Below the pieces are notes generated by a model. The model was given only the letters and a program-made list of their open reading frames with translations. It did not search any database and was not told where the DNA came from. The translations under genes and the position numbers were made by a program. A stretch of 63,912 nt of DNA, counting the filler, from Octopus bimaculoides (Eukaryota): assembly GCF_001194135.2 (NCBI RefSeq). It is 8 parts of 8 records of this genome, joined end to end, with 100 filler letters (N's around TTAATTAATTAA, not from the genome) between each part and the next. Parts side by side here need not be neighbours in the genome. Positions count along the whole stretch, not along the records: positions 13,096 to 22,739 come from NC_068981.1; positions 22,840 to 30,258 come from NC_068987.1; positions 30,359 to 56,041 come from NC_069002.1; positions 56,142 to 58,414 come from NC_068989.1; 4 more parts are not named here. The stretch is one strand, 5' to 3'. Of the stretch, positions 1 to 63,912 are shown in pieces; the first letter of the stretch is position 1; the number at the start of each line of letters is the position of its first letter.

Positions 1-557
1 CCACCTCCTAGATTTCGATTATCTCCCCTATACCGGAAGAAATCCCTAATTACCTCCCCCTATCTAGAACTCTTCTTTCTCAGACTGGAACGAACACGAC
101 ACAATGAAGTAGAGAAATTTGAAAAGACAACACGAAACCGGTTATTTCTCAAAATACAATGTTTATATACCAAAAAGATTTTATAACATTTTTCTAACAT
201 TTTTCTTACATTTTTCTGACATAATTTAAATATATACTTTAACCATGTAACACAAGCCTTCTGTAGTTTTTTCACTCTTATTATCTTTTATATATATATA
301 TATATATTGAGTGTTTGCACGTCTGTGAGCGTACAAACATGTATGTGTGTCTGTATTAGCATTTCTCTATGTCACATCGTGTACTTCCAAACTCTCACTC
401 ATGCAACAGACAAATGCATCAAAGAGTCAGACCAACGAGAAACGAGTAATTCTATAGCAAAGTCAGCCATATTTTTTTTTTTTTTTCTGTTTGGTGCAAT
501 CTATATAACTTACCATTTCCAGGTTCGGTCGTTTGTTATTCCCATCATTACTATTAG

Positions 558-643
558 CATTATTATAAGTATTATTATAAGTATTATCATTATTATTATT
601 GTTATTATTATTATTATTATTATCAACATCATCATCATCATCA

Positions 644-729
<86 letters not shown>
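558..729. repeat. (ATT)n/(ATC)n microsatellite
   Basis: Direct reading; it produces the poly-I, poly-N and poly-L ORFs in the track. Confidence 0.95.
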
Positions 730-730
<1 letters not shown>

Positions 731-1414
731 TCTGTGTTGCTGTTTTTGTTCTTTAATTGGAAAAGCAAAAATGGTCTGCTGGAAGCATTTTCTGCAAATA
801 GCTTTCCTGCTGCAAGTGCAATTTACTATTCCCGTGAGAAATTAGACCAACAGCTAGCAAATTGACTCGGCATATCTCATTTCGCTTCCAGTCTCTATAA
901 TCAAGGCTGGTGGCGTTTTGTTTTTTCTTCACGTACAAGTTTTTCTCTATTAATAGGTATTTAAAGTCGCTAAGTTTGTAAGCATGAACTTTACGTGAAC
1001 ATATATACATATATATATATATATATGTATATATANNNNNNNNNNNNNNNNNNNNNNNNNNNNNNNNNNNNNNNNNNNNNNNNNNNNNNNNNNNNNNNNN
1101 NNNNNNNNNNNNNNNNNNNNNNNNNNNNNNNNNNNNNNNNNNNNNNNNNNNNNNNNNNNNNNNNNNNNNNNNNNNNNNNNNNNNNNNNNNNNNNNNNNNN
1201 NNNNNNNNNNNNNNNNNNNNNNNNNNNNNNNNNNNNNNNNNNNNNNNNNNNNNNNNNNNNNNNNNNNNNNNNNNNNNNNNNNNNNNNNNNNNNNNNNNNN
1301 NNNNNNNNNNNNNNNNNNNNNNNNNNNNNNNNNNNNNNNNNNNNNNNNNNNNNNNNNNNNNNNNNNNNNNNNNNNNNNNNNNNNNNNNNNNNNNNNNNNN
1401 NNNNNNNNNNNNNN

Positions 1415-1476
<62 letters not shown>

Positions 1477-1819
1477 ACTTGATGTTCTTTAAGCCTCGAT
1501 TTCATTTTATCGTCAATTATTTTTCAAGACTAAAATAACGAAAAGAGTTGTGAAGGTGGGAGTTCGGGAGTGACTATTATCTATTTAAAAGTGAAAAGAA
1601 AATGATACATAAGGCAAAATAAATAAATATATAAATAAAGAAGAATATTCTTAAAATTTAATTATCGAACGAGGCATACAAGTACCAGAAATTATATTTG
1701 GCAACAAGGCAACAAGTGACCCACCTGCGTTGATTTGTGTAAGTTTTATAAATAACAGCCATGTTTCTTTTCCTCGATACTCTGCCGCGTGAAGGGCATG
1801 GATGCATGGTAAAAAGGAA

Positions 1820-2040
1820 TGCGCAACATCTCAGGAAAGTGTTTTATATTATAGGCCTCCAGGCCGACCAATACCTTGTGAGTGAACTAGGAAAGAACGA
1901 AATTGTGACGAAGCCCGTCGCATATATAACGCGCGTGTGTGTGCAATTTTTTTGTTTTTGTTTTTGCGCCCCGTCTATAGCTTGACACTCGGTTTATCGT
2001 TTGTTAAATTCGTCGTATCTTACGAGTTAGCCAAATCAAC
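1820..2040 (+). mobile_element. Degenerate tRNA-derived SINE, family A (only plus-strand copy)
   Basis: ggccgaccaataccttgtgagtgaa...gaagcccgtcgcatata and cttgacactcgg match the reverse complement of the copies at 3522 and 41748. Confidence 0.6.
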
Positions 2041-2214
2041 GGTGGTCAGATATTCCTGCACGAAACTTCAAGAACGCAACCACGTATTAAAAATGACAAG
2101 ATTCGCCATTGTTAAAATTTTTTTCTTAGAAATACGATGACATAATGAAACTGACAAGTGTTTGATTCATTAACTGCAAACTCCGAGTATAAAAAGTTTA
2201 CATAGTCTTGTCTT

Positions 2215-2512
2215 TTTCCTTTCTTTTCTTTTTTTTCTGTTTTACTTGTAACATCCATTAGATCGCAGCCATGCTAGGACACTCTACGCCACCACCTTCC
2301 TGAAGAATTTTTAATACAATGAAACAACTTCAGTAAAGTTTTTCTATTAAAGTCTGGTATTTATCTTATCGAGCTTTTTACCGAGCCGCTAAGTTACGGA
2401 GACATGAACACACTAACACCTGTTGTCAAGCTGTGAAGAGTGACAACACGGACCCAAAGACTCGCACTCACACACACACGCACATATAATACATACACAC
2501 GTACACACAAAT

Positions 2513-2573
<61 letters not shown>

Positions 2574-2746
2574 AATACATATATATATAATACGACGAGC
2601 TTCTTTCAGTTTCCTTCTACCAAATCCACTCAAATGACTTTTGTCCGCCCGAGGGTATAGTAGAAGACGCTTTACGTGTCACGCAGCGGGGCTGAACTTG
2701 TAACCGTGCGGTTGGGAAGCAAACTTCTTGCCACACACCCACGCCT
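2215..2746 (-). mobile_element. tRNA-derived SINE, family A
   Basis: ccgctaagttacgg, internal (CA)/(TA) tract, cttctttcagtttcc, tRNA-like head; homologous to 3522 and 41748. Confidence 0.8.
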
Positions 2747-3521
2747 TCTGTACGTTTTATAAAACAAATATTGATCTGAGATTGATCTCAGTGTCGAAAC
2801 CGATTCGATAGTGCCATATTACTTAGTAGGGGAGAAGAGAGCAATTAATGAACAGAGGCAATGAGAAATCATTATTTTTCTTTTCTCACAGTGATGTTCT
2901 AGACAGCTGCAGTAACACCTAACAATGAAATCTATGTAAAGTCTGACTGAAGACCAACCAGCTGCCGTGGGAACCTATGGCTACACCTTTTCATTGTCTC
3001 CACTTTTCTTCATGCTAATTGACGTACTTGGACATATGCCTGGAGTCGTATCACCTGTCAGGCTCCCAGTTTCGTGTTAAACAGTATGTCACGGTATTAA
3101 CTCAGGAAGAAAAACATTCACGGATAGCCCAGCGAAACCAGAATGGATAAAGCCATTTAGCACTTCAGCTGATCATCGAAGACATGCTAATTGTATACAA
3201 ATTCTGCACCCTGATAACTGCTGGACTCGTGGCACTTATTGTACCAGATCAGTGCAATTTTGAATGTGAGAGACCGGGATTAGCTATGCACAAAACATGC
3301 CCAGTAAAATAATAAAACCTCATCACTTTGTTGGATAATTTATTAAGTTGTTTTAAGGCTAAGGAAGTAACGAATCCCCTACAGAAAATCCAGAAGGGGA
3401 GAGCATAAAGCAGATACATACGGTTATACTCAACTAATATCTCTATTGGGGGAGGAGGGGTATGGAGTTCCTGGAAATTCCCCAGGGTGGCGAGGAAAGG
3501 GAGCAGGGGGATGAAGGACTT

Positions 3522-3899
3522 TTATTTGTTTTAGACATTTGACTGCAACCATACTGGAGCACCACCTCTAGTCGAACAAATCGACCCCAGAACTTATTCT
3601 TTATAAGCCTAGTACTTATTCCATTTGCCATTTTTGCCGAACTGCTAAGTTACGGAGACGTAGATTCACCAACATCAGTTGTTAAGCGATAGGAGGGGAA
3701 CAAACACAGACACGCAAGCATATACATAGATATACGACGGGTTTCTTTCAGTTTCCGACTGCAAAATCCATTCACAAGGCTTTGGTCGGCCAGAGGCTAT
3801 AATATAAGACACTTGCTCAAGGTGCCCCGCAGTAGGACTGAACCCGGAACCATGTGGTTGGTAAGCAAACTACTTACCACAGCCACTCCTGAGCCTAGT
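3522..3899 (-). mobile_element. tRNA-derived SINE, family A, full length
   Basis: Minus-strand head with A-box (TGGCTGTGG) and B-box (GGTTCAGTCC); body colinear with 41748-42168. Confidence 0.9.
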
Positions 3900-4254
3900 A
3901 TGTATATCTCTGCATCATTTTTCCCTGAAAACAGATAGGTCTTTGTAAATGCAATGCATATTGCTTGATTGTAGGCAGAGAGATCCCTCAGCGCTGCGTT
4001 ACCTTTTGACTTGTAAGAGGCCTTTGATATTCGTCAATAGAATTTGCTTTTGATGATTGTCATGGCAGTAAGAGTGTCCAGTAAATAAATCACCTAACAC
4101 ATTAACTGTCCACCTGGTGGTCTCCTTTATATATACATATACAATAATCCTTTGAGATCTCAGATATTTTTCTGAATCTCCTTGATTCTTTCAATGAGCT
4201 CGTTCCCTGGTATTAAATTGATATTAATTAATATCCAATTTTTTACCCTACTGC

Positions 4255-4329
<75 letters not shown>

Positions 4330-5286
4330 TAGATAGATAGACACATATATACATGCATATATGCATACATATATATCTATATAATCTATCTATGTTTTTA
4401 TGTCTGCGCGTGTGTGTATGTATGTATGTATATATGTATGCATGTATGTATGCATGCATGTATATCAGGCTCTTCTTCCCTTCTTCCTTTCTTTCCCACT
4501 CATTTTCATTTTCCCCCACTTATCTCCATTCATCTAAGTCTTTCTCTAACATACTCTCTCTCTCTCTCACACACACACTCTCTCAGTCTCACTATCTCTC
4601 ACTATCCATCACTTTCTGCCCCTCTTTCATTCTCTCATTCTCTCAGCCTCACTTATCACGTTTCTCTACTTCTTATCCAGTTACATTGCGAATCTTACTC
4701 TTCCATTACAACCACCAAACATCTCTTTTCCCCCCCCCCCTCTCTCTCTCTCTATCTCTCTTCCTCTTCCTCTCCGTCTTCCTCTTCCTCTCCGTCTTCC
4801 TCTCTCACTAAATACCCTCTTCCCACAACTCCACTATTCTACCCTCATTCCATATCAACCTCACCATTTGTTTGATTGCAAAACAATTACTAGAATCTTT
4901 CGAAGAAGTCTTTACCATTTCTCAATGCTATTTTCTGCCAGACATAAATTTCCAAGATCTGGTTTCAAAGAATATTTTTTGCTTTATTCTTTTATATTTT
5001 TTTCCTTCTGCATTTAACATCATTCTATTTTTGATATTATTTTATTTTACATTTGTTATTTCTTACTTAATTTCTTTTTTTATTTTGTACTCTATGTTTT
5101 TGTCTTTTTCTGTACAACTCTCTCTTTTTATACAAATAATGCGCATATACATATATATCTACACACACACACACATATATATATATACATATATAGATAT
5201 GTATGTATATGTATGTATACAGATATATATGTATATATATACATATATATACATACACATATATATAGATAGATAATATATGTGTC

Positions 5287-5362
<76 letters not shown>

Positions 5363-5689
5363 NNNNNNNNNNNNNNNNNNNNNNNNNNNNNNNNNNNNNN
5401 NNNNNNNNNNNNNNNNNNNNNNNNNNNNNNNNNNNNNNNNNNNNNNNNNNNNNNNNNNNNNNNNNNNNNNNNNNNNNNNNNNNNNNNNNNNNNNNNNNNN
5501 NNNNNNNNNNNNNNNNNNNNNNNNNNNNNNNNNNNNNNNNNNNNNNNNNNNNNNNNNNNNNNNNNNNNNNNNNNNNNNNNNNNNNNNNNNNNNNNNNNNN
5601 NNNNNNNNNNNNNNNNNNNNNNNNNNNNNNNNNNNNNNNNNNNNNNNNNNNNNNNNNNNNNNNNNNNNNNNNNNNNNNNNNNNNNNNNN

Positions 5690-5766
<77 letters not shown>

Positions 5767-5953
5767 ATAGTGTGTGTGTGCGTGTAGGAGAAGTAAGGAT
5801 AACACACAAGGTTATATTATATTTCCTACGCGCATTTTATCATTATTGTTGTTCGGAACCCTGCAATAGGTGTTCCAAGAATATTTAGATGCTCAATGAC
5901 AACGGATCATCAGAAAACACTTTATTGCATTAAGTTACAGAGGACTATATCCC

Positions 5954-5992
<39 letters not shown>

Positions 5993-6414
5993 NNNNNNNN
6001 NNNNNNNNNNNNNNNNNNNNNNNNNNNNNNNNNNNNTTAATTAATTAANNNNNNNNNNNNNNNNNNNNNNNNNNNNNNNNNNNNNNNNNNNNATATATAT
6101 ATATATATTCATATATACATATTCATATATACATATATTATATATATGTATATATTGATATATATTTATTTATATACATAAATTTATGGATGTATGTGTG
6201 TATGTAAGGGTGTGTTTCTATATGAATATGTGTATGCCTCTATTGATGTTATGTACGTAGGTAAGTGTCTGTTTGTGTGAACGTATGTATTGTATGGCAC
6301 GTATAGTATTTAATAACGCTATTTTGAAGAAATAGATATTTCGAAAGAAGTTACGTTTATTCATACACACACATACCTACATACATAAATACACACGTAC
6401 CTACATACATAAAC

Positions 6415-6446
<32 letters not shown>

Positions 6447-6457
6447 GACTATATGTG

Positions 6458-6552
<95 letters not shown>

Positions 6553-8707
6553 NNNNNNNNNNNNNNNNNNNNNNNNNNNNNNNNNNNNNNNNNNNNNNNN
6601 NNNNNNNNNNNNNNNNNNNNNNNNNNNNNNNNNNNNNNNNNNNNNNNNNNNNNNNNNNNNNNNNNNNNNNNNNNNNNNNNNNNNNNNNNNNNNNNNNNNN
6701 NNNNNNNNNNNNNNNNNNNNNNNNNNNNNNNNNNNNNNNNNNNNNNNNNNNNNNNNNNNNNNNNNNNNNNNNNNNNNNNNNNNNNNNNNNNNNNNNNNNN
6801 NNNNNNNNNNNNNNNNNNNNNNNNNNNNNNNNNNNNNNNNNNNNNNNNNNNNNNNNNNNNNNNNNNNNNNNNNNNNNNNNNNNNNNNNNNNNNNNNNNNN
6901 NNNNNNNNNNNNNNNNNNNNNNNNNNNNNNNNNNNNNNNNNNNNNNNNNNNNNNNNNNNNNNNNNNNNNNNNNNNNNNNNNNNNNNNNNNNNNNNNNNNN
7001 NNNNNNNNNNNNNNNNNNNNNNNNNNNNNNNNNNNNNNNNNNNNNNNNNNNNNNNNNNNNNNNNNNNNNNNNNNNNNNNCACTATTGAACTTTGAATTCT
7101 ATAAGACGTGATGATTTAGCAAGGGATTTTTTTACGGTTGAGTTTAGATGATCAAAGGCTGGCCCTACTGCTGTTTTCACACCCTTTGTAGAATTTATAC
7201 TTAGAAAGAATAACTGTTCCAAACGGTTGGAATAGTGTGAATTTTTTAATCTTTTCATTTGGGAAGAAGGCATTGGCCATCAGTTTATACAAGGAGGCAG
7301 GATGGTATTTTCAAACAGAAGACCCAGTCTAAATTCTTGTAAGGCAGAGTGCACTCCACTAAAGTACCGAAAATGTTGTGTGAACTGTATGCATGCATGT
7401 ATGTATGTATGTATGTATGTATGTATGTATGTATGTATGTATGTATGTACAGTAGTGTTTATATGCCAACAGAGCGTGGCAGTGCTGTAAAGGACGATAT
7501 TACTGCTGTTATAGCCCCAGGAAAACATCTCTTCGAGCTGGCTGTCGACCCAGAGTCTGTGTCCGTATAGCATTCGCAAGGGAGGTCATCGCTCCCATCT
7601 CTAGCCATACGTGATACTCACAGACCCGGGTTTCTAGGTTGTTAGCTGTCCTGAGTGTGAGATTTCCACATGCTAGTGATATATCAATATAAGATAACAG
7701 GTTCGAATTGTAGTGAGACCATTAGCTTCAACCAAAGCGTAGAACATATGAAACAAATCCTTTAGGAACAATAGTGGTCTATTGAGAAGTAAGGTTGTGG
7801 ATTCTCCACTTCAGAATACAAGTTACTAAGTTATCAAGAAGACTCTGCACACACACGAACACATACGCATATACATACACCCGTAACTACATACATACGT
7901 ACATGCCTAAATACATGCGTTCCTGCAAACATACATATATACATAGTTTAGTTGTAAATAAATACTTCGTTATGCGTATATAACTTTCATCGATTGCATG
8001 ACGGTGAAGTATGTAAACATGGACGAGAAATCTAATAAACCGGTGTTTTCGAACTAAAATATCGCTTTTTATTTGTTCCGCCCGAGTTTACAGGAACACT
8101 GCCTTATCACCCACGCCATCATAAAATTTTGAGAAACAGTGATTGACTCCTTGCGAAACATGTAACGAAAAGCTTTATTGTTCTCAAAAATATGGTATAA
8201 AATGAAATAAAATTTCCTGTAAATCCATACATTCATGCACTCTCTCAATTTCTTCATTTGTCTGCATTTATAGACGGAAAGAGAAAGAGACAATATCGTC
8301 AGAGATGGTTTGATCGTTTCATGGATCGATAGACAGATAGATAAATATAATTTATGTTCCTATTTGATACGAAATATCGGAAAAGACATTTTGTAAAATA
8401 TGCGTAAATTCTTAACGACCTGATCTTCATTTTTATGACATGGAGTTATATTTTTACGACTTGTTTCACTTCTACTAACGCTAGTCTTCTTTCTAAGACA
8501 AAGACTTCTACAAATCGCTGTCTATTATTAGTAGTATTTTCGTTTTTGCTCTGTGTTACTTGGAATGTTATTAATTATATGAGTTTTCCCATCGGATATA
8601 TAAAACTGAAAAAAGAATTTTACATGAAAACTATAATAGTTTTTCATATTCTAAAACTCCGAGTTTAGTACAAAAATCAATTGAATTTTCTATATGCACA
8701 AACATGC

Positions 8708-8761
<54 letters not shown>

Positions 8762-8894
8762 ACAGTCATGTACACAGAGCTACAAACGCATACACATTTA
8801 AAGGTATATGTGTACGCGATTGAGCGGGTGTGTAATAATTCACACATTCACACATTCACTCACACATATGTGTGATAAATTATTCTTGCTAAGT

Positions 8895-9290
8895 TAGGTC
8901 TTAATTGCACACAAACGCATTTATACGGGAGAAATACCATTTCAATGTGGTATTTGCAGTAATGGATTCCCTGTATTGAAGTTAGCTAAACTATTAAAAC
9001 TGAAGAGAATCCGTATCACTGATGTCTGCGGTAAATCATTTTCTCAAATATATAGATTAACTAGACACAAGTATCTTCGCATAAGAAGGAAGCCATATTG
9101 CTGTTAGATCTAGAGTAAAACATTGTATGTAAGAAGTAACTTAACTACTTACAAACGTGTTCATACAGGAGACAAGCCGTACCGCTGAGATATATATGAT
9201 AAAACAATCTTTCTATAAAGTGACTTTACTATACAGACGTATTCACACACGAGACAAGCCATATCGTGGAGATATAGGTGGTCAACTATA
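8895..9290 (+). pseudogene. Decayed tandem C2H2 zinc-finger array (about 4 complete and 2 partial fingers)
   Basis: Translates as LIAHKRIYTGEIPFQCGICSNGF / TEENPYH-DVCGKSFSQIYRLTRHK / KPYCC*I*SKT..SNLTTYKRVHTGDKPYR*DIYDKT / RIHTRDKPYRGDIGG; TGEKP-like linkers at finger spacing, with stops and frameshifts. Confidence 0.8.
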
Positions 9291-9659
9291 CCGTTAAATT
9301 TATGAAATATCTGTGAACCTAATATAAATATCAAGACGTTACCTGAGGAAGCAATCAGCCAAAAAGAAGTCAACCTGCTTTCGTATATATAAAGTTTCAA
9401 TATATACAGTTGGCGTTTAAAAAGTCTACGTTAGATTTTGCGGATGTAAAAATGTGTTGAAGATTAGTTTATGGAATTGATAACTCGGGCTATCAATAAA
9501 TGGGATATGTATGTGTGTGAGTCAGTATGTGTGTGTGTGTGTATGTGTGTGTGTGTGTGTGTGTGTGAGTGTGTGTATGTGTGTGTATGTGTCAGTGTGT
9601 GTATGTGTGTATATGTTTTATTTTTTCTTTGATGTTCTGTCTTTCAACCTGCTGCCACT

Positions 9660-9900
9660 TTGGAGAGTTTTTCAATCTGCGCCCATGCTTGGGCACCACC
9701 TTGAAGAGTTTTTTCTTCGTCGAACAAACCGATCCCAGGACTTAATTTTTGTGAAGCCTCGTATTTATTCTATCGGTCATTTATGTCGAACCGCTAAGGT
9801 ACGGCGACATAAGCACACGAACACCAGTTGTCAAGCGGCAATGATGTGACAAACATAGATGCAAGTTCACACACACAAACACACACAATATATACACGGA
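9660..9900 (-). mobile_element. SINE family A, 3' half
   Basis: gtcgaacaaaccgatcccaggactta...gaaccgctaaggtacgg homologous to other copies. Confidence 0.7.
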
Positions 9901-10035
9901 CGTGGTGCACGACCTGTTGGTCAAGGTGCTGCACTCTCGATCGCGATTATGTTGGTTTCAATCTCTGGTCCTGGTGGTCTATTGTGTTCTTGAGCAAAAT
10001 ACTTCATCTGACGTTACTCTGGATCACTTCGGTAC
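9900..10035 (+). mobile_element. tRNA-headed SINE of a third family (D), 5' part
   Basis: tRNA-like head followed by ttgtgttcttgagcaaaatacttcat, shared with 33335-33460. Confidence 0.5.
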
Positions 10036-11890
10036 GTGAGGTGTGACACAACGGGCACCTGATCAGGCAGTGTATCAGGCAACATACTTCAGGAAACTTC
10101 AACTCCATAGAGAGAGAGAGAGAGTGAACTAATTTACATAACATGCATATGATCACTATAACCAAATGATTTGTGTAAACACATTTCAAATTTAATCAAT
10201 AAAATTCTTCCATACTATCTTTTCATCAGAACCTACCTAATTATCATTTTGCAGCGCTCCAACTGCTCCAGGAAAAGTAAACTTAGAAGAGACTATATAA
10301 AGCCAAGACGAACTTAAATTTACCATATTCCGATGGAGGCTAAGCACGCCGAAATTAGAAGTCACTGCCGAAACTATTTTTCTTGAGCTATTATTATATT
10401 ATACACACACATATATAAAGATGTGCAATTGTTGTGTTGTAGTTGAACGAGTTAATTGCCGTACATAATCACAAATAATTTATCTGCTCACTAATGCTAA
10501 TATACGAAATAAATAACAGAAATTCTTGATCTTCCGGTGACTGTACGTATCCATCAACCGGTCATGAGCTTTATTGATTTCCTTCTGGAATGGTAATGTT
10601 TGGGAAGCAATTATATCGACACAAGCTATTATTTCTCAACATTCCAGACAGATAAAAATAATCGACCACGACAGGATTTAAAACTCAGATGTTTAATTAA
10701 TTAAAGCCATGCATTATACCTACTTTTCTAACGGTTCGCTTTAATCCACAGTTAATTCTTTAGATTAAGAACCATAAAACTAGATTTCTGAGTCATTTCT
10801 TGCAACCGTTGCTTTTGTTGTTGTCATTAGTGATGGTTATGTTCTTAGCAAACCTTAATTCAGGACTTATCATAGAGAGGACAAAGATCAATTTACCTGA
10901 CAATGCTGTTTGCTTTTAATATTCTTGTATTCAGACACAGAAAGACATTAAGCTGTATACGATGGTGTGGCTCCAGCTAGAAGTACATGAGTTTTAAGGT
11001 GTATAAATTTAGCCATTAGCTACCACTGCACACAAATCTGCTTTGACCTAGTGTAATAATACCTGTTGAGGCCTCACTTGAGGAAAATAACCGAGGATGG
11101 TCTTGAGACCGAGGCAAAAATCAGCGGAGGGCTGGCCACTAGTCAAGCGACACAAAGGTCCGCTGTTATATGGACATGCACTATTACCACAGGGAACGGT
11201 TCCTCTGCCAAGAATTCTGTACATCAAGGCCACGATGTAGATAGACCGCCAAAAAAGCAACAGCAAACCACTGCTACTTTTCTCGTGATTCTTCAGTTTT
11301 GGAATAGAGATCAATGGTGGCCTATTCCTTTATATATTAGCCGTGAACTGAGAGAGAGTAAGATGAAGTGGAGGAAGAGGAGAAAGATGAGGAGAAACAA
11401 GATAAAGGGGAAATGCGTGTATAGAATGTTTTCGTCCTTAAAACTGGAAGGTGTGTTAATTGAGGACAGCATTCTGCTGTTTCTAATAGATATAGATCGG
11501 AAGAGCACGTAGACACTTACTGGTAGTGGCGTTCACAAGTGTGTTTTTACAGCTCTAACGCCTCCTTAATGCGCTTGCAATTCACCTTCCATTTTATCAA
11601 GCTTTAATATTAACGTAGATTTCTGTCTGCCAACAGCAAGAGAATCACAACAAATGCAACAAGCTTAAAAAAAAGAAAATAAAGGAACAAACGGACGAAG
11701 AAGCTGATATTGATATGTGAAATAGGCAGCTGAATTCTATTAAATTATATCGCTACATTCTCATAACACACTTTGCAAATTCCCACTTTGGCAAATGTAT
11801 CGAAATTGCCATAGAAATAAAGAGAATACTGGAGATTAGAACTGTTAGGGTTTTAGTAGCATATGTGAGGATGTATGCCTATTTGTCTGA

Positions 11891-11975
<85 letters not shown>

Positions 11976-11976
11976 C

Positions 11977-12060
<84 letters not shown>
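11891..12060. repeat. (CTAT)n microsatellite, 170 bp
   Basis: Direct reading. Confidence 0.97.
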
Positions 12061-12100
12061 GACTCTATCGATATGTATATATGCATATACATATACATAC

Positions 12101-12135
<35 letters not shown>

Positions 12136-12152
12136 TGTATATATATATTTAT

Positions 12153-12203
<51 letters not shown>

Positions 12204-13717
12204 CATATATGTATGTATATGTATATGCATATATACATATATATATATGTATATATATATACACATATATATATGTATACATTTATATACACGCACATNN
12301 NNNNNNNNNNNNNNNNNNNNNNNNNNNNNNNNNNNNNNNNNNNNNNNNNNNNNNNNNNNNNNNNNNNNNNNNNNNNNNNNNNNNNNNNNNNNNNNNNNNN
12401 NNNNNNNNNNNNNNNNNNNNNNNNNNNNNNNNNNNNNNNNNNNNNNNNNNNNNNNNNNNNNNNNNNNNNNNNNNNNNNNNNNNNNNNNNNNNNNNNNNNN
12501 NNNNNNNNNNNNNNNNNNNNNNNNNNNNNNNNNNNNNNNNNNNNNNNNNNNNNNNNNNNNNNNNNNNNNNNNNNNNNNNNNNNNNNNNNNNNNNNNNNNN
12601 NNNNNNNNNNNNNNNNNNNNNNNNNNNNNNNNNNNNNNNNNNNNNNNNNNNNNNNNNNNNNNNNNNNNNNNNNNNNNNNNNNNNNNNNNNNNNNNNNNNN
12701 NNNNNNNNNNNNNNNNNNNNNNNNNNNNNNNNNNNNNNNNNNNNNNNNNNNNNNNNNNNNNNNNNNNATATATATAATGAAACGTCCATAAAGCATCAAT
12801 AAAAATGTAAATATTCCATGCATGTTTCGTAATATTCGATATTCAATATTCAATATTCAGAAATTCGTTTGAAGTTGGTCATAGTTGTTTTGAAATATAG
12901 AATGAGTGTGTGTGTGTACATATATAGACATACACACGCACACACACGCACATGCATAGATATTATCAACATGTACACATAAATATATTATATATNNNNN
13001 NNNNNNNNNNNNNNNNNNNNNNNNNNNNNNNNNNNNNNNTTAATTAATTAANNNNNNNNNNNNNNNNNNNNNNNNNNNNNNNNNNNNNNNNNNNNAGAAT
13101 GCTGGTGATCTTGACGTATGTAGTGTGAAAATGGGGAAGGGAGAAAGTAGTTGGTCAGTTGTAGTGTGTGCGTGGTGTGATGCGAGGGTATTGGTGTAGT
13201 GTGATGTGAGGGTGTTTGGGGGTGGAGAAGGCATGGGTGGAGTGTGGGTTAGGCTGAGGGTGGGGTAGAGGTAGTGGTCTGTGGGTAGGGTGGGGTATGN
13301 NNNNNNNNNNNNNNNNNNNNNNNNNNNNNNNNNNNNNNNNNNNNNNNNNNNNNNNNNNNNNNNNNNNNNNNNNNNNNNNNNNNNNNNNNNNNNNNNNNNN
13401 NNNNNNNNNNNNNNNNNNNNNNNNNNNNNNNNNNNNNNNNNNNNNNNNNNNNNNNNNNNNNNNNNNNNNNNNNNNNNNNNNNNNNNNNNNNNNNNNNNNN
13501 NNNNNNNNNNNNNNNNNNNNNNNNNNNNNNNNNNNNNNNNNNNNNNNNNNNNNNNNNNNNNNNNNNNNNNNNNNNNNNNNNNNNNNNNNNNNNNNNNNNN
13601 NNNNNNNNNNNNNNNNNNNNNNNNNNNNNNNNNNNNNNNNNNNNNNNNNNNNNNNNNNNNNNNNNNNNNNNNNNNNNNNNNNNNNNNNNNNNNNNNNNNN
13701 NNNNNNNNNNNNNNNNN

Positions 13718-13798
<81 letters not shown>

Positions 13799-13934
13799 GA
13801 CACACGCATTTTGACCATCCCACTTATTCTTTGTATTTGACATTTTGTTTTCTTTAGCTACCACATCCCGAATTTACTGCAGGGTAGCACTAGACAGATA
13901 TACATGGTATCCATTCAAGTCTTCGGTGTCATAA

Positions 13935-14480
13935 GCGCAGCACTCAAGAAGATCGAGTGATATAATGGGGGAGAGTACCCAAAAGTGGAAAAGCGCGGAA
14001 ATATTTACTTCCAGGAGGAGAGAAAAGGACATAAGGTCAGTCCTTCAAATAAAGTATACGAAACAGATGAAAAAAGGGATACTAGGATACTGGAAGTTGG
14101 CCACGGATTTGGAAAGACTGCTATATTTCCACTCATAAAAACAAAAAAAGTCCGGAATTGATTATAAGGAACACACGATGGAAAATTGGAATTTGTGACG
14201 ATGCTATTGGAAGAGAACATCGCTAATGCAGTGCAGCGGAAGGGGAAGAGGTTTAGAAGATTAATCAGAGGGTGCAGAGAACACGGATGGACTGTCGATT
14301 ATTACCTTCTAGCAGTGAGGGCTAGGGGCTTCGTTGGGAGGAAAATGGCAACGTTATTTAAAACAAGCTTTGCATTTTCGAGCTCAGAGCTGAGAAATAT
14401 AATAAGGAGGATACAGAAAGTAGTCGACAAAGCCAGCGTCTATATGGCTGAAACGAGAAGACACAAAATTGCTTGAAAGC
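13935..14480 (+). mobile_element. Decayed C-terminus of a Hero-like non-LTR retrotransposon (restriction-like endonuclease); 3' UTR may extend to about 15100
   Basis: Across frameshifts: KGILGYWKLATDL...SPELII...EFVTMLLEENIANAVQRKGKRF...CREHGW...AVRARGFVG, resembling the DW.L.VDL / RPDIV / ELTVPWEE / RK..KY / EVG.RGF pattern of Hero-type elements. Confidence 0.6.
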
Positions 14481-16665
14481 AATAACATGCCGACTGGGAA
14501 ATAGCGTCGCTAGGTGAGGCTGGATGACACTTAAGCAGCGTCGCTGATTGGCAGGTGGGCCAAGGTAGCGATCCCGTTCATAGCGCGCTCTCCTCTTGGT
14601 TCGAGGGTGTGTACCACCAAACGGCTGGTCGGCTCTGGCGGCTGGAACTTGAAATAACACGATACTCTGAGAAGGTAGGTTTAGAAAAGGCGTGGGCTAA
14701 AACTACCTGCACTTCCCTTTCATTGGTCAATTGAAGCTAAGACAGTGCCATGTGACAGTTAGTTGGTGTTGGCTGCTGAAACCTACTGGCGAGTGTTTAA
14801 AGGGAAATTTAGCAGGATGGTCATTCCCCCGCTGACATTTGTTGACGGTCCATCGGAGAAACCAAAGAACAAAAGAAAAAAAAGGAGAAAGAAGAAACAT
14901 ATACAACACCAGAGATGAAGACACCACCGAAATGGGGTGCCCCGTCACGTCGAAAACGGTAGAGGCGTAGGGGCCGATACCGGACGTTGTTCCTCTTGAT
15001 GATGTATTTAGTCACTGGATCCTATAAAGGAGCTGTTGAGGTAACGAACCACGAAACGTGGTTGGAATTCCCCAGTCATCGTGCCTCATAAATGGATATG
15101 TGAAATACTATAAACGAACGCATCCTACTAACTTCATCCTATCACACATTAGCAAAATTTACATATTATAACACTGTAGCGTATGTGTAACATGATGAGG
15201 TTTCATCTGCACTGTAGGGTGCATTCGATTCCATTATATCGTACCTACTCACAAGGAAGCAATGCAGGTGTAACCCGAAACGATCGGCATGCTAAATATA
15301 GCTTACAGTACAATCTGTCTCCCCTATCGATCATTTAATACATTCTAAACGCGCACCGAGGAATTCCTTATGTAGATCATGCGACGAAACTGCCGAACTG
15401 CCGATGTCACCTAGTAGCCGTTTCAGTGAACCTGCTCTCAAGGTACACTGCTACTGATAGGAACATAACCAAAACAAGCTTTAATTCGTTGTTTTAAAGT
15501 CTACATTTTAAAGTCTTCTATTTAAACTTTAATTTTAAATATAACCTATATATATGAATACCTACATGTGAGCATGTAAATATGCATATATTTCTTCTGT
15601 GCGTATATGCGTGTGTGAGCGCGCGCATGTTTGTGTGTAAATAGATATTTACTTGTGTGTCTATGTCTAATTTTAAGTTGTATCTAATAATTGTAATTGA
15701 TATATCTCTAAACTTAATTTCTCTATAATTCTTAATTCGTCGTATCATATTTTACGGTTATTGAATTTAATAAAATAAAAATTGAATTCATATCCAAATG
15801 AATTCCGTATTTTTCATAACGTCATTTTGATCCTAATAGATTCAGTTGTCAGCCTATATATCCGTATATATGAGTTTACTATATTATATTAAGTAGTGAA
15901 AATTTCATTCTGAATAGAAAAGCTTGTTGTTTTTCTTGGGTTATTTATCGCTCATGTCGACTTGCTTAATTCATTGGAGCTGATGTTGTCAATGGTTTTG
16001 TTAGTAATGTGTCTTCGTTATCTAGCAATATTGAACACACCATTTAGCAAATTGAACTGTGATTCATATATTTACTTGCAGCATCGGATTGAATCTTGTC
16101 TGTAAAATCCCTATCAGTCTTATGCGGTGAATGAATATTACAGGGAGAATTATTACGATAAACAAGGTATATGACTGCAATAAAGAAATAATACAACGTC
16201 CTTTTCGGATTACAAAAAGTTGTTTACATTATTTTGTACGGTGTTTGCCAGAAATAAAATCAATAACTTACTTCACTCTCGGCACAACGTCTTGTACTTG
16301 GAAAACGATTAAATTGCATGCTGTGATTTGTGGATTGTCGTGCTGTCGAGATAATTAGGAGCAGTACAACAAGCAACTGCATCTTTGCTTATACCGGAAG
16401 TTGCGGTATTTTTCGAATGAATAATCATACATTAAATTATTGTATCGTATATTATAATATTATGCCGTGATGTGTTTCATGTCCTGGGTATGTGTATTTG
16501 TGTGCATGTGGGAGTGCATATGAGTATATGAACATTTGAAAAACGTCAGTATATATATACTCAGGATATTAGATTATGTGAAGGTCTTCAAACAAGTAAC
16601 TATTCCTTTAGAGACATTATGCTTACAACCTTTAGTGATATTATATCGCAACAATTTCAACATGG

Positions 16666-16704
<39 letters not shown>

Positions 16705-17589
16705 TAAGGCTCTAAAGGATAATGGATTTAGCGTGGAAATAACCTATACACCTACCACCAGTCCGATAATAAAGAAAAGGAAACATGGGAATAGGAAAAC
16801 ACACCTCCCTATTCACCCGAAGTTGCCTTTAATATAGGCAAGTATTTCTAAGCACTGATAGATACACATTTTCCAGTAAATCACAGTTACAGAAAGATCT
16901 TCAATAGACATAACTTCAAAATCAGTTTCAGCTCAACTACTAATTTTTCAAATATATTCGCAAACAACACACAAAAACCACAATATGAAATCAGCTGTTC
17001 ATGCAAGGATAAAAAATTGTGCCCGCTAAATAGAGCTTGCATGTCCGAGACCATCATTTATGAAGCCACCATGGACTCTATATCCACTAAGGACACGGTT
17101 TCGACGAAGAAATACGTGGGCCTTACAGAGGGTAATTTCAGGGCCAGGTTCAATAATCACACCTTGAGCTTCAGGCACTGGGATAAAAGGAAAACGATCA
17201 AATTATCCAGTCATATATTATCCTTAAGAGATAAAGGTGTCAGTTACAACATCCATCGAAAGATCTTAGCCAAGTATAAGCCCTACACCAACGGCAGTGG
17301 AAAGTGAGGTCTTTGTGATATGGAAAGATGACTCATCTGAAAAAATAGCTTAAATTCTACAACTGAACTTTTCGGATCATGTGGCCAAATATTTGTTACA
17401 TTTTTGGTCCCCCCGATATTAGAGATATGACTTGCTTTCTATATTGGGTCCACGTACAAGCTTTTTATCTCTTTATACTTTTTACTTATATTTCTATTTT
17501 TTTTTTTACATATTTATAACTATATTGTTTATTGTTCATATATTTTTTACACATTTTTTTCTGTATTCTACCTTCCACCATGCATTTTT

Positions 17590-17900
17590 TGCTGTGCGTA
17601 TATAGACGTGTATATGGAATCTTTTGTGCGTGTGTGTGTATGTGTGCGTGTGTGCAGGTATGTGCGTATATAGACGGTGTGAATGCATGCATGCGAGCAT
17701 GTGCGTATATAGACGTGTTTTTCTCTTATTGCTAATTTTTTAACACTTTTTCCTACACATTTCTCTGTATCTTGCCTTTAGCCCTGTTTTTGCTTATGCA
17801 AGTGCGTATACAAACGCGTGTATGAACCTGTTTTTGTGCGCGTGCTTATGTGTGAGTATACAGACCTGTGCGGGTATGTGCGTATATAGACGTGAGTGTG
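17590..17900. repeat. Degenerate minisatellite (unit core tgtgcgtatatagacgtg) in the Penelope 3' region
   Basis: Core recurs near 17594, 17661, 17700 and 17878, with variants near 17803 and 17851. Confidence 0.7.
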
Positions 17901-18190
17901 TACGTGCTTACGAGTATGTGCATATATAAACATGTGTGTGTGTGCGTGAGCATGTGTATGAGGGTGGATGAGTGTATACATATAGGTGCATGTACGTGGG
18001 TGTGCGGGGGCGCATGTGTATGTATGGACATGCGCGCTTACGCGATTACTATCAACATTTTTACTCCCTTACATTTACTCCTACCACTTACCTACCGATC
18101 ATTCTAATACCTCTTTTGTCTTAATAACGGTCAATCACGCAGTAATTTCCCTTTGTTTATCGGTCATTTTCACAGCATTTTTTTTCGATG

Positions 18191-18260
18191 GCCCGGTAAC
18201 TGAAGAGATAGCCACGTGGGTTTCCGCCCCGATATCAGAAACTCGTAGTTTTATCACGGC
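18191..18260 (+). ncRNA. Type I hammerhead ribozyme, probably impaired
   Basis: CTGAAGA 18200-18206, stem II GATA/TATC, GAAAC 18238-18242, GTT triplet, stem I ggtaa/ttatc plus gcc/ggc; an extra A at 18237 breaks the core. Confidence 0.5.
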
Positions 18261-21200
18261 TAACGAATAATTGTCACATATTATATTCACAGATATATAT
18301 GCACATATATATATATATATCAGTGAAAGACGAATTATCTTCCATTCCCGGATAGATTACTAGCCACTGGATATTTATAATGAATACACTCTCAGAATTA
18401 GCTAAAGTCTTAAGACTATCTGTGTACAATTATAAAATCATATTACGTTACGTGACATCAACATAAATGCTAAAAATATTGTTGCAGTTTTATTCAGAAN
18501 NNNNNNNNNNNNNNNNNNNNNNNNNNNNNNNNNNNNNNNNNNNNNNNNNNNNNNNNNNNNNNNNNNNNNNNNNNNNNNNNNNNNNNNNNNNNNNNNNNNT
18601 ATATATATATATATATATATTAATACATACATACACATATATGTATGCGTTTGATATGCATGTACGTATGTGTGCACATATTTGTACCAGTACGTGTGTA
18701 TGTGTTTGGACTGTATGCCTGTACATATCTGTTTATATAAGGAACATTTCTAAATTAAATATACCCAATTTTTACATAATTATATAACTTACTAAGACAA
18801 CTCAAGTTTGAATGCTCTTAATACAGATGAAAATATAAACATACGCCTTTAGAGTTCAGTTTTGGCCAATGATGTTCTTCTGAATTGATGCCGTAAATAT
18901 TCCTTTTGAACGCTTGCTGATGAACCAGCAAGATAAATGTGAGCATGGAGGAGATTCCAGATAGACAATATTATGAGAATGAATGGTTGAGATGGTAGCT
19001 AGTGCCAGTAAAGGTATATTGTTACTGAGTGTTGTAAAGATGAATACGTTCATGAGCGGAGTTTATGATGTTAACTATTTGAAAAAAGATAAACCATTGA
19101 GAGGATGCATTACTTGTAGGGCAGATACTGGAGTGTGTTCGTTAGGAATAGGAGGTCAATCAGCTGAGAGGATATTACACTGATGTCTACCTGCGTGATG
19201 ATAGACCTGTCCCAAATGCATGCTAAGTATTCTATTCATCTGTATAGACTGTCAGCAGATATTGCAGACTGAATACTCATGCATATATTATTTATATGGG
19301 CAGTAATGACATCTAAGATAGAAGCATTTATTTCAAGACCAACAACATTCCAAATGAAAGAATACTTTTGTGTTCACTCATTAAGAATTGTGACAAATCT
19401 AGCAAAAGCAAATATTTGGTTAACCAAGGTTTAGGCCTACATATCGAATGGTTAATGACGAAACCTTACAAATAGCTATTTATTTGAGAATAGTTTGAAT
19501 AGAAATGAACAACGAACTACTCATTATCTTATAAATACAATATCCACGCTATTTTTGTGATTACTCATATTGCAACCAAAAGTTAAGCACCATCTACCTT
19601 CAACGAGAGCCTAACTTAAATCACGAAAATGGAAACGGTGCGCCATGCTGTTCGATGAACTGGACTGGAGTTAGATTTGCGAGATTGATGCCATCTGCTG
19701 GAGTACTTGGTGCCTTTACCGAAGTAACGCCAGGAAAACTGTAACATAATAGTGTCTGTCTGGAGTAATGTCATTTAGGCTACAAAGAAGAGGGCGTAAT
19801 ATTTTGTTAACACTCAAAACTGTCTTATTTAAATAAATATTACATATTTCTACACCCCAAGACATTCAATATACTTGAGAATATATCTGGTTTCTATGGC
19901 GTTCTGAACATTCGATTCAAACGCCCACTGAAAGATCTAGCCTCGCGTTACGATTTCATCTCTATTGGTTTTATTCATTCTATGTTGGATATGTTTTAAC
20001 TTTTGTATTATTTACCTTAATTGTGTCCTTTTATTGAAGCGAAGCTAACTAAAGCATGATGGAACAACTAAGAAAGAGTTAAATTTCAATTATTTATGCA
20101 ACTTTTTCCCTTGCTGTCCGTGATGAATATTTCCAGAATGACAGGGAAATTAATGATTGCGAACCGTTCTCTTCTATAATTCTGAATTTGTATCGTTATA
20201 CATTAAATATGTGTATGAAAGTTCCCAGATTTTGTTTATAATGACTTGTTTTTGAAAACCGAGAAAGTACATGAAACAAATAATACTCATGACACATAAT
20301 TTAATAGCATTATTACAGTCAGTAAGTTTATATATGAAGAACAAATTTAATTAGAACACACTCATATATTACAAGTTATTTGTAAATTTGTTTCTAAGGA
20401 AATACATATAACAAATTTAGACGGACGCTTGTATATGTGAATTTCTTAATATCCGTACTTTGATGATTTATATAATAAATTTGGACAACAAATTTCCATC
20501 TGCTGCAACAATAAGACGTTCAAATTATTTTCTTAATGAGATACTGTGTATAACTATGACTTCACTGTAATTACAAATAGTAAGTATTCTTGTTCACAAG
20601 AAGTTTTTAGTTTTGTTTAAATGAAGATTCATTGCCAGTTCCTCCACAGGTTTCTGGCTCTTTTAAACAGTAAATTTATATTATTTACAAAACTCATGCC
20701 TAGAATAATGAATCGTATTCAAGAGCTTTTCTTAGTCTTTTTCTTTCTTACTAAACGAATGGTCCCATTGTTGTTATATTCCAAAATGCTGGTACTATGG
20801 AAATCTACTTGCAATATCCCAATAATCTTTCTTCGATTGTTTTTAATCTCTAATCGTGTATCCTTGCTAATTTCAAAACATTTTAACTGCATATGAATAC
20901 ATTTCTATACGTAAACAAAAATAGATTTATGAGTATTTTACCTATAATGCTAAAAATCACAGGTACAATATTCAGTGAAGTTCGAATTAAGTGATATGGT
21001 TTGCGAACTGTGCTTTGGTGGATTTCATTGAGTAGAAGTGCACTTGAATATGATAGATTTATGTTTCTCAGAGTTGCCCAAAATGTTGGTAGTCATCATA
21101 GTTAGAAAGATCTAACTGCATATTGTGCTGACATGCGAACAAAGGTTAATGCGCGTACACAATAACAAGTGAATGATTCATCCCTCATTCAAACTGCGGA

Positions 21201-22423
21201 AAAACTATAATTTGGAATAAATTTTCATAGACATTATTTTCAGTGACAAAAGTGACGTTAAATAAGTTAATAGCATGAATAATTTGCAATGGATCATTCA
21301 AACACATTAGATGGTGTTAATTCCGTATCCCCATATTGCAAACCAATTAAAGGACAATGAACAACAATCAACTTTCGTTTCGTCAGTATTTATACATCGA
21401 TAAACGTCGTTGGAGGTCGTATCTAAAACATTACCCGGCATGTAGTAGCTAAGACAATAACGATCACTTATATTCTATACAGAAATAAATTTTCATGCAT
21501 TATCAGTGTGAATTAATAATTATGACACGTAACTGATAATTGTGTAAACATTTATCAAATTTCGTGAGGATCTCAAAAGAATGAGAAACTATTTCAGTGA
21601 TCATGGTCGGTTTGTACGTCTTTCAAAATTTGCACACGTAGTTTTATGCTTGGGCTGAAAGTGATTNNNNNNNNNNNNNNNNNNNNNNNNNNNNNNNNNN
21701 NNNNNNNNNNNNNNNNNNNNNNNNNNNNNNNNNNNNNNNNNNNNNNNNNNNNNNNNNNNNNNNNNNNNNNNNNNNNNNNNNNNNNNNNNNNNNNNNNNNN
21801 NNNNNNNNNNNNNNNNNNNNNNNNNNNNNNNNNNNNNNNNNNNNNNNNNNNNNNNNNNNNNNNNNNNNNNNNNNNNNNNNNNNNNNNNNNNNNNNNNNNN
21901 NNNNNNNNNNNNNNNNNNNNNNNNNNNNNNNNNNNNNNNNNNNNNNNNNNNNNNNNNNNNNNNNNNNNNNNNNNNNNNNNNNNNNNNNNNNNNNNNNNNN
22001 NNNNNNNNNNNNNNNNNNNNNNNNNNNNNNNNNNNNNNNNNNNNNNNNNNNNNNNNNNNNNNNNNNNNNNNNNNNNNNNNNNNNNNNNNNNNNNNNNNNN
22101 NNNNNNNNNNNNNNNNNNNNNNNNNNNNNNNNNNNNNNNNNNNNNNNNNNNNNNNNNNNNNNNNNNNNNNNNNNNNNNNNNNNNNNNNNNNNNNNNNNNN
22201 NNNNNNNNNNNNNNNNNNNNNNNNNNNNNNNNNNNNNNNNNNNNNNNNNNNNNNNNNNNNNNNNNNNNNNNNNNNNNNNNNNNNNNNNNNNNNNNNNNNN
22301 NNNNNNNNNNNNNNNNNNNNNNNNNNNNNNNNNNNNNNNNNNNNNNNNNNNNNNNNNNNNNNNNNNNNNNNNNNNNNNNNNNNNNNNNNNNNNNNNNNNN
22401 NNNNNNNNNNNNNNNNNNNNNNN

Positions 22424-22462
<39 letters not shown>

Positions 22463-22860
22463 TAGATAATATATAAATAGATGCATATATCCATTCATAT
22501 ATGTACATAGCTACATCTATATGTATACATACATGCATATATGGGCATAGGACATCAAAAAACGTTAAACACAATAAGAAACGAAAACAGAAAACGAACT
22601 TTTTTCCAACAACGAAAATAGACAGAGAAACGAGACATGCAACATAAAGAGCATAACACTTCGTCCGTTGTCCCAGTTCCATCTACTGCACGTTTCATAT
22701 ATATATATATATACATACATATATATATATATATATATANNNNNNNNNNNNNNNNNNNNNNNNNNNNNNNNNNNNNNNNNNNNTTAATTAATTAANNNNN
22801 NNNNNNNNNNNNNNNNNNNNNNNNNNNNNNNNNNNNNNNCATATATAAATATATATTATA

Positions 22861-23340
22861 TATATATATAAATAATATTTTGGGAATAAAAGATGGATTT
22901 TTTCCCTTATGAGGTTTTTTTCACGCTAGCTACTTGATAAATTCTTGTAAAAGAGTTCATCCTATTATTGAATTTAATATATAACCAGAATATATTCAGT
23001 GCTGAATTTATTCTGAGAAAAAAACACATGTACCGAGATGCAATTCGAAATTCCCACCACTTACATAGGTAAATAGCGATAAACAGTCTTGTGTATACTA
23101 TAATGGTATGTTGTTTGGTATGTTGAATTTTTCTGTCTACTTCTATTTATCTTGACCATATTATACTGAAGAGTAGAGGTTATATAATACTACAATAACT
23201 ACGAAATCATGATCTATAATTCAGTCTGTTGAGAGTTGCATTTTCTCGCGTTCGGTAAAATGTGTTTTTTATAGTAGTCTGACCTTAGAGTCCCTCATAG
23301 CGTGAGGCATTATTGTATAATAATGCCCTTATATAAATAT
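22861..23340 (+). mobile_element. About 480-bp non-coding hammerhead-bearing unit (Penelope terminal repeat or retrozyme-like monomer)
   Basis: Contains the hammerhead at 23152; both ends are homologous to 41406-41540; flanked by (TA)-rich DNA. Confidence 0.55.
23152..23224 (+). ncRNA. Type I hammerhead ribozyme, intact core
   Basis: Stem I attata/tataat plus ttga/tcag after a 4-nt bulge; CTGAAGA 23166-23172; stem II GTAG/CTAC; GAAA 23203-23206; palindromic stem III ATCATGAT; AUC triplet, predicted cut after 23214. Confidence 0.85.
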
Positions 23341-23375
23341 ATATATATACATAATATGTATATATAATGTGTATA

Positions 23376-23610
23376 TCATCATCATCATCATCATCATCGT
23401 TTAACGTCCGCTTTCCATGCTAGCATGGGTTGGACGATTTGACTGAGGACTGGTGAAACCGGATGGCAACACCAGGCTCCAGTCTGATTTGACAGAGTTT
23501 CTACAGCTGGATGCCCTTCCTTATGCCAACCACTCAGAGAGTGTAGTGGGTGCTTTTACGTGTCACCCGCACGAAAACGGCCACGCTCGAAATGGTGTCT
23601 TTTATGTGCC
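23376..23610 (-). mobile_element. RTE LINE 3' tail with (GAT)n end, runs into a gap
   Basis: Reverse complement of aagcacccactacactctgagtggttggcataaggaagggcatccagctgtagaaa...gttaaacgatgatgat; homologous to 59537-59780. Confidence 0.85.
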
Positions 23611-24092
23611 NNNNNNNNNNNNNNNNNNNNNNNNNNNNNNNNNNNNNNNNNNNNNNNNNNNNNNNNNNNNNNNNNNNNNNNNNNNNNNNNNNNNNNNNNN
23701 NNNNNNNNNNNNNNNNNNNNNNNNNNNNNNNNNNNNNNNNNNNNNNNNNNNNNNNNNNNNNNNNNNNNNNNNNNNNNNNNNNNNNNNNNNNNNNNNNNNN
23801 NNNNNNNNNNNNNNNNNNNNNNNNNNNNNNNNNNNNNNNNNNNNNNNNNNNNNNNNNNNNNNNNNNNNNNNNNNNNNNNNNNNNNNNNNNNNNNNNNNNN
23901 NNNNNNNNNNNNNNNNNNNNNNNNNNNNNNNNNNNNNNNNNNNNNNNNNNNNNNNNNNNNNNNNNNNNNNNNNNNNNNNNNNNNNNNNNNNNNNNNNNNN
24001 NNNNNNNNNNNNNNNNNNNNNNNNNNNNNNNNNNNNNNNNNNNNNNNNNNNNNNNNNNNNNNNNNNNNNNNNNNNNNNNNNNNNNNNNNNNN

Positions 24093-26008
24093 GCGTCTGA
24101 GGACAAATGTCCTCCATAGGACCATCATGGTTTCCTTATCTCTGGTTCTGAATGTTCTCAGGATCCATCCAGCCAGCTGTCTGCACTTTGTCGCCATCCT
24201 GGTAATGTGCACTTGGAAAGAGGTATCATCACTCATGTCGACAACCCAGGTCCCTCACTGATTTAGGCTCTGGGATTGAAATTCCCTGTGGACCAGTGTA
24301 CTCTGTAAGTTTCGTATTCAGTTTTTGGACGTTGGTAGTGCAGGGCTTGGAATTTTTCAGCATTAAACTGCATATTATTATCCTTAGCCCATCTGTAAAT
24401 TGAGTCCAACTCCTGCTGCAGATGTACAACATTGCTGGGGTTCTGTATTTTCTGTGAGACTTTCGTATCATCTGTGTTGCTAACAAGGGTGGCTATCCGG
24501 GCAGTTGAGGGCATATCTGAGAGGGCCATTATGAAAAGCAGTGGTCCCAAGACAGTTATGTAACCACTCTCCAAGTTTTCCAGCTATGCCAACATCACGC
24601 AGTTTGTGGCATATCATACCATGATCCACTTTGTCAAAAGCTTTTGCAAAATCAAGGTCTTTTACGTCCACATTTGAGTTGTTCAGTAACTGCCTCAACA
24701 CCCAGTCATAATGTTGTAAGAGCTGGGTCAGGCAGCTCCTACCTGGTCGAAAGCCATGTTGGGTATCACTCAGCAAGTTATTTTCTTCAAGGAATGTGAT
24801 TAGTTTCCCTCTGACTATTCATTCCATGACTTTGCTGATGGTGTGAAGTCAGAGAGATAGGCCTATAGTTTTTGGTATCTGCTCTGCTTCCCCCTTTATG
24901 GATTGGGCATATTATTCCCTCCTTCAGCTTGCTTGGCAGTCTGCCATTTGCAACAAAGCTCTGGAAGAGAATCTGGAGGGGTTTTGTGAGGGCACGCTCA
25001 CACGATTTGGGGAGGATTGCTGGGAAAGCATGAAGACCAGCAGTTGAGTGTGCATCCACCTCATCTATGGCTAGTAGTAGATCTTCTTCACTAATGTTGA
25101 TATATTCCATCGTAATTGCCTCGCTGGTTATAGGTGAGGCGGCAAAGAAGTCCACTGGTTCGTTCACATGTCTGTGTTCCAATGGGGTGATAAAGACACT
25201 TTTGAACTGGTCATTCAGTACCTCACTGATCCTGGTTGGACTGTCTGTGAAGAAGCCATCCTTTTGGAAGAGGGGTCCTATCTTGCAGCGTATTGAGGCT
25301 GTTTCTTTCGCGTAATGAAAGAAGGCCTTTGGAGTTGACTTAATTTTTTTTATAACCCAAGCCTCTTTGTCCCTCACATGGGATTGTTGCAGCCTTTTTT
25401 TCAATCTCCATCAGTGTTGTTTTTAGGCAGGACCTTTCACTACTTTTGAGATGTTGGTGGAGTCAATTTGCAACTTTCATCCATTGTCTCCTGAGGATCT
25501 TCCTCTCCCTTGGAATTTTGTTCCGTTTTGTGTTGGCCTTGTGCTCTGAGAGATAATTCTGGCATATGGCTTGCACAACAGACATGAAACATTCTAGATT
25601 CATGCCAATGTCCGGTGTGGAAGACATTTTAGCCAGTCCTGTCTGAGGATCTCTTTTTGGATCAATTTCCAGTCTACTATGTGGAAGTTCAGATTGGAGA
25701 AGTTTCAGGTGCTTCCTTTAGGCTGTATATCTCTGATTACTTTCGGTTCAAACATAGACAGCTCTATTATGTTATGATCCGAGACTGATGTCGGCGTCAC
25801 TTTCACATCATGAATGATGTCTATATTGTTCGTGAAGCAGAGATCCAAAATGTTATTCGCTCTAGTTGGTCTGAGAACAGCTTGCTCCATGAATAGGGCA
25901 TTGGTGAGGTTGAGCAGGCATTCCACCTGTGCTTGCTTGCGATAAGTCATTCCTGAGAGTATGAGACCTTCGGGCCATTTGACGTTGGGGAAGTTGAAAT
26001 CACCCTTG
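24093..26008 (-). mobile_element. CR1-like LINE ORF2 pseudogene (end of APE plus RT)
   Basis: GDFNFPNVKW, PTRANNILDLCFTN, SDHNII, KNYRPISLTS, QHGFRPGRSCLTQLL, DFAKAFDKVDH, TVLGPLLFI, DDTK, LQQELDSIYRWAKDNNMQFNAEK; frameshifts and an internal deletion at EWLHN|TVLGP. Confidence 0.92.
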
Positions 26009-26729
26009 GTGTAGCCACGTCAGCTGCTGCACAATCTTTTGCGCCATGCACAAAAAAGACTCTTGCTCAGCTGCTGCGTTGCGTATAATTTCTGAAGAGC
26101 GCACTTCTTTGGTGAATTTTTTTCTTGGGGACATCTGTCGTCTTTCCTCAGGGAAGTTTTTATCATTTAGGCCTTTGTAGTTTTGGCGGGGNNNNNNNNN
26201 NNNNNNNNNNNNNNNNNNNNNNNNNNNNNNNNNNNNNNNNNNNNNNNNNNNNNNNNNNNNNNNNNNNNNNNNNNNNNNNNNNNNNNNNNNNNNNNNNNNN
26301 NNNNNNNNNNNNNNNNNNNNNNNNNNNNNNNNNNNNNNNNNNNNNNNNNNNNNNNNNNNNNNNNNNNNNNNNNNNGTTCTTGGGTGCCTTCCAAATTTCT
26401 TCTTTCCTGTAGGGTCTTGGATGGCATTGGATCCACCTTGGGATTTTCTACTTTTTGTTTGGTGGAATGGGGTTTTGGTTTTTACGTTTTCATTTTTATA
26501 TTTTCCTTTTACCTCTTTATACCTGTGTTCCATTCTTCCTTTTCTTGTTGGTACTGCTTTCCTCTGGTTATCTATTGGGGTGATGGCTCCTTTCCTTTGT
26601 AGGACCACTGTCACAGAGGAGCTTCTATTTGCTGCTTCTATTTGCTGCTGCCTCCACTATCCTTTTCTGCCTTAATAAATATATTATATATATAAATGCT
26701 ATTCTTAGAACAGCTTGGTTATGCTTGTA

Positions 26730-27390
26730 TGTGTAGTGCTCTGCACCTGCACCCTATCAATTATTTTCTACATTTCATCCCCTAAAATCCATTGCAATCA
26801 TTTGAGAGTAGAATCAGCACATATCGCATCACCCTCACCTTCTTTTGCACCTCAAGTTACCCTCCCCCACCTATTTCCACTGATCACCTTTCTCTTCTGT
26901 TATACTCCAACTTAACACCTTTCATATCTGCCATCACACCCACCACTATACCCCCCACTCTCCATATGCCTTTACACATTATCCCCTACCTTCTGATCTA
27001 TTTTCTTTCCCGAACCATTTCTCTCTCTCTCACCTTACTACCTCTTCATACTAGTATTTCCCATTAACTGCACCTCCATCCCTGTTCATTATTCACCTCT
27101 ATACCCATCTCTAACCATTTACACTCTTCTGAATCTAATACCTTCACCTCCACACACTATATGCATCCTCTCTTATAACCACCTTCTTGCATCTTGAGAT
27201 GCTTTAGAATGGCATCACCACTAGATCTACCTTTTCTTCCCTGTGACTCACACCCTTATATAATATGGGGTAGCCACGTAACTCCTCTTTAGCAATACCT
27301 GTACTTATCCCTCTATGATACTTCAGCCCTAAATACTTGAGGAGGCCTTTTTCCATTTTCCTTCCCCCTGTTCTTTTCTCATTCAAACAA
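26730..27390 (-). mobile_element. Heavily decayed LINE ORF1 (gag-like zinc knuckle) relic
   Basis: GISTGIAKEELRGY and VRVMRYV..NDCNGF*GMKCRK*LIGCRCRALH resemble the pre-knuckle and CCHC region of I/Jockey-group ORF1; many stops. Confidence 0.3.
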
Positions 27391-27970
27391 CCACTTCAGA
27401 CTCTTTCCAGAGGTATGGCAAGGAGCCGAATTCTGCTGCCACATATATAGCCTTCCAGCACATATATGGCCCTCTCTAGTAAAGGTTTGACCACCATCTT
27501 CCGCAGCTTCATATAACTATCTGAACTGAGTCTAAGGCTCTGTCTGTCCTGCAGTTGTTGGATGCATTCCAGCAAGTGGATACAATCAGAATACCTTCTG
27601 TGTGCCTTCCTGCGAGCCACTGCTTCATAGTCTCTATTGTAGCTGTCCATGTCACATCTTACAGCCTTTACAGTGTTTATAGAACATTGAGCATCAGTCA
27701 TGATGTTGACATTTTAATACCCAGTGTGAATTACCATAAGACAACTCTTTTCTAATATTCAGATGGCTTCCAGTCCACCATGTCAGCTAACATTTTTTCA
27801 ACTACAACTTTAATCTTTATGCTTTCCAACACCACTGACAGTTTCCCTCCAAACAAGGTGACATAAATCTTTGTGCGTGTATGCCATTAAAAGTGGTTCC
27901 AACAATAACAATAAACATCATACAGATAGTATAGTAGCTATAATACAATAACAGAATTTACGGTGGTGGT

Positions 27971-28100
27971 AATAATAATAATAATCCTTTCTAGTATAGG
28001 CACAAGACCTGGAATTTGTGGGGAGGGGTATAGTTGATTACATTGATCCCAGGTTCTTATTTCATCAAGGATGAAAGGCGATGTTGACCTTGGTGAATCT
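27971..28100 (-). mobile_element. SINE family B, 3' part, tail type 1
   Basis: aatcctttctagtataggcacaagacctggaatt...ggatgaaaggcgatgttgacc. Confidence 0.7.
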
Positions 28101-28194
28101 CGGTAATAATAACAGGTAAGATATATCCACAACTTCAAATCAATATACCATAGTAAAATAATAACAGTAGTAGTAGTGGTAGAAGTAATAATAA

Positions 28195-28736
28195 TAAATG
28201 CCCTGATGCAATACCAGGCAAGTGGCTCTTATGGCTTAACTGCTTGGAAGTGTTATCATGTACATTGTTTCATTTTGGTATAAAAGATGGGGTATAGTTG
28301 TTTGACCGTAACCAATTGAGCATGTCCCTTGGTGGCAGACAATACATGCATCTCTGATCACGAACATAAATCACTACTTATCCTCATGATCAGAGATGCA
28401 CATATCATAGCCATGTGTTGAGAGGAATTCTTTGAGGTTTGAATAATTCACCTCTGGAAACATGGATGTTTTGTTCAACATCCTTAAACAACCCTTATTC
28501 AGGGACCTTTTGAGCGGTTTGGGCTACTTGACCTGAAAAAAAAAAAAAAAAACTGGGCTCCACCTGCAAAGTCATGTGCTGTTTATTTTGATATGAGATC
28601 ACTATGTCATGCACATATATGGTTGTGATGCATGTGCCTGGTGTACCCTTATCAGACTGGTAGTCATGATGGGTATACTGGACTTTGTATATTTTACCCC
28701 AGTGTCACTTTGATGGCATGCACAGCTCTCTCACTC
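28195..28736 (+). mobile_element. Unclassified interspersed repeat ending in (AAT)n
   Basis: Non-coding 540-bp block ending ctctctcactc(aat)n, the layout of a retroposed 3' tail; only one copy in this window, family recalled rather than shown. Confidence 0.45.
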
Positions 28737-28966
28737 AATAATAATAATAATAATCCTTTCTACTATAGGTGCAAGGCCTGAAATTTTGGAGGAGGGAACT
28801 AGTCAATCATATCGATGCCAGTGTTTCACTGGTATTTAACTTATTGACCCTGAAAGAATGAAAGGCAAAGCTGACTTCGCTGGAATTTGAACTTAGAATA
28901 TAGCAACAGGTGAAATACTGCTAAGCATTTTGCCTGGTGTGCTAACAACTCTGCTAGCTTGTTGCT
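28737..28966 (-). mobile_element. SINE family B, full length, tail type 1
   Basis: tRNA-like head (B-box AAGTTCAAATTCC), central gcctttcattctttcagggtcaataag, (ATT)n tail. Confidence 0.85.
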
Positions 28967-28997
28967 TTGATGATGATAATGATGATGATGATAATAA

Positions 28998-29503
28998 TAA
29001 GAGCACTCAGAGAGCACAAACCTCCGCAGAGGCAACACCAATGTCCTCTCAAAGAATAGTCAGAGATAATTTTTAAAATGAGAATATCTGAAATAAACTC
29101 GACTGCTCTGACAAACGAGAATACTAAAAATGAACCCGACCACTCTCAAAAATTAAGTAAAAAAACAGGAAAAATAATCTAGAATCTTTGTTCGGTACCT
29201 GATCTATCCCAACAGTAGTCATGGAATGTGAAGGTGTGCCGGCCGTGTTTGTAATTACCATGTTGGTATTGTGTGTGTGTGTGTCGTCTGCTGTGGGAAC
29301 AGAGACAGATTTCTCTATGAAGGTCTTTTTTAGTCTATCCACTGACTGATCCCAAAATCTAATCAGTTTGTGCCAGTCATGAGACCAAACATCCCTGAAA
29401 GTTTCATCTGAATCCATCCAGCAGTTTTTGAGATATCTTGTCCATGGTGAAACAAACAAACATGACCAAAAACAATCTCTCTGCCTTCGCTAAGGCAGAG
29501 GTA
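28998..29503 (+). mobile_element. Non-autonomous Helentron-associated (HINE/DINE-1-like) element
   Basis: 5' subterminal acctccgc (29020) inverted to 3' ggcagaggt; 3' stem-loop ctctgcctt-cgct-aaggcagag (29479-29500); no ORF. Confidence 0.55.
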
Positions 29504-29737
29504 ATAATAATAATAATAATAATAATGGTTTCAAATTTTGCCACAAGGGCAGCAGTTCTGGGAGAGGGAATGAGTTGATTACATCAACCCCAGTGTTTCA
29601 CTGGTACTTAAATAATTGACCCAAAAGGATGAAAGGTAATGTTGACCATGGCAGAATTTGAACTCAGACGTAGCAGCAGACGAAATACTGCTAAGCATTT
29701 TGTCCAGCATGCTAACGATTCTGCCAGCTCACCACCT
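29504..29737 (-). mobile_element. SINE family B, full length, tail type 2
   Basis: Same head and centre as 28737, different tail (ggtttcaaattttgccacaagg on plus). Confidence 0.85.
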
Positions 29738-29924
29738 TTTGGTAATAATAATAAGAAGAAGAATGATGATATGCCCACAACAGCTCTAGCAATGTAGTGC
29801 ATCAATAAATTGCAGTAGTAATTTCAACATGCTGTTAGGAAGGTACTGGATAGGTAGGCATAGAGAGTGAGGGGGGGGAGTTGTTTTTATATGGGTGTGG
29901 ACTATCCTGAACAGGAAGCACTTC

Positions 29925-30200
29925 AAGCAGTGTCTATAATTGCCTTGATCCCAAAGTCGCTAACTACTAATCTATGTTGTGGGGTACATTCTTCGCCAGG
30001 GTAGGTTTTGGCATTTATAAGCCGCCCTCTTTCCCTATTTCTGGCGAGGATGTAGTCGATTTGGCTAGAGTGTCTGCCGGAGCGGTAGGTGACTAGGTGA
30101 CTGGCAGGTTTCCTGAAGTTGGTATTGCAGACCATAAGATCGGTTGCATCACAGAACTCCAGCAGTCTGGTTCCCTCCTCATTTCGGGAACCGAAGCCAT
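29925..30200 (-). mobile_element. RTE LINE endonuclease (APE) fragment
   Basis: GSRNEEGTRLLEFCDATDLMVCNTNFRKPASHLVTYRSGRHSSQIDYIL...PQHRLVVSDF. Confidence 0.9.
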
Positions 30201-30359
30201 AATTGTCACGTCATTGTACTTATTGAATAGTAATGGGCCACTGGCTGTCATGATGGCGNNNNNNNNNNNNNNNNNNNNNNNNNNNNNNNNNNNNNNNNNN
30301 NNTTAATTAATTAANNNNNNNNNNNNNNNNNNNNNNNNNNNNNNNNNNNNNNNNNNNNA

Positions 30360-31005
30360 ATGTTAAGCTTGTTGTTATCGTTAAGGAATTTATGATTGAG
30401 GTTATCTTCGTATTTATTGTTATTATTTAAATTAAAAACTGTATCATTATTACTATTGCTATTAATATTATTATTATTATAACTACTCAGATCGGTTTCA
30501 TAAGTAGAATCTATATAATTAACCTTTTCTCTGTAACCTGCTTTTAATAAAGCTAAATTGTAAAGTTCAGCCTCCTTATTGAAGATGCATTCATTCGTAG
30601 ATAGTTTGGTTAGTCTAAGTGAAATATGTTTGACCAAATTTCTCGTTACAGAATTTGGATGATTGCTGGATTTAGTGATATATTTTAGGTTAGTGGAGGG
30701 TTTGTGATACGGGAAAAATGTTTTAGTATGTAGATCTAAAGTGACGTCCAAGAAGTTAGCTATAGATGTTTCATCTTCAAGTACTATACCAAAGCCCATT
30801 CTACTAAAAAACCTAGCTAATCTATTTTTAACTTTTTGTATTTTTTGATTTGTGGTGTTCTCTAAGGATAATAGACAATCGTCTCTGTATAGACCACCCT
30901 TCACATTTGGGAATTGGTCTTCTAATTCGTATAGAATGTATGTGCATACTAAATCTGCTATTTGTGCTGGTTTCATACTCGGTCATAATGTCTTACGTTT
31001 AAGAT
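30360..31005 (-). mobile_element. Penelope-like reverse transcriptase fragment
   Basis: AQIADLV..YIL...GLYRDDCL...NFLDVTLDL...YHKP...SNHP...LSTNECIFNK..YNLALLKAGY (ORF 30311-30976). Confidence 0.9.
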
Positions 31006-31015
31006 GATTCCCATG

Positions 31016-31098
31016 CATTCCCTGAAGAGAAGGTTACAATTTTAACATCACAGATCCCTATGGATCACATAGGTTGTAATCCTTTGAAACATATGTAG
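31016..31098 (+). ncRNA. Type I hammerhead ribozyme, 3' strand of stem I lost in gap
   Basis: CTGAAGA 31022-31028; stem II gaagg-ttacaat/gttgtaa-t-ccttt; GAAA 31086-31089; palindromic stem III ACATATGT; GUA triplet, predicted cut after 31097. Confidence 0.7.
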
Positions 31099-31513
31099 NN
31101 NNNNNNNNNNNNNNNNNNNNNNNNNNNNNNNNNNNNNNNNNNNNNNNNNNNNNNNNNNNNNNNNNNNNNNNNNNNNNNNNNNNNNNNNNNNNNNNNNNNN
31201 NNNNNNNNNNNNNNNNNNNNNNNNNNNNNNNNNNNNNNNNNNNNNNNNNNNNNNNNNNNNNNNNNNNNNNNNNNNNNNNNNNNNNNNNNNNNNNNNNNNN
31301 NNNNNNNNNNNNNNNNNNNNNNNNNNNNNNNNNNNNNNNNNNNNNNNNNNNNNNNNNNNNNNNNNNNNNNNNNNNNNNNNNNNNNNNNNNNNNNNNNNNN
31401 NNNNNNNNNNNNNNNNNNNNNNNNNNNNNNNNNNNNNNNNNNNNNNNNNNNNNNNNNNNNNNNNNNNNNNNNNNNNNNNNNNNNNNNNNNNNNNNNNNNN
31501 NNNNNNNNNNNNN

Positions 31514-31577
<64 letters not shown>

Positions 31578-33334
31578 TAAGAAGGAAAGAGACGACAGGA
31601 AAAACAATGGTTATGCTATGAACCTCATTACATGACCATTGTTTTTCCTGTGCCATCTCTTTTTCTTATTACTGCCCTATACTCATCTAATACATTGTTT
31701 TAGTACCTGAAACACACGTATATTGTGTTTTACACCACGTTACTAGTTTTGCAATGCCGAAGCGAAATATATATGTGCGAGGTTGTACATATACACACGT
31801 GTCTCGCTCTCACTCTCATGATAAAACGTTGTCTCAGTAAAACCCAAAAGGGTTTGAGTTTTTTAAGAAATGATCTTGTGACTTGTTAATTAATTCGAAA
31901 GAAAAATCTTTCAAACTGCTAATTCATCACATCAATACGAAATCCTTAAATTACGAAAAGAATATCAAATATAACACGACTAAAGATAGAAAGAAATGGA
32001 TAAATAAATATACAAAGCAAAGAGCAAATACTGCAGAAAATTAAGAAGTCTTCGATAATAGTTCGTGACTGACATCAATTTTTCTTAAAAGAAAATAAAA
32101 AAATGAATCAGAAAAAAACAGCAACAGAACAAAAATTTAAAAGCAAAAATGAAATAGAATACAAAGTCAAAGTTTCCAGAATTTAATATTTTTTCAGTTA
32201 TTATTTGAAGGTGTGTGAATGTATAAGTGCGTGTATGTGTATATGTAAATGTGTGTGTCAGTGTAACTGACCTTTACTCAATTGCATGTGTGTGTGTGCA
32301 TGTGTATGTATGGTTGTATGTATGTATGTATGTATGACTGTATGTACACGACTGAGAAATTGAATAAAGATGAGAAAAAGCATATACAGCGAAATAGATC
32401 GATAGACGGATGGATGGATCGATGGATGGATACAGTGAAAGAGCGAGGAGTGAATGAATAAGTGAACGAACGAATGAGAACAGAAGATAAAAAGCTATTT
32501 TATTTCTCCATCTGGTAAACTAGTAGTCTTTGTTACAAATCGCCCCATGTTTGACCGCAGAAATTTCTCGACGATTCTGGAGATATTAAAACCAGTAAAT
32601 GATAGTTTGCCCAGATCCTCTCACACCTCACTGACCATGTTTTCTCCTTCTCACCGCATAATGGAAGTTTTTTTTTTTAAATTTGTTTCGGTTTTCCTAA
32701 TTGTCAACCTTTGGTTGAATTTTATTATGCCAATACTACATAGCTTTAGTTTTCTCTAAATCCTGTATGATTATGTGGCTTTCATCTTTTATCTCTCAAA
32801 GCTTCAAGTAACTCTCTCAATGCAAGAATATTTTTTACCGTTTAATCAAAGATGCGAAGGTAGTTCAGTGACCCCTAATGTTTAAGGTTCTCTGGATCTG
32901 TGGGAGGAAGGAAAAAGCTCATCTTTAGCTGCAGACCTGGACCGAATGCATCTAACCGAAAGGTCTCTGCATAAAGATACCCAAGAGCCAGGTGCAGTTG
33001 TTAAAGAGAGTGATGTATTCAGTCTAACGCAACACAACAAAAAGAAACGTAACAGCCGCTCCGGGCTAACGTTATTTGGATTGGTGCTTTATTTTATTGA
33101 TCTTTAAAGAAGAAGAGGCAAAGTTGACCTCCATAGATTTGAACCAATTCTGCAAACAGCTACAACGAATATCGCAATGTATTTTTGTCCCACATTATAG
33201 CGCTCGCTCCTTCAAATGGCGTCTACGAGGCCATCTTTATCATTGGCCTCCCGGTGTTATAAAATAGAACATCTTAACTGAAGAATATTCTCAATGAAAG
33301 AGGATTTTTATTAACATTGTTTTTAATGTTGGTA

Positions 33335-33460
33335 GCAGCTGGAATGTTCGGTTTACTATCATAAGTTTGTGGGTTCGATTCCTGGGCTGAGTGACATTTG
33401 GTGTTCTTGAGCGAGATACTTCATTATACATAGTTCCAGTTTACTCGGCTGAAGTGAGTG
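33335..33460 (+). mobile_element. SINE family D head
   Basis: gggttcgattcc B-box followed by ggtgttcttgagcgagatacttcat, as at 9900. Confidence 0.5.
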
Positions 33461-34436
33461 TCACTTGTCTGTCCTCTCTCCCTTCAGTTGTAACAATATG
33501 GATGATGTCACACTCGATCACAGAGCAGAATGGATAAAAGAGCGTGTCATGTCTGCATGAGACTAAATAGGCACCTAAAACAATTAACGAAAGCACGGTA
33601 CACGCTATTAAGTCCTACTCGATTGCGAGAAACGATGATAGGGGTTTCAAAGTGGATATAAATTATTTCACATTAGCTATGGTCAAACGTGTTTTAGTGA
33701 GTCGAGATCAGAACTATCATTTCGTATTTTAAATTATTTTGTATTCAATTAAAAGTGATTAAGAACGTTTTCAGAAGAAAGTTTAGCTGTTATATCGAAT
33801 GACTGTTAGAAGCATTACATACAAATCCGAGGGACGTTTCTCGGTGTTTTTATATCTATTTTTTTTGTCTATAGCAGAGCTACAAGAAGTTTCAACAGTA
33901 AGGGTGACGTCTGAAAGAAAATATGCGGTGTGGATTCGGCATACGAAACTGTAAATGATTCTAAGCCATTTGTCATGGAATTTGATGGTTATTGATTACA
34001 AAAAGAACCTCAGAGCGTGATAAATCTATACCATATCCGGAATATGATTCCAGGTTTTATGACTAATTCACATGACTAGAATAATGTCTGGAATAGACGA
34101 TCTAAAAGTGTTCGCTATTCTAAAAACAATTCTGTGTTCCTTTGATACATGTTTGATAGCCATGATGGCTACCAACTGCATCGTTATTGCGCTGTTGGAA
34201 TGATGGAGATGAGCTCTTCGAATTACTGTGGACAAACTACTTGATTTACAGCAGTGTTTAGTTACATAACATTGCGTATAGAATCTAAATGTAGCATTGC
34301 GTACGAGTGGGATTATGTATAAACACACACATACATACACACACAAATTCACATACGCAAACATGTGCACACATATATACACATGCGTTGCATACAGATG
34401 TATGTATATATTATATATATATACATTTATCAAGAT

Positions 34437-34486
<50 letters not shown>

Positions 34487-35980
34487 NNNNNNNNNNNNNN
34501 NNNNNNNNNNNNNNNNNNNNNNNNNNNNNNNNNNNNNNNNNNNNNNNNNNNNNNNNNNNNNNNNNNNNNNNNNNNNNNNNNNNNNNNNNNNNNNNNNNNN
34601 NNNNNNNNNNNNNNNNNNNNNNNNNNNNNNNNNNNNNNNNNNNNNNNNNNNNNNNNNNNNNNNNNNNNGCGGCTCCATTTAATTGAACAATGTAATTATT
34701 ACATCAATTTAAATACAGCGTTATCTTCAGCTGCACAAATATGGATTTTCAAAAGAAGATATATTAATATAAATTTTGTTAAAAATTATATGAGAGGAAG
34801 AGGGTGGAAGAATTTCATGTTGTCACTATTGTAGCAAGAATAGCTAAGAGAAGAACAAAACTATCATAGGTTTGTAATTCATTTCTAATTTATCTATCTC
34901 CTTATTATCAACAAAAATCTAAGACTAGAAGACTACGTATATTTAGAATAAAGAGCAGAGTGAGTTGACAGCTCATAGATAGATGTTGGTCATAAATTTC
35001 ATACTGTCACAGGTACCCGCCAACACACAAAAAAAAAGAAGCAAAACTTTAGAAAGTATCAATTAGATAGTAGTAAATGTCTATAAAAGAGGTGGGGTAG
35101 GAGTGACACTTATTCATGATGTTGTTACCAGTTAAAGGGGAAAACACTATGAAAACTTAGGATGCTATAATGAAATCCAGGAGAACATTAGAGGCTCAGT
35201 GGGAGACCGTTTATAAACAATATTATGTTGAATAAAATAAAAATAAAATTTTAGAAAAAAATTTAGAAAGGGATCTCATAGCCAAGTTAGCTAAAATGGA
35301 TTTATAGTTCAATTTGAACATTAAAATGATTACTATTATGTAAAATCACCTTAATACTTCATCTTTACCTACTTTATTATTAGGTGGTCACTATAAAAAC
35401 CACGCAAACCACTTACATATCGAATTTATCGGGAAATATATACATACTATTTATTGATTGAAAGGAATCAGAAGCAGGATAATAATGTTTATCCAGCATG
35501 TACAATTTTATTAGCAAATGAAGCATGTGTAATGGTGAATAGATAATACGAAAACAATTTTCCAATTTCCTACACGAGCGCGCGTGTGTGTTATGTGTCG
35601 ACGTTTCGAAATTGATGTTATTTTTGTTTGTGTCCCATTCGCCTAGCGTTTCGACAAATATGCTATAAAGTGCAGGAATTAAAGATATATACTGGAGTTG
35701 TTAGTATCGACGTATTCCTTGAATGTGGATTCACAGTTTTTCCCCAACCCAACGTGCTGCCGCTACAATATTGCTCCAACGCAACGTGGTATCGCTATAA
35801 CGACGGTTGAAACCAATATGCTGCTCCAGCGGTGATATAACGCAGTCACTGAAACCAGTGCAAAAATATAACATTTACATCCATATTTTATCAAAATGAG
35901 TTTCTAAAGACTGAAAGCAATCTCGATCCCTGAGGAATTTATTGAGAAGTGAGAGAGAGATGAGAGAGAGAAAGAGAGAG

Positions 35981-36036
<56 letters not shown>

Positions 36037-37024
36037 AGAGAGAGAGAGAGAGAGGGGGAGAGAGAACAAGCAATTGTCACTAAATACAAATGCAGTGTAA
36101 AGGGGGAGGAGAACCGACATGTGAAGCGGGGGCAGAATAAAGTATTTGCTTGAAAATAATCGCAGAGAGGGGGAGAAACACTAACGAAGCGAATAAATTA
36201 GATTTAATATGCAGGAAGGGAAGGATTTAGAAAGCTCGTTTGTGGTGATTGGTTTATAAAGCAAAAATCTGATCGATTACTTTCAATTAAGACGATCAAG
36301 GCAAACGAATGTTCCTAGCTAAGGGGGTGGGGGTCATTATGATAGAGAACTGATGAGAGTTATATGTTAATGGGAAGATATTTAAATCTTCGTTAGGTTT
36401 TGTTGAAAACTTTAGCAGTGTCTAAATGTATGAGAAAGGTGTTGCAGAAAATAAAGTAGATAAAAAAAGATATATTCAATAGTGAATGGATTAAAGAACT
36501 GCTAATACAAAAGACAAATATATAAAATAAACATATAAGTATCTGAAGACTGGAAATGAGAGTTGAACGTGTTCCTGAATCAATTATAAATAGGTTGGGT
36601 GTAGACGGCTATTTTCTCTTAACAGAAATTAGTAAATCAGTTCTTTTCCTCTTCTTTTTACACAGCATCCTACACTGACAGTTTTGTTTCTAAATCCTTC
36701 CTTTTCTACTTATTAAATATAATTCAATTGCCATATATGGTAATAATTTTCTTCTGTTAATAAAATCTTACTGCACCTCATCCATATAAATTCCACTCTC
36801 CCCGCCACTCGCACTACTATCTAATTTCCATTTATATTCATTCACAGTCCCTCGCCTTTATCTCGACATTTAACGTTATTCTGTTTGGAACGAAACGGAA
36901 AACTAAAAGTATTGGGCTTGATAAATATTTTCTTTCAACCCTCAAACAGGAAAGTGCTTGATTATGATGAGGAGGAGTGTAAATTATTTCTTTCATTTTA
37001 CATGTATGTGTGTGTCCGTGAGTG

Positions 37025-37059
<35 letters not shown>

Positions 37060-37123
37060 ATGTGTGAATACAAATATATATAACATTAATTACGATTTTA
37101 CACACACACACACACTCACTTAC

Positions 37124-37194
<71 letters not shown>

Positions 37195-37251
37195 TAACGT
37201 ATATGAATATATAAATATATAGATACATATATATGTATGTAGTTAAGTAGG

Positions 37252-37282
<31 letters not shown>

Positions 37283-37711
37283 ATACATATATATACACGC
37301 ACACGCACACACACACACATATATATATGTACATACACATACACACACACGTGCACACGCACACACACACACACACATATATATATATACATACACATAC
37401 ACACACACGCGCACACACATATATATGTATATATATATATATATANNNNNNNNNNCCTGCAACTATGTAATGGTGTTCTTATCTACAAACTTCCCCTCTC
37501 CCCCTCTTTTTCTCTCTTATTTCTCTCTCTCTCTCTCTCTCACTCTCACTTTCTCTCTCTTTCTCGCTCTCATGTCTTTCACTTTCTCTCTCTCTCTCCC
37601 ACTCATTCTCTTGCTCCCTCTCTGCATGCGCCTGTGTCTCTATATGTGTGGCTTTGTATGTGGACGCATGTAAGAATTACCACGATAAATAATAATAATA
37701 ATAATGATAAC

Positions 37712-37754
<43 letters not shown>

Positions 37755-38643
37755 GAAAAATACTAAAGGAAAGAGAATCGAGTGAGCGTCAGCAGCAGCA
37801 GCCGACAGATTGTTCAATGATAGAATGGTTCCATATGGCTGTACAACGACACCAAAAGACATGGTTCCTTCAGAAAAAGGTAAAAACTTATCGGTGCACA
37901 TTGGCAAGTGATCAAACCTTTTAGCTGCATAAGCCACTGGCTTTCACTTACCTGCTGCAGAATACTTGTAAGGAAGCTAAGTAAAGCAGCTACAACAACA
38001 ATGAGAAGATCAATATGTTTTGGGATGGCAAAAACAGAAGTGAAATCAGTTCTTTGCTATTTCAATTTTTGGTGTGTATTTTATTTATCTATTTATATTT
38101 AATTTCTATATTTTTTTTCAGGAGGTGCCATTTAAAAAAAAAAAGAAGAAAAGAACTGCCAGCAGCCAGCTTTATCATCCACTCAACGATTATTTCCTTT
38201 CCAAATTTACTTACATTCTTCAATGTTTGGGATTTCTCCCAATTACAATACTGTTACACTATAGTTACTGGTTATATAACCACAGACGCACTAATATCAA
38301 GTTACGACTGATGTGGTTCAGAAAGAAAATACGAGTGTTCGAACCTGACCTGAATTTTTCTTTCAATTCCCAATTGGAAAAATTTCACTCGACATCCGTC
38401 ACTAATTCTTTCCAAACAGAACGAACACCAGTTTCATATTTCAGGTATTCCTTTCTTTCTCTCTCTCTCTCTCTCTCTCACTCTCTCTCCATTCTCTATA
38501 TGTCTCTCTCTTTCCCTTTCCCTCTCTCAAACACACACCTGTATATACATTTTTCTCCGTGTCTCTCTTATAGCTATATTGATCTGGCCGGGTGTGTAGT
38601 GGTACGCGTGTAGGTAAATATATATGTACTTTTACATGTATGA

Positions 38644-38677
<34 letters not shown>

Positions 38678-39289
38678 NNNNNNNNNNNNNNNNNNNNNNN
38701 NNNNNNNNNNNNNNNNNNNNNNNNNNNNNNNNNNNNNNNNNNNNNNNNNNNNNNNNNNNNNNNNNNNNNNNNNNNNNNNNNNNNNNNNNNNNNNNNNNNN
38801 NNNNNNNNNNNNNNNNNNNNNNNNNNNNNNNNNNNNNNNNNNNNNNNNNNNNNNNNNNNNNNNNNNNNNNNNNNNNNNNNNNNNNNNNNNNNNNNNNNNN
38901 NNNNNNNNNNNNNNNNNNNNNNNNNNNNNNNNNNNNNNNNNNNNNNNNNNNNNNNNNNNNNNNNNNNNNNNNNNNNNNNNNNNNNNNNNNNNNNNNNNNN
39001 NNNNNNNNNNNNNNNNNNNNNNNNNNNNNNNNNNNNNNNNNNNNNNNNNNNNNNNNNNNNNNNNNNNNNNNNNGGGGTTATTTTACCCTAAATTTATATA
39101 GCAATTATAAAATGGAGGAGAATATGCGGTACTCAACAGCTTGCAGACAGTGTATTCCGTTGAATTAATTAACTTGTTTTGTAACTAAAATGACAAAAAC
39201 CACAAAATACAAATGCTTATGACATACCATGTTATATTAACAATCGAGGTTACAAATATAAAGTACATTAGGAATTTGAGAATAAACAG

Positions 39290-39419
39290 GAACTTACAGC
39301 TGTTTCGGTCTAGCGTTGGCATGCCCCATTCTATCCGAATAGCTCCTGCCGGAGTAATTAGCAGATGAAATGCTGAAATGGGGGTACATGCATGATTCGC
39401 TAGGCCTCTTCAGAGATTC
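39290..39419 (-). ncRNA. Type I hammerhead ribozyme with a 100-nt branched stem II
   Basis: Minus strand: gaatct-CTGAAGA-ggcctagcg...cgctagacc-GAAA-c-agct-GTA-agttc; palindrome ACAGCTGT; predicted cut 3' of 39295. Confidence 0.75.
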
Positions 39420-41337
39420 ACAAAAATTTAACACAAATATAAAGTAAAAAATAAAGTTAAAAATAAAGTAGAAATAAAAATAAGAATACAGTAAAAATAA
39501 AATGAATAAATGAAAATGAAAATGAAAATATAAAAATATAAGGCACATAAAAAGCCTACAAACAGTACATGAGGTCATACAAATAGTTATAGACACTCCA
39601 ATGCACATGTCTGTGTTTCTGTGCATAACCATACTTGGATATCAAATGATTCAAGAGCATATATATATATATATGTGAGTACATATGTGTGTATATATCT
39701 ATTTATCCCCTCACACATACGTACACACATACATATATGTATACACAGACATTCCCATACGTACATGGCCCCTGGCACCAACGTTATTCGTTGTGTTTTG
39801 AAGGCTGAGTGCGTGCGTGTCAGTTCTGTATGTGTTGGATGGGTCTATGTGGAAGTTCTTTCCAGAGGAGTTATTTATACTAGGGTATTAATAGCAATAA
39901 TAATAGTGATAATGATGATGATGATAAAAACAACAACAACAACAGCAACAACATCAACAACAGCAACAACAACAACAATAATAATAATGTGCCAACTTTC
40001 GAACTTTGCGGTGAGGTGCCCCGTTATTTTTCTGCGTAGAAGATCATGTTATTCCTTTCAGAGTGTATGAGAGATTCTGCTGCTATTTGGGGAGGGTTAA
40101 TTTCTACAGTTAATTCCTCTCATCTAATTGGACAACTATTGTTTAAAAGTATCTTGGCTTAGCTACGGTTGGATAGACACCAACCGGCCAAGAGGGTTAG
40201 GGTGCGCATGCATACGTACACCTACACACACACACACACACACACACACGCGTGCTATATATATCTCCCTATATTTATATACACGCGAACATATATGTAT
40301 ATACACATATACATACACAAGCACACATCCCTTCATTCCACTATATATTTATATAGATGTAGTGTATATACAAGGGTTAGATGAGTTACTGAATAGATTA
40401 TTAAGAAGTTTATATGCAGATAGAAATAAATAAATAAAAATAAATAACTATCCTTATGTATATATACACGCTTAGAAGTATTCTATTTTTAGTAGATACA
40501 CTCAACTAATGAACCATTATGGTAGTTATTTATAAACTTAGTGAATTTACGTGTGATTGAATTTCATTATTTCTACTGTTTGGTTAAAACATGGGGCGTT
40601 AATTACTATAGAGACAATAGTGAATGGGGATGACCCAAAGATTTGAGTATCCTACCTAACTACCGTTAACTTACATAATTAAATAAATAGTTATGTTATT
40701 GCTGCCACCACCAGCATCATCCCCATACCGTATCCTGCATAACTAACTAGTTAATTAATACATTGGTTTAAATGAGTAGTTAAGTAAACAATAATTGATC
40801 AAACAAACAATCGATGAATAAAACCGTCCAAACCATGGCAGAATATCGTTGAGTACCAGAGGCCCTAACACGCAGAAGACAGTTACTCCCACATCCTCAT
40901 ATATACACACTCAAAATGTGCATACACACACACATATGTCCATGTGCATATACATCTACAGGCACACGACATTCCCATGGATGATTGTAAGTACACAGGT
41001 ACGCATATACCCACACTCGGACATACATACACACATATGTACACACATATATATACATATACACCAATATATATATATATACATACACACATTTATACAT
41101 ACACCCACATATATACGCATATATGCACATACATATACACACCCACATACACTCATATGTACATATTATGTACCCTCACATACACCCATACTCACACACA
41201 TACATACACACATATATATATACATATACAGAAAATAATAACGCCACACAGTGGACTTCTCAAAATAACCACATTTAGTACCTAATGCGAGGAAAAACAA
41301 CCAACAGAAGATGACCAACTTTCTTTTAAATAAACTT

Positions 41338-41401
41338 AACTGTGTATCGACCGATTTCGCGATTACTAGAATGAATCTAGATTTCGTTCATCAGCACAGT
41401 T
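41338..41401 (-). ncRNA. Type I hammerhead ribozyme with a mismatched first stem II pair
   Basis: Minus strand: aactgtg-CTGATGA-acga..ctaga ttcat tctag..tcgc-GAAA-tcggtcg-ATA-cacagtt; 7-bp stem I; A-C mismatch at 10.1/11.1. Confidence 0.65.
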
Positions 41402-41688
41402 TTCTGTAATAATGCCCTTTATATAAATATAAACGAATAATTATATTCTTGGGAATAGAAATTTCCCTTATGAATTTTTTTACACACTGGCTTCTTGATA
41501 AAATTCTTGTAAAAGAGTTTTATCCCTTTTTGAATTTATATACATATACATATACATTTATATATACATACATATATATGTACATACACACACATATACA
41601 CACACATATGCACTACTGTCTGCAAGTCGTTGAGTACCGCATATTCTCCTCCATTTTCTAATTGCTATATGTGTGTGTGTGTGTGTGT

Positions 41689-41726
<38 letters not shown>

Positions 41727-41747
41727 ACATATATATGTATTCTTTTA

Positions 41748-41950
41748 TTCTTTTGTTTCAGTCATTTGACTGCGGCCATGCTGGAGCACCGCCTTTAGTC
41801 GAACAAATCAACCCCAGGAATTATTCATTGTAAGCGTAGTACTTATTCTATCGGGTAATTTAGCCGAACCGCTAAGTTACGGGGATGTAAACTCACCAAC
41901 AGTTGTTAAGCGATGGTGGGTGAGGGTAGACAAACACAGACACACAAACA

Positions 41951-42006
<56 letters not shown>

Positions 42007-42168
42007 AAGGACGGGGTTCTCTCAGTTTCTGTCTACCAAATCCACTCACAAGGCTTTGGTCGGCCCGAGGCTATGGTAAAAGACTCTTACCCAACGTTCC
42101 ACGCAGTGGTACTGAACCCGGAACCATGTGGTTGGTAAGCAAGCTACTTACCTCACTGCCACTCCTGT
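41748..42168 (-). mobile_element. tRNA-derived SINE, family A, full length with long (CA)n
   Basis: A-box TGGCAGTGAGG, B-box GGTTCAGTACC on minus; colinear with 3522-3899. Confidence 0.92.
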
Positions 42169-42334
42169 ACGTGTGCATTTGCTTGCGCATGTGTGTTGTG
42201 TGTGGGGGGGNNNNNNNNNNATGTGTGTGGGGTGGGTATGTGTGTGTGTGTGTATGTGTGTGTCTAAGTATATATATTATTGTGAGTGTGAGTCTGTTTA
42301 ATTTGACTTATATTTGTATATGTGTATATGTGTA

Positions 42335-42732
42335 TATTCGGTGAAAGCGACTCGATCTGTGGGCTGCAAAAACTGGATTCTTCACCAAGTTCTCACTCCT
42401 GAGTTTCTCGCTAAGAACAACATGGGTTCGCTTCCGCGCCCACCATATTCACCAGATTTACTACCTGCGGACTTCCATCTTTGTTCCAAGATGAAAATGC
42501 AGCTCAGAGGTCACAGTATTAAAACAGTTTTCGATATCCAGAGCGAATCGCAGGAGGTCCTGGACTTGCTTACGGAAAACGACTTCCAAGTTAGATTACA
42601 AATGTCACAGGAATTCTGGGTATATTGCTGCGCAAGGTGACTATTTTGAAGGCGATGACGTTAAAACTTAGATAAATAATTTAATTTTAATTAAACATAA
42701 TTAGTCAGGGAACCTTTTGATACCACCTCGTA
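42335..42732 (+). mobile_element. Mariner transposon 3' fragment with right TIR
   Basis: LPRPPYSPDLLPADFHLCSKMKMQLRGH...*LFEGD; terminal agtcagggaaccttttgataccacctcg followed by TA. Confidence 0.88.
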
Positions 42733-44121
42733 TATACATATATGCATATACACATTTATGAGTACTATGTGTGTGTCTGTGTATATATATATATTTATAC
42801 ATATATGTGTATGTGTGAGTATGTATGTATTTATACATGCATTTATGTTTGTGTGCGAGTTTGACTGTGCATATACATGTATATAAATTAAACCCACATA
42901 AAACTATATACGAATAACAGTATTACATCTTAGTTTACTTGACATTAAAATGTTACTAAACATTTTAATTCCCATTAATTCACTGAACGTCAAAAACTCA
43001 TAAATATTTATAACAAAAATTTTCTTATGCAAGTTTTTATGTTGATCATGGTTAACCGGACTTATGTTCAGACACATTCCATTTACAATGACAATAGATA
43101 CTTTTCTCATATGCTTCAATCAAAGATATAATTTACTAGTCGAAGAGATCTATGATCAAAGATGCCCCAGTCGTAAGTTTCTGGATTCTTTATACATCTG
43201 GGTTTCCATTTTCTAATGTGACCTTCTGTATTTAAGATGCTAGCATTTTGTGGAGGAGTGGCTGCTTACATCTTCGCGTAATTTAAGCGGGGTCCACCTC
43301 TTTATATCTAGACGTGATTTGAGGGAGATCTGGCTGTTATGTCTAGTGGTAATTTGATGTAGCTGTGACTGTTTATATATATAGACGTAATTTGAGGGAG
43401 GTCTAGCTCTTATAGTTAAGTGTGATTGACGGAGGTATACCTATTATGTTTAATGGTTCAAGTATTCTCATAGTGGTGAGAGACAATGTAGTCATTCCAC
43501 AGAAACCAGAAAAATAAGTGTACATGAATATCGTAAAATCCATTGTCCATATTAACTCAGAGAAAGCAGGTACGGTCAAGGATTTATTGAAGTAAAAATG
43601 GGAGACAACAATCCTTGTAGAACAAGGATTATAATTGATAGGCAAACGGTGTATATTCAGTGCTCTGACAAATTGTTCAGTAGGCCCAGCAGCGATATAA
43701 ACACCGTATGGCAGAGTATAATTAAGAAAGTTTAAGAAAAAACATTGAATCTAAGAATATCAAAAAGAATCACGTCCAAAATTCCTGAATGCCATCGCAG
43801 AGTGATTAACTCACTTTAACTGATGGGGGAAAATTCAGTTACTGGGATATGAGAATCTCGATAGTTTCAACACAAGGAACAAGTGGCATCATCACAAATA
43901 TTAAGATGAATAATTCTGGGATATCTCAGGTGTGAAGAAGTGACACAACAACCTACTCGCGGGATTTGAACAAAGGGCTCGGGTAGAAATCTTGACGATA
44001 CCACAATTCCATAGAGAAAGCTGAAGAGTTTAATGACCGACTATAACCGACTAATATACAGGAATATATCGATGAACAATAATGGTAATTGCACAACACA
44101 CAAATTGAGACGCGCGCGCGC

Positions 44122-44165
<44 letters not shown>

Positions 44166-44924
44166 GTGTGTGTGTGTGCCATTTGTATGAATGTATTTGT
44201 TGTTATATATTTATCTTTTTTCTCCTAAAACCCAATAGTATATGTCTGAATTACTTGGATACTTTCATCTAAAAATTATTCGAATTCCTTTCAGACTATA
44301 ATTGCTGGCAGCAATTTAATCGCTTATTGCAAATATTTAATGGTAATGATATATCAAAGAGTAATATAATTAACCTTTTGATGCCAGACGCAATTGTTTT
44401 TCTATGTTTCGTTATTGAGGTATTTCAATTTAGTCTAAAGGAAATAGTAAAGTTCATAGATTTTACAACACCATACTATACACAGAGATGAGAAACCTTT
44501 CACAATATTATCATTTAATGTAGAGTGTGAACTTTATATAATTCCACTGAACAGATCAGCGAAGATAATAGAGATGAAGAGAATCCATTGCCATCAGTCG
44601 GGTTTTGAAGGAGGATTTTAGCAGACAGTTTACAATAAGAGTAACACACTATATGAAGTCTAAAGTTCCTGTCGGAGAATTTGTTCAGCATATATACATG
44701 TGTGTATATTTGTTTGTTTGTTTGTTTGTTTGTTTGTTTGTGTGTGTGTGTGTGTATACGCGTGCGCGCGCGTGTGTGTATACATATGTAAAAGGATTTT
44801 ATAAGTATATAGAACTTTCGAGAACGTAAAATATTCTCAAAATGAACGACGGAACTCGAAGCAAATAAATCTACAAATAAAAGCGTATAGATATCCAAAG
44901 AGTTTAAAAAGGTATTTACATGTC

Positions 44925-44964
<40 letters not shown>

Positions 44965-44992
44965 CTAAAAAGAATATAGACAGACAGACAGT

Positions 44993-45063
<71 letters not shown>

Positions 45064-45373
45064 NNNNNNNNNNNNNNNNNNNNNNNNNNNNNNNNNNNNN
45101 NNNNNNNNNNNNNNNNNNNNNNNNNNNNNNNNNNNNNNNNNNNNNNNNNNNNNNNNNNNNNNNNNNNNNNNNNNNNNNNNNNNNNNNNNNNNNNNNNNNN
45201 NNNNNNNNNNNNNNNNNNNNNNNNNNNNNNNNNNNNNNNNNNNNNNNNNNNNNNNNNNNNNNNNNNNNNNNNNNNNNNNNNNNNNNNNNNNNNNNNNNNN
45301 NNNNNNNNNNNNNNNNNNNNNNNNNNNNNNNNNNNNNNNNNNNNNNNNNNNNNNNNNNNNNNNNNNNNNNNNN

Positions 45374-45452
<79 letters not shown>

Positions 45453-46189
45453 ATACAATGGGAGATTTTAACAGAGTTTAAAATTACAAAGTAGAAATCA
45501 GACAAAGATGTTTAAACGAACAACTGATCAAATGTTGAAATGGTCCCTTCGATTTCACAGTGTTTTGGGGAGAATCAGATTTTGTGTGTATATATATATG
45601 CTTGTACGGGAAAGGATCTAATTTTTGATTGGTTATAATTTTAATAACGCCTTATTCATTTTGGTGTAGGTTTTTGGTAAAAAAATACAATTTGTTTTGG
45701 CATTAATGTTTTGGTTGATTCCCTGAACATAGGAGCAAGTTTTAATTGGTTGTAGTTTTCGTCACGTCACTTTATTTGTATGCATGCGAATAAGTCTATT
45801 TAAAAATAACTACACGATTTTTAAATTCAGGACCATTTTCAAACCCCAAAACAAAATCTCCTAATATAGTTTTTGAAGTGTAAAGTGGATTCTTTTTCTA
45901 AAATTCATTTTTTTTTTAACTGTTATGATATCTTTTGTGATATTAACTTTTTGGGGGAAGAAGAGTTTTTCCAGTGTGTGATCGCTTTCGTTTTATATAT
46001 GTGTGTATATATAATTTGTTTAACATATTTTCATTCATCAATCTTATAATGTAAATAACAAATAATGCCATGTAAATCTTGGATTCGTTTGTGTGAGACC
46101 AAGGGGCGTGAGTTGAAGATGCGGCAAGAAACAGCACCCCAGCCCTTGCGCCACTCACTAGATACTCCTAACCCTTCAAACTCTATATT

Positions 46190-46615
46190 CTTTTCCATCT
46201 GTATAAATATCGATTGATTTCATCATATAACTCTATGGTCATATGACTCTATCCCGGAAAATCTATTGTCCAGTCAAACTTTTCTCGATATTCTCCATAC
46301 ATTCAAATATATTATGCTATCGATTGTCTTTCTCGTATTCTCCATATTAATATTGATGGACTTTATCACATAACTGTGACTTCTTCACCGAGAACTATTT
46401 TCGAGATAATAAACTCAGTCCACAGAGCCTTTTCAGAATCTTTTCCGTATTCTACGTTATTCTTTGCGTCATTATAAAGCAGTAGCTACTCACTTATTAA
46501 CAAATACTTCCCACCTACATTACAGCCAGCACGAATGCAAAACGCACGATGCTAAAAATCTTTTTCAGCACACAATAAAAGAAGCCCAGAACCAAATTCT
46601 ATTGGTTCTCTCAGA

Positions 46616-46661
<46 letters not shown>

Positions 46662-46850
46662 AGAAATAAGTTTTGTCTCTTTTTATGGAAACAAAAGGGT
46701 TTATAGGACTGCGAAAAAGAAGTGTTCAAAGGTAACTGAGACAGAGATAAAGAAACATTAATCATAGAACAAACATCAAATTCGAGTCAATGACTTTATA
46801 TATAATTCCATACCTCCAAACATTTGATCATATATAAATATTACCATGGT
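46190..46850 (+). mobile_element. Very decayed Penelope-like RT/endonuclease relic
   Basis: Traces resembling RYIDD-FIIW, FLDIL.INIDG, and FPYS across frameshifts; interrupted by (TA)n. Confidence 0.3.
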
Positions 46851-47290
46851 TCTTAAACACAAAAAAATACACATATACAAAAACCAAAGAAGGTAAAAAT
46901 ATATATGCGAATAAAAATAACGGCTTATCAACTAAAAATTCTAATGCGTGTCATGCTACTAGAAATCAAAATAAACTAAAATAAAATAAAATATCAATCG
47001 AATAAAAAAAATTCAATTCGTAAAACCATGCTAGGTTAGAGTTCAGGAACAAAGAGAGTTCCACAAATCAAGTCAAACACACCTATGGCCGTTTCGGGAG
47101 TTCATTGTCGCAGTTCGATTACAGTTAAACTGCATCTCGGCAATGACCCCCCACCCCCTGATCAGGATGAACAGGAAACTCAAACAAAAACAAAAAGTTC
47201 ATTCAACGCCGCATGGCTAATTTAAAGATAATAATCCATCACAGAACCAGTCCAAATTTTCTAACACAATGTACATATATGTATATATAT

Positions 47291-47591
47291 ATCGATTAAG
47301 TAAACAGAAGATGGAATTGGTATAACTCTATATTTAGTACGACGGTCGTTTCGGCTCAGACTGTGACTGTCCTTCGCGGATGGGATGCTGTACATCCATC
47401 TTGCAGTCTGGCTCGCATGAGGTACATTTATACATTAATTAAGACACCACTTTATATATGAATGTACCTGATGTGACCCGGACTGCAAGATGGATGCACA
47501 GCCCGTAAAGGACAGTCAGAGTTTGAGCCGAAACGACCGTCGTACTAAATATAGAGATATACCAATTCCATCTTCTGTTTATTTAATCGAT
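47291..47591. repeat. 300-bp imperfect palindrome made of two inverted hammerhead-bearing repeats
   Basis: 47291-47428 is the reverse complement of 47461-47591 (atcgattaagtaaacagaagatggaattggtata.../...tataccaattccatcttctgtttatttaatcgat), 32-nt spacer. Confidence 0.9.
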
Positions 47592-47796
47592 TTTTATCTC
47601 AACTTACATTGTGGAATTCCAAAAGTAGATCGAAAGAAAATATACCCCAACTGCGGATGACATCAGGTAGCCCAAACTGTGCCAGTGCTTTAATCAACAC
47701 ATCAGCACATTAACTAATGTATACTCATTGGTCCAAAACATTACATATATGTGAGTGTTTGTGTGTGCGTGTGTATGTGTGCGTGCGTGCGTATGT

Positions 47797-47838
<42 letters not shown>

Positions 47839-47839
<1 letters not shown>

Positions 47840-48990
47840 GTGATACTGTCACTCATACTAAGGAGGACACGCAAAATCTTATTAACGCAATTTCAGTGGT
47901 TTGTGAGGCAATTGGCTTAACGATAAACTTAACCAAAACTGTTGTCATGTTTCAGCCAGCACAAGGAATGTCATATATAGAACCTGGTATATTTGCGTAT
48001 GGAAGAAAACTTGCTGTGGTTTCTAAGTTTAGGGAGCACACTAAATACATCAGCGAATCTTAATGATGAAGTGTCACTACGCAATCAGAAAGCCAATGTT
48101 ACTTTTGCCAAACTGGACGACTGCCTATGGTCTAGACATGGTATTTCCACTGCGACAAAGATTAAAGTATACAATACATGTATCTTAACCTCTTTATTGT
48201 ATGCTTGCGAAACCTGGACTGTGTACCATAAGCACTTAAAACTTATGGGACTTTTTCATCAACAATGTCTCAGAAGGATTTTGATGATCAGCTGCAAAAT
48301 GTTTGTGAGAAATAATGAGGTGCTTGAAAGAGGGAAATGCTTCAGTATCGAAGTTTTGCTATTGCAGTACAGATTGAGATGGAATGGGCACTTAGTCAGA
48401 ATGACAGAATACAGAACACCTAAACAGCATTTTTACGGAGAATTGGTGACAGGTAAGCGTCCGTCCCACAAACCAATGATGAGGTACAAAGATTGTCTGA
48501 AACCGAGACTGAACAAGATAAATGTTCCAATTGACAACTGGGAAGATTTAGCGCATTGCCGAGAAAAATGCGAAAAAGTTGTGTATGAAGGCAAAAATGA
48601 ATTGGAAAGGAAGAGAATGGAGCATGCAAAGATTAAAAGAAAGATGAGGAAAAGTGACAAGCATTAATGAACGTAATGATCTTAGATGTGATGAATGTGG
48701 AAAGATTTGCGTTAGTAAGGCTGGGCTAAAGAGCCATATGAAGTCACACATTGCACAAACACACAAATGAAATCACACATTGCACAAGCCCACATTTCAC
48801 AACTGCACACTTCGAATGCATATTGTGTCATAAAGTATGCAAATCAAAAAGTGGCTTGAAAAGGCTTAGTAAAGTTGATGGAGCTGTAAACTATACGATC
48901 ACCAAGTTTTCTTGCACTAGTTGTCAAAAAGCATGCAAGTCTTTGACAGGTCTCAAAAGCTATATTCGTGCAGGTCATCGATGATATTCT
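47839..48990 (+). mobile_element. 5'-truncated RTE (BovB-like) LINE with three C-terminal C2H2-like motifs
   Basis: GLTINLTKTVVM, LGSTL, TKIKVY..ILTSLLYACETW, RLRWNGHLVRM..RTPKQHFYGEL..GKR, then CDECGKICVSKAGLKSHMKSH, CILCHKVCKSKSGLK, CTSCQKACKSLTGLKSYIRAGH. Confidence 0.9.
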
Positions 48991-49753
48991 GGGGCATAAA
49001 GAAATCAATCAGGCAATGGCTCTACTCGAAATCGAGTTGGCAACCATTGTATATATATATATATATATATNNNNNNNNNNNNNNNNNNNNNNNNNNNNNN
49101 NNNNNNNNNNNNNNNNNNNNNNNNNNNNNNNNNNNNNNNNNNNNNNNNNNNNNNNNNNNNNNNNNNNNNNNNNNNNNNNNNNNNNNNNNNNNNNNNNNNN
49201 NNNNNNNNNNNNNNNNNNNNNNNNNNNNNNNNNNNNNNNNNNNNNNNNNNNNNNNNNNNNNNNNNNNNNNNNNNNNNNNNNNNNNNNNNNNNNNNNNNNN
49301 NNNNNNNNNNNNNNNNNNNNNNNNNNNNNNNNNNNNNNNNNNNNNNNNNNNNNNNNNNNNNNNNNNNNNNNNNNNNNNNNNNNNNNNNNNNNNNNNNNNN
49401 NNNNNNNNNNNNNNNNNNNNNNNNNNNNNNNNNNNNNNNNNNNNNNNNNNNNNNNNNNNNNNNNNNNNNNNNNNNNNNNNNNNNNNNNNNNNNNNNNNNN
49501 NNNNNNNNNNNNNNNNNNNNNNNNNNNNNNNNNNNNNNNNNNNNNNNNNNNNNNNNNNNNNNNNNNNNNNNNNNNNNNNNNNNNNNNNNNNNNNNNNNNN
49601 NNNNNNNNNNNNNNNNNNNNNNNNNNNNNNNNNNNNNNNNNNNNNNNNNNNNNNNNNNNNNNNNNNNNNNNNNNNNNNNNNNNNNNNNNNNNNNNNNNNN
49701 NNNNNNNNNNNNNNNNNNNNNNNNNNNNNNNNNNNNNNNNNNNNNNNNNNNNN

Positions 49754-49794
<41 letters not shown>

Positions 49795-51532
49795 ATGTAT
49801 GTATGTATGTATGTATTCTAAGATATCTTTCTAATTCTACTTTCTTCTATACTATGTCCAATATTCACTCCCGTTTTTCATTAATGTACCTCTATGCTAT
49901 ATAGTACTATATAAGAAGCACGTTTTTCTCTGGCGGGATATAATACGTTAGTTTATGATGATTTACAATATTACATCAAATAGGTATTTTTGCATATACG
50001 TTATGTATTCTTTAATTATTTCATTATTTTATAGTTTTGTACAATTCTATTGCCATTTATTTAGGTTAATTACCGTAACTTAATATGATACAACATTAAT
50101 GGTTACTCATATTTATTATCTATCTTTAATTTACTTCCTTCTAAACGTTTATTTACGTAATTAGTCGAATATGAAAATTTACTCTTTACACAAATCCATT
50201 GGATTCTCTCCCTTTCTCCTTCCACATGCAAAGAAAATTTTATTACCATTATTATTAATTTTAAGAATTTTCTGCGGCTCATTACGTCTTCTTTAATTTA
50301 AACTCTTAGTATAGCGTTCATAGCCTCTCTCCCGAAACAGCTACCTGTAAACTAGCGTTCTTGTTTCTAACGGTCATTTAACTTAGCTATATAGTGTTAT
50401 TCCTCGTACGTAATCTTAACATTCAGCACAAGTCTTGCATTTGTAAAATGGTTCCCTGAAGATAAAATTATATGTATAAACCAGCATCTCTTATTCCTTT
50501 GGAGTAGGGTGCATATATTTTTGAAACATGTGTAGGAATTAAAGGAACTTATTGATTATATGCGTTTTGTTCCATTTATTATTATTATTTCATATCAACT
50601 CAAAATACATCACCTTAACATGGAATTTCTACCCTTAACCAGGTATAATATCCCGGTTTCTGCGAGATCTTTGCTACCCTGGTAACTATTAACATATTTG
50701 CATTATCGAAGTTTTTCAACCAAGATAATATTAATATATANNNNNNNNNNNNNNNNNNNNNNNNNNNNNNNNNNNNNNNNNNNNNNNNNNNNNNNNNNNN
50801 NNNNNNNNNNNNNNNNNNNNNNNNNNNNNNNNNNNNNNNNNNNNNNNNNNNNNNNNNNNNNNNNNNNNNNNNNNNNNNNNNNNNNNNNNNNNNNNNNNNN
50901 NNNNNNNNNNNNNNNNNNNNNNNNNNNNNNNNNNNNNNNNNNNNNNNNNNNNNNNNNNNNNNNNNNNNNNNNNNNNNNNNNNNNNNNNNNNNNNNNNNNN
51001 NNNNNNNNNNNNNNNNNNNNNNNNNNNNNNNNNNNNNNNNNNNNNNNNNNNNNNNNNNNNNNNNNNNNNNNNNNNNNNNNNNNNNNNNNNNNNNNNNNNN
51101 NNNNNNNNNNNNNNNNNNNNNNNNNNNNNNNNNNNNNNNNNNNNNNNNNNNNNNNNNNNNNNNNNNNNNNTATATATGCACACTCACACACACACATACA
51201 TATATACATTATATACGCGGTAGGTGCTGAAAAGCATCTGGCTTAGGACAACAGAAAATAGAGGAGGATCAGTTGATTGAGATGCTATTCAACTTATTCC
51301 CCTCTCTGATACACACATTCATTGCAGAAGTCCTTCCGTTTTTCTAAGCCCTCTAAAACATCCCGGAAAGTCGAGCCTCCAACCCGGCCTTTCGTGATAC
51401 TCTTAAAACCAGGAACTTTTCACTATCCCCTCCTGTTTATATGCACACATAAACACGCACAGACACACACATGCACACACACATGCACACACACATGCAC
51501 ACACACACTTGCACACACATGTATACACACAT

Positions 51533-51574
<42 letters not shown>

Positions 51575-51692
51575 GTGTGTGTGTGGGTGACGAAAGATGG
51601 AAGGTGAACTATTCGTTTTATTATCTAATAATGTACATTACACATGAGTGTATCTATTTGTGTGTGCGTGCACCTGCGTGTGTGTGTGTGTG

Positions 51693-51731
<39 letters not shown>

Positions 51732-51814
51732 ACCTGCACCTGCGTACGTGTATGTATGTATAGACGAATGGATGGATGGATTTTTGATTTTTATTTAAAG
51801 TTCAAGTCTGTCGC

Positions 51815-52790
51815 TAACAAATACTTTCTGAGGTTAAGTGAGTTCCAGGACTCGAGCTGGTGTGTTGGTTGACCTGGCGTTGCATGTATAGTTTGTGCAT
51901 CTATTCACACAAGAATTTCAGATGGATGGGTACAAATAAGAATTTATATTCAGGCTACAAGATCTTTTGTAAGTTCCGATTGTACGTTCACATCTGATGG
52001 GCAGCTGATCTCTACAGCAGTGCATAACCTTTCTACCCAGTCCCACAGAACAATATCCAGTCTGTTATCTTTTCACCGAAATGGTGTTTTTAATGTGGTG
52101 TTCCACCAGTATTCCTTGCTTTTAAATGTGCGAATACCTGCTGGTTATGACATGCCTTTAATGTATACGTCAGGGCAATCCTTCGTGCTGATAGTACTGT
52201 AAATAGTCTTTGCTACTATATCATGCCTCACGACAGGTAGAATCTCGTAAACATTTTGAGGCAGCTGATGAGGATGTGAGTGATACCTTCCACACTGGTA
52301 TAGCAAAGTCGACATTTTTAACACAACGTGGAGTCTTGGTGGTATTTTTGGCCCTCTTATTTATCAGGTATTTAGTAGCTATTTCCTGTTCCTGGGCATC
52401 GAAGGCATATCGTTCTAGATGAGATGTAATGTGCTTATCGCAGGTCCAAGAGAGGATACTCTTCCTTTTAATGCAGTTGTTACCCTCTAGCTTTACGAAA
52501 TATGTGCCCATGCATTGCTTTTTGCTCGCATGATAGCTGCTTGTCTCCCAAACTTTTGTTTATGTAGGCCAGTCCAGCCTCCTTTGGGTCGCATGAGACA
52601 GGTGTTTTCTCAGATAACCTGCACAGTAGTTCTCCAACTCTAAGGTTGTTGTCGCTCTCACTTTTGAGTATGCATGGAATGAACTTATTTCAATCTTTAC
52701 TGATCAGCAGGTGCTGTCCCAGTGATGCAATGCGACATTCAAAGGCTGTTTCAACTGACCTTAGGCTTCTACCTCTAACACTTCGTCTCA
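51815..52790 (-). mobile_element. Decayed R4/Dong-like non-LTR retrotransposon 3' part (zinc knuckle and restriction-like endonuclease)
   Basis: HGHIFRK, AQEQEIATKY, RHDIVAKTIY, EYWWN, DNRLDIVLWD, CTAVEISCPSDVN, PEYKFLFVPI across frameshifts. Confidence 0.75.
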
Positions 52791-53160
52791 CATAAATCTT
52801 ATCGGTGTTGCTATTAAACACTTTCGCTCTTTAAGTATGCATGCATGTATGTATGTATGTATGTATGTGTGTGTGTGTGTGTATGTATGTATAACCTAGG
52901 GAATTAATCAAAAGAACAGAGGTGAAAGACCTTATCTTCGTCTCAATAACACATTTTGCGTCGTACCAAGTTAAATATAACAACACAGCGTTGATATTAA
53001 AGATGATAATTATACTAATGTCTTCCCTATCGATTACAACATCGACACTGGTTTCGTTTGACTTTTACCTTTTTCGTTGTTTTTTTACCTAACAACATCT
53101 GTTATTGTCTCTCACCGATTGTCCTGTCGTTTCTGTTCTTTATTCTTTATTTTCTCTCTT

Positions 53161-53195
<35 letters not shown>

Positions 53196-53817
53196 ATCTC
53201 TCTCTTTCTTTATCTCTCTATCTCTCTCTCTCTGTATATATATATATCCCATCTACCCCACCCTATAACGTTTAACTTTATTATCTCCTCCAATAAATTG
53301 CAATAAGATGTGATCTCACAACTTCTGAATATAGCCTGGGACTTTACTTTTTTTACTTTTTACCTTGTATCCTTACCATTATGGAATCACTGACTCTCTG
53401 ATGAAGCTTTGGAGTTCAATTGTTGTATGACCTGTCAACTTTAACATATTGGACCCCCAAAGTAGTAACAGCTGTAAGAGTGGGGTTGTATTTATTTATT
53501 TAGTTATTTATTTATTCCTATTATTATAATTAATAAATCTTACAGTGTTTGTCAATTGAATCTCTTCTCCATTTTCTTCCTTGCCTTATATAATTTCTGG
53601 ATAAACTTTTGTTTACCTCCACTTGTACCTATTATTCAATGGTACTATTGCCTTTCAGCAGTAATTATTTGAATATAAATAGGTATCCCTCCAGTAGTAT
53701 ATTGGATATTTATTAGCCCTTAGAAGGTTGTCTAATCTCTAACTCATATATACTATGTGTGTGCATATATATANNNNNNNNNNNNNNNNNNNNNNNNNNN
53801 NNNNNNNNNNNNNNNNN

Positions 53818-53857
<40 letters not shown>

Positions 53858-53884
53858 GTATATACGTAAGTATGTATGTCAAAG

Positions 53885-54205
53885 AAAATGAATTCCAACC
53901 ACCTTTTTGTGTGCCAATCTGTGACAGACCATGCCTTTCTTTTGCTGGGCTCAAATTTCATTTGTGGACCCTTGTAAAACGAACTTCCACAACGACTATT
54001 CTGCCTATATGTCTGTGCACATCTGTCAATGCCGTGTATGTCATAAGGTCTGCAATTCTTGATGGTCCAAATCAGATATATAATCTATGTGGGTGTCTTT
54101 TCACTACATTGTCTGGTTTGAAAAGCCACATCAGACGCCATGATAGATCTAAGGTGTAGGTACAGGAGGGGGGTCAGACTCTGCATATGGAGTAGACAAC
54201 CACCA
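53885..54205 (+). mobile_element. 3' end of a second RTE (BovB-like) element with multiple zinc-finger motifs
   Basis: FVC-ICDRPCLSFAGLKFHL, CRVCHKVCNS, LCGCLFTTLSGLKSHIRRH*; CHKVC shared with the element at 47839. Confidence 0.65.
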
Positions 54206-54267
54206 TATATGTGTATGTGTGTAGATATGTATGTATGCATGTATGTATCTATTTATGTAGTAATCTA

Positions 54268-54498
54268 TTTCTTTAATGCCCACAGGGGGCTAATCATGTT
54301 GGTGGGCAAACAAGGACAGACAAAGAGATTAAGTAGATTACAACGACCCCAGTTCATAACTGGTACTTATTTAATCGACCCTGAAAGAATAAAAGGCAAA
54401 GTCGACCTCGATGGAATTTGAACTCAGAACGTAATGGCAGGCAAAATACCGCTAAGCATTTCGCCCGGCGTGCTAACGATTTTGCCAGCTCACCGCCC
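54268..54498 (-). mobile_element. SINE family B, full length, tail type 3
   Basis: Head ggcggtgagctggcaaaatcgttagc, B-box GAGTTCAAATTCC; tail gcccacagggggctaa...aaacaaggacagac on plus. Confidence 0.9.
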
Positions 54499-54537
54499 TA
54501 TTTATCAAGTAATCGATCGATTTCTATCTACCTATCA

Positions 54538-54588
<51 letters not shown>

Positions 54589-55049
54589 TATTTACCTATC
54601 TGTATATTTGTATTTCTGTTTATCTGTCTCTGTTCGAGGGGCAACTTCCGATTAATCACCTCATCCTTTATTCTTCAATTACCGTTACCTATATGCATAA
54701 ATGCCCTAAATTCTTACTTTCCTTTTCCACCGCCAGTCAATCGAAAGACTCAAACTAAAATATTCTTTGTCCCAGTATCCATGGGTACGTTCTACTTCTG
54801 TTTGTCTTTCTCAAATAGCTTATTCTCTTCTGTACTTCTGTTGCTATGTCCAAATACTTCAATATTTTTCCGACCTAGATTTTCGAAATGATCATCTATC
54901 TTCGGGTATTTCTTATCCTCCTCACCCATGATGCTGTAAACACACTGCCCCGCAGTTTACACTTCTATTCCTTGTATATTGTCTCCCATCTCGTTTTCAC
55001 TACCTTATTCCCTTTTGTCCATGTCCTTGATATGAAAACATTTCAGGAT

Positions 55050-55640
55050 GCACATGAGAAGAATTAAGAAGTCAAAAACAGATAGATGACCTTCTTAAGA
55101 CTTAGATGTTTTGCTATCAATGCAGAATTTCAAGCATCACTTATTGGAAAATTTGTACTAGTGCTACTCCGTCTCCAAAAAGGACCGCAAGCGAATGAGC
55201 TTCAAGGTCAACGCTGAGATCATCCAGAAAATAACTGCTGTTCTGATGAAAGCTCTCGCGAATTCAAATGATAAGTTAGTAACAAAATAGTGGCCATTTA
55301 CAACAGAGGATGCTAAATGAATATTAGAACACAACAGAAAGAGCGAAATATAAGACGACAACGAGGAAATTAAGAAATAAAGTTAAGGGAATTGAAACAA
55401 GGAAGGTAAACTGAACAACGTTTGGAGATATTAAGAATAGGCTTTCTAGCAGCAACATGAGAAAAATCATTTCAACTGGTAAAAGATACGCACCAATAGA
55501 AAGAAAGTAACAGCAGAGGTTATCAAATGCAAAAATTGGAAGAAATGGCCGAAGGAAGAGAGATAATGGAAAAGTACACCACCAAATATTATTCAAAACC
55601 AACATCCAGCACAGCAGTGAGGTTGTACATATTGTACAAG
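55050..55640 (+). mobile_element. Highly decayed LINE ORF2 linker region, probably RTE
   Basis: Purine-rich plus strand with traces such as VIKCKN and EGREIMEKYTTKYYSK resembling the RTE region between APE and RT. Confidence 0.3.
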
Positions 55641-56141
55641 AGTCTTCGAATAACAATCACCACTCAATCATGCGAGATGTTAAAGTCACAGAAATGTCTC
55701 TGAAAGGCAGAAAAATCAGTAAAAGTCGACAATCACATGATCTGGCTGTTCAGGTGCCGTGTCAGTCGATTCTCGTCTGCGAACGATAAAACAACGATTA
55801 CTTTTTTACACCGTGCACCTATGTCAGAAGTCCTCTCAATGTAAATAACTTAATGTTCTGAATTCAAACACAACATCCACGTTAAGTAGGACATACAGAC
55901 TACCTTTTGATATTTATACTGTCTCTGTCGATATTAATTATATATAGCGTATATATAATGATGGAGACGAAAATTGATGTTCCATGTGGCAGGCATGATA
56001 GATAGATGGATACATACATACACACATGCATACATACATATNNNNNNNNNNNNNNNNNNNNNNNNNNNNNNNNNNNNNNNNNNNNTTAATTAATTAANNN
56101 NNNNNNNNNNNNNNNNNNNNNNNNNNNNNNNNNNNNNNNNN

Positions 56142-57722
56142 AGGTTTATTTAGCCAGAGGGGAAGCAGATAAGAAAAAATTTGCCAATGTTCTGCGCTGT
56201 GAGGACCAAAGATTTGAGGTATTTCGTGTTGCAAGACAGAGTGTGAGAGAGAATTGTGATGTTGTGGGAGAGAAATGTGTTCGCATGGATGATGGTACGC
56301 TTGCACTAAACGAGGCTGCAAAGAGAGAGGACTGGAGACGCCACTACGAAAGGTTGCTCAATAAAGAGAATGAAAGGGACGACCCAACAGAGGGACCAGC
56401 GATTCGAGTTGACAGTACCATGGTAGATAAAGCTATTAAGAGTATGAAAACAGGGAAAGCCCCCGGCCTTTCAGGAATCACTGCAGAGATGCTCAAAATA
56501 TCTGGCAGTGTCGGCTATAGCCTAGTTACCCGTATTGTTAACCAGGTGATACATGAAGGAGTCATACCCAATGATTGGTGTAGCAGCACCATAGTCAACT
56601 GCTACAAAGGTAAAGGTGACGCTTTAGATACAAATAATTACAGAGGTATCAAGTTGTTAGATCAGGTAATGAAAGTCATGGAGAGGGTCAAAGCCCAACT
56701 AATTACGGAGAGTGTTAGTTTAGACAAGATGCAGTTTGAGTTTGTGCCAAGGAAAAGCACCACTGATGCTATATTTCTGGTAAGACAGCTGCAGGAGAAA
56801 TACCTAGCCAAAGATAAACCTCTGTATCTGGCTTTCGTTGACATGGAGAAATCCCTTATCTGGTGGTCAATGAGGAAGCTAGGGATAGAAGAATGGTTAG
56901 TGAGAGCTGTACGAGCCATGTATAGAGATGCTGTCAGTAAGGTGAGGGTTGGCAACGAGTACAGTGAAGAATTCCGGGTAGAGGTAGGGGTCCACCAAGG
57001 TTCAGTCCTCAGCTCCCCTCCTATTTATCATAGTCCTCCAGGACTTTGAGAGAAAAGTTGAACTTACGAAGCATCAGTTGTGGTGTGCAAGAGAGACGAT
57101 TGCGCTGGTATGGTCATGTAGCGAGAATGGATGAGTATAGCTGTGTGAAAAAGTGCCACATACTAGCAGTTGAGGGAACCTGTTGAAGAGGTAGGCCCAG
57201 GAAGACCTGGTATGAGGTGGTAAGGCAAGACCTTCGAACATTGGGCCTCACCGAGGCGATGACTTCTGACCGAGACTTCTGGAAATATGCTGTGCGTGAG
57301 AAGACCCAGCAAGCCAAGTGAGACCTAAATCTAAGGCCTCTGCCAGGGATGTAGCCAGCCCACTTATGCATACCTTTCCTTCATTGGACACTAAACTCCA
57401 TTTGCGAAGACCTATTGAGGCAAGTGAAATCGAAATCGAACCAAACTCAACGACTGGCACCCATACCAACATCTCCTTCATTGGACATGAAACTCAGCTT
57501 GCGAAGACTTGTTGGGGCAAGCGAAAGCGAAATCGTCATGGCACCTGTGCCCAGCACCGCTTCCTTGGCACTTGTGCCAGATGGCATGTGTAAAGACATT
57601 CGAGCGAGGTCGTTGCCAGTGCCGCTGGACTGGCTCCCGTGCAGGTGGCATGTAAAATACATCATTTTGAGCGTGGCCATCGCCAGTACCACCTGACTGG
57701 CCTTCGTGCCAGTAGCACGTAA
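56142..57722 (+). mobile_element. RTE LINE: RT fragment with internal deletions and repetitive 3' UTR, terminal tail missing
   Basis: MKTGKAPGLSGITAEMLK, IPNDWCSSTIVNCYKGKGDAL..NYRGIKLL, QFEFVPRKSTTDAIF, LAFVDMEK, GVHQGSVLS; GRPRKTWYEVV; same family as 29925 and the tails at 23376 and 59537. Confidence 0.93.
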
Positions 57723-58105
57723 TAGCTACCCTTTTTTATATATATATTCAAGTATTTAATATTAGCATTTCAAAGTTTGTTTCAGCATTTTTTCATTTTC
57801 TGCCGACTGAAACTGCGTCTGCGCAGCAGATTTTGAAAAATTTAGAATGTATATCTTAGAAGACATGTGCTTTCTGCCTTCTGTCTTGTAGATGTACGTT
57901 AATTAATTGACGGCTGGTTACTGAAGAGGATTTGCCTAGTAAATTACTTTATTTACTAAAAAATCTGAAACCTATGGGTCTAACCGTTAAAAATAAGGTA
58001 AAAGTTTTTATGTTTTCTTCCCTTTGAAATGTTTTACTTTTTTGTGGTTTTTGGTTGTTTTTGACTGTCTTCTAGCATGTAGAAATTATCTGTTATAGGT
58101 AATTT
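57723..58105 (+). mobile_element. About 380-bp non-coding hammerhead-bearing element abutting the RTE 3' UTR
   Basis: AT-rich block unrelated to RTE, carries the hammerhead at 57907, ends in (TA)-rich DNA; boundaries inferred. Confidence 0.5.
57907..57990 (+). ncRNA. Type I hammerhead ribozyme, intact with GUC site
   Basis: Stem I ggtta/taacc plus ttgac/gttaa after a 4-nt bulge; CTGAAGA 57921-57927; stem II ggattt/aaatct capped by tagtaaat/atttacta; GAAA 57967-57970; stem III acc-tatg-ggt; predicted cut after C57980. Confidence 0.85.
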
Positions 58106-58162
58106 CTCTTATACTTTACATGGAGTATATACATATATACATATTTATATACATATACATAA

Positions 58163-58199
<37 letters not shown>

Positions 58200-58271
58200 T
58201 ATACGTGCATATACATACATATATATATGCATATATATATACATTTACATACTTATATACATATACATATA

Positions 58272-58327
<56 letters not shown>

Positions 58328-58718
58328 TATGCATATATATATGTATATGCATATATATATATGCATATATATATATATGTATATAAGTATGTATATATAT
58401 ATATATATGTATATNNNNNNNNNNNNNNNNNNNNNNNNNNNNNNNNNNNNNNNNNNNNTTAATTAATTAANNNNNNNNNNNNNNNNNNNNNNNNNNNNNN
58501 NNNNNNNNNNNNNNGTGTGTGTGTGTGCATATACATACATATCTCTCTCTCTACCTATCTATCTATCTATCTATCTAAGTATACATATATATGTATATAT
58601 GTATGTATATATGCACATACATATATACATTCATACACACACATATACATGAGCATATGTGTTTGTAGATATGCATACATTTATACATATATACATATGT
58701 GTGCATATATATACATAT

Positions 58719-58765
<47 letters not shown>

Positions 58766-59109
58766 CACATACACACAAACACACACACACACACGCACAT
58801 ATATATATGTGCACACAAACATAAATTTCAGGTGTGCTAAAGTGACACACTACCTCTTCTCCCCAACCCTTTACCTGGTCTAAGCTTTGTTCTCTGACCT
58901 TCAGCATTTGGTTCCACATGCCCACCTCACCCCACCTCCAGCACACACACACGCATGCACACACACACACCGAGGAACATCCAGCCCAGGTATGCAAGGC
59001 AACCAAGTGCCACCTCCGTCACCACCACCACCGTCGTCGGCTGCATTCTCTGTCCTTTCCGACCTTTGACATTCCAGCCAGGCCAAACACAATAGACAGC
59101 ACGGTCATG

Positions 59110-59117
59110 TATAAAAG
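59110..59117 (+). promoter_or_regulatory. Candidate TATA box
   Basis: TATAAAAG 66 nt upstream of the ATG at 59176. Confidence 0.45.
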
Positions 59118-59175
59118 GGCTCTGCCATCAACCGCTTAAAAACATTTGCAATCTCTGTGCACCTTGCAGTGTACA

Positions 59176-59272
59176 ATGCAGAAAACTGCACGCTTCAACT
59201 GCATCCCATCTGCAGCCATTACCAAACTGGGGCCTCTCAAGCTGTTGGTGCCCTTTCTTGTGGCGACCCTAG
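59176..59272 (+). CDS. First coding exon of an unidentified secreted or membrane protein (signal peptide)
   Basis: MQKTARFNCIPSAAITKLGPLKLLVPFLVATL plus one G, then consensus donor AG|GTAAGT at 59273 (phase 1); splices in frame to 62337. Confidence 0.7.
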
Positions 59273-59334
59273 GTAAGTACCTAGAAGCGCTTGTGAGCGT
59301 TTTACTGTTGTTGTTGTTGTTGCTGTTACTTACA

Positions 59335-59536
59335 TTACTCTTTACTCTTTTACTTGTTTCAGTCATTTGACTGTGGCCATGCTGGAGCACCGCCTTTTTT
59401 AGTCGAGCTAATCGACCCCCAGGACTTANNNNNNNNNNCGCCTTTTTTAGTCGAGCTAATCGACCCCCAGGACTTATTCTTTGTAAGACTAGTACTTATT
59501 CTATCGGTCTCTTTTGCCGAACCGCTAAGTTACGGG
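59335..59536 (-). mobile_element. SINE family A, 3' half (in intron 1)
   Basis: ttgtttcagtcatttgactgtggccatgctggagcacc...gccgaaccgctaagttacgg. Confidence 0.88.
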
Positions 59537-59776
59537 TGGCACTTAAAAAGCACCAACCAATCGTGGCCGCTGCCAGCTTCCTCTGGCCCCTGTACCGGTG
59601 GCACGTAAAAAAAAGCACCCACTACACTCTCAGAGTGGTTGGCGTTAGGAAGGGCATCCAGCTGTAGAAACACTGCAAGCTCAGATTGGAGCCTGGTGCA
59701 GCCTCCTGGCTTCCCAGACCCCAGTCGAACCGTCCAACCCATGCCAGCATGGAAAACAGACGTTAAACGATGATGA

Positions 59777-59780
<4 letters not shown>
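59537..59780 (+). mobile_element. RTE LINE 3' tail with (GAT)n end (in intron 1); a second short tip at 59882-59942
   Basis: ggtggcacgtaaaa-agcacccactacactc...ggcgttaggaagggcatccagctgtagaaa...gttaaacgatgatgat. Confidence 0.88.
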
Positions 59781-59824
<44 letters not shown>

Positions 59825-59908
59825 AATAAAAGATGGAAGATGGAATGTACAAGAATATATTATTAGTCACAACAATTGTTTCAACCCGTACCAGCATGGA
59901 AAACGGAC

Positions 59909-59943
<35 letters not shown>

Positions 59944-60227
59944 GTTTGCAGATGTACTCATATCACATGATTTCGAACCCTGCGATAAACATTTAGTCCT
60001 CATCTGTGAGTATTACTGCCAAGGGCTAAATATACTTGTGTCACTGTGTGTGTATTGACCCTATAAATGTAGCGGCAAATTTGAAATGATTGAAGTGAAT
60101 GAAATTAGGAAAATACACAAGGATATTATTTACCAGCATGTATAAAGGATCTATTGTGGTTCTTGAGTTATTTGGACTCTTATTTCTAGCAATGCTGTAT
60201 ACTACCATGCACTCTCCCTGATTATAA

Positions 60228-60273
<46 letters not shown>

Positions 60274-60309
60274 TGTATGTATCTATCTATTTATTTATTT
60301 ATTTATCTA

Positions 60310-60355
60310 TTTATGGGTTTCAGCCGAGTGACTGTGGTCATGCTGGAGCACCACC
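60310..60355 (-). mobile_element. SINE family A 3' tip
   Basis: gtttcagccgagtgactgtggtcatgctggagcaccacc. Confidence 0.5.
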
Positions 60356-60775
60356 GTGATGTATGTATAACCNNNNNNNNNNNNNNNNNNNNNNNNNNNN
60401 NNNNNNNNNNNNNNNNNNNNNNNNNNNNNNNNNNNNNNNNNNNNNNNNNNNNNNNNNNNNNNNNNNNNNNNNNNNNNNNNNNNNNNNNNNNNNNNNNNNN
60501 NNNNNNNNNNNNNNNNNNNNNNNNNNNNNNNNNNNNNNNNNNNNNNNNNNNNNNNNNNNNNNNNNNNNNNNNNNNNNNNNNNNNNNNNNNNNNNNNNNNN
60601 NNNNNNNNNNNNNNNNNNNNNNNNNNNNNNNNNNNNNNNNNNNNNNNNNNNNNNNNNNNNNNNNNNNNNNNNNNNNNNNNATGAGTAATTTATGATCTCA
60701 TTCACACTTTCAGAACTTGACAGGTAAATCAAAACATTAACACCAAATTCATTTGTTGTATACACACTTATGCAT

Positions 60776-60818
<43 letters not shown>

Positions 60819-60944
60819 CATATATGTACAAGAATTATAATTTAGAAAAAATAATAAGGTACTCAGAGATCTGGATGGTTGTACATTTACACATTTTTAT
60901 TAATATGTCACATGTTTTCATAAATCTGGAGAATCTAACGATTC

Positions 60945-61175
60945 TTATTTCTTTATTGCCCACAAGGGGCTAAACATAGAGGGGACAAACAAGGACAGAC
61001 AAAGGGATTAAGTCGATTACATCGACCTCAGTGCGTAACTGGTACTTAATTTATCGACCCCCAAAAGGATGAAAGGCAAGGTCGACCTCGGCGGAATTTG
61101 AACTCGGAACGTAACGGCAGACGAAATACCGCTAAGCATTTCGCTCGGCTAGCTAACGTTTCTGTCAGCTCGCCA
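60945..61175 (-). mobile_element. SINE family B, full length, tail type 3
   Basis: Colinear with 54268-54498. Confidence 0.92.
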
Positions 61176-61271
61176 CAAGCTTCTTGCCCCACAGCATGCC
61201 TTAGCCATTTTTCAATGCTTTCTAGGGGTAAGCAATAAGGAAATAACAAGAGCTAGCCAAGGACAAAAATC

Positions 61272-62182
61272 GGATCTTTTTTAAAACAGGGGCCCACAGT
61301 ATTTTCTTAACAAAACACTTTGAAACTTGGAACACTGGTAGAATGTGTCATATAAAACATTTTTTCTCTTAGTCTTCTTAAAAAAAATGAAATCCCTAAG
61401 TTATTCCATGTTAAAGTTGTCGTATTTCTGTAATTTCAACCAATCACGGACGTCCATTCAGCCGATATACATTAAGTGCCGACTACATAAACAAACGATT
61501 CTGAAACAATTAACCCTAACCCTAAACCTAGGGTTAGGGTTAGGGTTAAAGCAAATTTAAAATGAAAAAAGCAAATAAAACGAAGGTATGGAGATTAAAT
61601 ACGCTTTACATCACTTAATCAGCAAAGGAGTAAATGTAAACAACTGAATACTTGTCAGTGATTGGTTGAAATTATCGAAATAAGACAATTTTTTACATGA
61701 AATAAATTCGAATACAAAAATATTTTTCTGTTCTANNNNNNNNNNTATTCCATGTTAAAGTTGTCGTATTTCTGTAATTTCAACCAATCACGGACGTCCA
61801 TTCAGCCGATATACATTAAGTGCCGACTACATAAACAAACGATTCTGAAACAATTAACCCTAACCCTAAACCTAGGGTTAGGGTTAGGGTTAAAGCAAAT
61901 TTAAAATGAAAAAAGCAAATAAAACGAAGGTATGGAGATTAAATACGCTTTACATCACTTAATCAGCAAAGGAGTAAATGTAAACAACTGAATACTTGTC
62001 AGTGATTGGTTGAAATTATCGAAATAAGACAATTTTTTACATGAAATAAATTCGAATACAAAAATATTTTTCTGTTCTATAACACAAAATAGATAAGTAT
62101 ACGAAGTTTGAAAGTCTTTCCATACCAAAAACACAACGTAAAACATTAATGAAAAATGTGGCCCCCGTTTTAAAATAGATCT
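61272..62182. mobile_element. MITE with terminal inverted repeats, 8-bp TSD and central telomeric palindrome (true length about 567 bp)
   Basis: TIRs gatctttttt aaaacaggggcccaca / tgtggcccccgttttaaaatagatc; direct repeat caaaaatc at 61264-61271 and 62183-62190; 344 bp of the span is an assembly duplication. Confidence 0.8.
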
Positions 62183-62238
62183 CAAAAATCTTGTTGCAAA
62201 CTGTGACGCTCTCTCTCATGCATCTCTCTCTCACACAG

Positions 62239-62244
62239 CGTTTG
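62239..62244 (+). CDS. Candidate 6-nt microexon (adds Ala-Phe)
   Basis: ctctctctcacacAG|CGTTTG|GTAAGT; frame-preserving between the phase 1 exons. Confidence 0.45.
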
Positions 62245-62336
62245 GTAAGTTCTTCTCCTCACTCTCTCGCTTTCTCTCCTTCTCTCTCACTCTCATTCAT
62301 TCTTTTTCCACTCTCTTTCTCTCACTCTTTCCACAG

Positions 62337-62510
62337 TGTCAGCTCCCGCCAAAGCAGGGATCTTCTCTACAACAGCAGAGAGGCCCAACGAAAATGCCAC
62401 CGAGTACATTACTGTGGACTGTGGACGCACTGTAACTCTAACCTCTGACAGGGCCGAAACCGTCGTCATTTCTTGTGTCAACAAGTCTATGTCGTTTAAG
62501 ATGGACACAC
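62337..62510 (+). CDS. Internal coding exon, phase 1-1, end of signal peptide and start of ectodomain
   Basis: Long polypyrimidine tract and cacAG| acceptor, 174-nt open frame (V)SAPAKAGIFSTTAERPNENATEYITVDCGRTVTLTSDRAETVVISCVNKSMSFKMDT, donor C|GTAAGT at 62511; sequons NAT and NKS. Confidence 0.75.
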
Positions 62511-62684
62511 GTAAGTACTCCTCACTTCTTTTCCATTCTCCCTCCCTCCTCCTGTCTGTCAATCTATATGTTTAGTTATCTATCTAACAATCTTGCACTT
62601 TATCTATCTATGTATCTATCTATCTATCTATCGTTCTATCCATCAGTCTATGAATCGGTCGCTTTATCTCTCTCTCTCTCTCTC

Positions 62685-62719
<35 letters not shown>

Positions 62720-63284
62720 NNNNNNNNNNNNNNNNNNNNNNNNNNNNNNNNNNNNNNNNNNNNTTAATTAATTAANNNNNNNNNNNNNNNNNNNNNNNNN
62801 NNNNNNNNNNNNNNNNNNNTATATATATATATATATATATATATTGCTAAGGCATTCCAATGCTAATAGCTTTCAATGTCTGAAGCGCTGATAAGACTAT
62901 AGGGTTATGCACAAGTACTCAACTACGGGTGCATTGCATCTTATGGCAGAAACAGGTGTAAGCTAATGAATATCATAACATAATTGTATATTCCTTTATC
63001 ATGTCAATCTCATTGTTTTACATATATATATATCACATAACAACATATATATAATATAAGAACATGTGTGAATGTGCCTTCGCATGAGTGCGTGCGTGAA
63101 GGGTTGCGTGAGTGAAGGAGTGAGTGAATGGGTGAGTGAGTGAGTGATTGAGTGAGTGAGTGATTAAGTTACTGAGCGAGAGTGTAATCGTGATTAGAAT
63201 GTCCTTATCTTAAGAATCCATCTAAGAGAGCAAACAATATTATCATTGGTGCAGTTGATTAGGCTTCAAATGGTAGAATTGTTT

Positions 63285-63501
63285 GATATTGGATACAAAT
63301 TTTGGCATAAAACCAGAAATTGTTGAGTACGGACCAAATCGATTACATGGACTCAGCTGTTCAACTAATACTTATTTTATCGACGCGAACGGTTGAAAGG
63401 CAAAGTCGACTTCGGCGGAATTTGAACTCAGGACTTAAAGGCAGACAAAATGCTGTTAAGTATTTTGCCCGATATGCTAACGGTTGTGCCAGCTGACCGC
63501 C
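63285..63501 (-). mobile_element. SINE family B, tail type 2
   Basis: caaattttggcataaaaccag tail as at 29504; gaaaggcaaagtcgacttcggcggaatttgaactc centre and head. Confidence 0.82.
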
Positions 63502-63609
63502 TTACATTTGTTTAATATTAACCGACACCATGCTATAATACGCGACATTGATGGAATTATGTTTGAAAACTTTAATCCTTTTTAATTCATTACGTAATTA
63601 CATATTCAT

Positions 63610-63760
63610 AGTGTTTTACTCTTTTACACAAGAAACAATGTTTCATCATTGGACTGCGGCCATGCTGCGGCACAAATTTGAGGCGTTTACTCGATCCCGT
63701 AGAACCCTGTACTTTTTTTTAAATCGTATATTTATTCTATCACACACGTTGGCTGAACCA
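63610..63760 (-). mobile_element. SINE family A, degenerate 3' part
   Basis: gtttcatcattggactgcggccatgctgcggcac...tatttattctatc. Confidence 0.55.
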
Positions 63761-63873
63761 TGATGTTATATAGACGTAAACAAATCAACAGCGGTTATCA
63801 AGTACTGTGAGGTTAAAAGTAGTGAGACACAAAAAGAGCTCACACACATATACATACACATACAATTTCCTAT

Positions 63874-63912
<39 letters not shown>

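Follow-up and report, generated by a model that had tools for sequence, protein, structure and literature searches.

Hammerhead ribozymes of Octopus bimaculoides as probable 3′ ends of several families of Penelope-like elements, one of them likely nonautonomous

INTRODUCTION

Published hammerhead ribozymes from Penelope-like elements (PLEs) of the Hydra clade include one from Octopus bimaculoides; they come with a palindromic stem III, insertion into (TA)n, and 5′-truncated copies in inverted orientation (PMC8557442). In that work, Craig et al. (2021) list Hydra-1_Obim with a hammerhead and the inverted 5′-truncated arrangement, and in Penelope-13_HM a hammerhead sits antisense at the 5′ break. 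Hammerhead motifs usually occur singly, mostly left by truncated PLEs (Cervera and de la Pena 2014, PMC4209133). Insertions of PAc, a Poseidon element of Anolis, owe their tail to reverse transcription that initiates internally (Frangieh et al. 2024, PMC11167929). The animal classes listed as sampled for non-LTR retrozymes include no cephalopod (PMC7229834; bioRxiv 10.64898/2026.07.22.740005).

The arrangement of a hammerhead at a PLE end is thus already known. A preliminary description of the DNA analyzed here knew of no catalogue of such hammerheads for octopus. The view that the cluster is surprising, or that octopus lacks any record, is not supported: single motifs are usual, Hydra-1_Obim is listed with a hammerhead, and with PLEs accounting for 6.83% of the O. 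vulgaris genome, solo ends at this density are expected. Our searches turned up no published catalogue of hammerheads for octopus; the families described below may already be contained in Repbase/Dfam, the repeat library of O. vulgaris, subscription papers, or bioRxiv supplements, all of them beyond the scope of these searches.

RESULTS

Eleven hammerhead sequences in the window

The window, i.e., the whole 63,912-nt stretch of O. bimaculoides DNA analyzed, holds 11 hammerhead-ribozyme sequences: six complete, one cut by a gap (31022), and four relics with core changes. Sites are named by the position of the C in CUGAnGA (18200+, 23166+, 31022+, 39413−, 41394−, and 57921+ for those reported previously). 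The complete folds at 18200, 23166, 39413, 41394, 50456, and 57921 combine CUGAnGA, GAAA, and NUH in type I order with stems I to III.

18193..18259, + strand: type I hammerhead 18200, domain II of 31 nt, stem III ACTCGTAGT
23160..23220, + strand: type I hammerhead 23166, domain II of 30 nt, stem III ATCATGAT
31014..31098, + strand: hammerhead 31022, domain II of 57 nt, cut by the N gap
39290..39419, − strand: type I hammerhead 39413, domain II of 100 nt (folding z −3.0), stem III ACAGCTGT
41338-41401, − strand: hammerhead 41394, domain II of 29 nt, stem III ATCGGTCGAT
50449..50541, + strand: complete type I hammerhead 50456, domain II of 60 nt, stem III ACATGTGT, strict scan match
57912..57988, + strand: type I hammerhead 57921, domain II of 39 nt (folding z −4.9), stem III ACCTATGGGT
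53393..53481, + strand: hammerhead relic 53398, domain II of 60 nt (folding z −3.8), stem III ACAGCTGT
15185..15294, + strand: hammerhead relic 15191, damaged core, domain II of 78 nt
47285..47597, no strand assigned: two degenerate hammerheads and their tails as a divergent inverted pair, domain II of ~62 and ~55 nt

The preliminary description had reported six near-complete folds. Their cores all sit where it placed them, CUGAAGA occurs in five, the five stem III sequences read as quoted, and the extended stem II that it noted corresponds to a measured domain II of 29 to 100 nt. Near-completeness needs qualification at three of these sites: the N gap removes the 3′ strand of stem I from 31022, the stem II base of 41394 contains an A-C mismatch, and 18200 combines a U at the cleavage position with a stem III of 3 bp. 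The complete fold at 50456+ (with U-U at the stem II base) and the relic at 53398+ (GAAA changed to GTAA) had been overlooked. As for the relics it did name, 15191 stands, whereas 47291-47591 comprises two degenerate hammerheads, each of them whole, in divergent inverted orientation (arm complementarity of 92% and 85%) rather than a simple relic; 15191 and this pair form one family (23/27 nt identical).

Stem III of 18200, ACTCGTAGT, differs by one change from the Hydra ACTCNGAGT type. Site 23166 is predicted to cleave after C23214, and an A>G change at 23182 in its other copies completes the inner helix. Tails and upstream regions compared across sites had no detectable similarity, except for 23166 and 41394, and the earlier proposal that this genome holds several hammerhead-bearing families is supported. 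Position 33278 was rejected as a hammerhead (model E = 1, stem III not palindromic), as were two further weak covariance-model matches in the window.

Hammerhead folds exceed chance and escape Rfam

A strict scan returned three matches in the window; on shuffled sequence it gave one match in 3/300 block and 4/300 whole-segment shuffles and two matches in none. With relaxed criteria, written after the sites had been seen, six folds were found among the 33 CUGAnGA sites of the window, compared with one match in 9/200 shuffles and two in 0/200. A covariance model trained on 22 metagenomic Hydra hammerheads alone ranked five of the sites first among its eight window matches. Only 50456, the best match, lay at E < 0.01 (E = 7e-4); scores were weak for four sites (E = 0.14 to 0.35), and 39413 and 31022 were not recovered. 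The search with Rfam models suggested in the preliminary description yielded no hammerhead match at gathering score over the whole window, every site being missed. No hammerhead family appeared at E values up to 10 in the two stretches examined, and ranking by E value over the whole window returned only microsatellite-driven miRNA and snoRNA among the matches listed (150 of 186).

The weak individual covariance-model scores and the silence of Rfam are what chance folding in AT-rich DNA would have in its favor. This explanation is nevertheless refuted by both shuffle comparisons (six folds against a maximum of one in 200 shuffles; three against a maximum of one in 600), and palindromic stem III sequences and the location beside PLE ORFs further reduce its probability to practically nil. 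The hammerhead folds are real and exceed chance.

Two sites lie near Hydra-clade coding remnants

16703..17424, + strand: 5′-truncated, frameshifted Hydra-clade PLE ORF remnant with reverse transcriptase (RT) thumb, CxCX5C linker, and GIY-YIG endonuclease
30380..30990, − strand: Hydra-clade PLE RT remnant with motifs 4-7 and thumb

The endonuclease-bearing remnant drew 73 tblastn matches from relatives (best E, 2e-34), an HMM score of 160, and 38% identity to P0011. It contains CSCKDKKLC and YVGLT within 16852-17304, and its ORF breaks directly after a (TA)17 run [(AT)17 at 16669-16702]. The other remnant had an HMM score of 177, a top phmmer match at E = 3.5e-40 (56% identity), and Octopus proteins as its nearest relatives. 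Full-length relatives of the remnants carry RWR and DKT. RT followed by a C-terminal GIY-YIG domain with the CxCX5C linker was found, and on these motifs, by the definition of the clade, the two remnants are assigned to Hydra; Neptune, the first guess, was dropped once this definition was compared. Both ORFs are broken fragments, and the window has no intact single PLE ORF of an autonomous copy. Pfam recognized neither fragment and barely recognized the full-length relatives, a word-based search found no longer homologs of the endonuclease fragment, and no relative was found in viral contigs. Two other candidates were rejected, namely, a YVGQS match at 52561, which reads as a LINE-type remnant, and a nonsignificant tblastn match at 39744-39830 (E = 0.23).

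Hammerhead 18200 lies on the sense strand ∼780 nt downstream of the 16703..17424 remnant (67 to 525 nt at reference loci), and its strand and position suggest that it is likely the 3′ pseudo-LTR (pLTR) of this remnant. Hammerhead 31022 is antisense to the RT remnant and abuts its 5′ break; by this arrangement, it is an inverted pLTR copy. The remaining nine sites, 39413 among them, have no ORF within 1.5 to 27 kb in an HMM search with Hydra-clade profiles only; the earlier statement that only two sites touch Penelope coding sequence holds for coding sequence of the Hydra type. Of 35 metagenomic Hydra loci whose sequence extends 300 nt or more beyond the ORF, 19 have a sense hammerhead of like build there, and its structure covaries. 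Insertion at (TA)n is evident at 16669-16702, at both ends of the 22875-23339 unit described below, and at the loose ends after its segment B; at other sites (TA)n is uninformative given the high frequency of TA runs in this DNA (4.5 per kb).

A high-copy 465-nt unit carries a hammerhead and no PLE ORF

22875..23339, + strand: high-copy ∼465-nt unit without a PLE ORF, flanked by (TA)n runs
41226..41401, − strand: hammerhead 41394 and its tail, inverted part of an insertion akin to the 465-nt unit, from tail alignment
41402..41546, + strand: non-inverted part of the 41394 insertion, with an A-to-B head-to-tail junction and a TA-rich run at its end

The unit consists, in order, of segment B (22875-22980), a middle part, the hammerhead, a U-rich tail, and a terminal hairpin A. 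It was matched by 2,266 DNA contigs, its longest stop-free frame spans 79 aa on the minus strand, and the unit has no Hydra HMM match; at 465 nt, it is a short noncoding unit with a type I hammerhead, as non-LTR retrozymes are. A head-to-tail (A to B) joint from 23339 to 22875 is present in four DNA contigs and in RNA reads; no contig or read spans two hammerheads, and contigs cannot reveal whether the unit forms arrays. Summed contig depth, which is not copy number, drops from B and A to the hammerhead and then to the middle. Loose ends run into TA after B, and inversion joints lie near A. A short stretch of complementarity between 23016-23050 and the tail may cause some opposite-strand joints, and no significant long inverted repeat was found around the hammerheads. 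The 41394 tail aligns to the 23166 tail with a score reached by 0/500 shuffles, and 41402..41546 aligns with a score of 154 versus a shuffle mean of 42.5 (0/500 as high) and shares 76% identity with 22856-22983. The 465-nt unit is likely a nonautonomous PLE of retrozyme type. Of the earlier suggestion that ORF-less sites may be solo repeats or retrozymes, read data support a short nonautonomous, retrozyme-like unit for 23166 and its relative 41394; a two-hammerhead array was not found. Such an ORF-less 465-nt hammerhead unit is not described in the literature searched.

RNA reads on the unit are few (326/12.9 million and 329/12.0 million), fall on both strands, and in 81 to 83% of cases continue into unlike sequence; they look like passive transcription. 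In these libraries of unspecified type, reads had no start or end pile-up anywhere on the unit, the cleavage site included. The head-to-tail joint being genomic, RNA reads that cross it are no proof of circles. Separately, a back-joint from 23326 to 23171 occurred in RNA only (10 reads with four starts, in one run); it lies away from the cleavage site.

Enlarged domain II and palindromic stem III

Several window hammerheads have an unusually long domain II, with 29 to 100 nt across sites versus 12 to 30 nt in 33 metagenomic Hydra hammerheads. Domain II folds better than shuffles (z ≤ −2) at 8/11 sites. The enlargement is a closed helix added distal to a basal stem of 4 to 6 bp, and the core is predicted to be undisturbed by it. 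Neither an enlarged domain II (29 to 100 nt) in Hydra hammerheads nor the phrase "extended stem II" was found in the literature searched. Stem III is an 8- to 10-nt palindrome, which bears out the dimer type proposed previously. None of six monomer minimum-energy folds contained stem III, and dimer folds paired it between molecules in 4/6, although a dimer prediction would pair any palindrome. Stem III is predicted to pair between two copies (double hammerhead), in which case lone genomic copies would cleave poorly.

DISCUSSION

The hammerheads probably represent the 3′ pLTR ends of several PLE families, likely left by 5′-truncated and inverted insertions into (TA)n that derive from target-primed reverse transcription, with one likely nonautonomous family (22875-23339 and 41226-41546). 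Where coding sequence survives, the parent would be of the Hydra clade; for 39413, 50456, 53398, 57921, 15191, and the 47285 pair, the parent clade is assumed. The PLE origin, proposed earlier, is supported by the two Hydra ORF remnants with the RT motifs and CxCX5C linker of this clade. Target-primed reverse transcription into (TA)n would start near the element 3′ end and usually stop early, so that most insertions would retain the hammerhead and tail alone, which would explain the missing ORFs. In the 22875-23339 family, a PLE protein may act in trans, copying the ∼465-nt unit from a head-to-tail template. Counting against PLE ends are the distance between 18200 and its ORF, beyond the range of the reference loci, and the failure of Rfam to find any site.

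It is unlikely that all sites, 23166 included, are solo ends of autonomous PLEs and that the 465-nt arrangement arose as a one-off rearrangement. Segment B does follow A as the 5′ start of an element follows its pLTR, and could head a longer autonomous element; summed depth also falls to 400 to 1,000 at 23081-23131. However, independent contigs join B to the middle (22948-23044 and 22950-23085), another (22983-23221) joins the middle to the hammerhead, and depth over 22979-23063 is similar in magnitude to that at the hammerhead. We consider it quite improbable that the ORF-less sites are true non-LTR retrozymes, i.e., tandem arrays like those of coral, mussel, and axolotl, whose self-cleaving transcripts accumulate as circular RNA. 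The lack of a PLE ORF in the 465-nt unit, its head-to-tail joint, its folding better than 100/100 shuffles (z = −3.3), and its size near the 150- to 450-bp range given in PMC7229834 would fit, but a search of 14000-59000 found no hammerhead-bearing tandem array, same-strand copies of one family are never adjacent, and the 3′ tail dominates depth as expected of truncated insertions. The scarcity, double-strandedness of origin, and run-on of the RNA reads and the genomic nature of the joint likewise argue against it.

The hammerhead motif can tag unclassified short octopus repeats as PLEs, and since long-arm hammerheads escape Rfam, ribozyme counts for cephalopod genomes are likely to be gross underestimates. 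An ORF-less unit in high copy with the tail, truncation, and inversion marks of PLEs would be a natural test case for animal retrozymes as nonautonomous PLEs and bears on the role of the PLE hammerhead. A bolder, rather doubtful extension is that octopus has a large uncatalogued set of Hydra-derived hammerheads with long structured arms (40 to 100 nt) missed by descriptors and Rfam, including a ∼465-nt cephalopod retrozyme copied via self-cleaved circular or multimeric RNA and reinserted by Hydra RT/endonuclease, the arm serving protein binding or tertiary control of cleavage.

Among known systems, Hydra-clade PLEs share with the window the RT motifs, C-terminal GIY-YIG domain, CxCX5C linker, palindromic 8- to 10-nt stem III, (TA)n insertion, and inverted 5′-truncated copy with antisense hammerhead. 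The sense type I hammerhead that follows the Hydra ORF has its counterpart in 18200 by strand and order, at a longer distance than at the reference loci. Site 31022, antisense at the 5′ break of the RT remnant, resembles Penelope-13_HM, and the inversions of the 465-nt unit match the inverted copies in Fig. 2 of PMC8557442. They differ in that all window ORFs are broken and domain II reaches 29 to 100 nt, versus at most ∼25 nt across the 26 Hydra entries of File S2 (PMC8557442); compared by eye, the Hydra-1_Obim hammerhead given there matches none of those in the window. The minimal PLE hammerheads of PMC4209133 are likewise mostly single motifs, with opposite-strand pairs 100 to 700 bp apart, many families per genome, a palindromic helix III, and a dimer model; they have a helix II of 7 to 8 bp and a minimal helix III, whereas in the window helix III has 3 to 5 bp and a far longer domain II contains internal loops. 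As described in PMC7229834 and bioRxiv 10.64898/2026.07.22.740005, animal non-LTR retrozymes share the short noncoding unit, type I hammerhead, head-to-tail organization, and proposed PLE origin and mobilization. They form arrays with a hammerhead per unit and circular RNA, whereas the 465-nt family is seen as scattered copies, truncated and inverted, that have a ∼100-nt tail. PAc (PMC11167929) is autonomous, its hammerhead overlaps the ORF start, and its cleavage needed protein; as in the 465-nt unit, its insertions terminate in a tail derived from the beginning of the following unit, and the joint, depth, and loose ends of the 465-nt unit fit such a PLE tail and internal initiation.

Hammerhead folds in the window exceed chance

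The window contains 33 CUGAnGA sites, here named by their C, and the six hammerhead cores of the preliminary description are all present at the places indicated there, with stem III (the short palindromic helix) sequences as quoted. A strict type I scan yielded three complete folds; one fold occurred in 3/300 block shuffles and 4/300 segment shuffles, and two folds in 0/300 of either kind. A relaxed scan, designed after the sites had been seen, returned six folds, with one fold in 9/200 shuffles and more than one in 0/200. Shuffling, proposed in that description as the control for a similar number of folds, never produced more than one in either scan: the hammerhead folds are above chance. Including gap-cut and relic motifs, the hammerhead sites total 11, which confirms and extends the original observation.

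Hammerhead sites in the window
18200 (+), complete fold (relaxed scan)
23166 (+), complete fold (relaxed scan)
39413 (-), complete fold (relaxed scan)
41394 (-), complete fold (relaxed scan)
50456 (+), complete fold (relaxed scan)
57921 (+), complete fold (relaxed scan)
31022 (+), hammerhead cut by an N gap
15191, relic
53398, relic
47285-47597, relics; divergent inverted pair of whole hammerhead motifs

The Rfam model search suggested earlier found no hammerhead in the window at gathering score, nor any in two local stretches at E up to 10. A covariance model trained on 22 metagenomic hammerheads, with all window sites kept out, gave eight matches at E up to 3, headed by 50456, 41394, 18200, 57921, and 23166; E was <0.01 for 50456 only, and 39413 and 31022 were not recovered at E up to 3.

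Coding context and other repeats

With a cutoff of E 0.001, a phmmer query with the RT fragment at 30524-30982(-) retrieved 2,846 relatives. Among ten checked, four were named; these four all come from Octopus and were misnamed GATA- or myb-like. The Octopus RefSeq proteins P0001, P0002, P0003, and P0020 are Hydra-clade Penelope-like element (PLE) ORF fragments carrying the names "GATA zinc finger domain-containing protein-like," "myb-like protein I," or uncharacterized. Searches by tblastn (relatives of at least 150 aa from the best 150 of 2,846) and with a Hydra HMM made from 20 of those listed relatives located two stretches of PLE coding sequence, 16703-17424(+) and 30380-30979(-), and no others; for Hydra-type coding sequence, this agrees with the earlier remark that only two of the six hammerheads touch Penelope coding sequence. 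Six further remnants, which we take to be LINE RT/endonuclease pieces and one mariner-like transposase piece, are listed below; only 56144-57046 matched Pfam RVT_1.

LINE- or mariner-like remnants in the window
24266-26019 (-), remnant
29926-30210 (-), remnant
42302-42637 (+), remnant
47755-48664 (+), remnant
51850-52800 (+), remnant
56144-57046 (+), remnant

The CxCX5C linker and an RT4-5 pattern ending in GLYRDD were found, and RWR and DKT motifs occur in full-length relatives; these motifs define the Hydra clade (Craig et al. 2021, PMC8557442). By these clade-defining motifs, the ORF remnants are assigned as Hydra type. Between the Hydra ORF remnant and 18200, an internal duplication of ~200 bp (70%; 17523-17935), in which a 19-nt motif recurs, may account for the length of the spacer. 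An imperfect 91-bp palindrome (80%; 31578-31668) lies just beyond the gap cutting 31022. At 61402-62079, two identical 334-bp direct copies flank a gap of 10 Ns, likely an assembly artefact.

Domain II is long at several window sites

Reference loci were the best 80 of 413 confirmed metagenomic Hydra loci; a sense hammerhead follows the ORF in 19 of the 35 having at least 300 nt past it. Domain II (stem II plus its extension) measures 12-30 nt in the 33 loci with a sense hammerhead, taken from this mutually related, non-random sample by a scan allowing 130. The reference structure covaries, with 91% of cells paired and 12/14 pairs changed on both sides. Four loci (L011, L029, L036, and L058) have the same hammerhead type on both sides of the ORF, a complete pseudo-LTR (pLTR)-ORF-pLTR arrangement; L025 has antisense copies only.

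Where the core is intact (seven sites), domains in the window measure 29, 30, 31, 39, 57, 60, and 100 nt, i.e., three at the upper edge of the metagenomic range and four beyond it, and relics have 55-78 nt. Fold z was -2 or lower in 8/11 domains, whose ends were picked as paired, favouring low z, and did not reach -2 in 3/11. Since the 57-nt case adjoins Hydra RT, Hydra families in octopus are likely to be characterized by long arms. In 23166, 41394, 57921, and 39413, a 4- to 8-bp basal stem precedes an internal loop whose 3′ side is rich in A (UAA, UAA, AA, and CAA, respectively), a candidate substitute for the loop II tertiary contact.

A 465-nt family with an inverted relative

The hammerhead 23166 resides in a 465-nt unit, 22875-23339(+), comprising segment B (22875-22980), a middle, the hammerhead, a U-rich tail, and terminal hairpin A. 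Its longest frame is at most 79 aa, and it folds better than 100/100 shuffles. Matching at 80% likeness to 22860-23340 gave 2,266 DNA contigs. The 23339→22875 joint is present in 4 DNA contigs; each of the two RNA runs has 3 reads with it, and a variant joint, to 22899, occurs in 3 and 9 reads. Summed contig depth, which is not copy number (the longest listed contigs on the unit have depth near 40), is ~1 million in B and ~0.5 million in A, falling inward to 45,000-126,000 at the hammerhead and 400-56,000 in the middle. Loose contig ends past B continue into TA. Contigs span B to middle and middle to hammerhead; hence, the short arrangement also exists outside this locus. Other copies differ at the free N7 position of the hammerhead, and in them the inner domain II helix is restored, with no catalytic-position change among 40 listed differences (111 more are unlisted).

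At 41394, the A-to-B junction is in sense, with the hammerhead and homologous tail inverted against it; each part is more like the unit than 500/500 shuffles. Here a copy of a related family carries a 5′ inversion. A 56-bp piece at 41615-41670(+), alone between microsatellites, is 95% identical to the end of the 39413 tail (39096-39151(-)) and probably represents the terminal tail of the 39413 family.

RNA matches numbered 326/12,895,792 and 329/11,974,664 records in two runs, sampled at ~6 in 100 each from libraries of unspecified selection. Reads lay on both strands, were at least 99% alike in 0 and 3 cases, and continued into unlike sequence in 83% and 81%; starts or ends piled up nowhere on 22860-23340 in either run. 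The profile resembles that of transcripts reading through dispersed copies, alongside which circular RNA may still occur. A 156-nt back-joint (23326→23171; 10 reads, 4 starts, one run) is absent from DNA contigs and lies off the predicted cleavage site.

The 465-nt family, with its genomic head-to-tail joint, depth gradient, and inverted relative, is likely non-autonomous. A Hydra protein would mediate target-primed insertion at (TA)n, acting in trans on the 465-nt unit, and ORFs would be missing from most sites because of 5′ truncation. For the six sites that lack both an ORF and a copy record, we infer a PLE origin. Among predicted structures, stem III is formed in 0/6 monomers and joins the two molecules in 4/6 dimers; these predictions are in line with the dimer model of cleavage (PMC4209133; reviewed in PMC6765202).

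Relation to known PLE hammerheads

Neither enlarged domain II in PLE hammerheads nor the likely non-autonomous 465-nt family was found in the openly accessible papers searched. PLEs make up 6.83% of the O. vulgaris genome (190 families; PMC13282606 supplement), a study whose main text makes no mention of ribozymes. At that share, ~3.9 kb of the window's 56.8 kb of called bases is expected to be PLE derived, so, extrapolating across species, ten or so ends would be unremarkable. The interpretation in the preliminary description is supported in part; the hammerheads themselves belong to a described type, and their setting is likewise known. PLE hammerheads have been described as mostly single, from truncated elements of many families, with occasional opposite-strand pairs (Cervera and de la Pena 2014, PMC4209133). 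The PMC8557442 supplement includes 26 Hydra rows with palindromic stem III hammerheads, among them Hydra-1_Obim from O. bimaculoides, with (TA)n insertion. Insertions of the 465-nt unit end ~100 nt into the next unit, resembling the PLE tail, which arises by internal initiation (PMC11167929). Finally, 31022 lies directly against the break in the RT but on the other strand, the layout recorded for Penelope-13_HM, which has an inverted 5′-truncated copy with an antisense hammerhead (PMC8557442 supplement).

What the first reader, a model, noticed from the sequence alone, without database searches (positions are those of the whole stretch)
62200..62250. Candidate 6-nt microexon that would lengthen the signal peptide core
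Seen: branch-like TGAC (A at 62206), (CT)-rich tract, TGC at 62219-62221, AG, CGTTTG, then GTAAGT, 92 nt before the next acceptor. Inclusion keeps frame and changes ATL-V-SAP to ATL-AF-V-SAP, both added residues hydrophobic. Established: SRRM3/4-type (eMIC domain) neural microexons are short multiples of 3 nt with a UGC close to the 3' splice site. Inference: a regulated, possibly neural, microexon tuning protein targeting; it could equally be constitutive.
Basis: partly seen in the sequence, partly recalled or inferred. Interest (0 to 1): 0.7.

Follow-up and report, generated by a model that had tools for sequence, protein, structure and literature searches.

The report
Unproven 6-base exon candidate, octopus intron
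The splice-site-like pair around six bases in the first intron of an uncharacterised Octopus bimaculoides secreted-protein gene is really there, but nothing shows it is used; it is most likely an unused chance look-alike, and if used it would alter only the signal peptide, which is probably cut off.

Summary
AG 62237-8, CGTTTG 62239-44 and GTAAGT 62245-50 lie 92 nt before the exon-2 acceptor. Inclusion is in frame and turns ATL-V-SAP into ATL-AF-V-SAP.

The piece is a short Octopus bimaculoides scaffold. It carries the first two coding exons of UniProt A0A0L8IH56, an orphan predicted secreted protein whose model uses the skipped junction.

The candidate donor is as good as the two annotated donors, but the acceptor is weak. 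One intronic GTAAGT is expected from base composition alone. Shuffled introns give such a candidate in 0.6% (strict, post-hoc definition) to 22% (loose definition) of cases.

No homologue, orthologue, transcript or second isoform could be found, so neither usage nor conservation could be tested.

The two added residues lie in the hydrophobic core upstream of the likely cleavage site AKA|G. If that site is right, the mature protein would not change.

My estimates are:
- about 0.6 that it is an unused or noise-level pseudo-microexon;
- about 0.22 that it is a real microexon missed by annotation;

Junction-level RNA-seq or RT-PCR would decide it quickly. Interest is low.

The parts
59110..59117 (+). 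TATAAAAG, a TATA-box-like element 59-66 nt upstream of the start codon
   Evidence: Read directly from the sequence. Its role as a promoter element is inference.
59176..59272 (+). Coding part of exon 1 (97 nt, ends in phase 1). It encodes MQKTARFNCIPSAAITKLGPLKLLVPFLVATL plus the first base of the next codon, i.e. the n-region and hydrophobic core of a signal peptide.
   Evidence: It is 100% identical to the N-terminus of UniProt A0A0L8IH56.
59273..59278 (+). Exon 1 donor, TAG|GTAAGT
   Evidence: It ranks 1st of 191 GT sites in the piece on an approximate PWM.
59273..62336 (+). Intron 1 as annotated (3064 nt in this assembly, including 328 N). It is filled with SINE-like fragments, microsatellites and duplications caused by assembly gaps.
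62207..62236 (+). CT-rich tract upstream of the candidate acceptor (62207-62238 is 75% pyrimidine), interrupted by ATGCA and ACAC
62215..62219 (+). CTCAT, the best branch-site-like match (YTNAY). Its A at 62218 is 20 nt upstream of the AG.
62219..62221 (+). TGC (UGC) motif; its C lies 16 nt before the A of the AG
   Evidence: A second TGC is at 62195.
62237..62238 (+). Candidate acceptor AG (cacAG|C). It is weak, ranking 34th of 163 AG sites.
   Evidence: The nearest upstream AG is 58 nt away.
62239..62244 (+). Candidate 6-nt microexon CGTTTG. It would add Ala-Phe and keep the following Val.
62245..62250 (+). Candidate donor TTG|GTAAGT, with 7 contiguous positions complementary to the 5' end of U1
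   Evidence: It ranks 2nd of 191 GT sites, between the two annotated donors. It is the only GTAAGT inside the intron.
62245..62336 (+). The 92-nt stretch that would become a mini-intron. It is 85% pyrimidine, has no AG apart from the one inside GTAAGT and the acceptor AG itself, and carries YTNAY motifs with their A at 62289, 62295, 62299 and 62324.
62337..62510 (+). Exon 2 (174 nt, phase 1-1). It encodes (V)SAPAKAGIFSTTAERPNENATEYITVDCGRTVTLTSDRAETVVISCVNKSMSFKMDT. The likely signal-peptidase site is AKA|GIF. There are two N-glycosylation sequons (NAT, NKS).
   Evidence: The acceptor ranks 4th of 163 AG sites.
62511..62516 (+). Exon 2 donor, CAC|GTAAGT. The deposited protein model reads through it into the intron.

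Best explanation
This is a chance pairing of splice-site-like sequences, a pseudo-microexon. It lies in the pyrimidine-rich 3' end of the first coding intron of an orphan Octopus bimaculoides gene for a predicted secreted glycoprotein (UniProt A0A0L8IH56).

The main mRNA joins the exon-1 donor (59273) directly to the strong acceptor at 62336, using a branch site inside the last 50 nt (A at 62289-62299). That is the junction in the deposited model.

The 6-nt unit has a consensus donor but a weak acceptor, and it has no room for exonic enhancers. By the well-established default for exons this short it is skipped. At most it is included at a low, tolerated level. Inclusion would be harmless: it is in frame and adds two hydrophobic residues (Ala-Phe) to the signal-peptide core upstream of the likely cleavage site, which would leave the mature protein unchanged.

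Shown: the sequence anatomy, the gene identity, the chance estimates, the position within the signal peptide, and the absence of homologues.
Inferred: that the exon is not used, where the branch sites lie, and where the signal peptide is cleaved.
For: - The only deposited model for this locus uses the skipped junction.
- One GTAAGT per strand is expected in the piece from composition (0.94). Apart from the two annotated donors, exactly one is seen on the + strand and one on the - strand.
- 22% of dinucleotide-shuffled introns contain a candidate of the loose class.
- The candidate acceptor is weak, ranking 34th of 163 AG sites, against 4th for the real exon-2 acceptor.
- CT-rich low-complexity tracts are common in this piece, so the flanking pyrimidine tract costs nothing.
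- There is no RNA structure around the site (z = -0.77). No Rfam family matches. The site is not part of any repeat unit.
- The insert lies in the core LLVPFLVATLV, upstream of AKA|GIF, so no mature-protein function is available for selection to act on.
- The host gene is an orphan with no relatives among 5.8 billion clustered proteins or 1.84 billion representatives and no Pfam domain. That is unlike the conserved genes that usually carry regulated microexons (PMC8797185; bioRxiv 10.64898/2026.09.05.749416).
- My base-rate estimate is that real 6-nt exons are several-fold rarer per intron than chance motifs of this quality. This is inference.
Against: - By the strict definition, only 0.6% of shuffled introns and 0.04% of shuffles of the last 300 nt produce such a unit.
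- The donor is as good as the annotated ones, ranking 2nd of 191.
- Between 62179 and 62334, the only AG besides the one inside GTAAGT sits exactly 6 nt upstream of the only intronic GTAAGT, with a YTNAY branch motif 20 nt upstream.
- The unit is in frame, stop-free, and adds residues that suit a signal-peptide core.
- The 92-nt stretch downstream has everything a short intron needs.
- The skipped model is weak evidence. Very short exons are routinely missed: 37% of 2984 mouse microexons were absent from GENCODE, including a validated 6-nt exon in Dctn2 (PMC7821500). A 6-nt omission also causes no frameshift that would alert an annotation pipeline (inference).
Confidence: 0.6

Rival explanations
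1. It is a genuine 6-nt cassette or constitutive microexon that the 2015 draft annotation missed, and it is not specifically neural.

Proposed mechanism: the 92-nt pyrimidine-rich stretch is recognised as a short intron. U1 binds GTAAGT at 62245, a branch site at 62289-62299 is used, and the acceptor is 62336. Once that stretch is removed, the 62336 acceptor no longer exists. The exon-1 donor must then use AG 62238, with the branch A at 62218, which gives ATL-AF-V-SAP. The level of inclusion would be set by competition between the two donors for the 62336 acceptor.
For: - Consensus donor, ranking 2nd of 191.
- Strict shuffle frequency of 0.6%.
- An isolated AG and GTAAGT island inside an otherwise AG-free span of about 155 nt, with branch-site motifs for both introns.
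- In frame, with a hydrophobic insert.
- Microexons of this size are often unannotated (PMC7821500; PMC8831610 abstract).
Against: - The acceptor is weak (34th of 163).
- There is no transcript or orthologue evidence of any kind.
- Exons shorter than about 25 nt are skipped by default unless specifically enhanced (established knowledge).
- There is no consequence for the mature protein, if the predicted cleavage site is right.
- Base rates favour chance (inference).
Confidence: 0.22
2. The exon is neural and depends on SRRM (the eMIC domain of Srrm234). It is probably also repressed elsewhere by PTB bound to the CU-rich flanks, and it tunes ER targeting of the protein in neurons.
For: It matches the published eMIC cis code (PMC8797185):
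- a length of 6 nt, a multiple of 3;
- a UGC close to the 3' splice site (C of the UGC 16 nt before the A of the AG);
- a UCUC-rich tract;
- a 58-nt AG-exclusion zone;
- a weak 3' splice site.

CU-rich sequence lies on both sides, as in PTB-repressed neural exons (PTBP1 repression of microexons: PMC8797185 introduction). The eMIC domain exists across bilaterians (PMC8797185 abstract), and octopus is included in vast-tools-based splicing analyses (bioRxiv 10.64898/2026.09.05.749416).
Against: - Every motif is short and is expected by chance in a CT-rich tract. One UGC in 40 nt has a probability of about 0.45.
- The branch motif CTCAT is not the strong CUAAY type.
- The gene is an orphan secreted protein with no sign of neural expression.
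- The insert lies in a signal peptide that is probably removed, not on a protein interaction surface.
- No conservation can be shown.
Confidence: 0.08
3. It is a recursive-splicing (ratchet) site or RS-exon, or a non-splicing intronic U1-binding site, that helps process the intron of about 3 kb.
For: A strong donor sequence lies immediately downstream of a 3' splice-site-like AG inside a long intron.
Against: Recursive removal needs a 5' splice site to be regenerated at the junction between exon 1 and the new sequence. Here that junction would read CCTAG|CGTTTG, with no GT, so the six bases could not be removed afterwards (direct reading). The site is 92 nt from the intron end, so it would not usefully subdivide the intron. 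There is no evidence for or against simple U1 binding.
Confidence: 0.03

Closest known systems
Neural microexons dependent on the eMIC domain of SRRM3/SRRM4 (Srrm234 in non-vertebrates)
   Same: Length 3-27 nt and a multiple of 3; UGC near the 3' splice site; UCUC-rich tract; long AG-exclusion zone; weak acceptor (PMC8797185).
   Different: There is no evidence of inclusion, neural specificity, SRRM dependence or conservation. The host is an orphan secreted-protein gene. The insert lies in the signal peptide, not in the mature protein.
Unannotated very short microexons found only by dedicated mapping (e.g. the 6-nt Dctn2 exon, MicroExonator, PMC7821500)
   Same: Same size class, canonical AG/GT flanks, in frame, and absent from the reference annotation.
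   Different: Those were discovered from reads and validated by ESTs and RT-PCR. This one is predicted from sequence alone.
Intronic pseudoexons (false exons): good-looking splice-site pairs that are never spliced (established knowledge)
   Same: Strong donor, mediocre acceptor, no conservation shown, deep in an intron full of repeats. The frequency is compatible with chance.
   Different: It is much shorter than the pseudoexons usually discussed, and by a strict definition it is rarer than chance would readily give (0.6%).
PTB-repressed neural exons flanked by CU-rich elements (c-src N1 type; from my own knowledge, and the PTBP1 statement in PMC8797185)
   Same: A very short exon with CUCUCU-type tracts both upstream and downstream.
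   Different: PTB binding was not tested. CT-rich microsatellite-like DNA is common in this piece anyway.
Schistosome micro-exon genes (MEGs; PMC10526429)
   Same: A lophotrochozoan gene for a lineage-restricted secreted protein, with the signal peptide in the first exon, a possible symmetric exon as short as 6 bp, and long introns.
   Different: MEGs consist of 10-20 consecutive tiny exons. Here the next exon is 174 nt, only one tiny exon is even proposed, and there is no sequence similarity.

Membership tests
eMIC/SRRM-dependent neural microexon | Exon of 3-27 nt that preserves the reading frame | tested here: met
   6 nt; phase 1-1; no stop codon; adds Ala-Phe.
eMIC/SRRM-dependent neural microexon | UGC motif close upstream of the 3' splice site | tested here: met
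   TGC at 62219-62221, with its C 16 nt before the A of the AG. The chance probability is about 0.45 for a 40-nt window (my arithmetic), so this carries little weight.
eMIC/SRRM-dependent neural microexon | Long AG-exclusion zone, a UCUC-rich polypyrimidine tract, and a weak 3' splice site | tested here: met
   The AG-exclusion zone is 58 nt, the tract is 75% pyrimidine with CTCTCTC runs, and the acceptor ranks 34th of 163. The criteria come from PMC8797185.
eMIC/SRRM-dependent neural microexon | Strong branch-point sequence (CUAAY in Drosophila) | tested here: inconclusive
   The best match is CTCAT (YTNAY) with its A at 62218. There is no CTAAY. The octopus branch-site consensus is not known to me.
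eMIC/SRRM-dependent neural microexon | Inclusion in mRNA that is enriched in neural tissue and depends on SRRM | not testable with these tools
   No octopus transcript or read data can be reached. Protein and DNA searches returned only the skipped model or nothing.
eMIC/SRRM-dependent neural microexon | Evolutionary conservation of the exon and its flanks | not testable with these tools
   No orthologue or paralogue was found in any library. No cephalopod genome collection is available.
Any real cassette microexon | Canonical AG and GT flanks with a usable branch site and tract on both sides | tested here: met
   cacAG|CGTTTG|GTAAGT. YTNAY motifs lie 20 nt upstream of the candidate acceptor, and at 37-47 nt upstream of the exon-2 acceptor.
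Any real cassette microexon | Observed exon-exon junctions in RNA | not testable with these tools
   The only product on record is the skipped form. No entry holds ATLAFVSAP (one search returned a single hit).
Recursive splice site / RS-exon | A 5' splice site is regenerated at the junction of the upstream exon with the site | tested here: not met
   The junction would read CCTAG|CGTTTG, with no GT.
Schistosome-type micro-exon gene (MEG) | The gene body is made of many (10-20) consecutive symmetric micro-exons following a signal-peptide exon | tested here: not met
   Exon 2 is 174 nt. The MEG definition is from PMC10526429. The rest of the gene lies outside the piece.
Secretory signal peptide encoded by exon 1 and followed by a phase-1 intron | A positively charged n-region, a hydrophobic core of 7-15 residues, small residues at -3 and -1, and a phase-1 intron near the cleavage site | tested here: met
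   K3, R6, K17 and K22 form the n-region. The core is LLVPFLVATLV (mean Kyte-Doolittle score 2.74). AKA|GIF fits the -3/-1 rule. The intron is in phase 1, seven codons before the predicted cut. No dedicated predictor such as SignalP was available.

The most novel reading that the evidence does not exclude
A regulated 6-nt microexon (neural, SRRM/eMIC-activated and/or PTB-repressed) that lies wholly inside the hydrophobic core of a cleavable signal peptide of a cephalopod-specific secreted protein. Splicing would then tune ER targeting or secretion efficiency in a tissue-specific way without changing the mature protein. I know of no described microexon that works like this.
Probability: 0.07. 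Interest if true: 0.45.

Novelty: not a real feature. Interest (0 to 1): 0.2.

Why it matters
If the exon were used, it would be one more unannotated microexon in a poorly annotated cephalopod genome. It would also be an unusual one, because it would change only the signal peptide. That would be a small but neat case of splicing acting on protein targeting rather than on protein interactions.

If, as I think more likely, it is unused, it is a useful caution. In AT-rich genomes with long introns and many CT-rich tracts, a perfect GTAAGT a few bases after a CAG arises by chance often enough that sequence alone cannot establish a 6-nt exon. Either way the biological stakes are low, because the host is a fragmentary orphan gene of unknown function.

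Tried and rejected
1. Homology route to test conservation. The word-indexed search of 5.8 billion proteins and the full HMMER scan of 1.84 billion representatives returned only the locus's own UniProt entry. Its cluster has one member, and no encoding contig is on record. No orthologue or paralogue could therefore be compared.

2. Domain identification. Pfam gave nothing significant; the best hit was CzcE at E = 0.12, which is noise.

3. Search for spliced or genomic copies elsewhere. An exact 22-mer from the start of exon 2 had 0 hits in JGI metagenome contigs. The other DNA collections hold only prokaryotes, phages and plasmids and were not used.

4. Structured RNA. There was no Rfam hit, and the fold of 62170-62360 is no better than shuffles (z = -0.77).

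5. Repeat or transposon origin of the site. It is not part of any repeat within the piece. There are no tRNA-like genes.

6. A gene on the opposite strand. Only short ORFs typical of low-complexity sequence were found.

7. Recursive splicing. Rejected, because the junction does not regenerate a GT.

8. Retention of the 98 nt (acceptor 62238 used without the donor). Rejected, because 98 is not a multiple of 3. By my direct reading, the shifted frame stops inside exon 2.

9. An alternative first exon starting at ATG 62218. Rejected, because it would join exon 2 in a frame that stops after about 31 codons (direct reading).

10. Literature. No paper mentions A0A0L8IH56, and none describes a microexon in a signal peptide.

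11. Structure prediction was not attempted. Only 51 residues of mature protein are available and there is no alignment.

Full report
**What the piece is.** The stretch 58515-62719 is eukaryotic, AT-rich DNA full of microsatellites and SINE-like fragments, with three assembly gaps. That peptide is 100% identical to the first 90 residues of UniProt A0A0L8IH56, an uncharacterised 111-aa protein of Octopus bimaculoides. This is the only protein on record that resembles it. The word-indexed search of 5.8 billion clusters found one hit. The exhaustive HMMER scan of 1.84 billion representatives found the same single hit. Its cluster has one member, no encoding contig is on record, and Pfam finds no domain. 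The last 21 residues of the deposited model (RKYSSLLFHSPSLLLSVNLYV) are simply the intron after exon 2 read through the donor at 62511. The model is therefore a fragment cut off by the end of a short scaffold.

**Gene anatomy.**
- A TATAAAAG element sits at 59110-59117, and the ATG is at 59176.
- The coding part of exon 1 runs to 59272 (97 nt, phase 1), with donor TAG|GTAAGT.
- The annotated intron 1 is 59273-62336.
- Exon 2 is 62337-62510 (174 nt, phase 1-1), with donor CAC|GTAAGT.
- The N-terminus looks like a classical secretory signal. It has a basic n-region (K3, R6, K17, K22) and a hydrophobic core LLVPFLVATLV (mean Kyte-Doolittle score 2.74). The c-region SAPAKA fits the -3/-1 rule for cleavage at AKA|GIF.
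- NAT and NKS glycosylation sequons follow in the mature part.
- A phase-1 intron just before the cleavage site is the usual arrangement for secreted proteins (established knowledge).

**Checking the observation.**
- TGAC has its A at 62206, and TGC is at 62219-62221.
- The order is cacAG (62237-8), CGTTTG (62239-44), GTAAGT (62245-50), and then 92 nt to the acceptor at 62336.
- Inclusion reads G|CG TTT G|TG, so ATL-V-SAP becomes ATL-AF-V-SAP.
- Both diagnostic junction strings are right.

**How good are the sites?** I scored them with an approximate metazoan PWM written from memory, so only the ranks are meaningful.
- The candidate donor ranks 2nd of 191 GT sites in the piece. The two annotated donors rank 1st and 6th.
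- The candidate acceptor ranks only 34th of 163 AG sites, while the true exon-2 acceptor ranks 4th.
- The nearest AG upstream of the candidate acceptor is 58 nt away.
- In the 92-nt stretch the only AG before the acceptor is the one inside GTAAGT.
- That stretch is 85% pyrimidine and has four YTNAY motifs, so it could work as a short intron.

**Is it more than chance?**
- In the real intron this is the only frame-preserving, stop-free AG..GT pair of 3-30 nt with a donor matching at least 7 of 9 consensus positions and a tract of at least 60% pyrimidine.
- Among 2000 dinucleotide-preserving shuffles, 22% of introns carry at least one such unit.
- With a strict definition fitted after the fact (exact GTAAGT, tract at least 76% pyrimidine), 0.6% do. 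The figure is 0.04% when only the last 300 nt are shuffled.
- The rare component, GTAAGT, is expected 0.94 times per strand of the piece from composition. It is seen once on the minus strand and once on the plus strand outside the annotated donors.
- CT-rich tracts are common here; another CT run sits at about 62668-62692. A single UGC within 40 nt is close to a coin toss.
- I conclude that the pattern is somewhat unusual but not beyond chance.

**What could not be tested.** Usage in RNA, tissue specificity and conservation are the properties that define a real, and especially a neural, microexon.
- No cephalopod genome or transcript collection is among the tools.
- The protein libraries hold no second isoform and no orthologue.
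- A scan of JGI metagenome contigs for a 22-mer from exon 2 found nothing.
- The skipped model is weak negative evidence. 37% of 2984 mouse microexons were missing from GENCODE, and a 6-nt exon in Dctn2 was found only by dedicated mapping (PMC7821500). A missing 6 nt leaves the frame intact, so no pipeline would flag it (inference).

**Comparison with the eMIC code.** PMC8797185 describes eMIC-dependent exons as having long AG-exclusion zones, UGC close to the 3' splice site, long UCUC-rich tracts, strong branch sites and very weak 3' splice sites. It also notes that PTBP1 represses many of them.
- The candidate shows the UGC, the UCUC tract, a 58-nt AG-exclusion zone and a weak acceptor, and it is flanked by CU-rich sequence on both sides.
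- All of these come almost free in a CT-rich tract.
- The branch motif is not of the strong CUAAY type.
- Known conserved neural microexons sit in conserved signalling or trafficking proteins, where they are thought to alter interactions (bioRxiv 10.64898/2026.09.05.749416). This one would sit in an orphan gene, in the signal-peptide core. There it would lengthen the uncharged stretch from 15 to 17 residues and leave the predicted cleavage site and the mature protein unchanged.

**Other readings considered.**
- Recursive splicing is excluded, because the junction between exon 1 and the insert (CCTAG|CGTTTG) does not regenerate a GT.
- Using the upstream acceptor without the donor would add 98 nt and shift the frame into a stop within exon 2 (direct reading).
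- An ATG at 62218 does not give an open alternative first exon (direct reading).
- There is no structured RNA, no repeat membership, no tRNA-like element and no opposite-strand gene.
- Schistosome micro-exon genes are also lineage-restricted secreted proteins with exons as short as 6 bp (PMC10526429). They consist of 10-20 consecutive tiny exons, whereas here the next exon is 174 nt.

**Weighing.** My rough base-rate argument is inference. It takes microexon numbers, while the share of microexons that are 6 nt long is my own assumption.
- A real 6-nt exon with signals this good is expected in about 1 in 10,000 introns. A chance unit of exactly this length and quality is expected in about 6 in 10,000.
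- The extra features raise the odds a few-fold: a hydrophobic in-frame insert, a branch motif, and an isolated AG/GTAAGT island in an AG-free tract.
- The atypical host gene and the signal-peptide location lower them again.
- This gives about 0.3 that the exon is used at an appreciable level in some tissue, and within that about 0.08 for the neural SRRM-type mechanism.
- Constitutive inclusion is unlikely, given the weak acceptor and the known default skipping of very short exons.
- If the exon is used, the most plausible mechanism is intron definition of the 92-nt stretch. This would remove the 62336 acceptor and force the exon-1 donor onto AG 62238.

**Verdict.** The most likely reading (about 0.6) is a chance pseudo-microexon that is skipped, or included only at a harmless noise level. 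The question can be settled cheaply by counting the two junction k-mers in public octopus RNA-seq, or by RT-PCR, and by checking conservation in other octopus genomes. Interest is low.

Noticed in passing
window 62511-62575: The deposited protein A0A0L8IH56 (111 aa) ends with 21 residues (RKYSSLLFHSPSLLLSVNLYV) that are the intron after exon 2, translated through a perfect CAC|GTAAGT donor. The model is a truncated fragment of a larger gene whose remainder lies off this short scaffold.
   Followed up: yes
window 59391-59476 and 61402-62045: Two 100%-identical direct duplications each straddle a 10-N gap: 38 nt (59391-59428 = 59439-59476) and 300 nt (61402-61701 = 61746-62045; TRF reports a period of 344). 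These look like gap-closure or scaffolding artefacts. With the 308-N gap at 60373-60680, the true length of intron 1 is uncertain.
   Followed up: partly
window 61413-61692 (duplicated at about 61757-62036): A palindromic element of about 280 nt. It has 49-nt inverted arms (82% complementary) around a perfect head-to-head telomere-like palindrome, TTAACCCTAACCCTAAACCT/AGGGTTAGGGTTAGGGTTAA, at 61510-61549. It may be a MITE-like or foldback element carrying interstitial (TTAGGG)n.
   Followed up: partly
window 59349-59394 and 60310-60355: Two copies (80% identical) of a SINE-like head, TTTCAG.C...TGACTGTGG.CATGCTGGAGCACC.CC. Related GC-rich fragments lie in the opposite orientation at about 59560-59780 and 60930-61160. 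These are typical interspersed repeats filling the intron, and none overlaps the candidate exon.
   Followed up: partly
window 59110-59176: TATAAAAG lies 59-66 nt upstream of the ATG, which suggests a TATA promoter with a very short 5' UTR. An acceptor-like ccttgcAG at 59163-59170, just before the ATG, means an upstream non-coding exon cannot be excluded.
   Followed up: no
window 62337-62510: Exon 2 is a symmetric phase 1-1 exon of 58 codons with two Cys residues and two N-glycosylation sequons. This is the exon class typical of shuffled extracellular modules, yet it has no detectable relative in 1.84 billion representative proteins.
   Followed up: partly
window 59909-59943, 58515-58810, 62601-62719: Dense microsatellites: (GAT)11.7, long (TA)n/(CA)n/(TATC)n arrays at both ends of the piece, and a CT run at about 62668-62692. 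The scaffold probably ends in unassemblable simple repeats.
   Followed up: no
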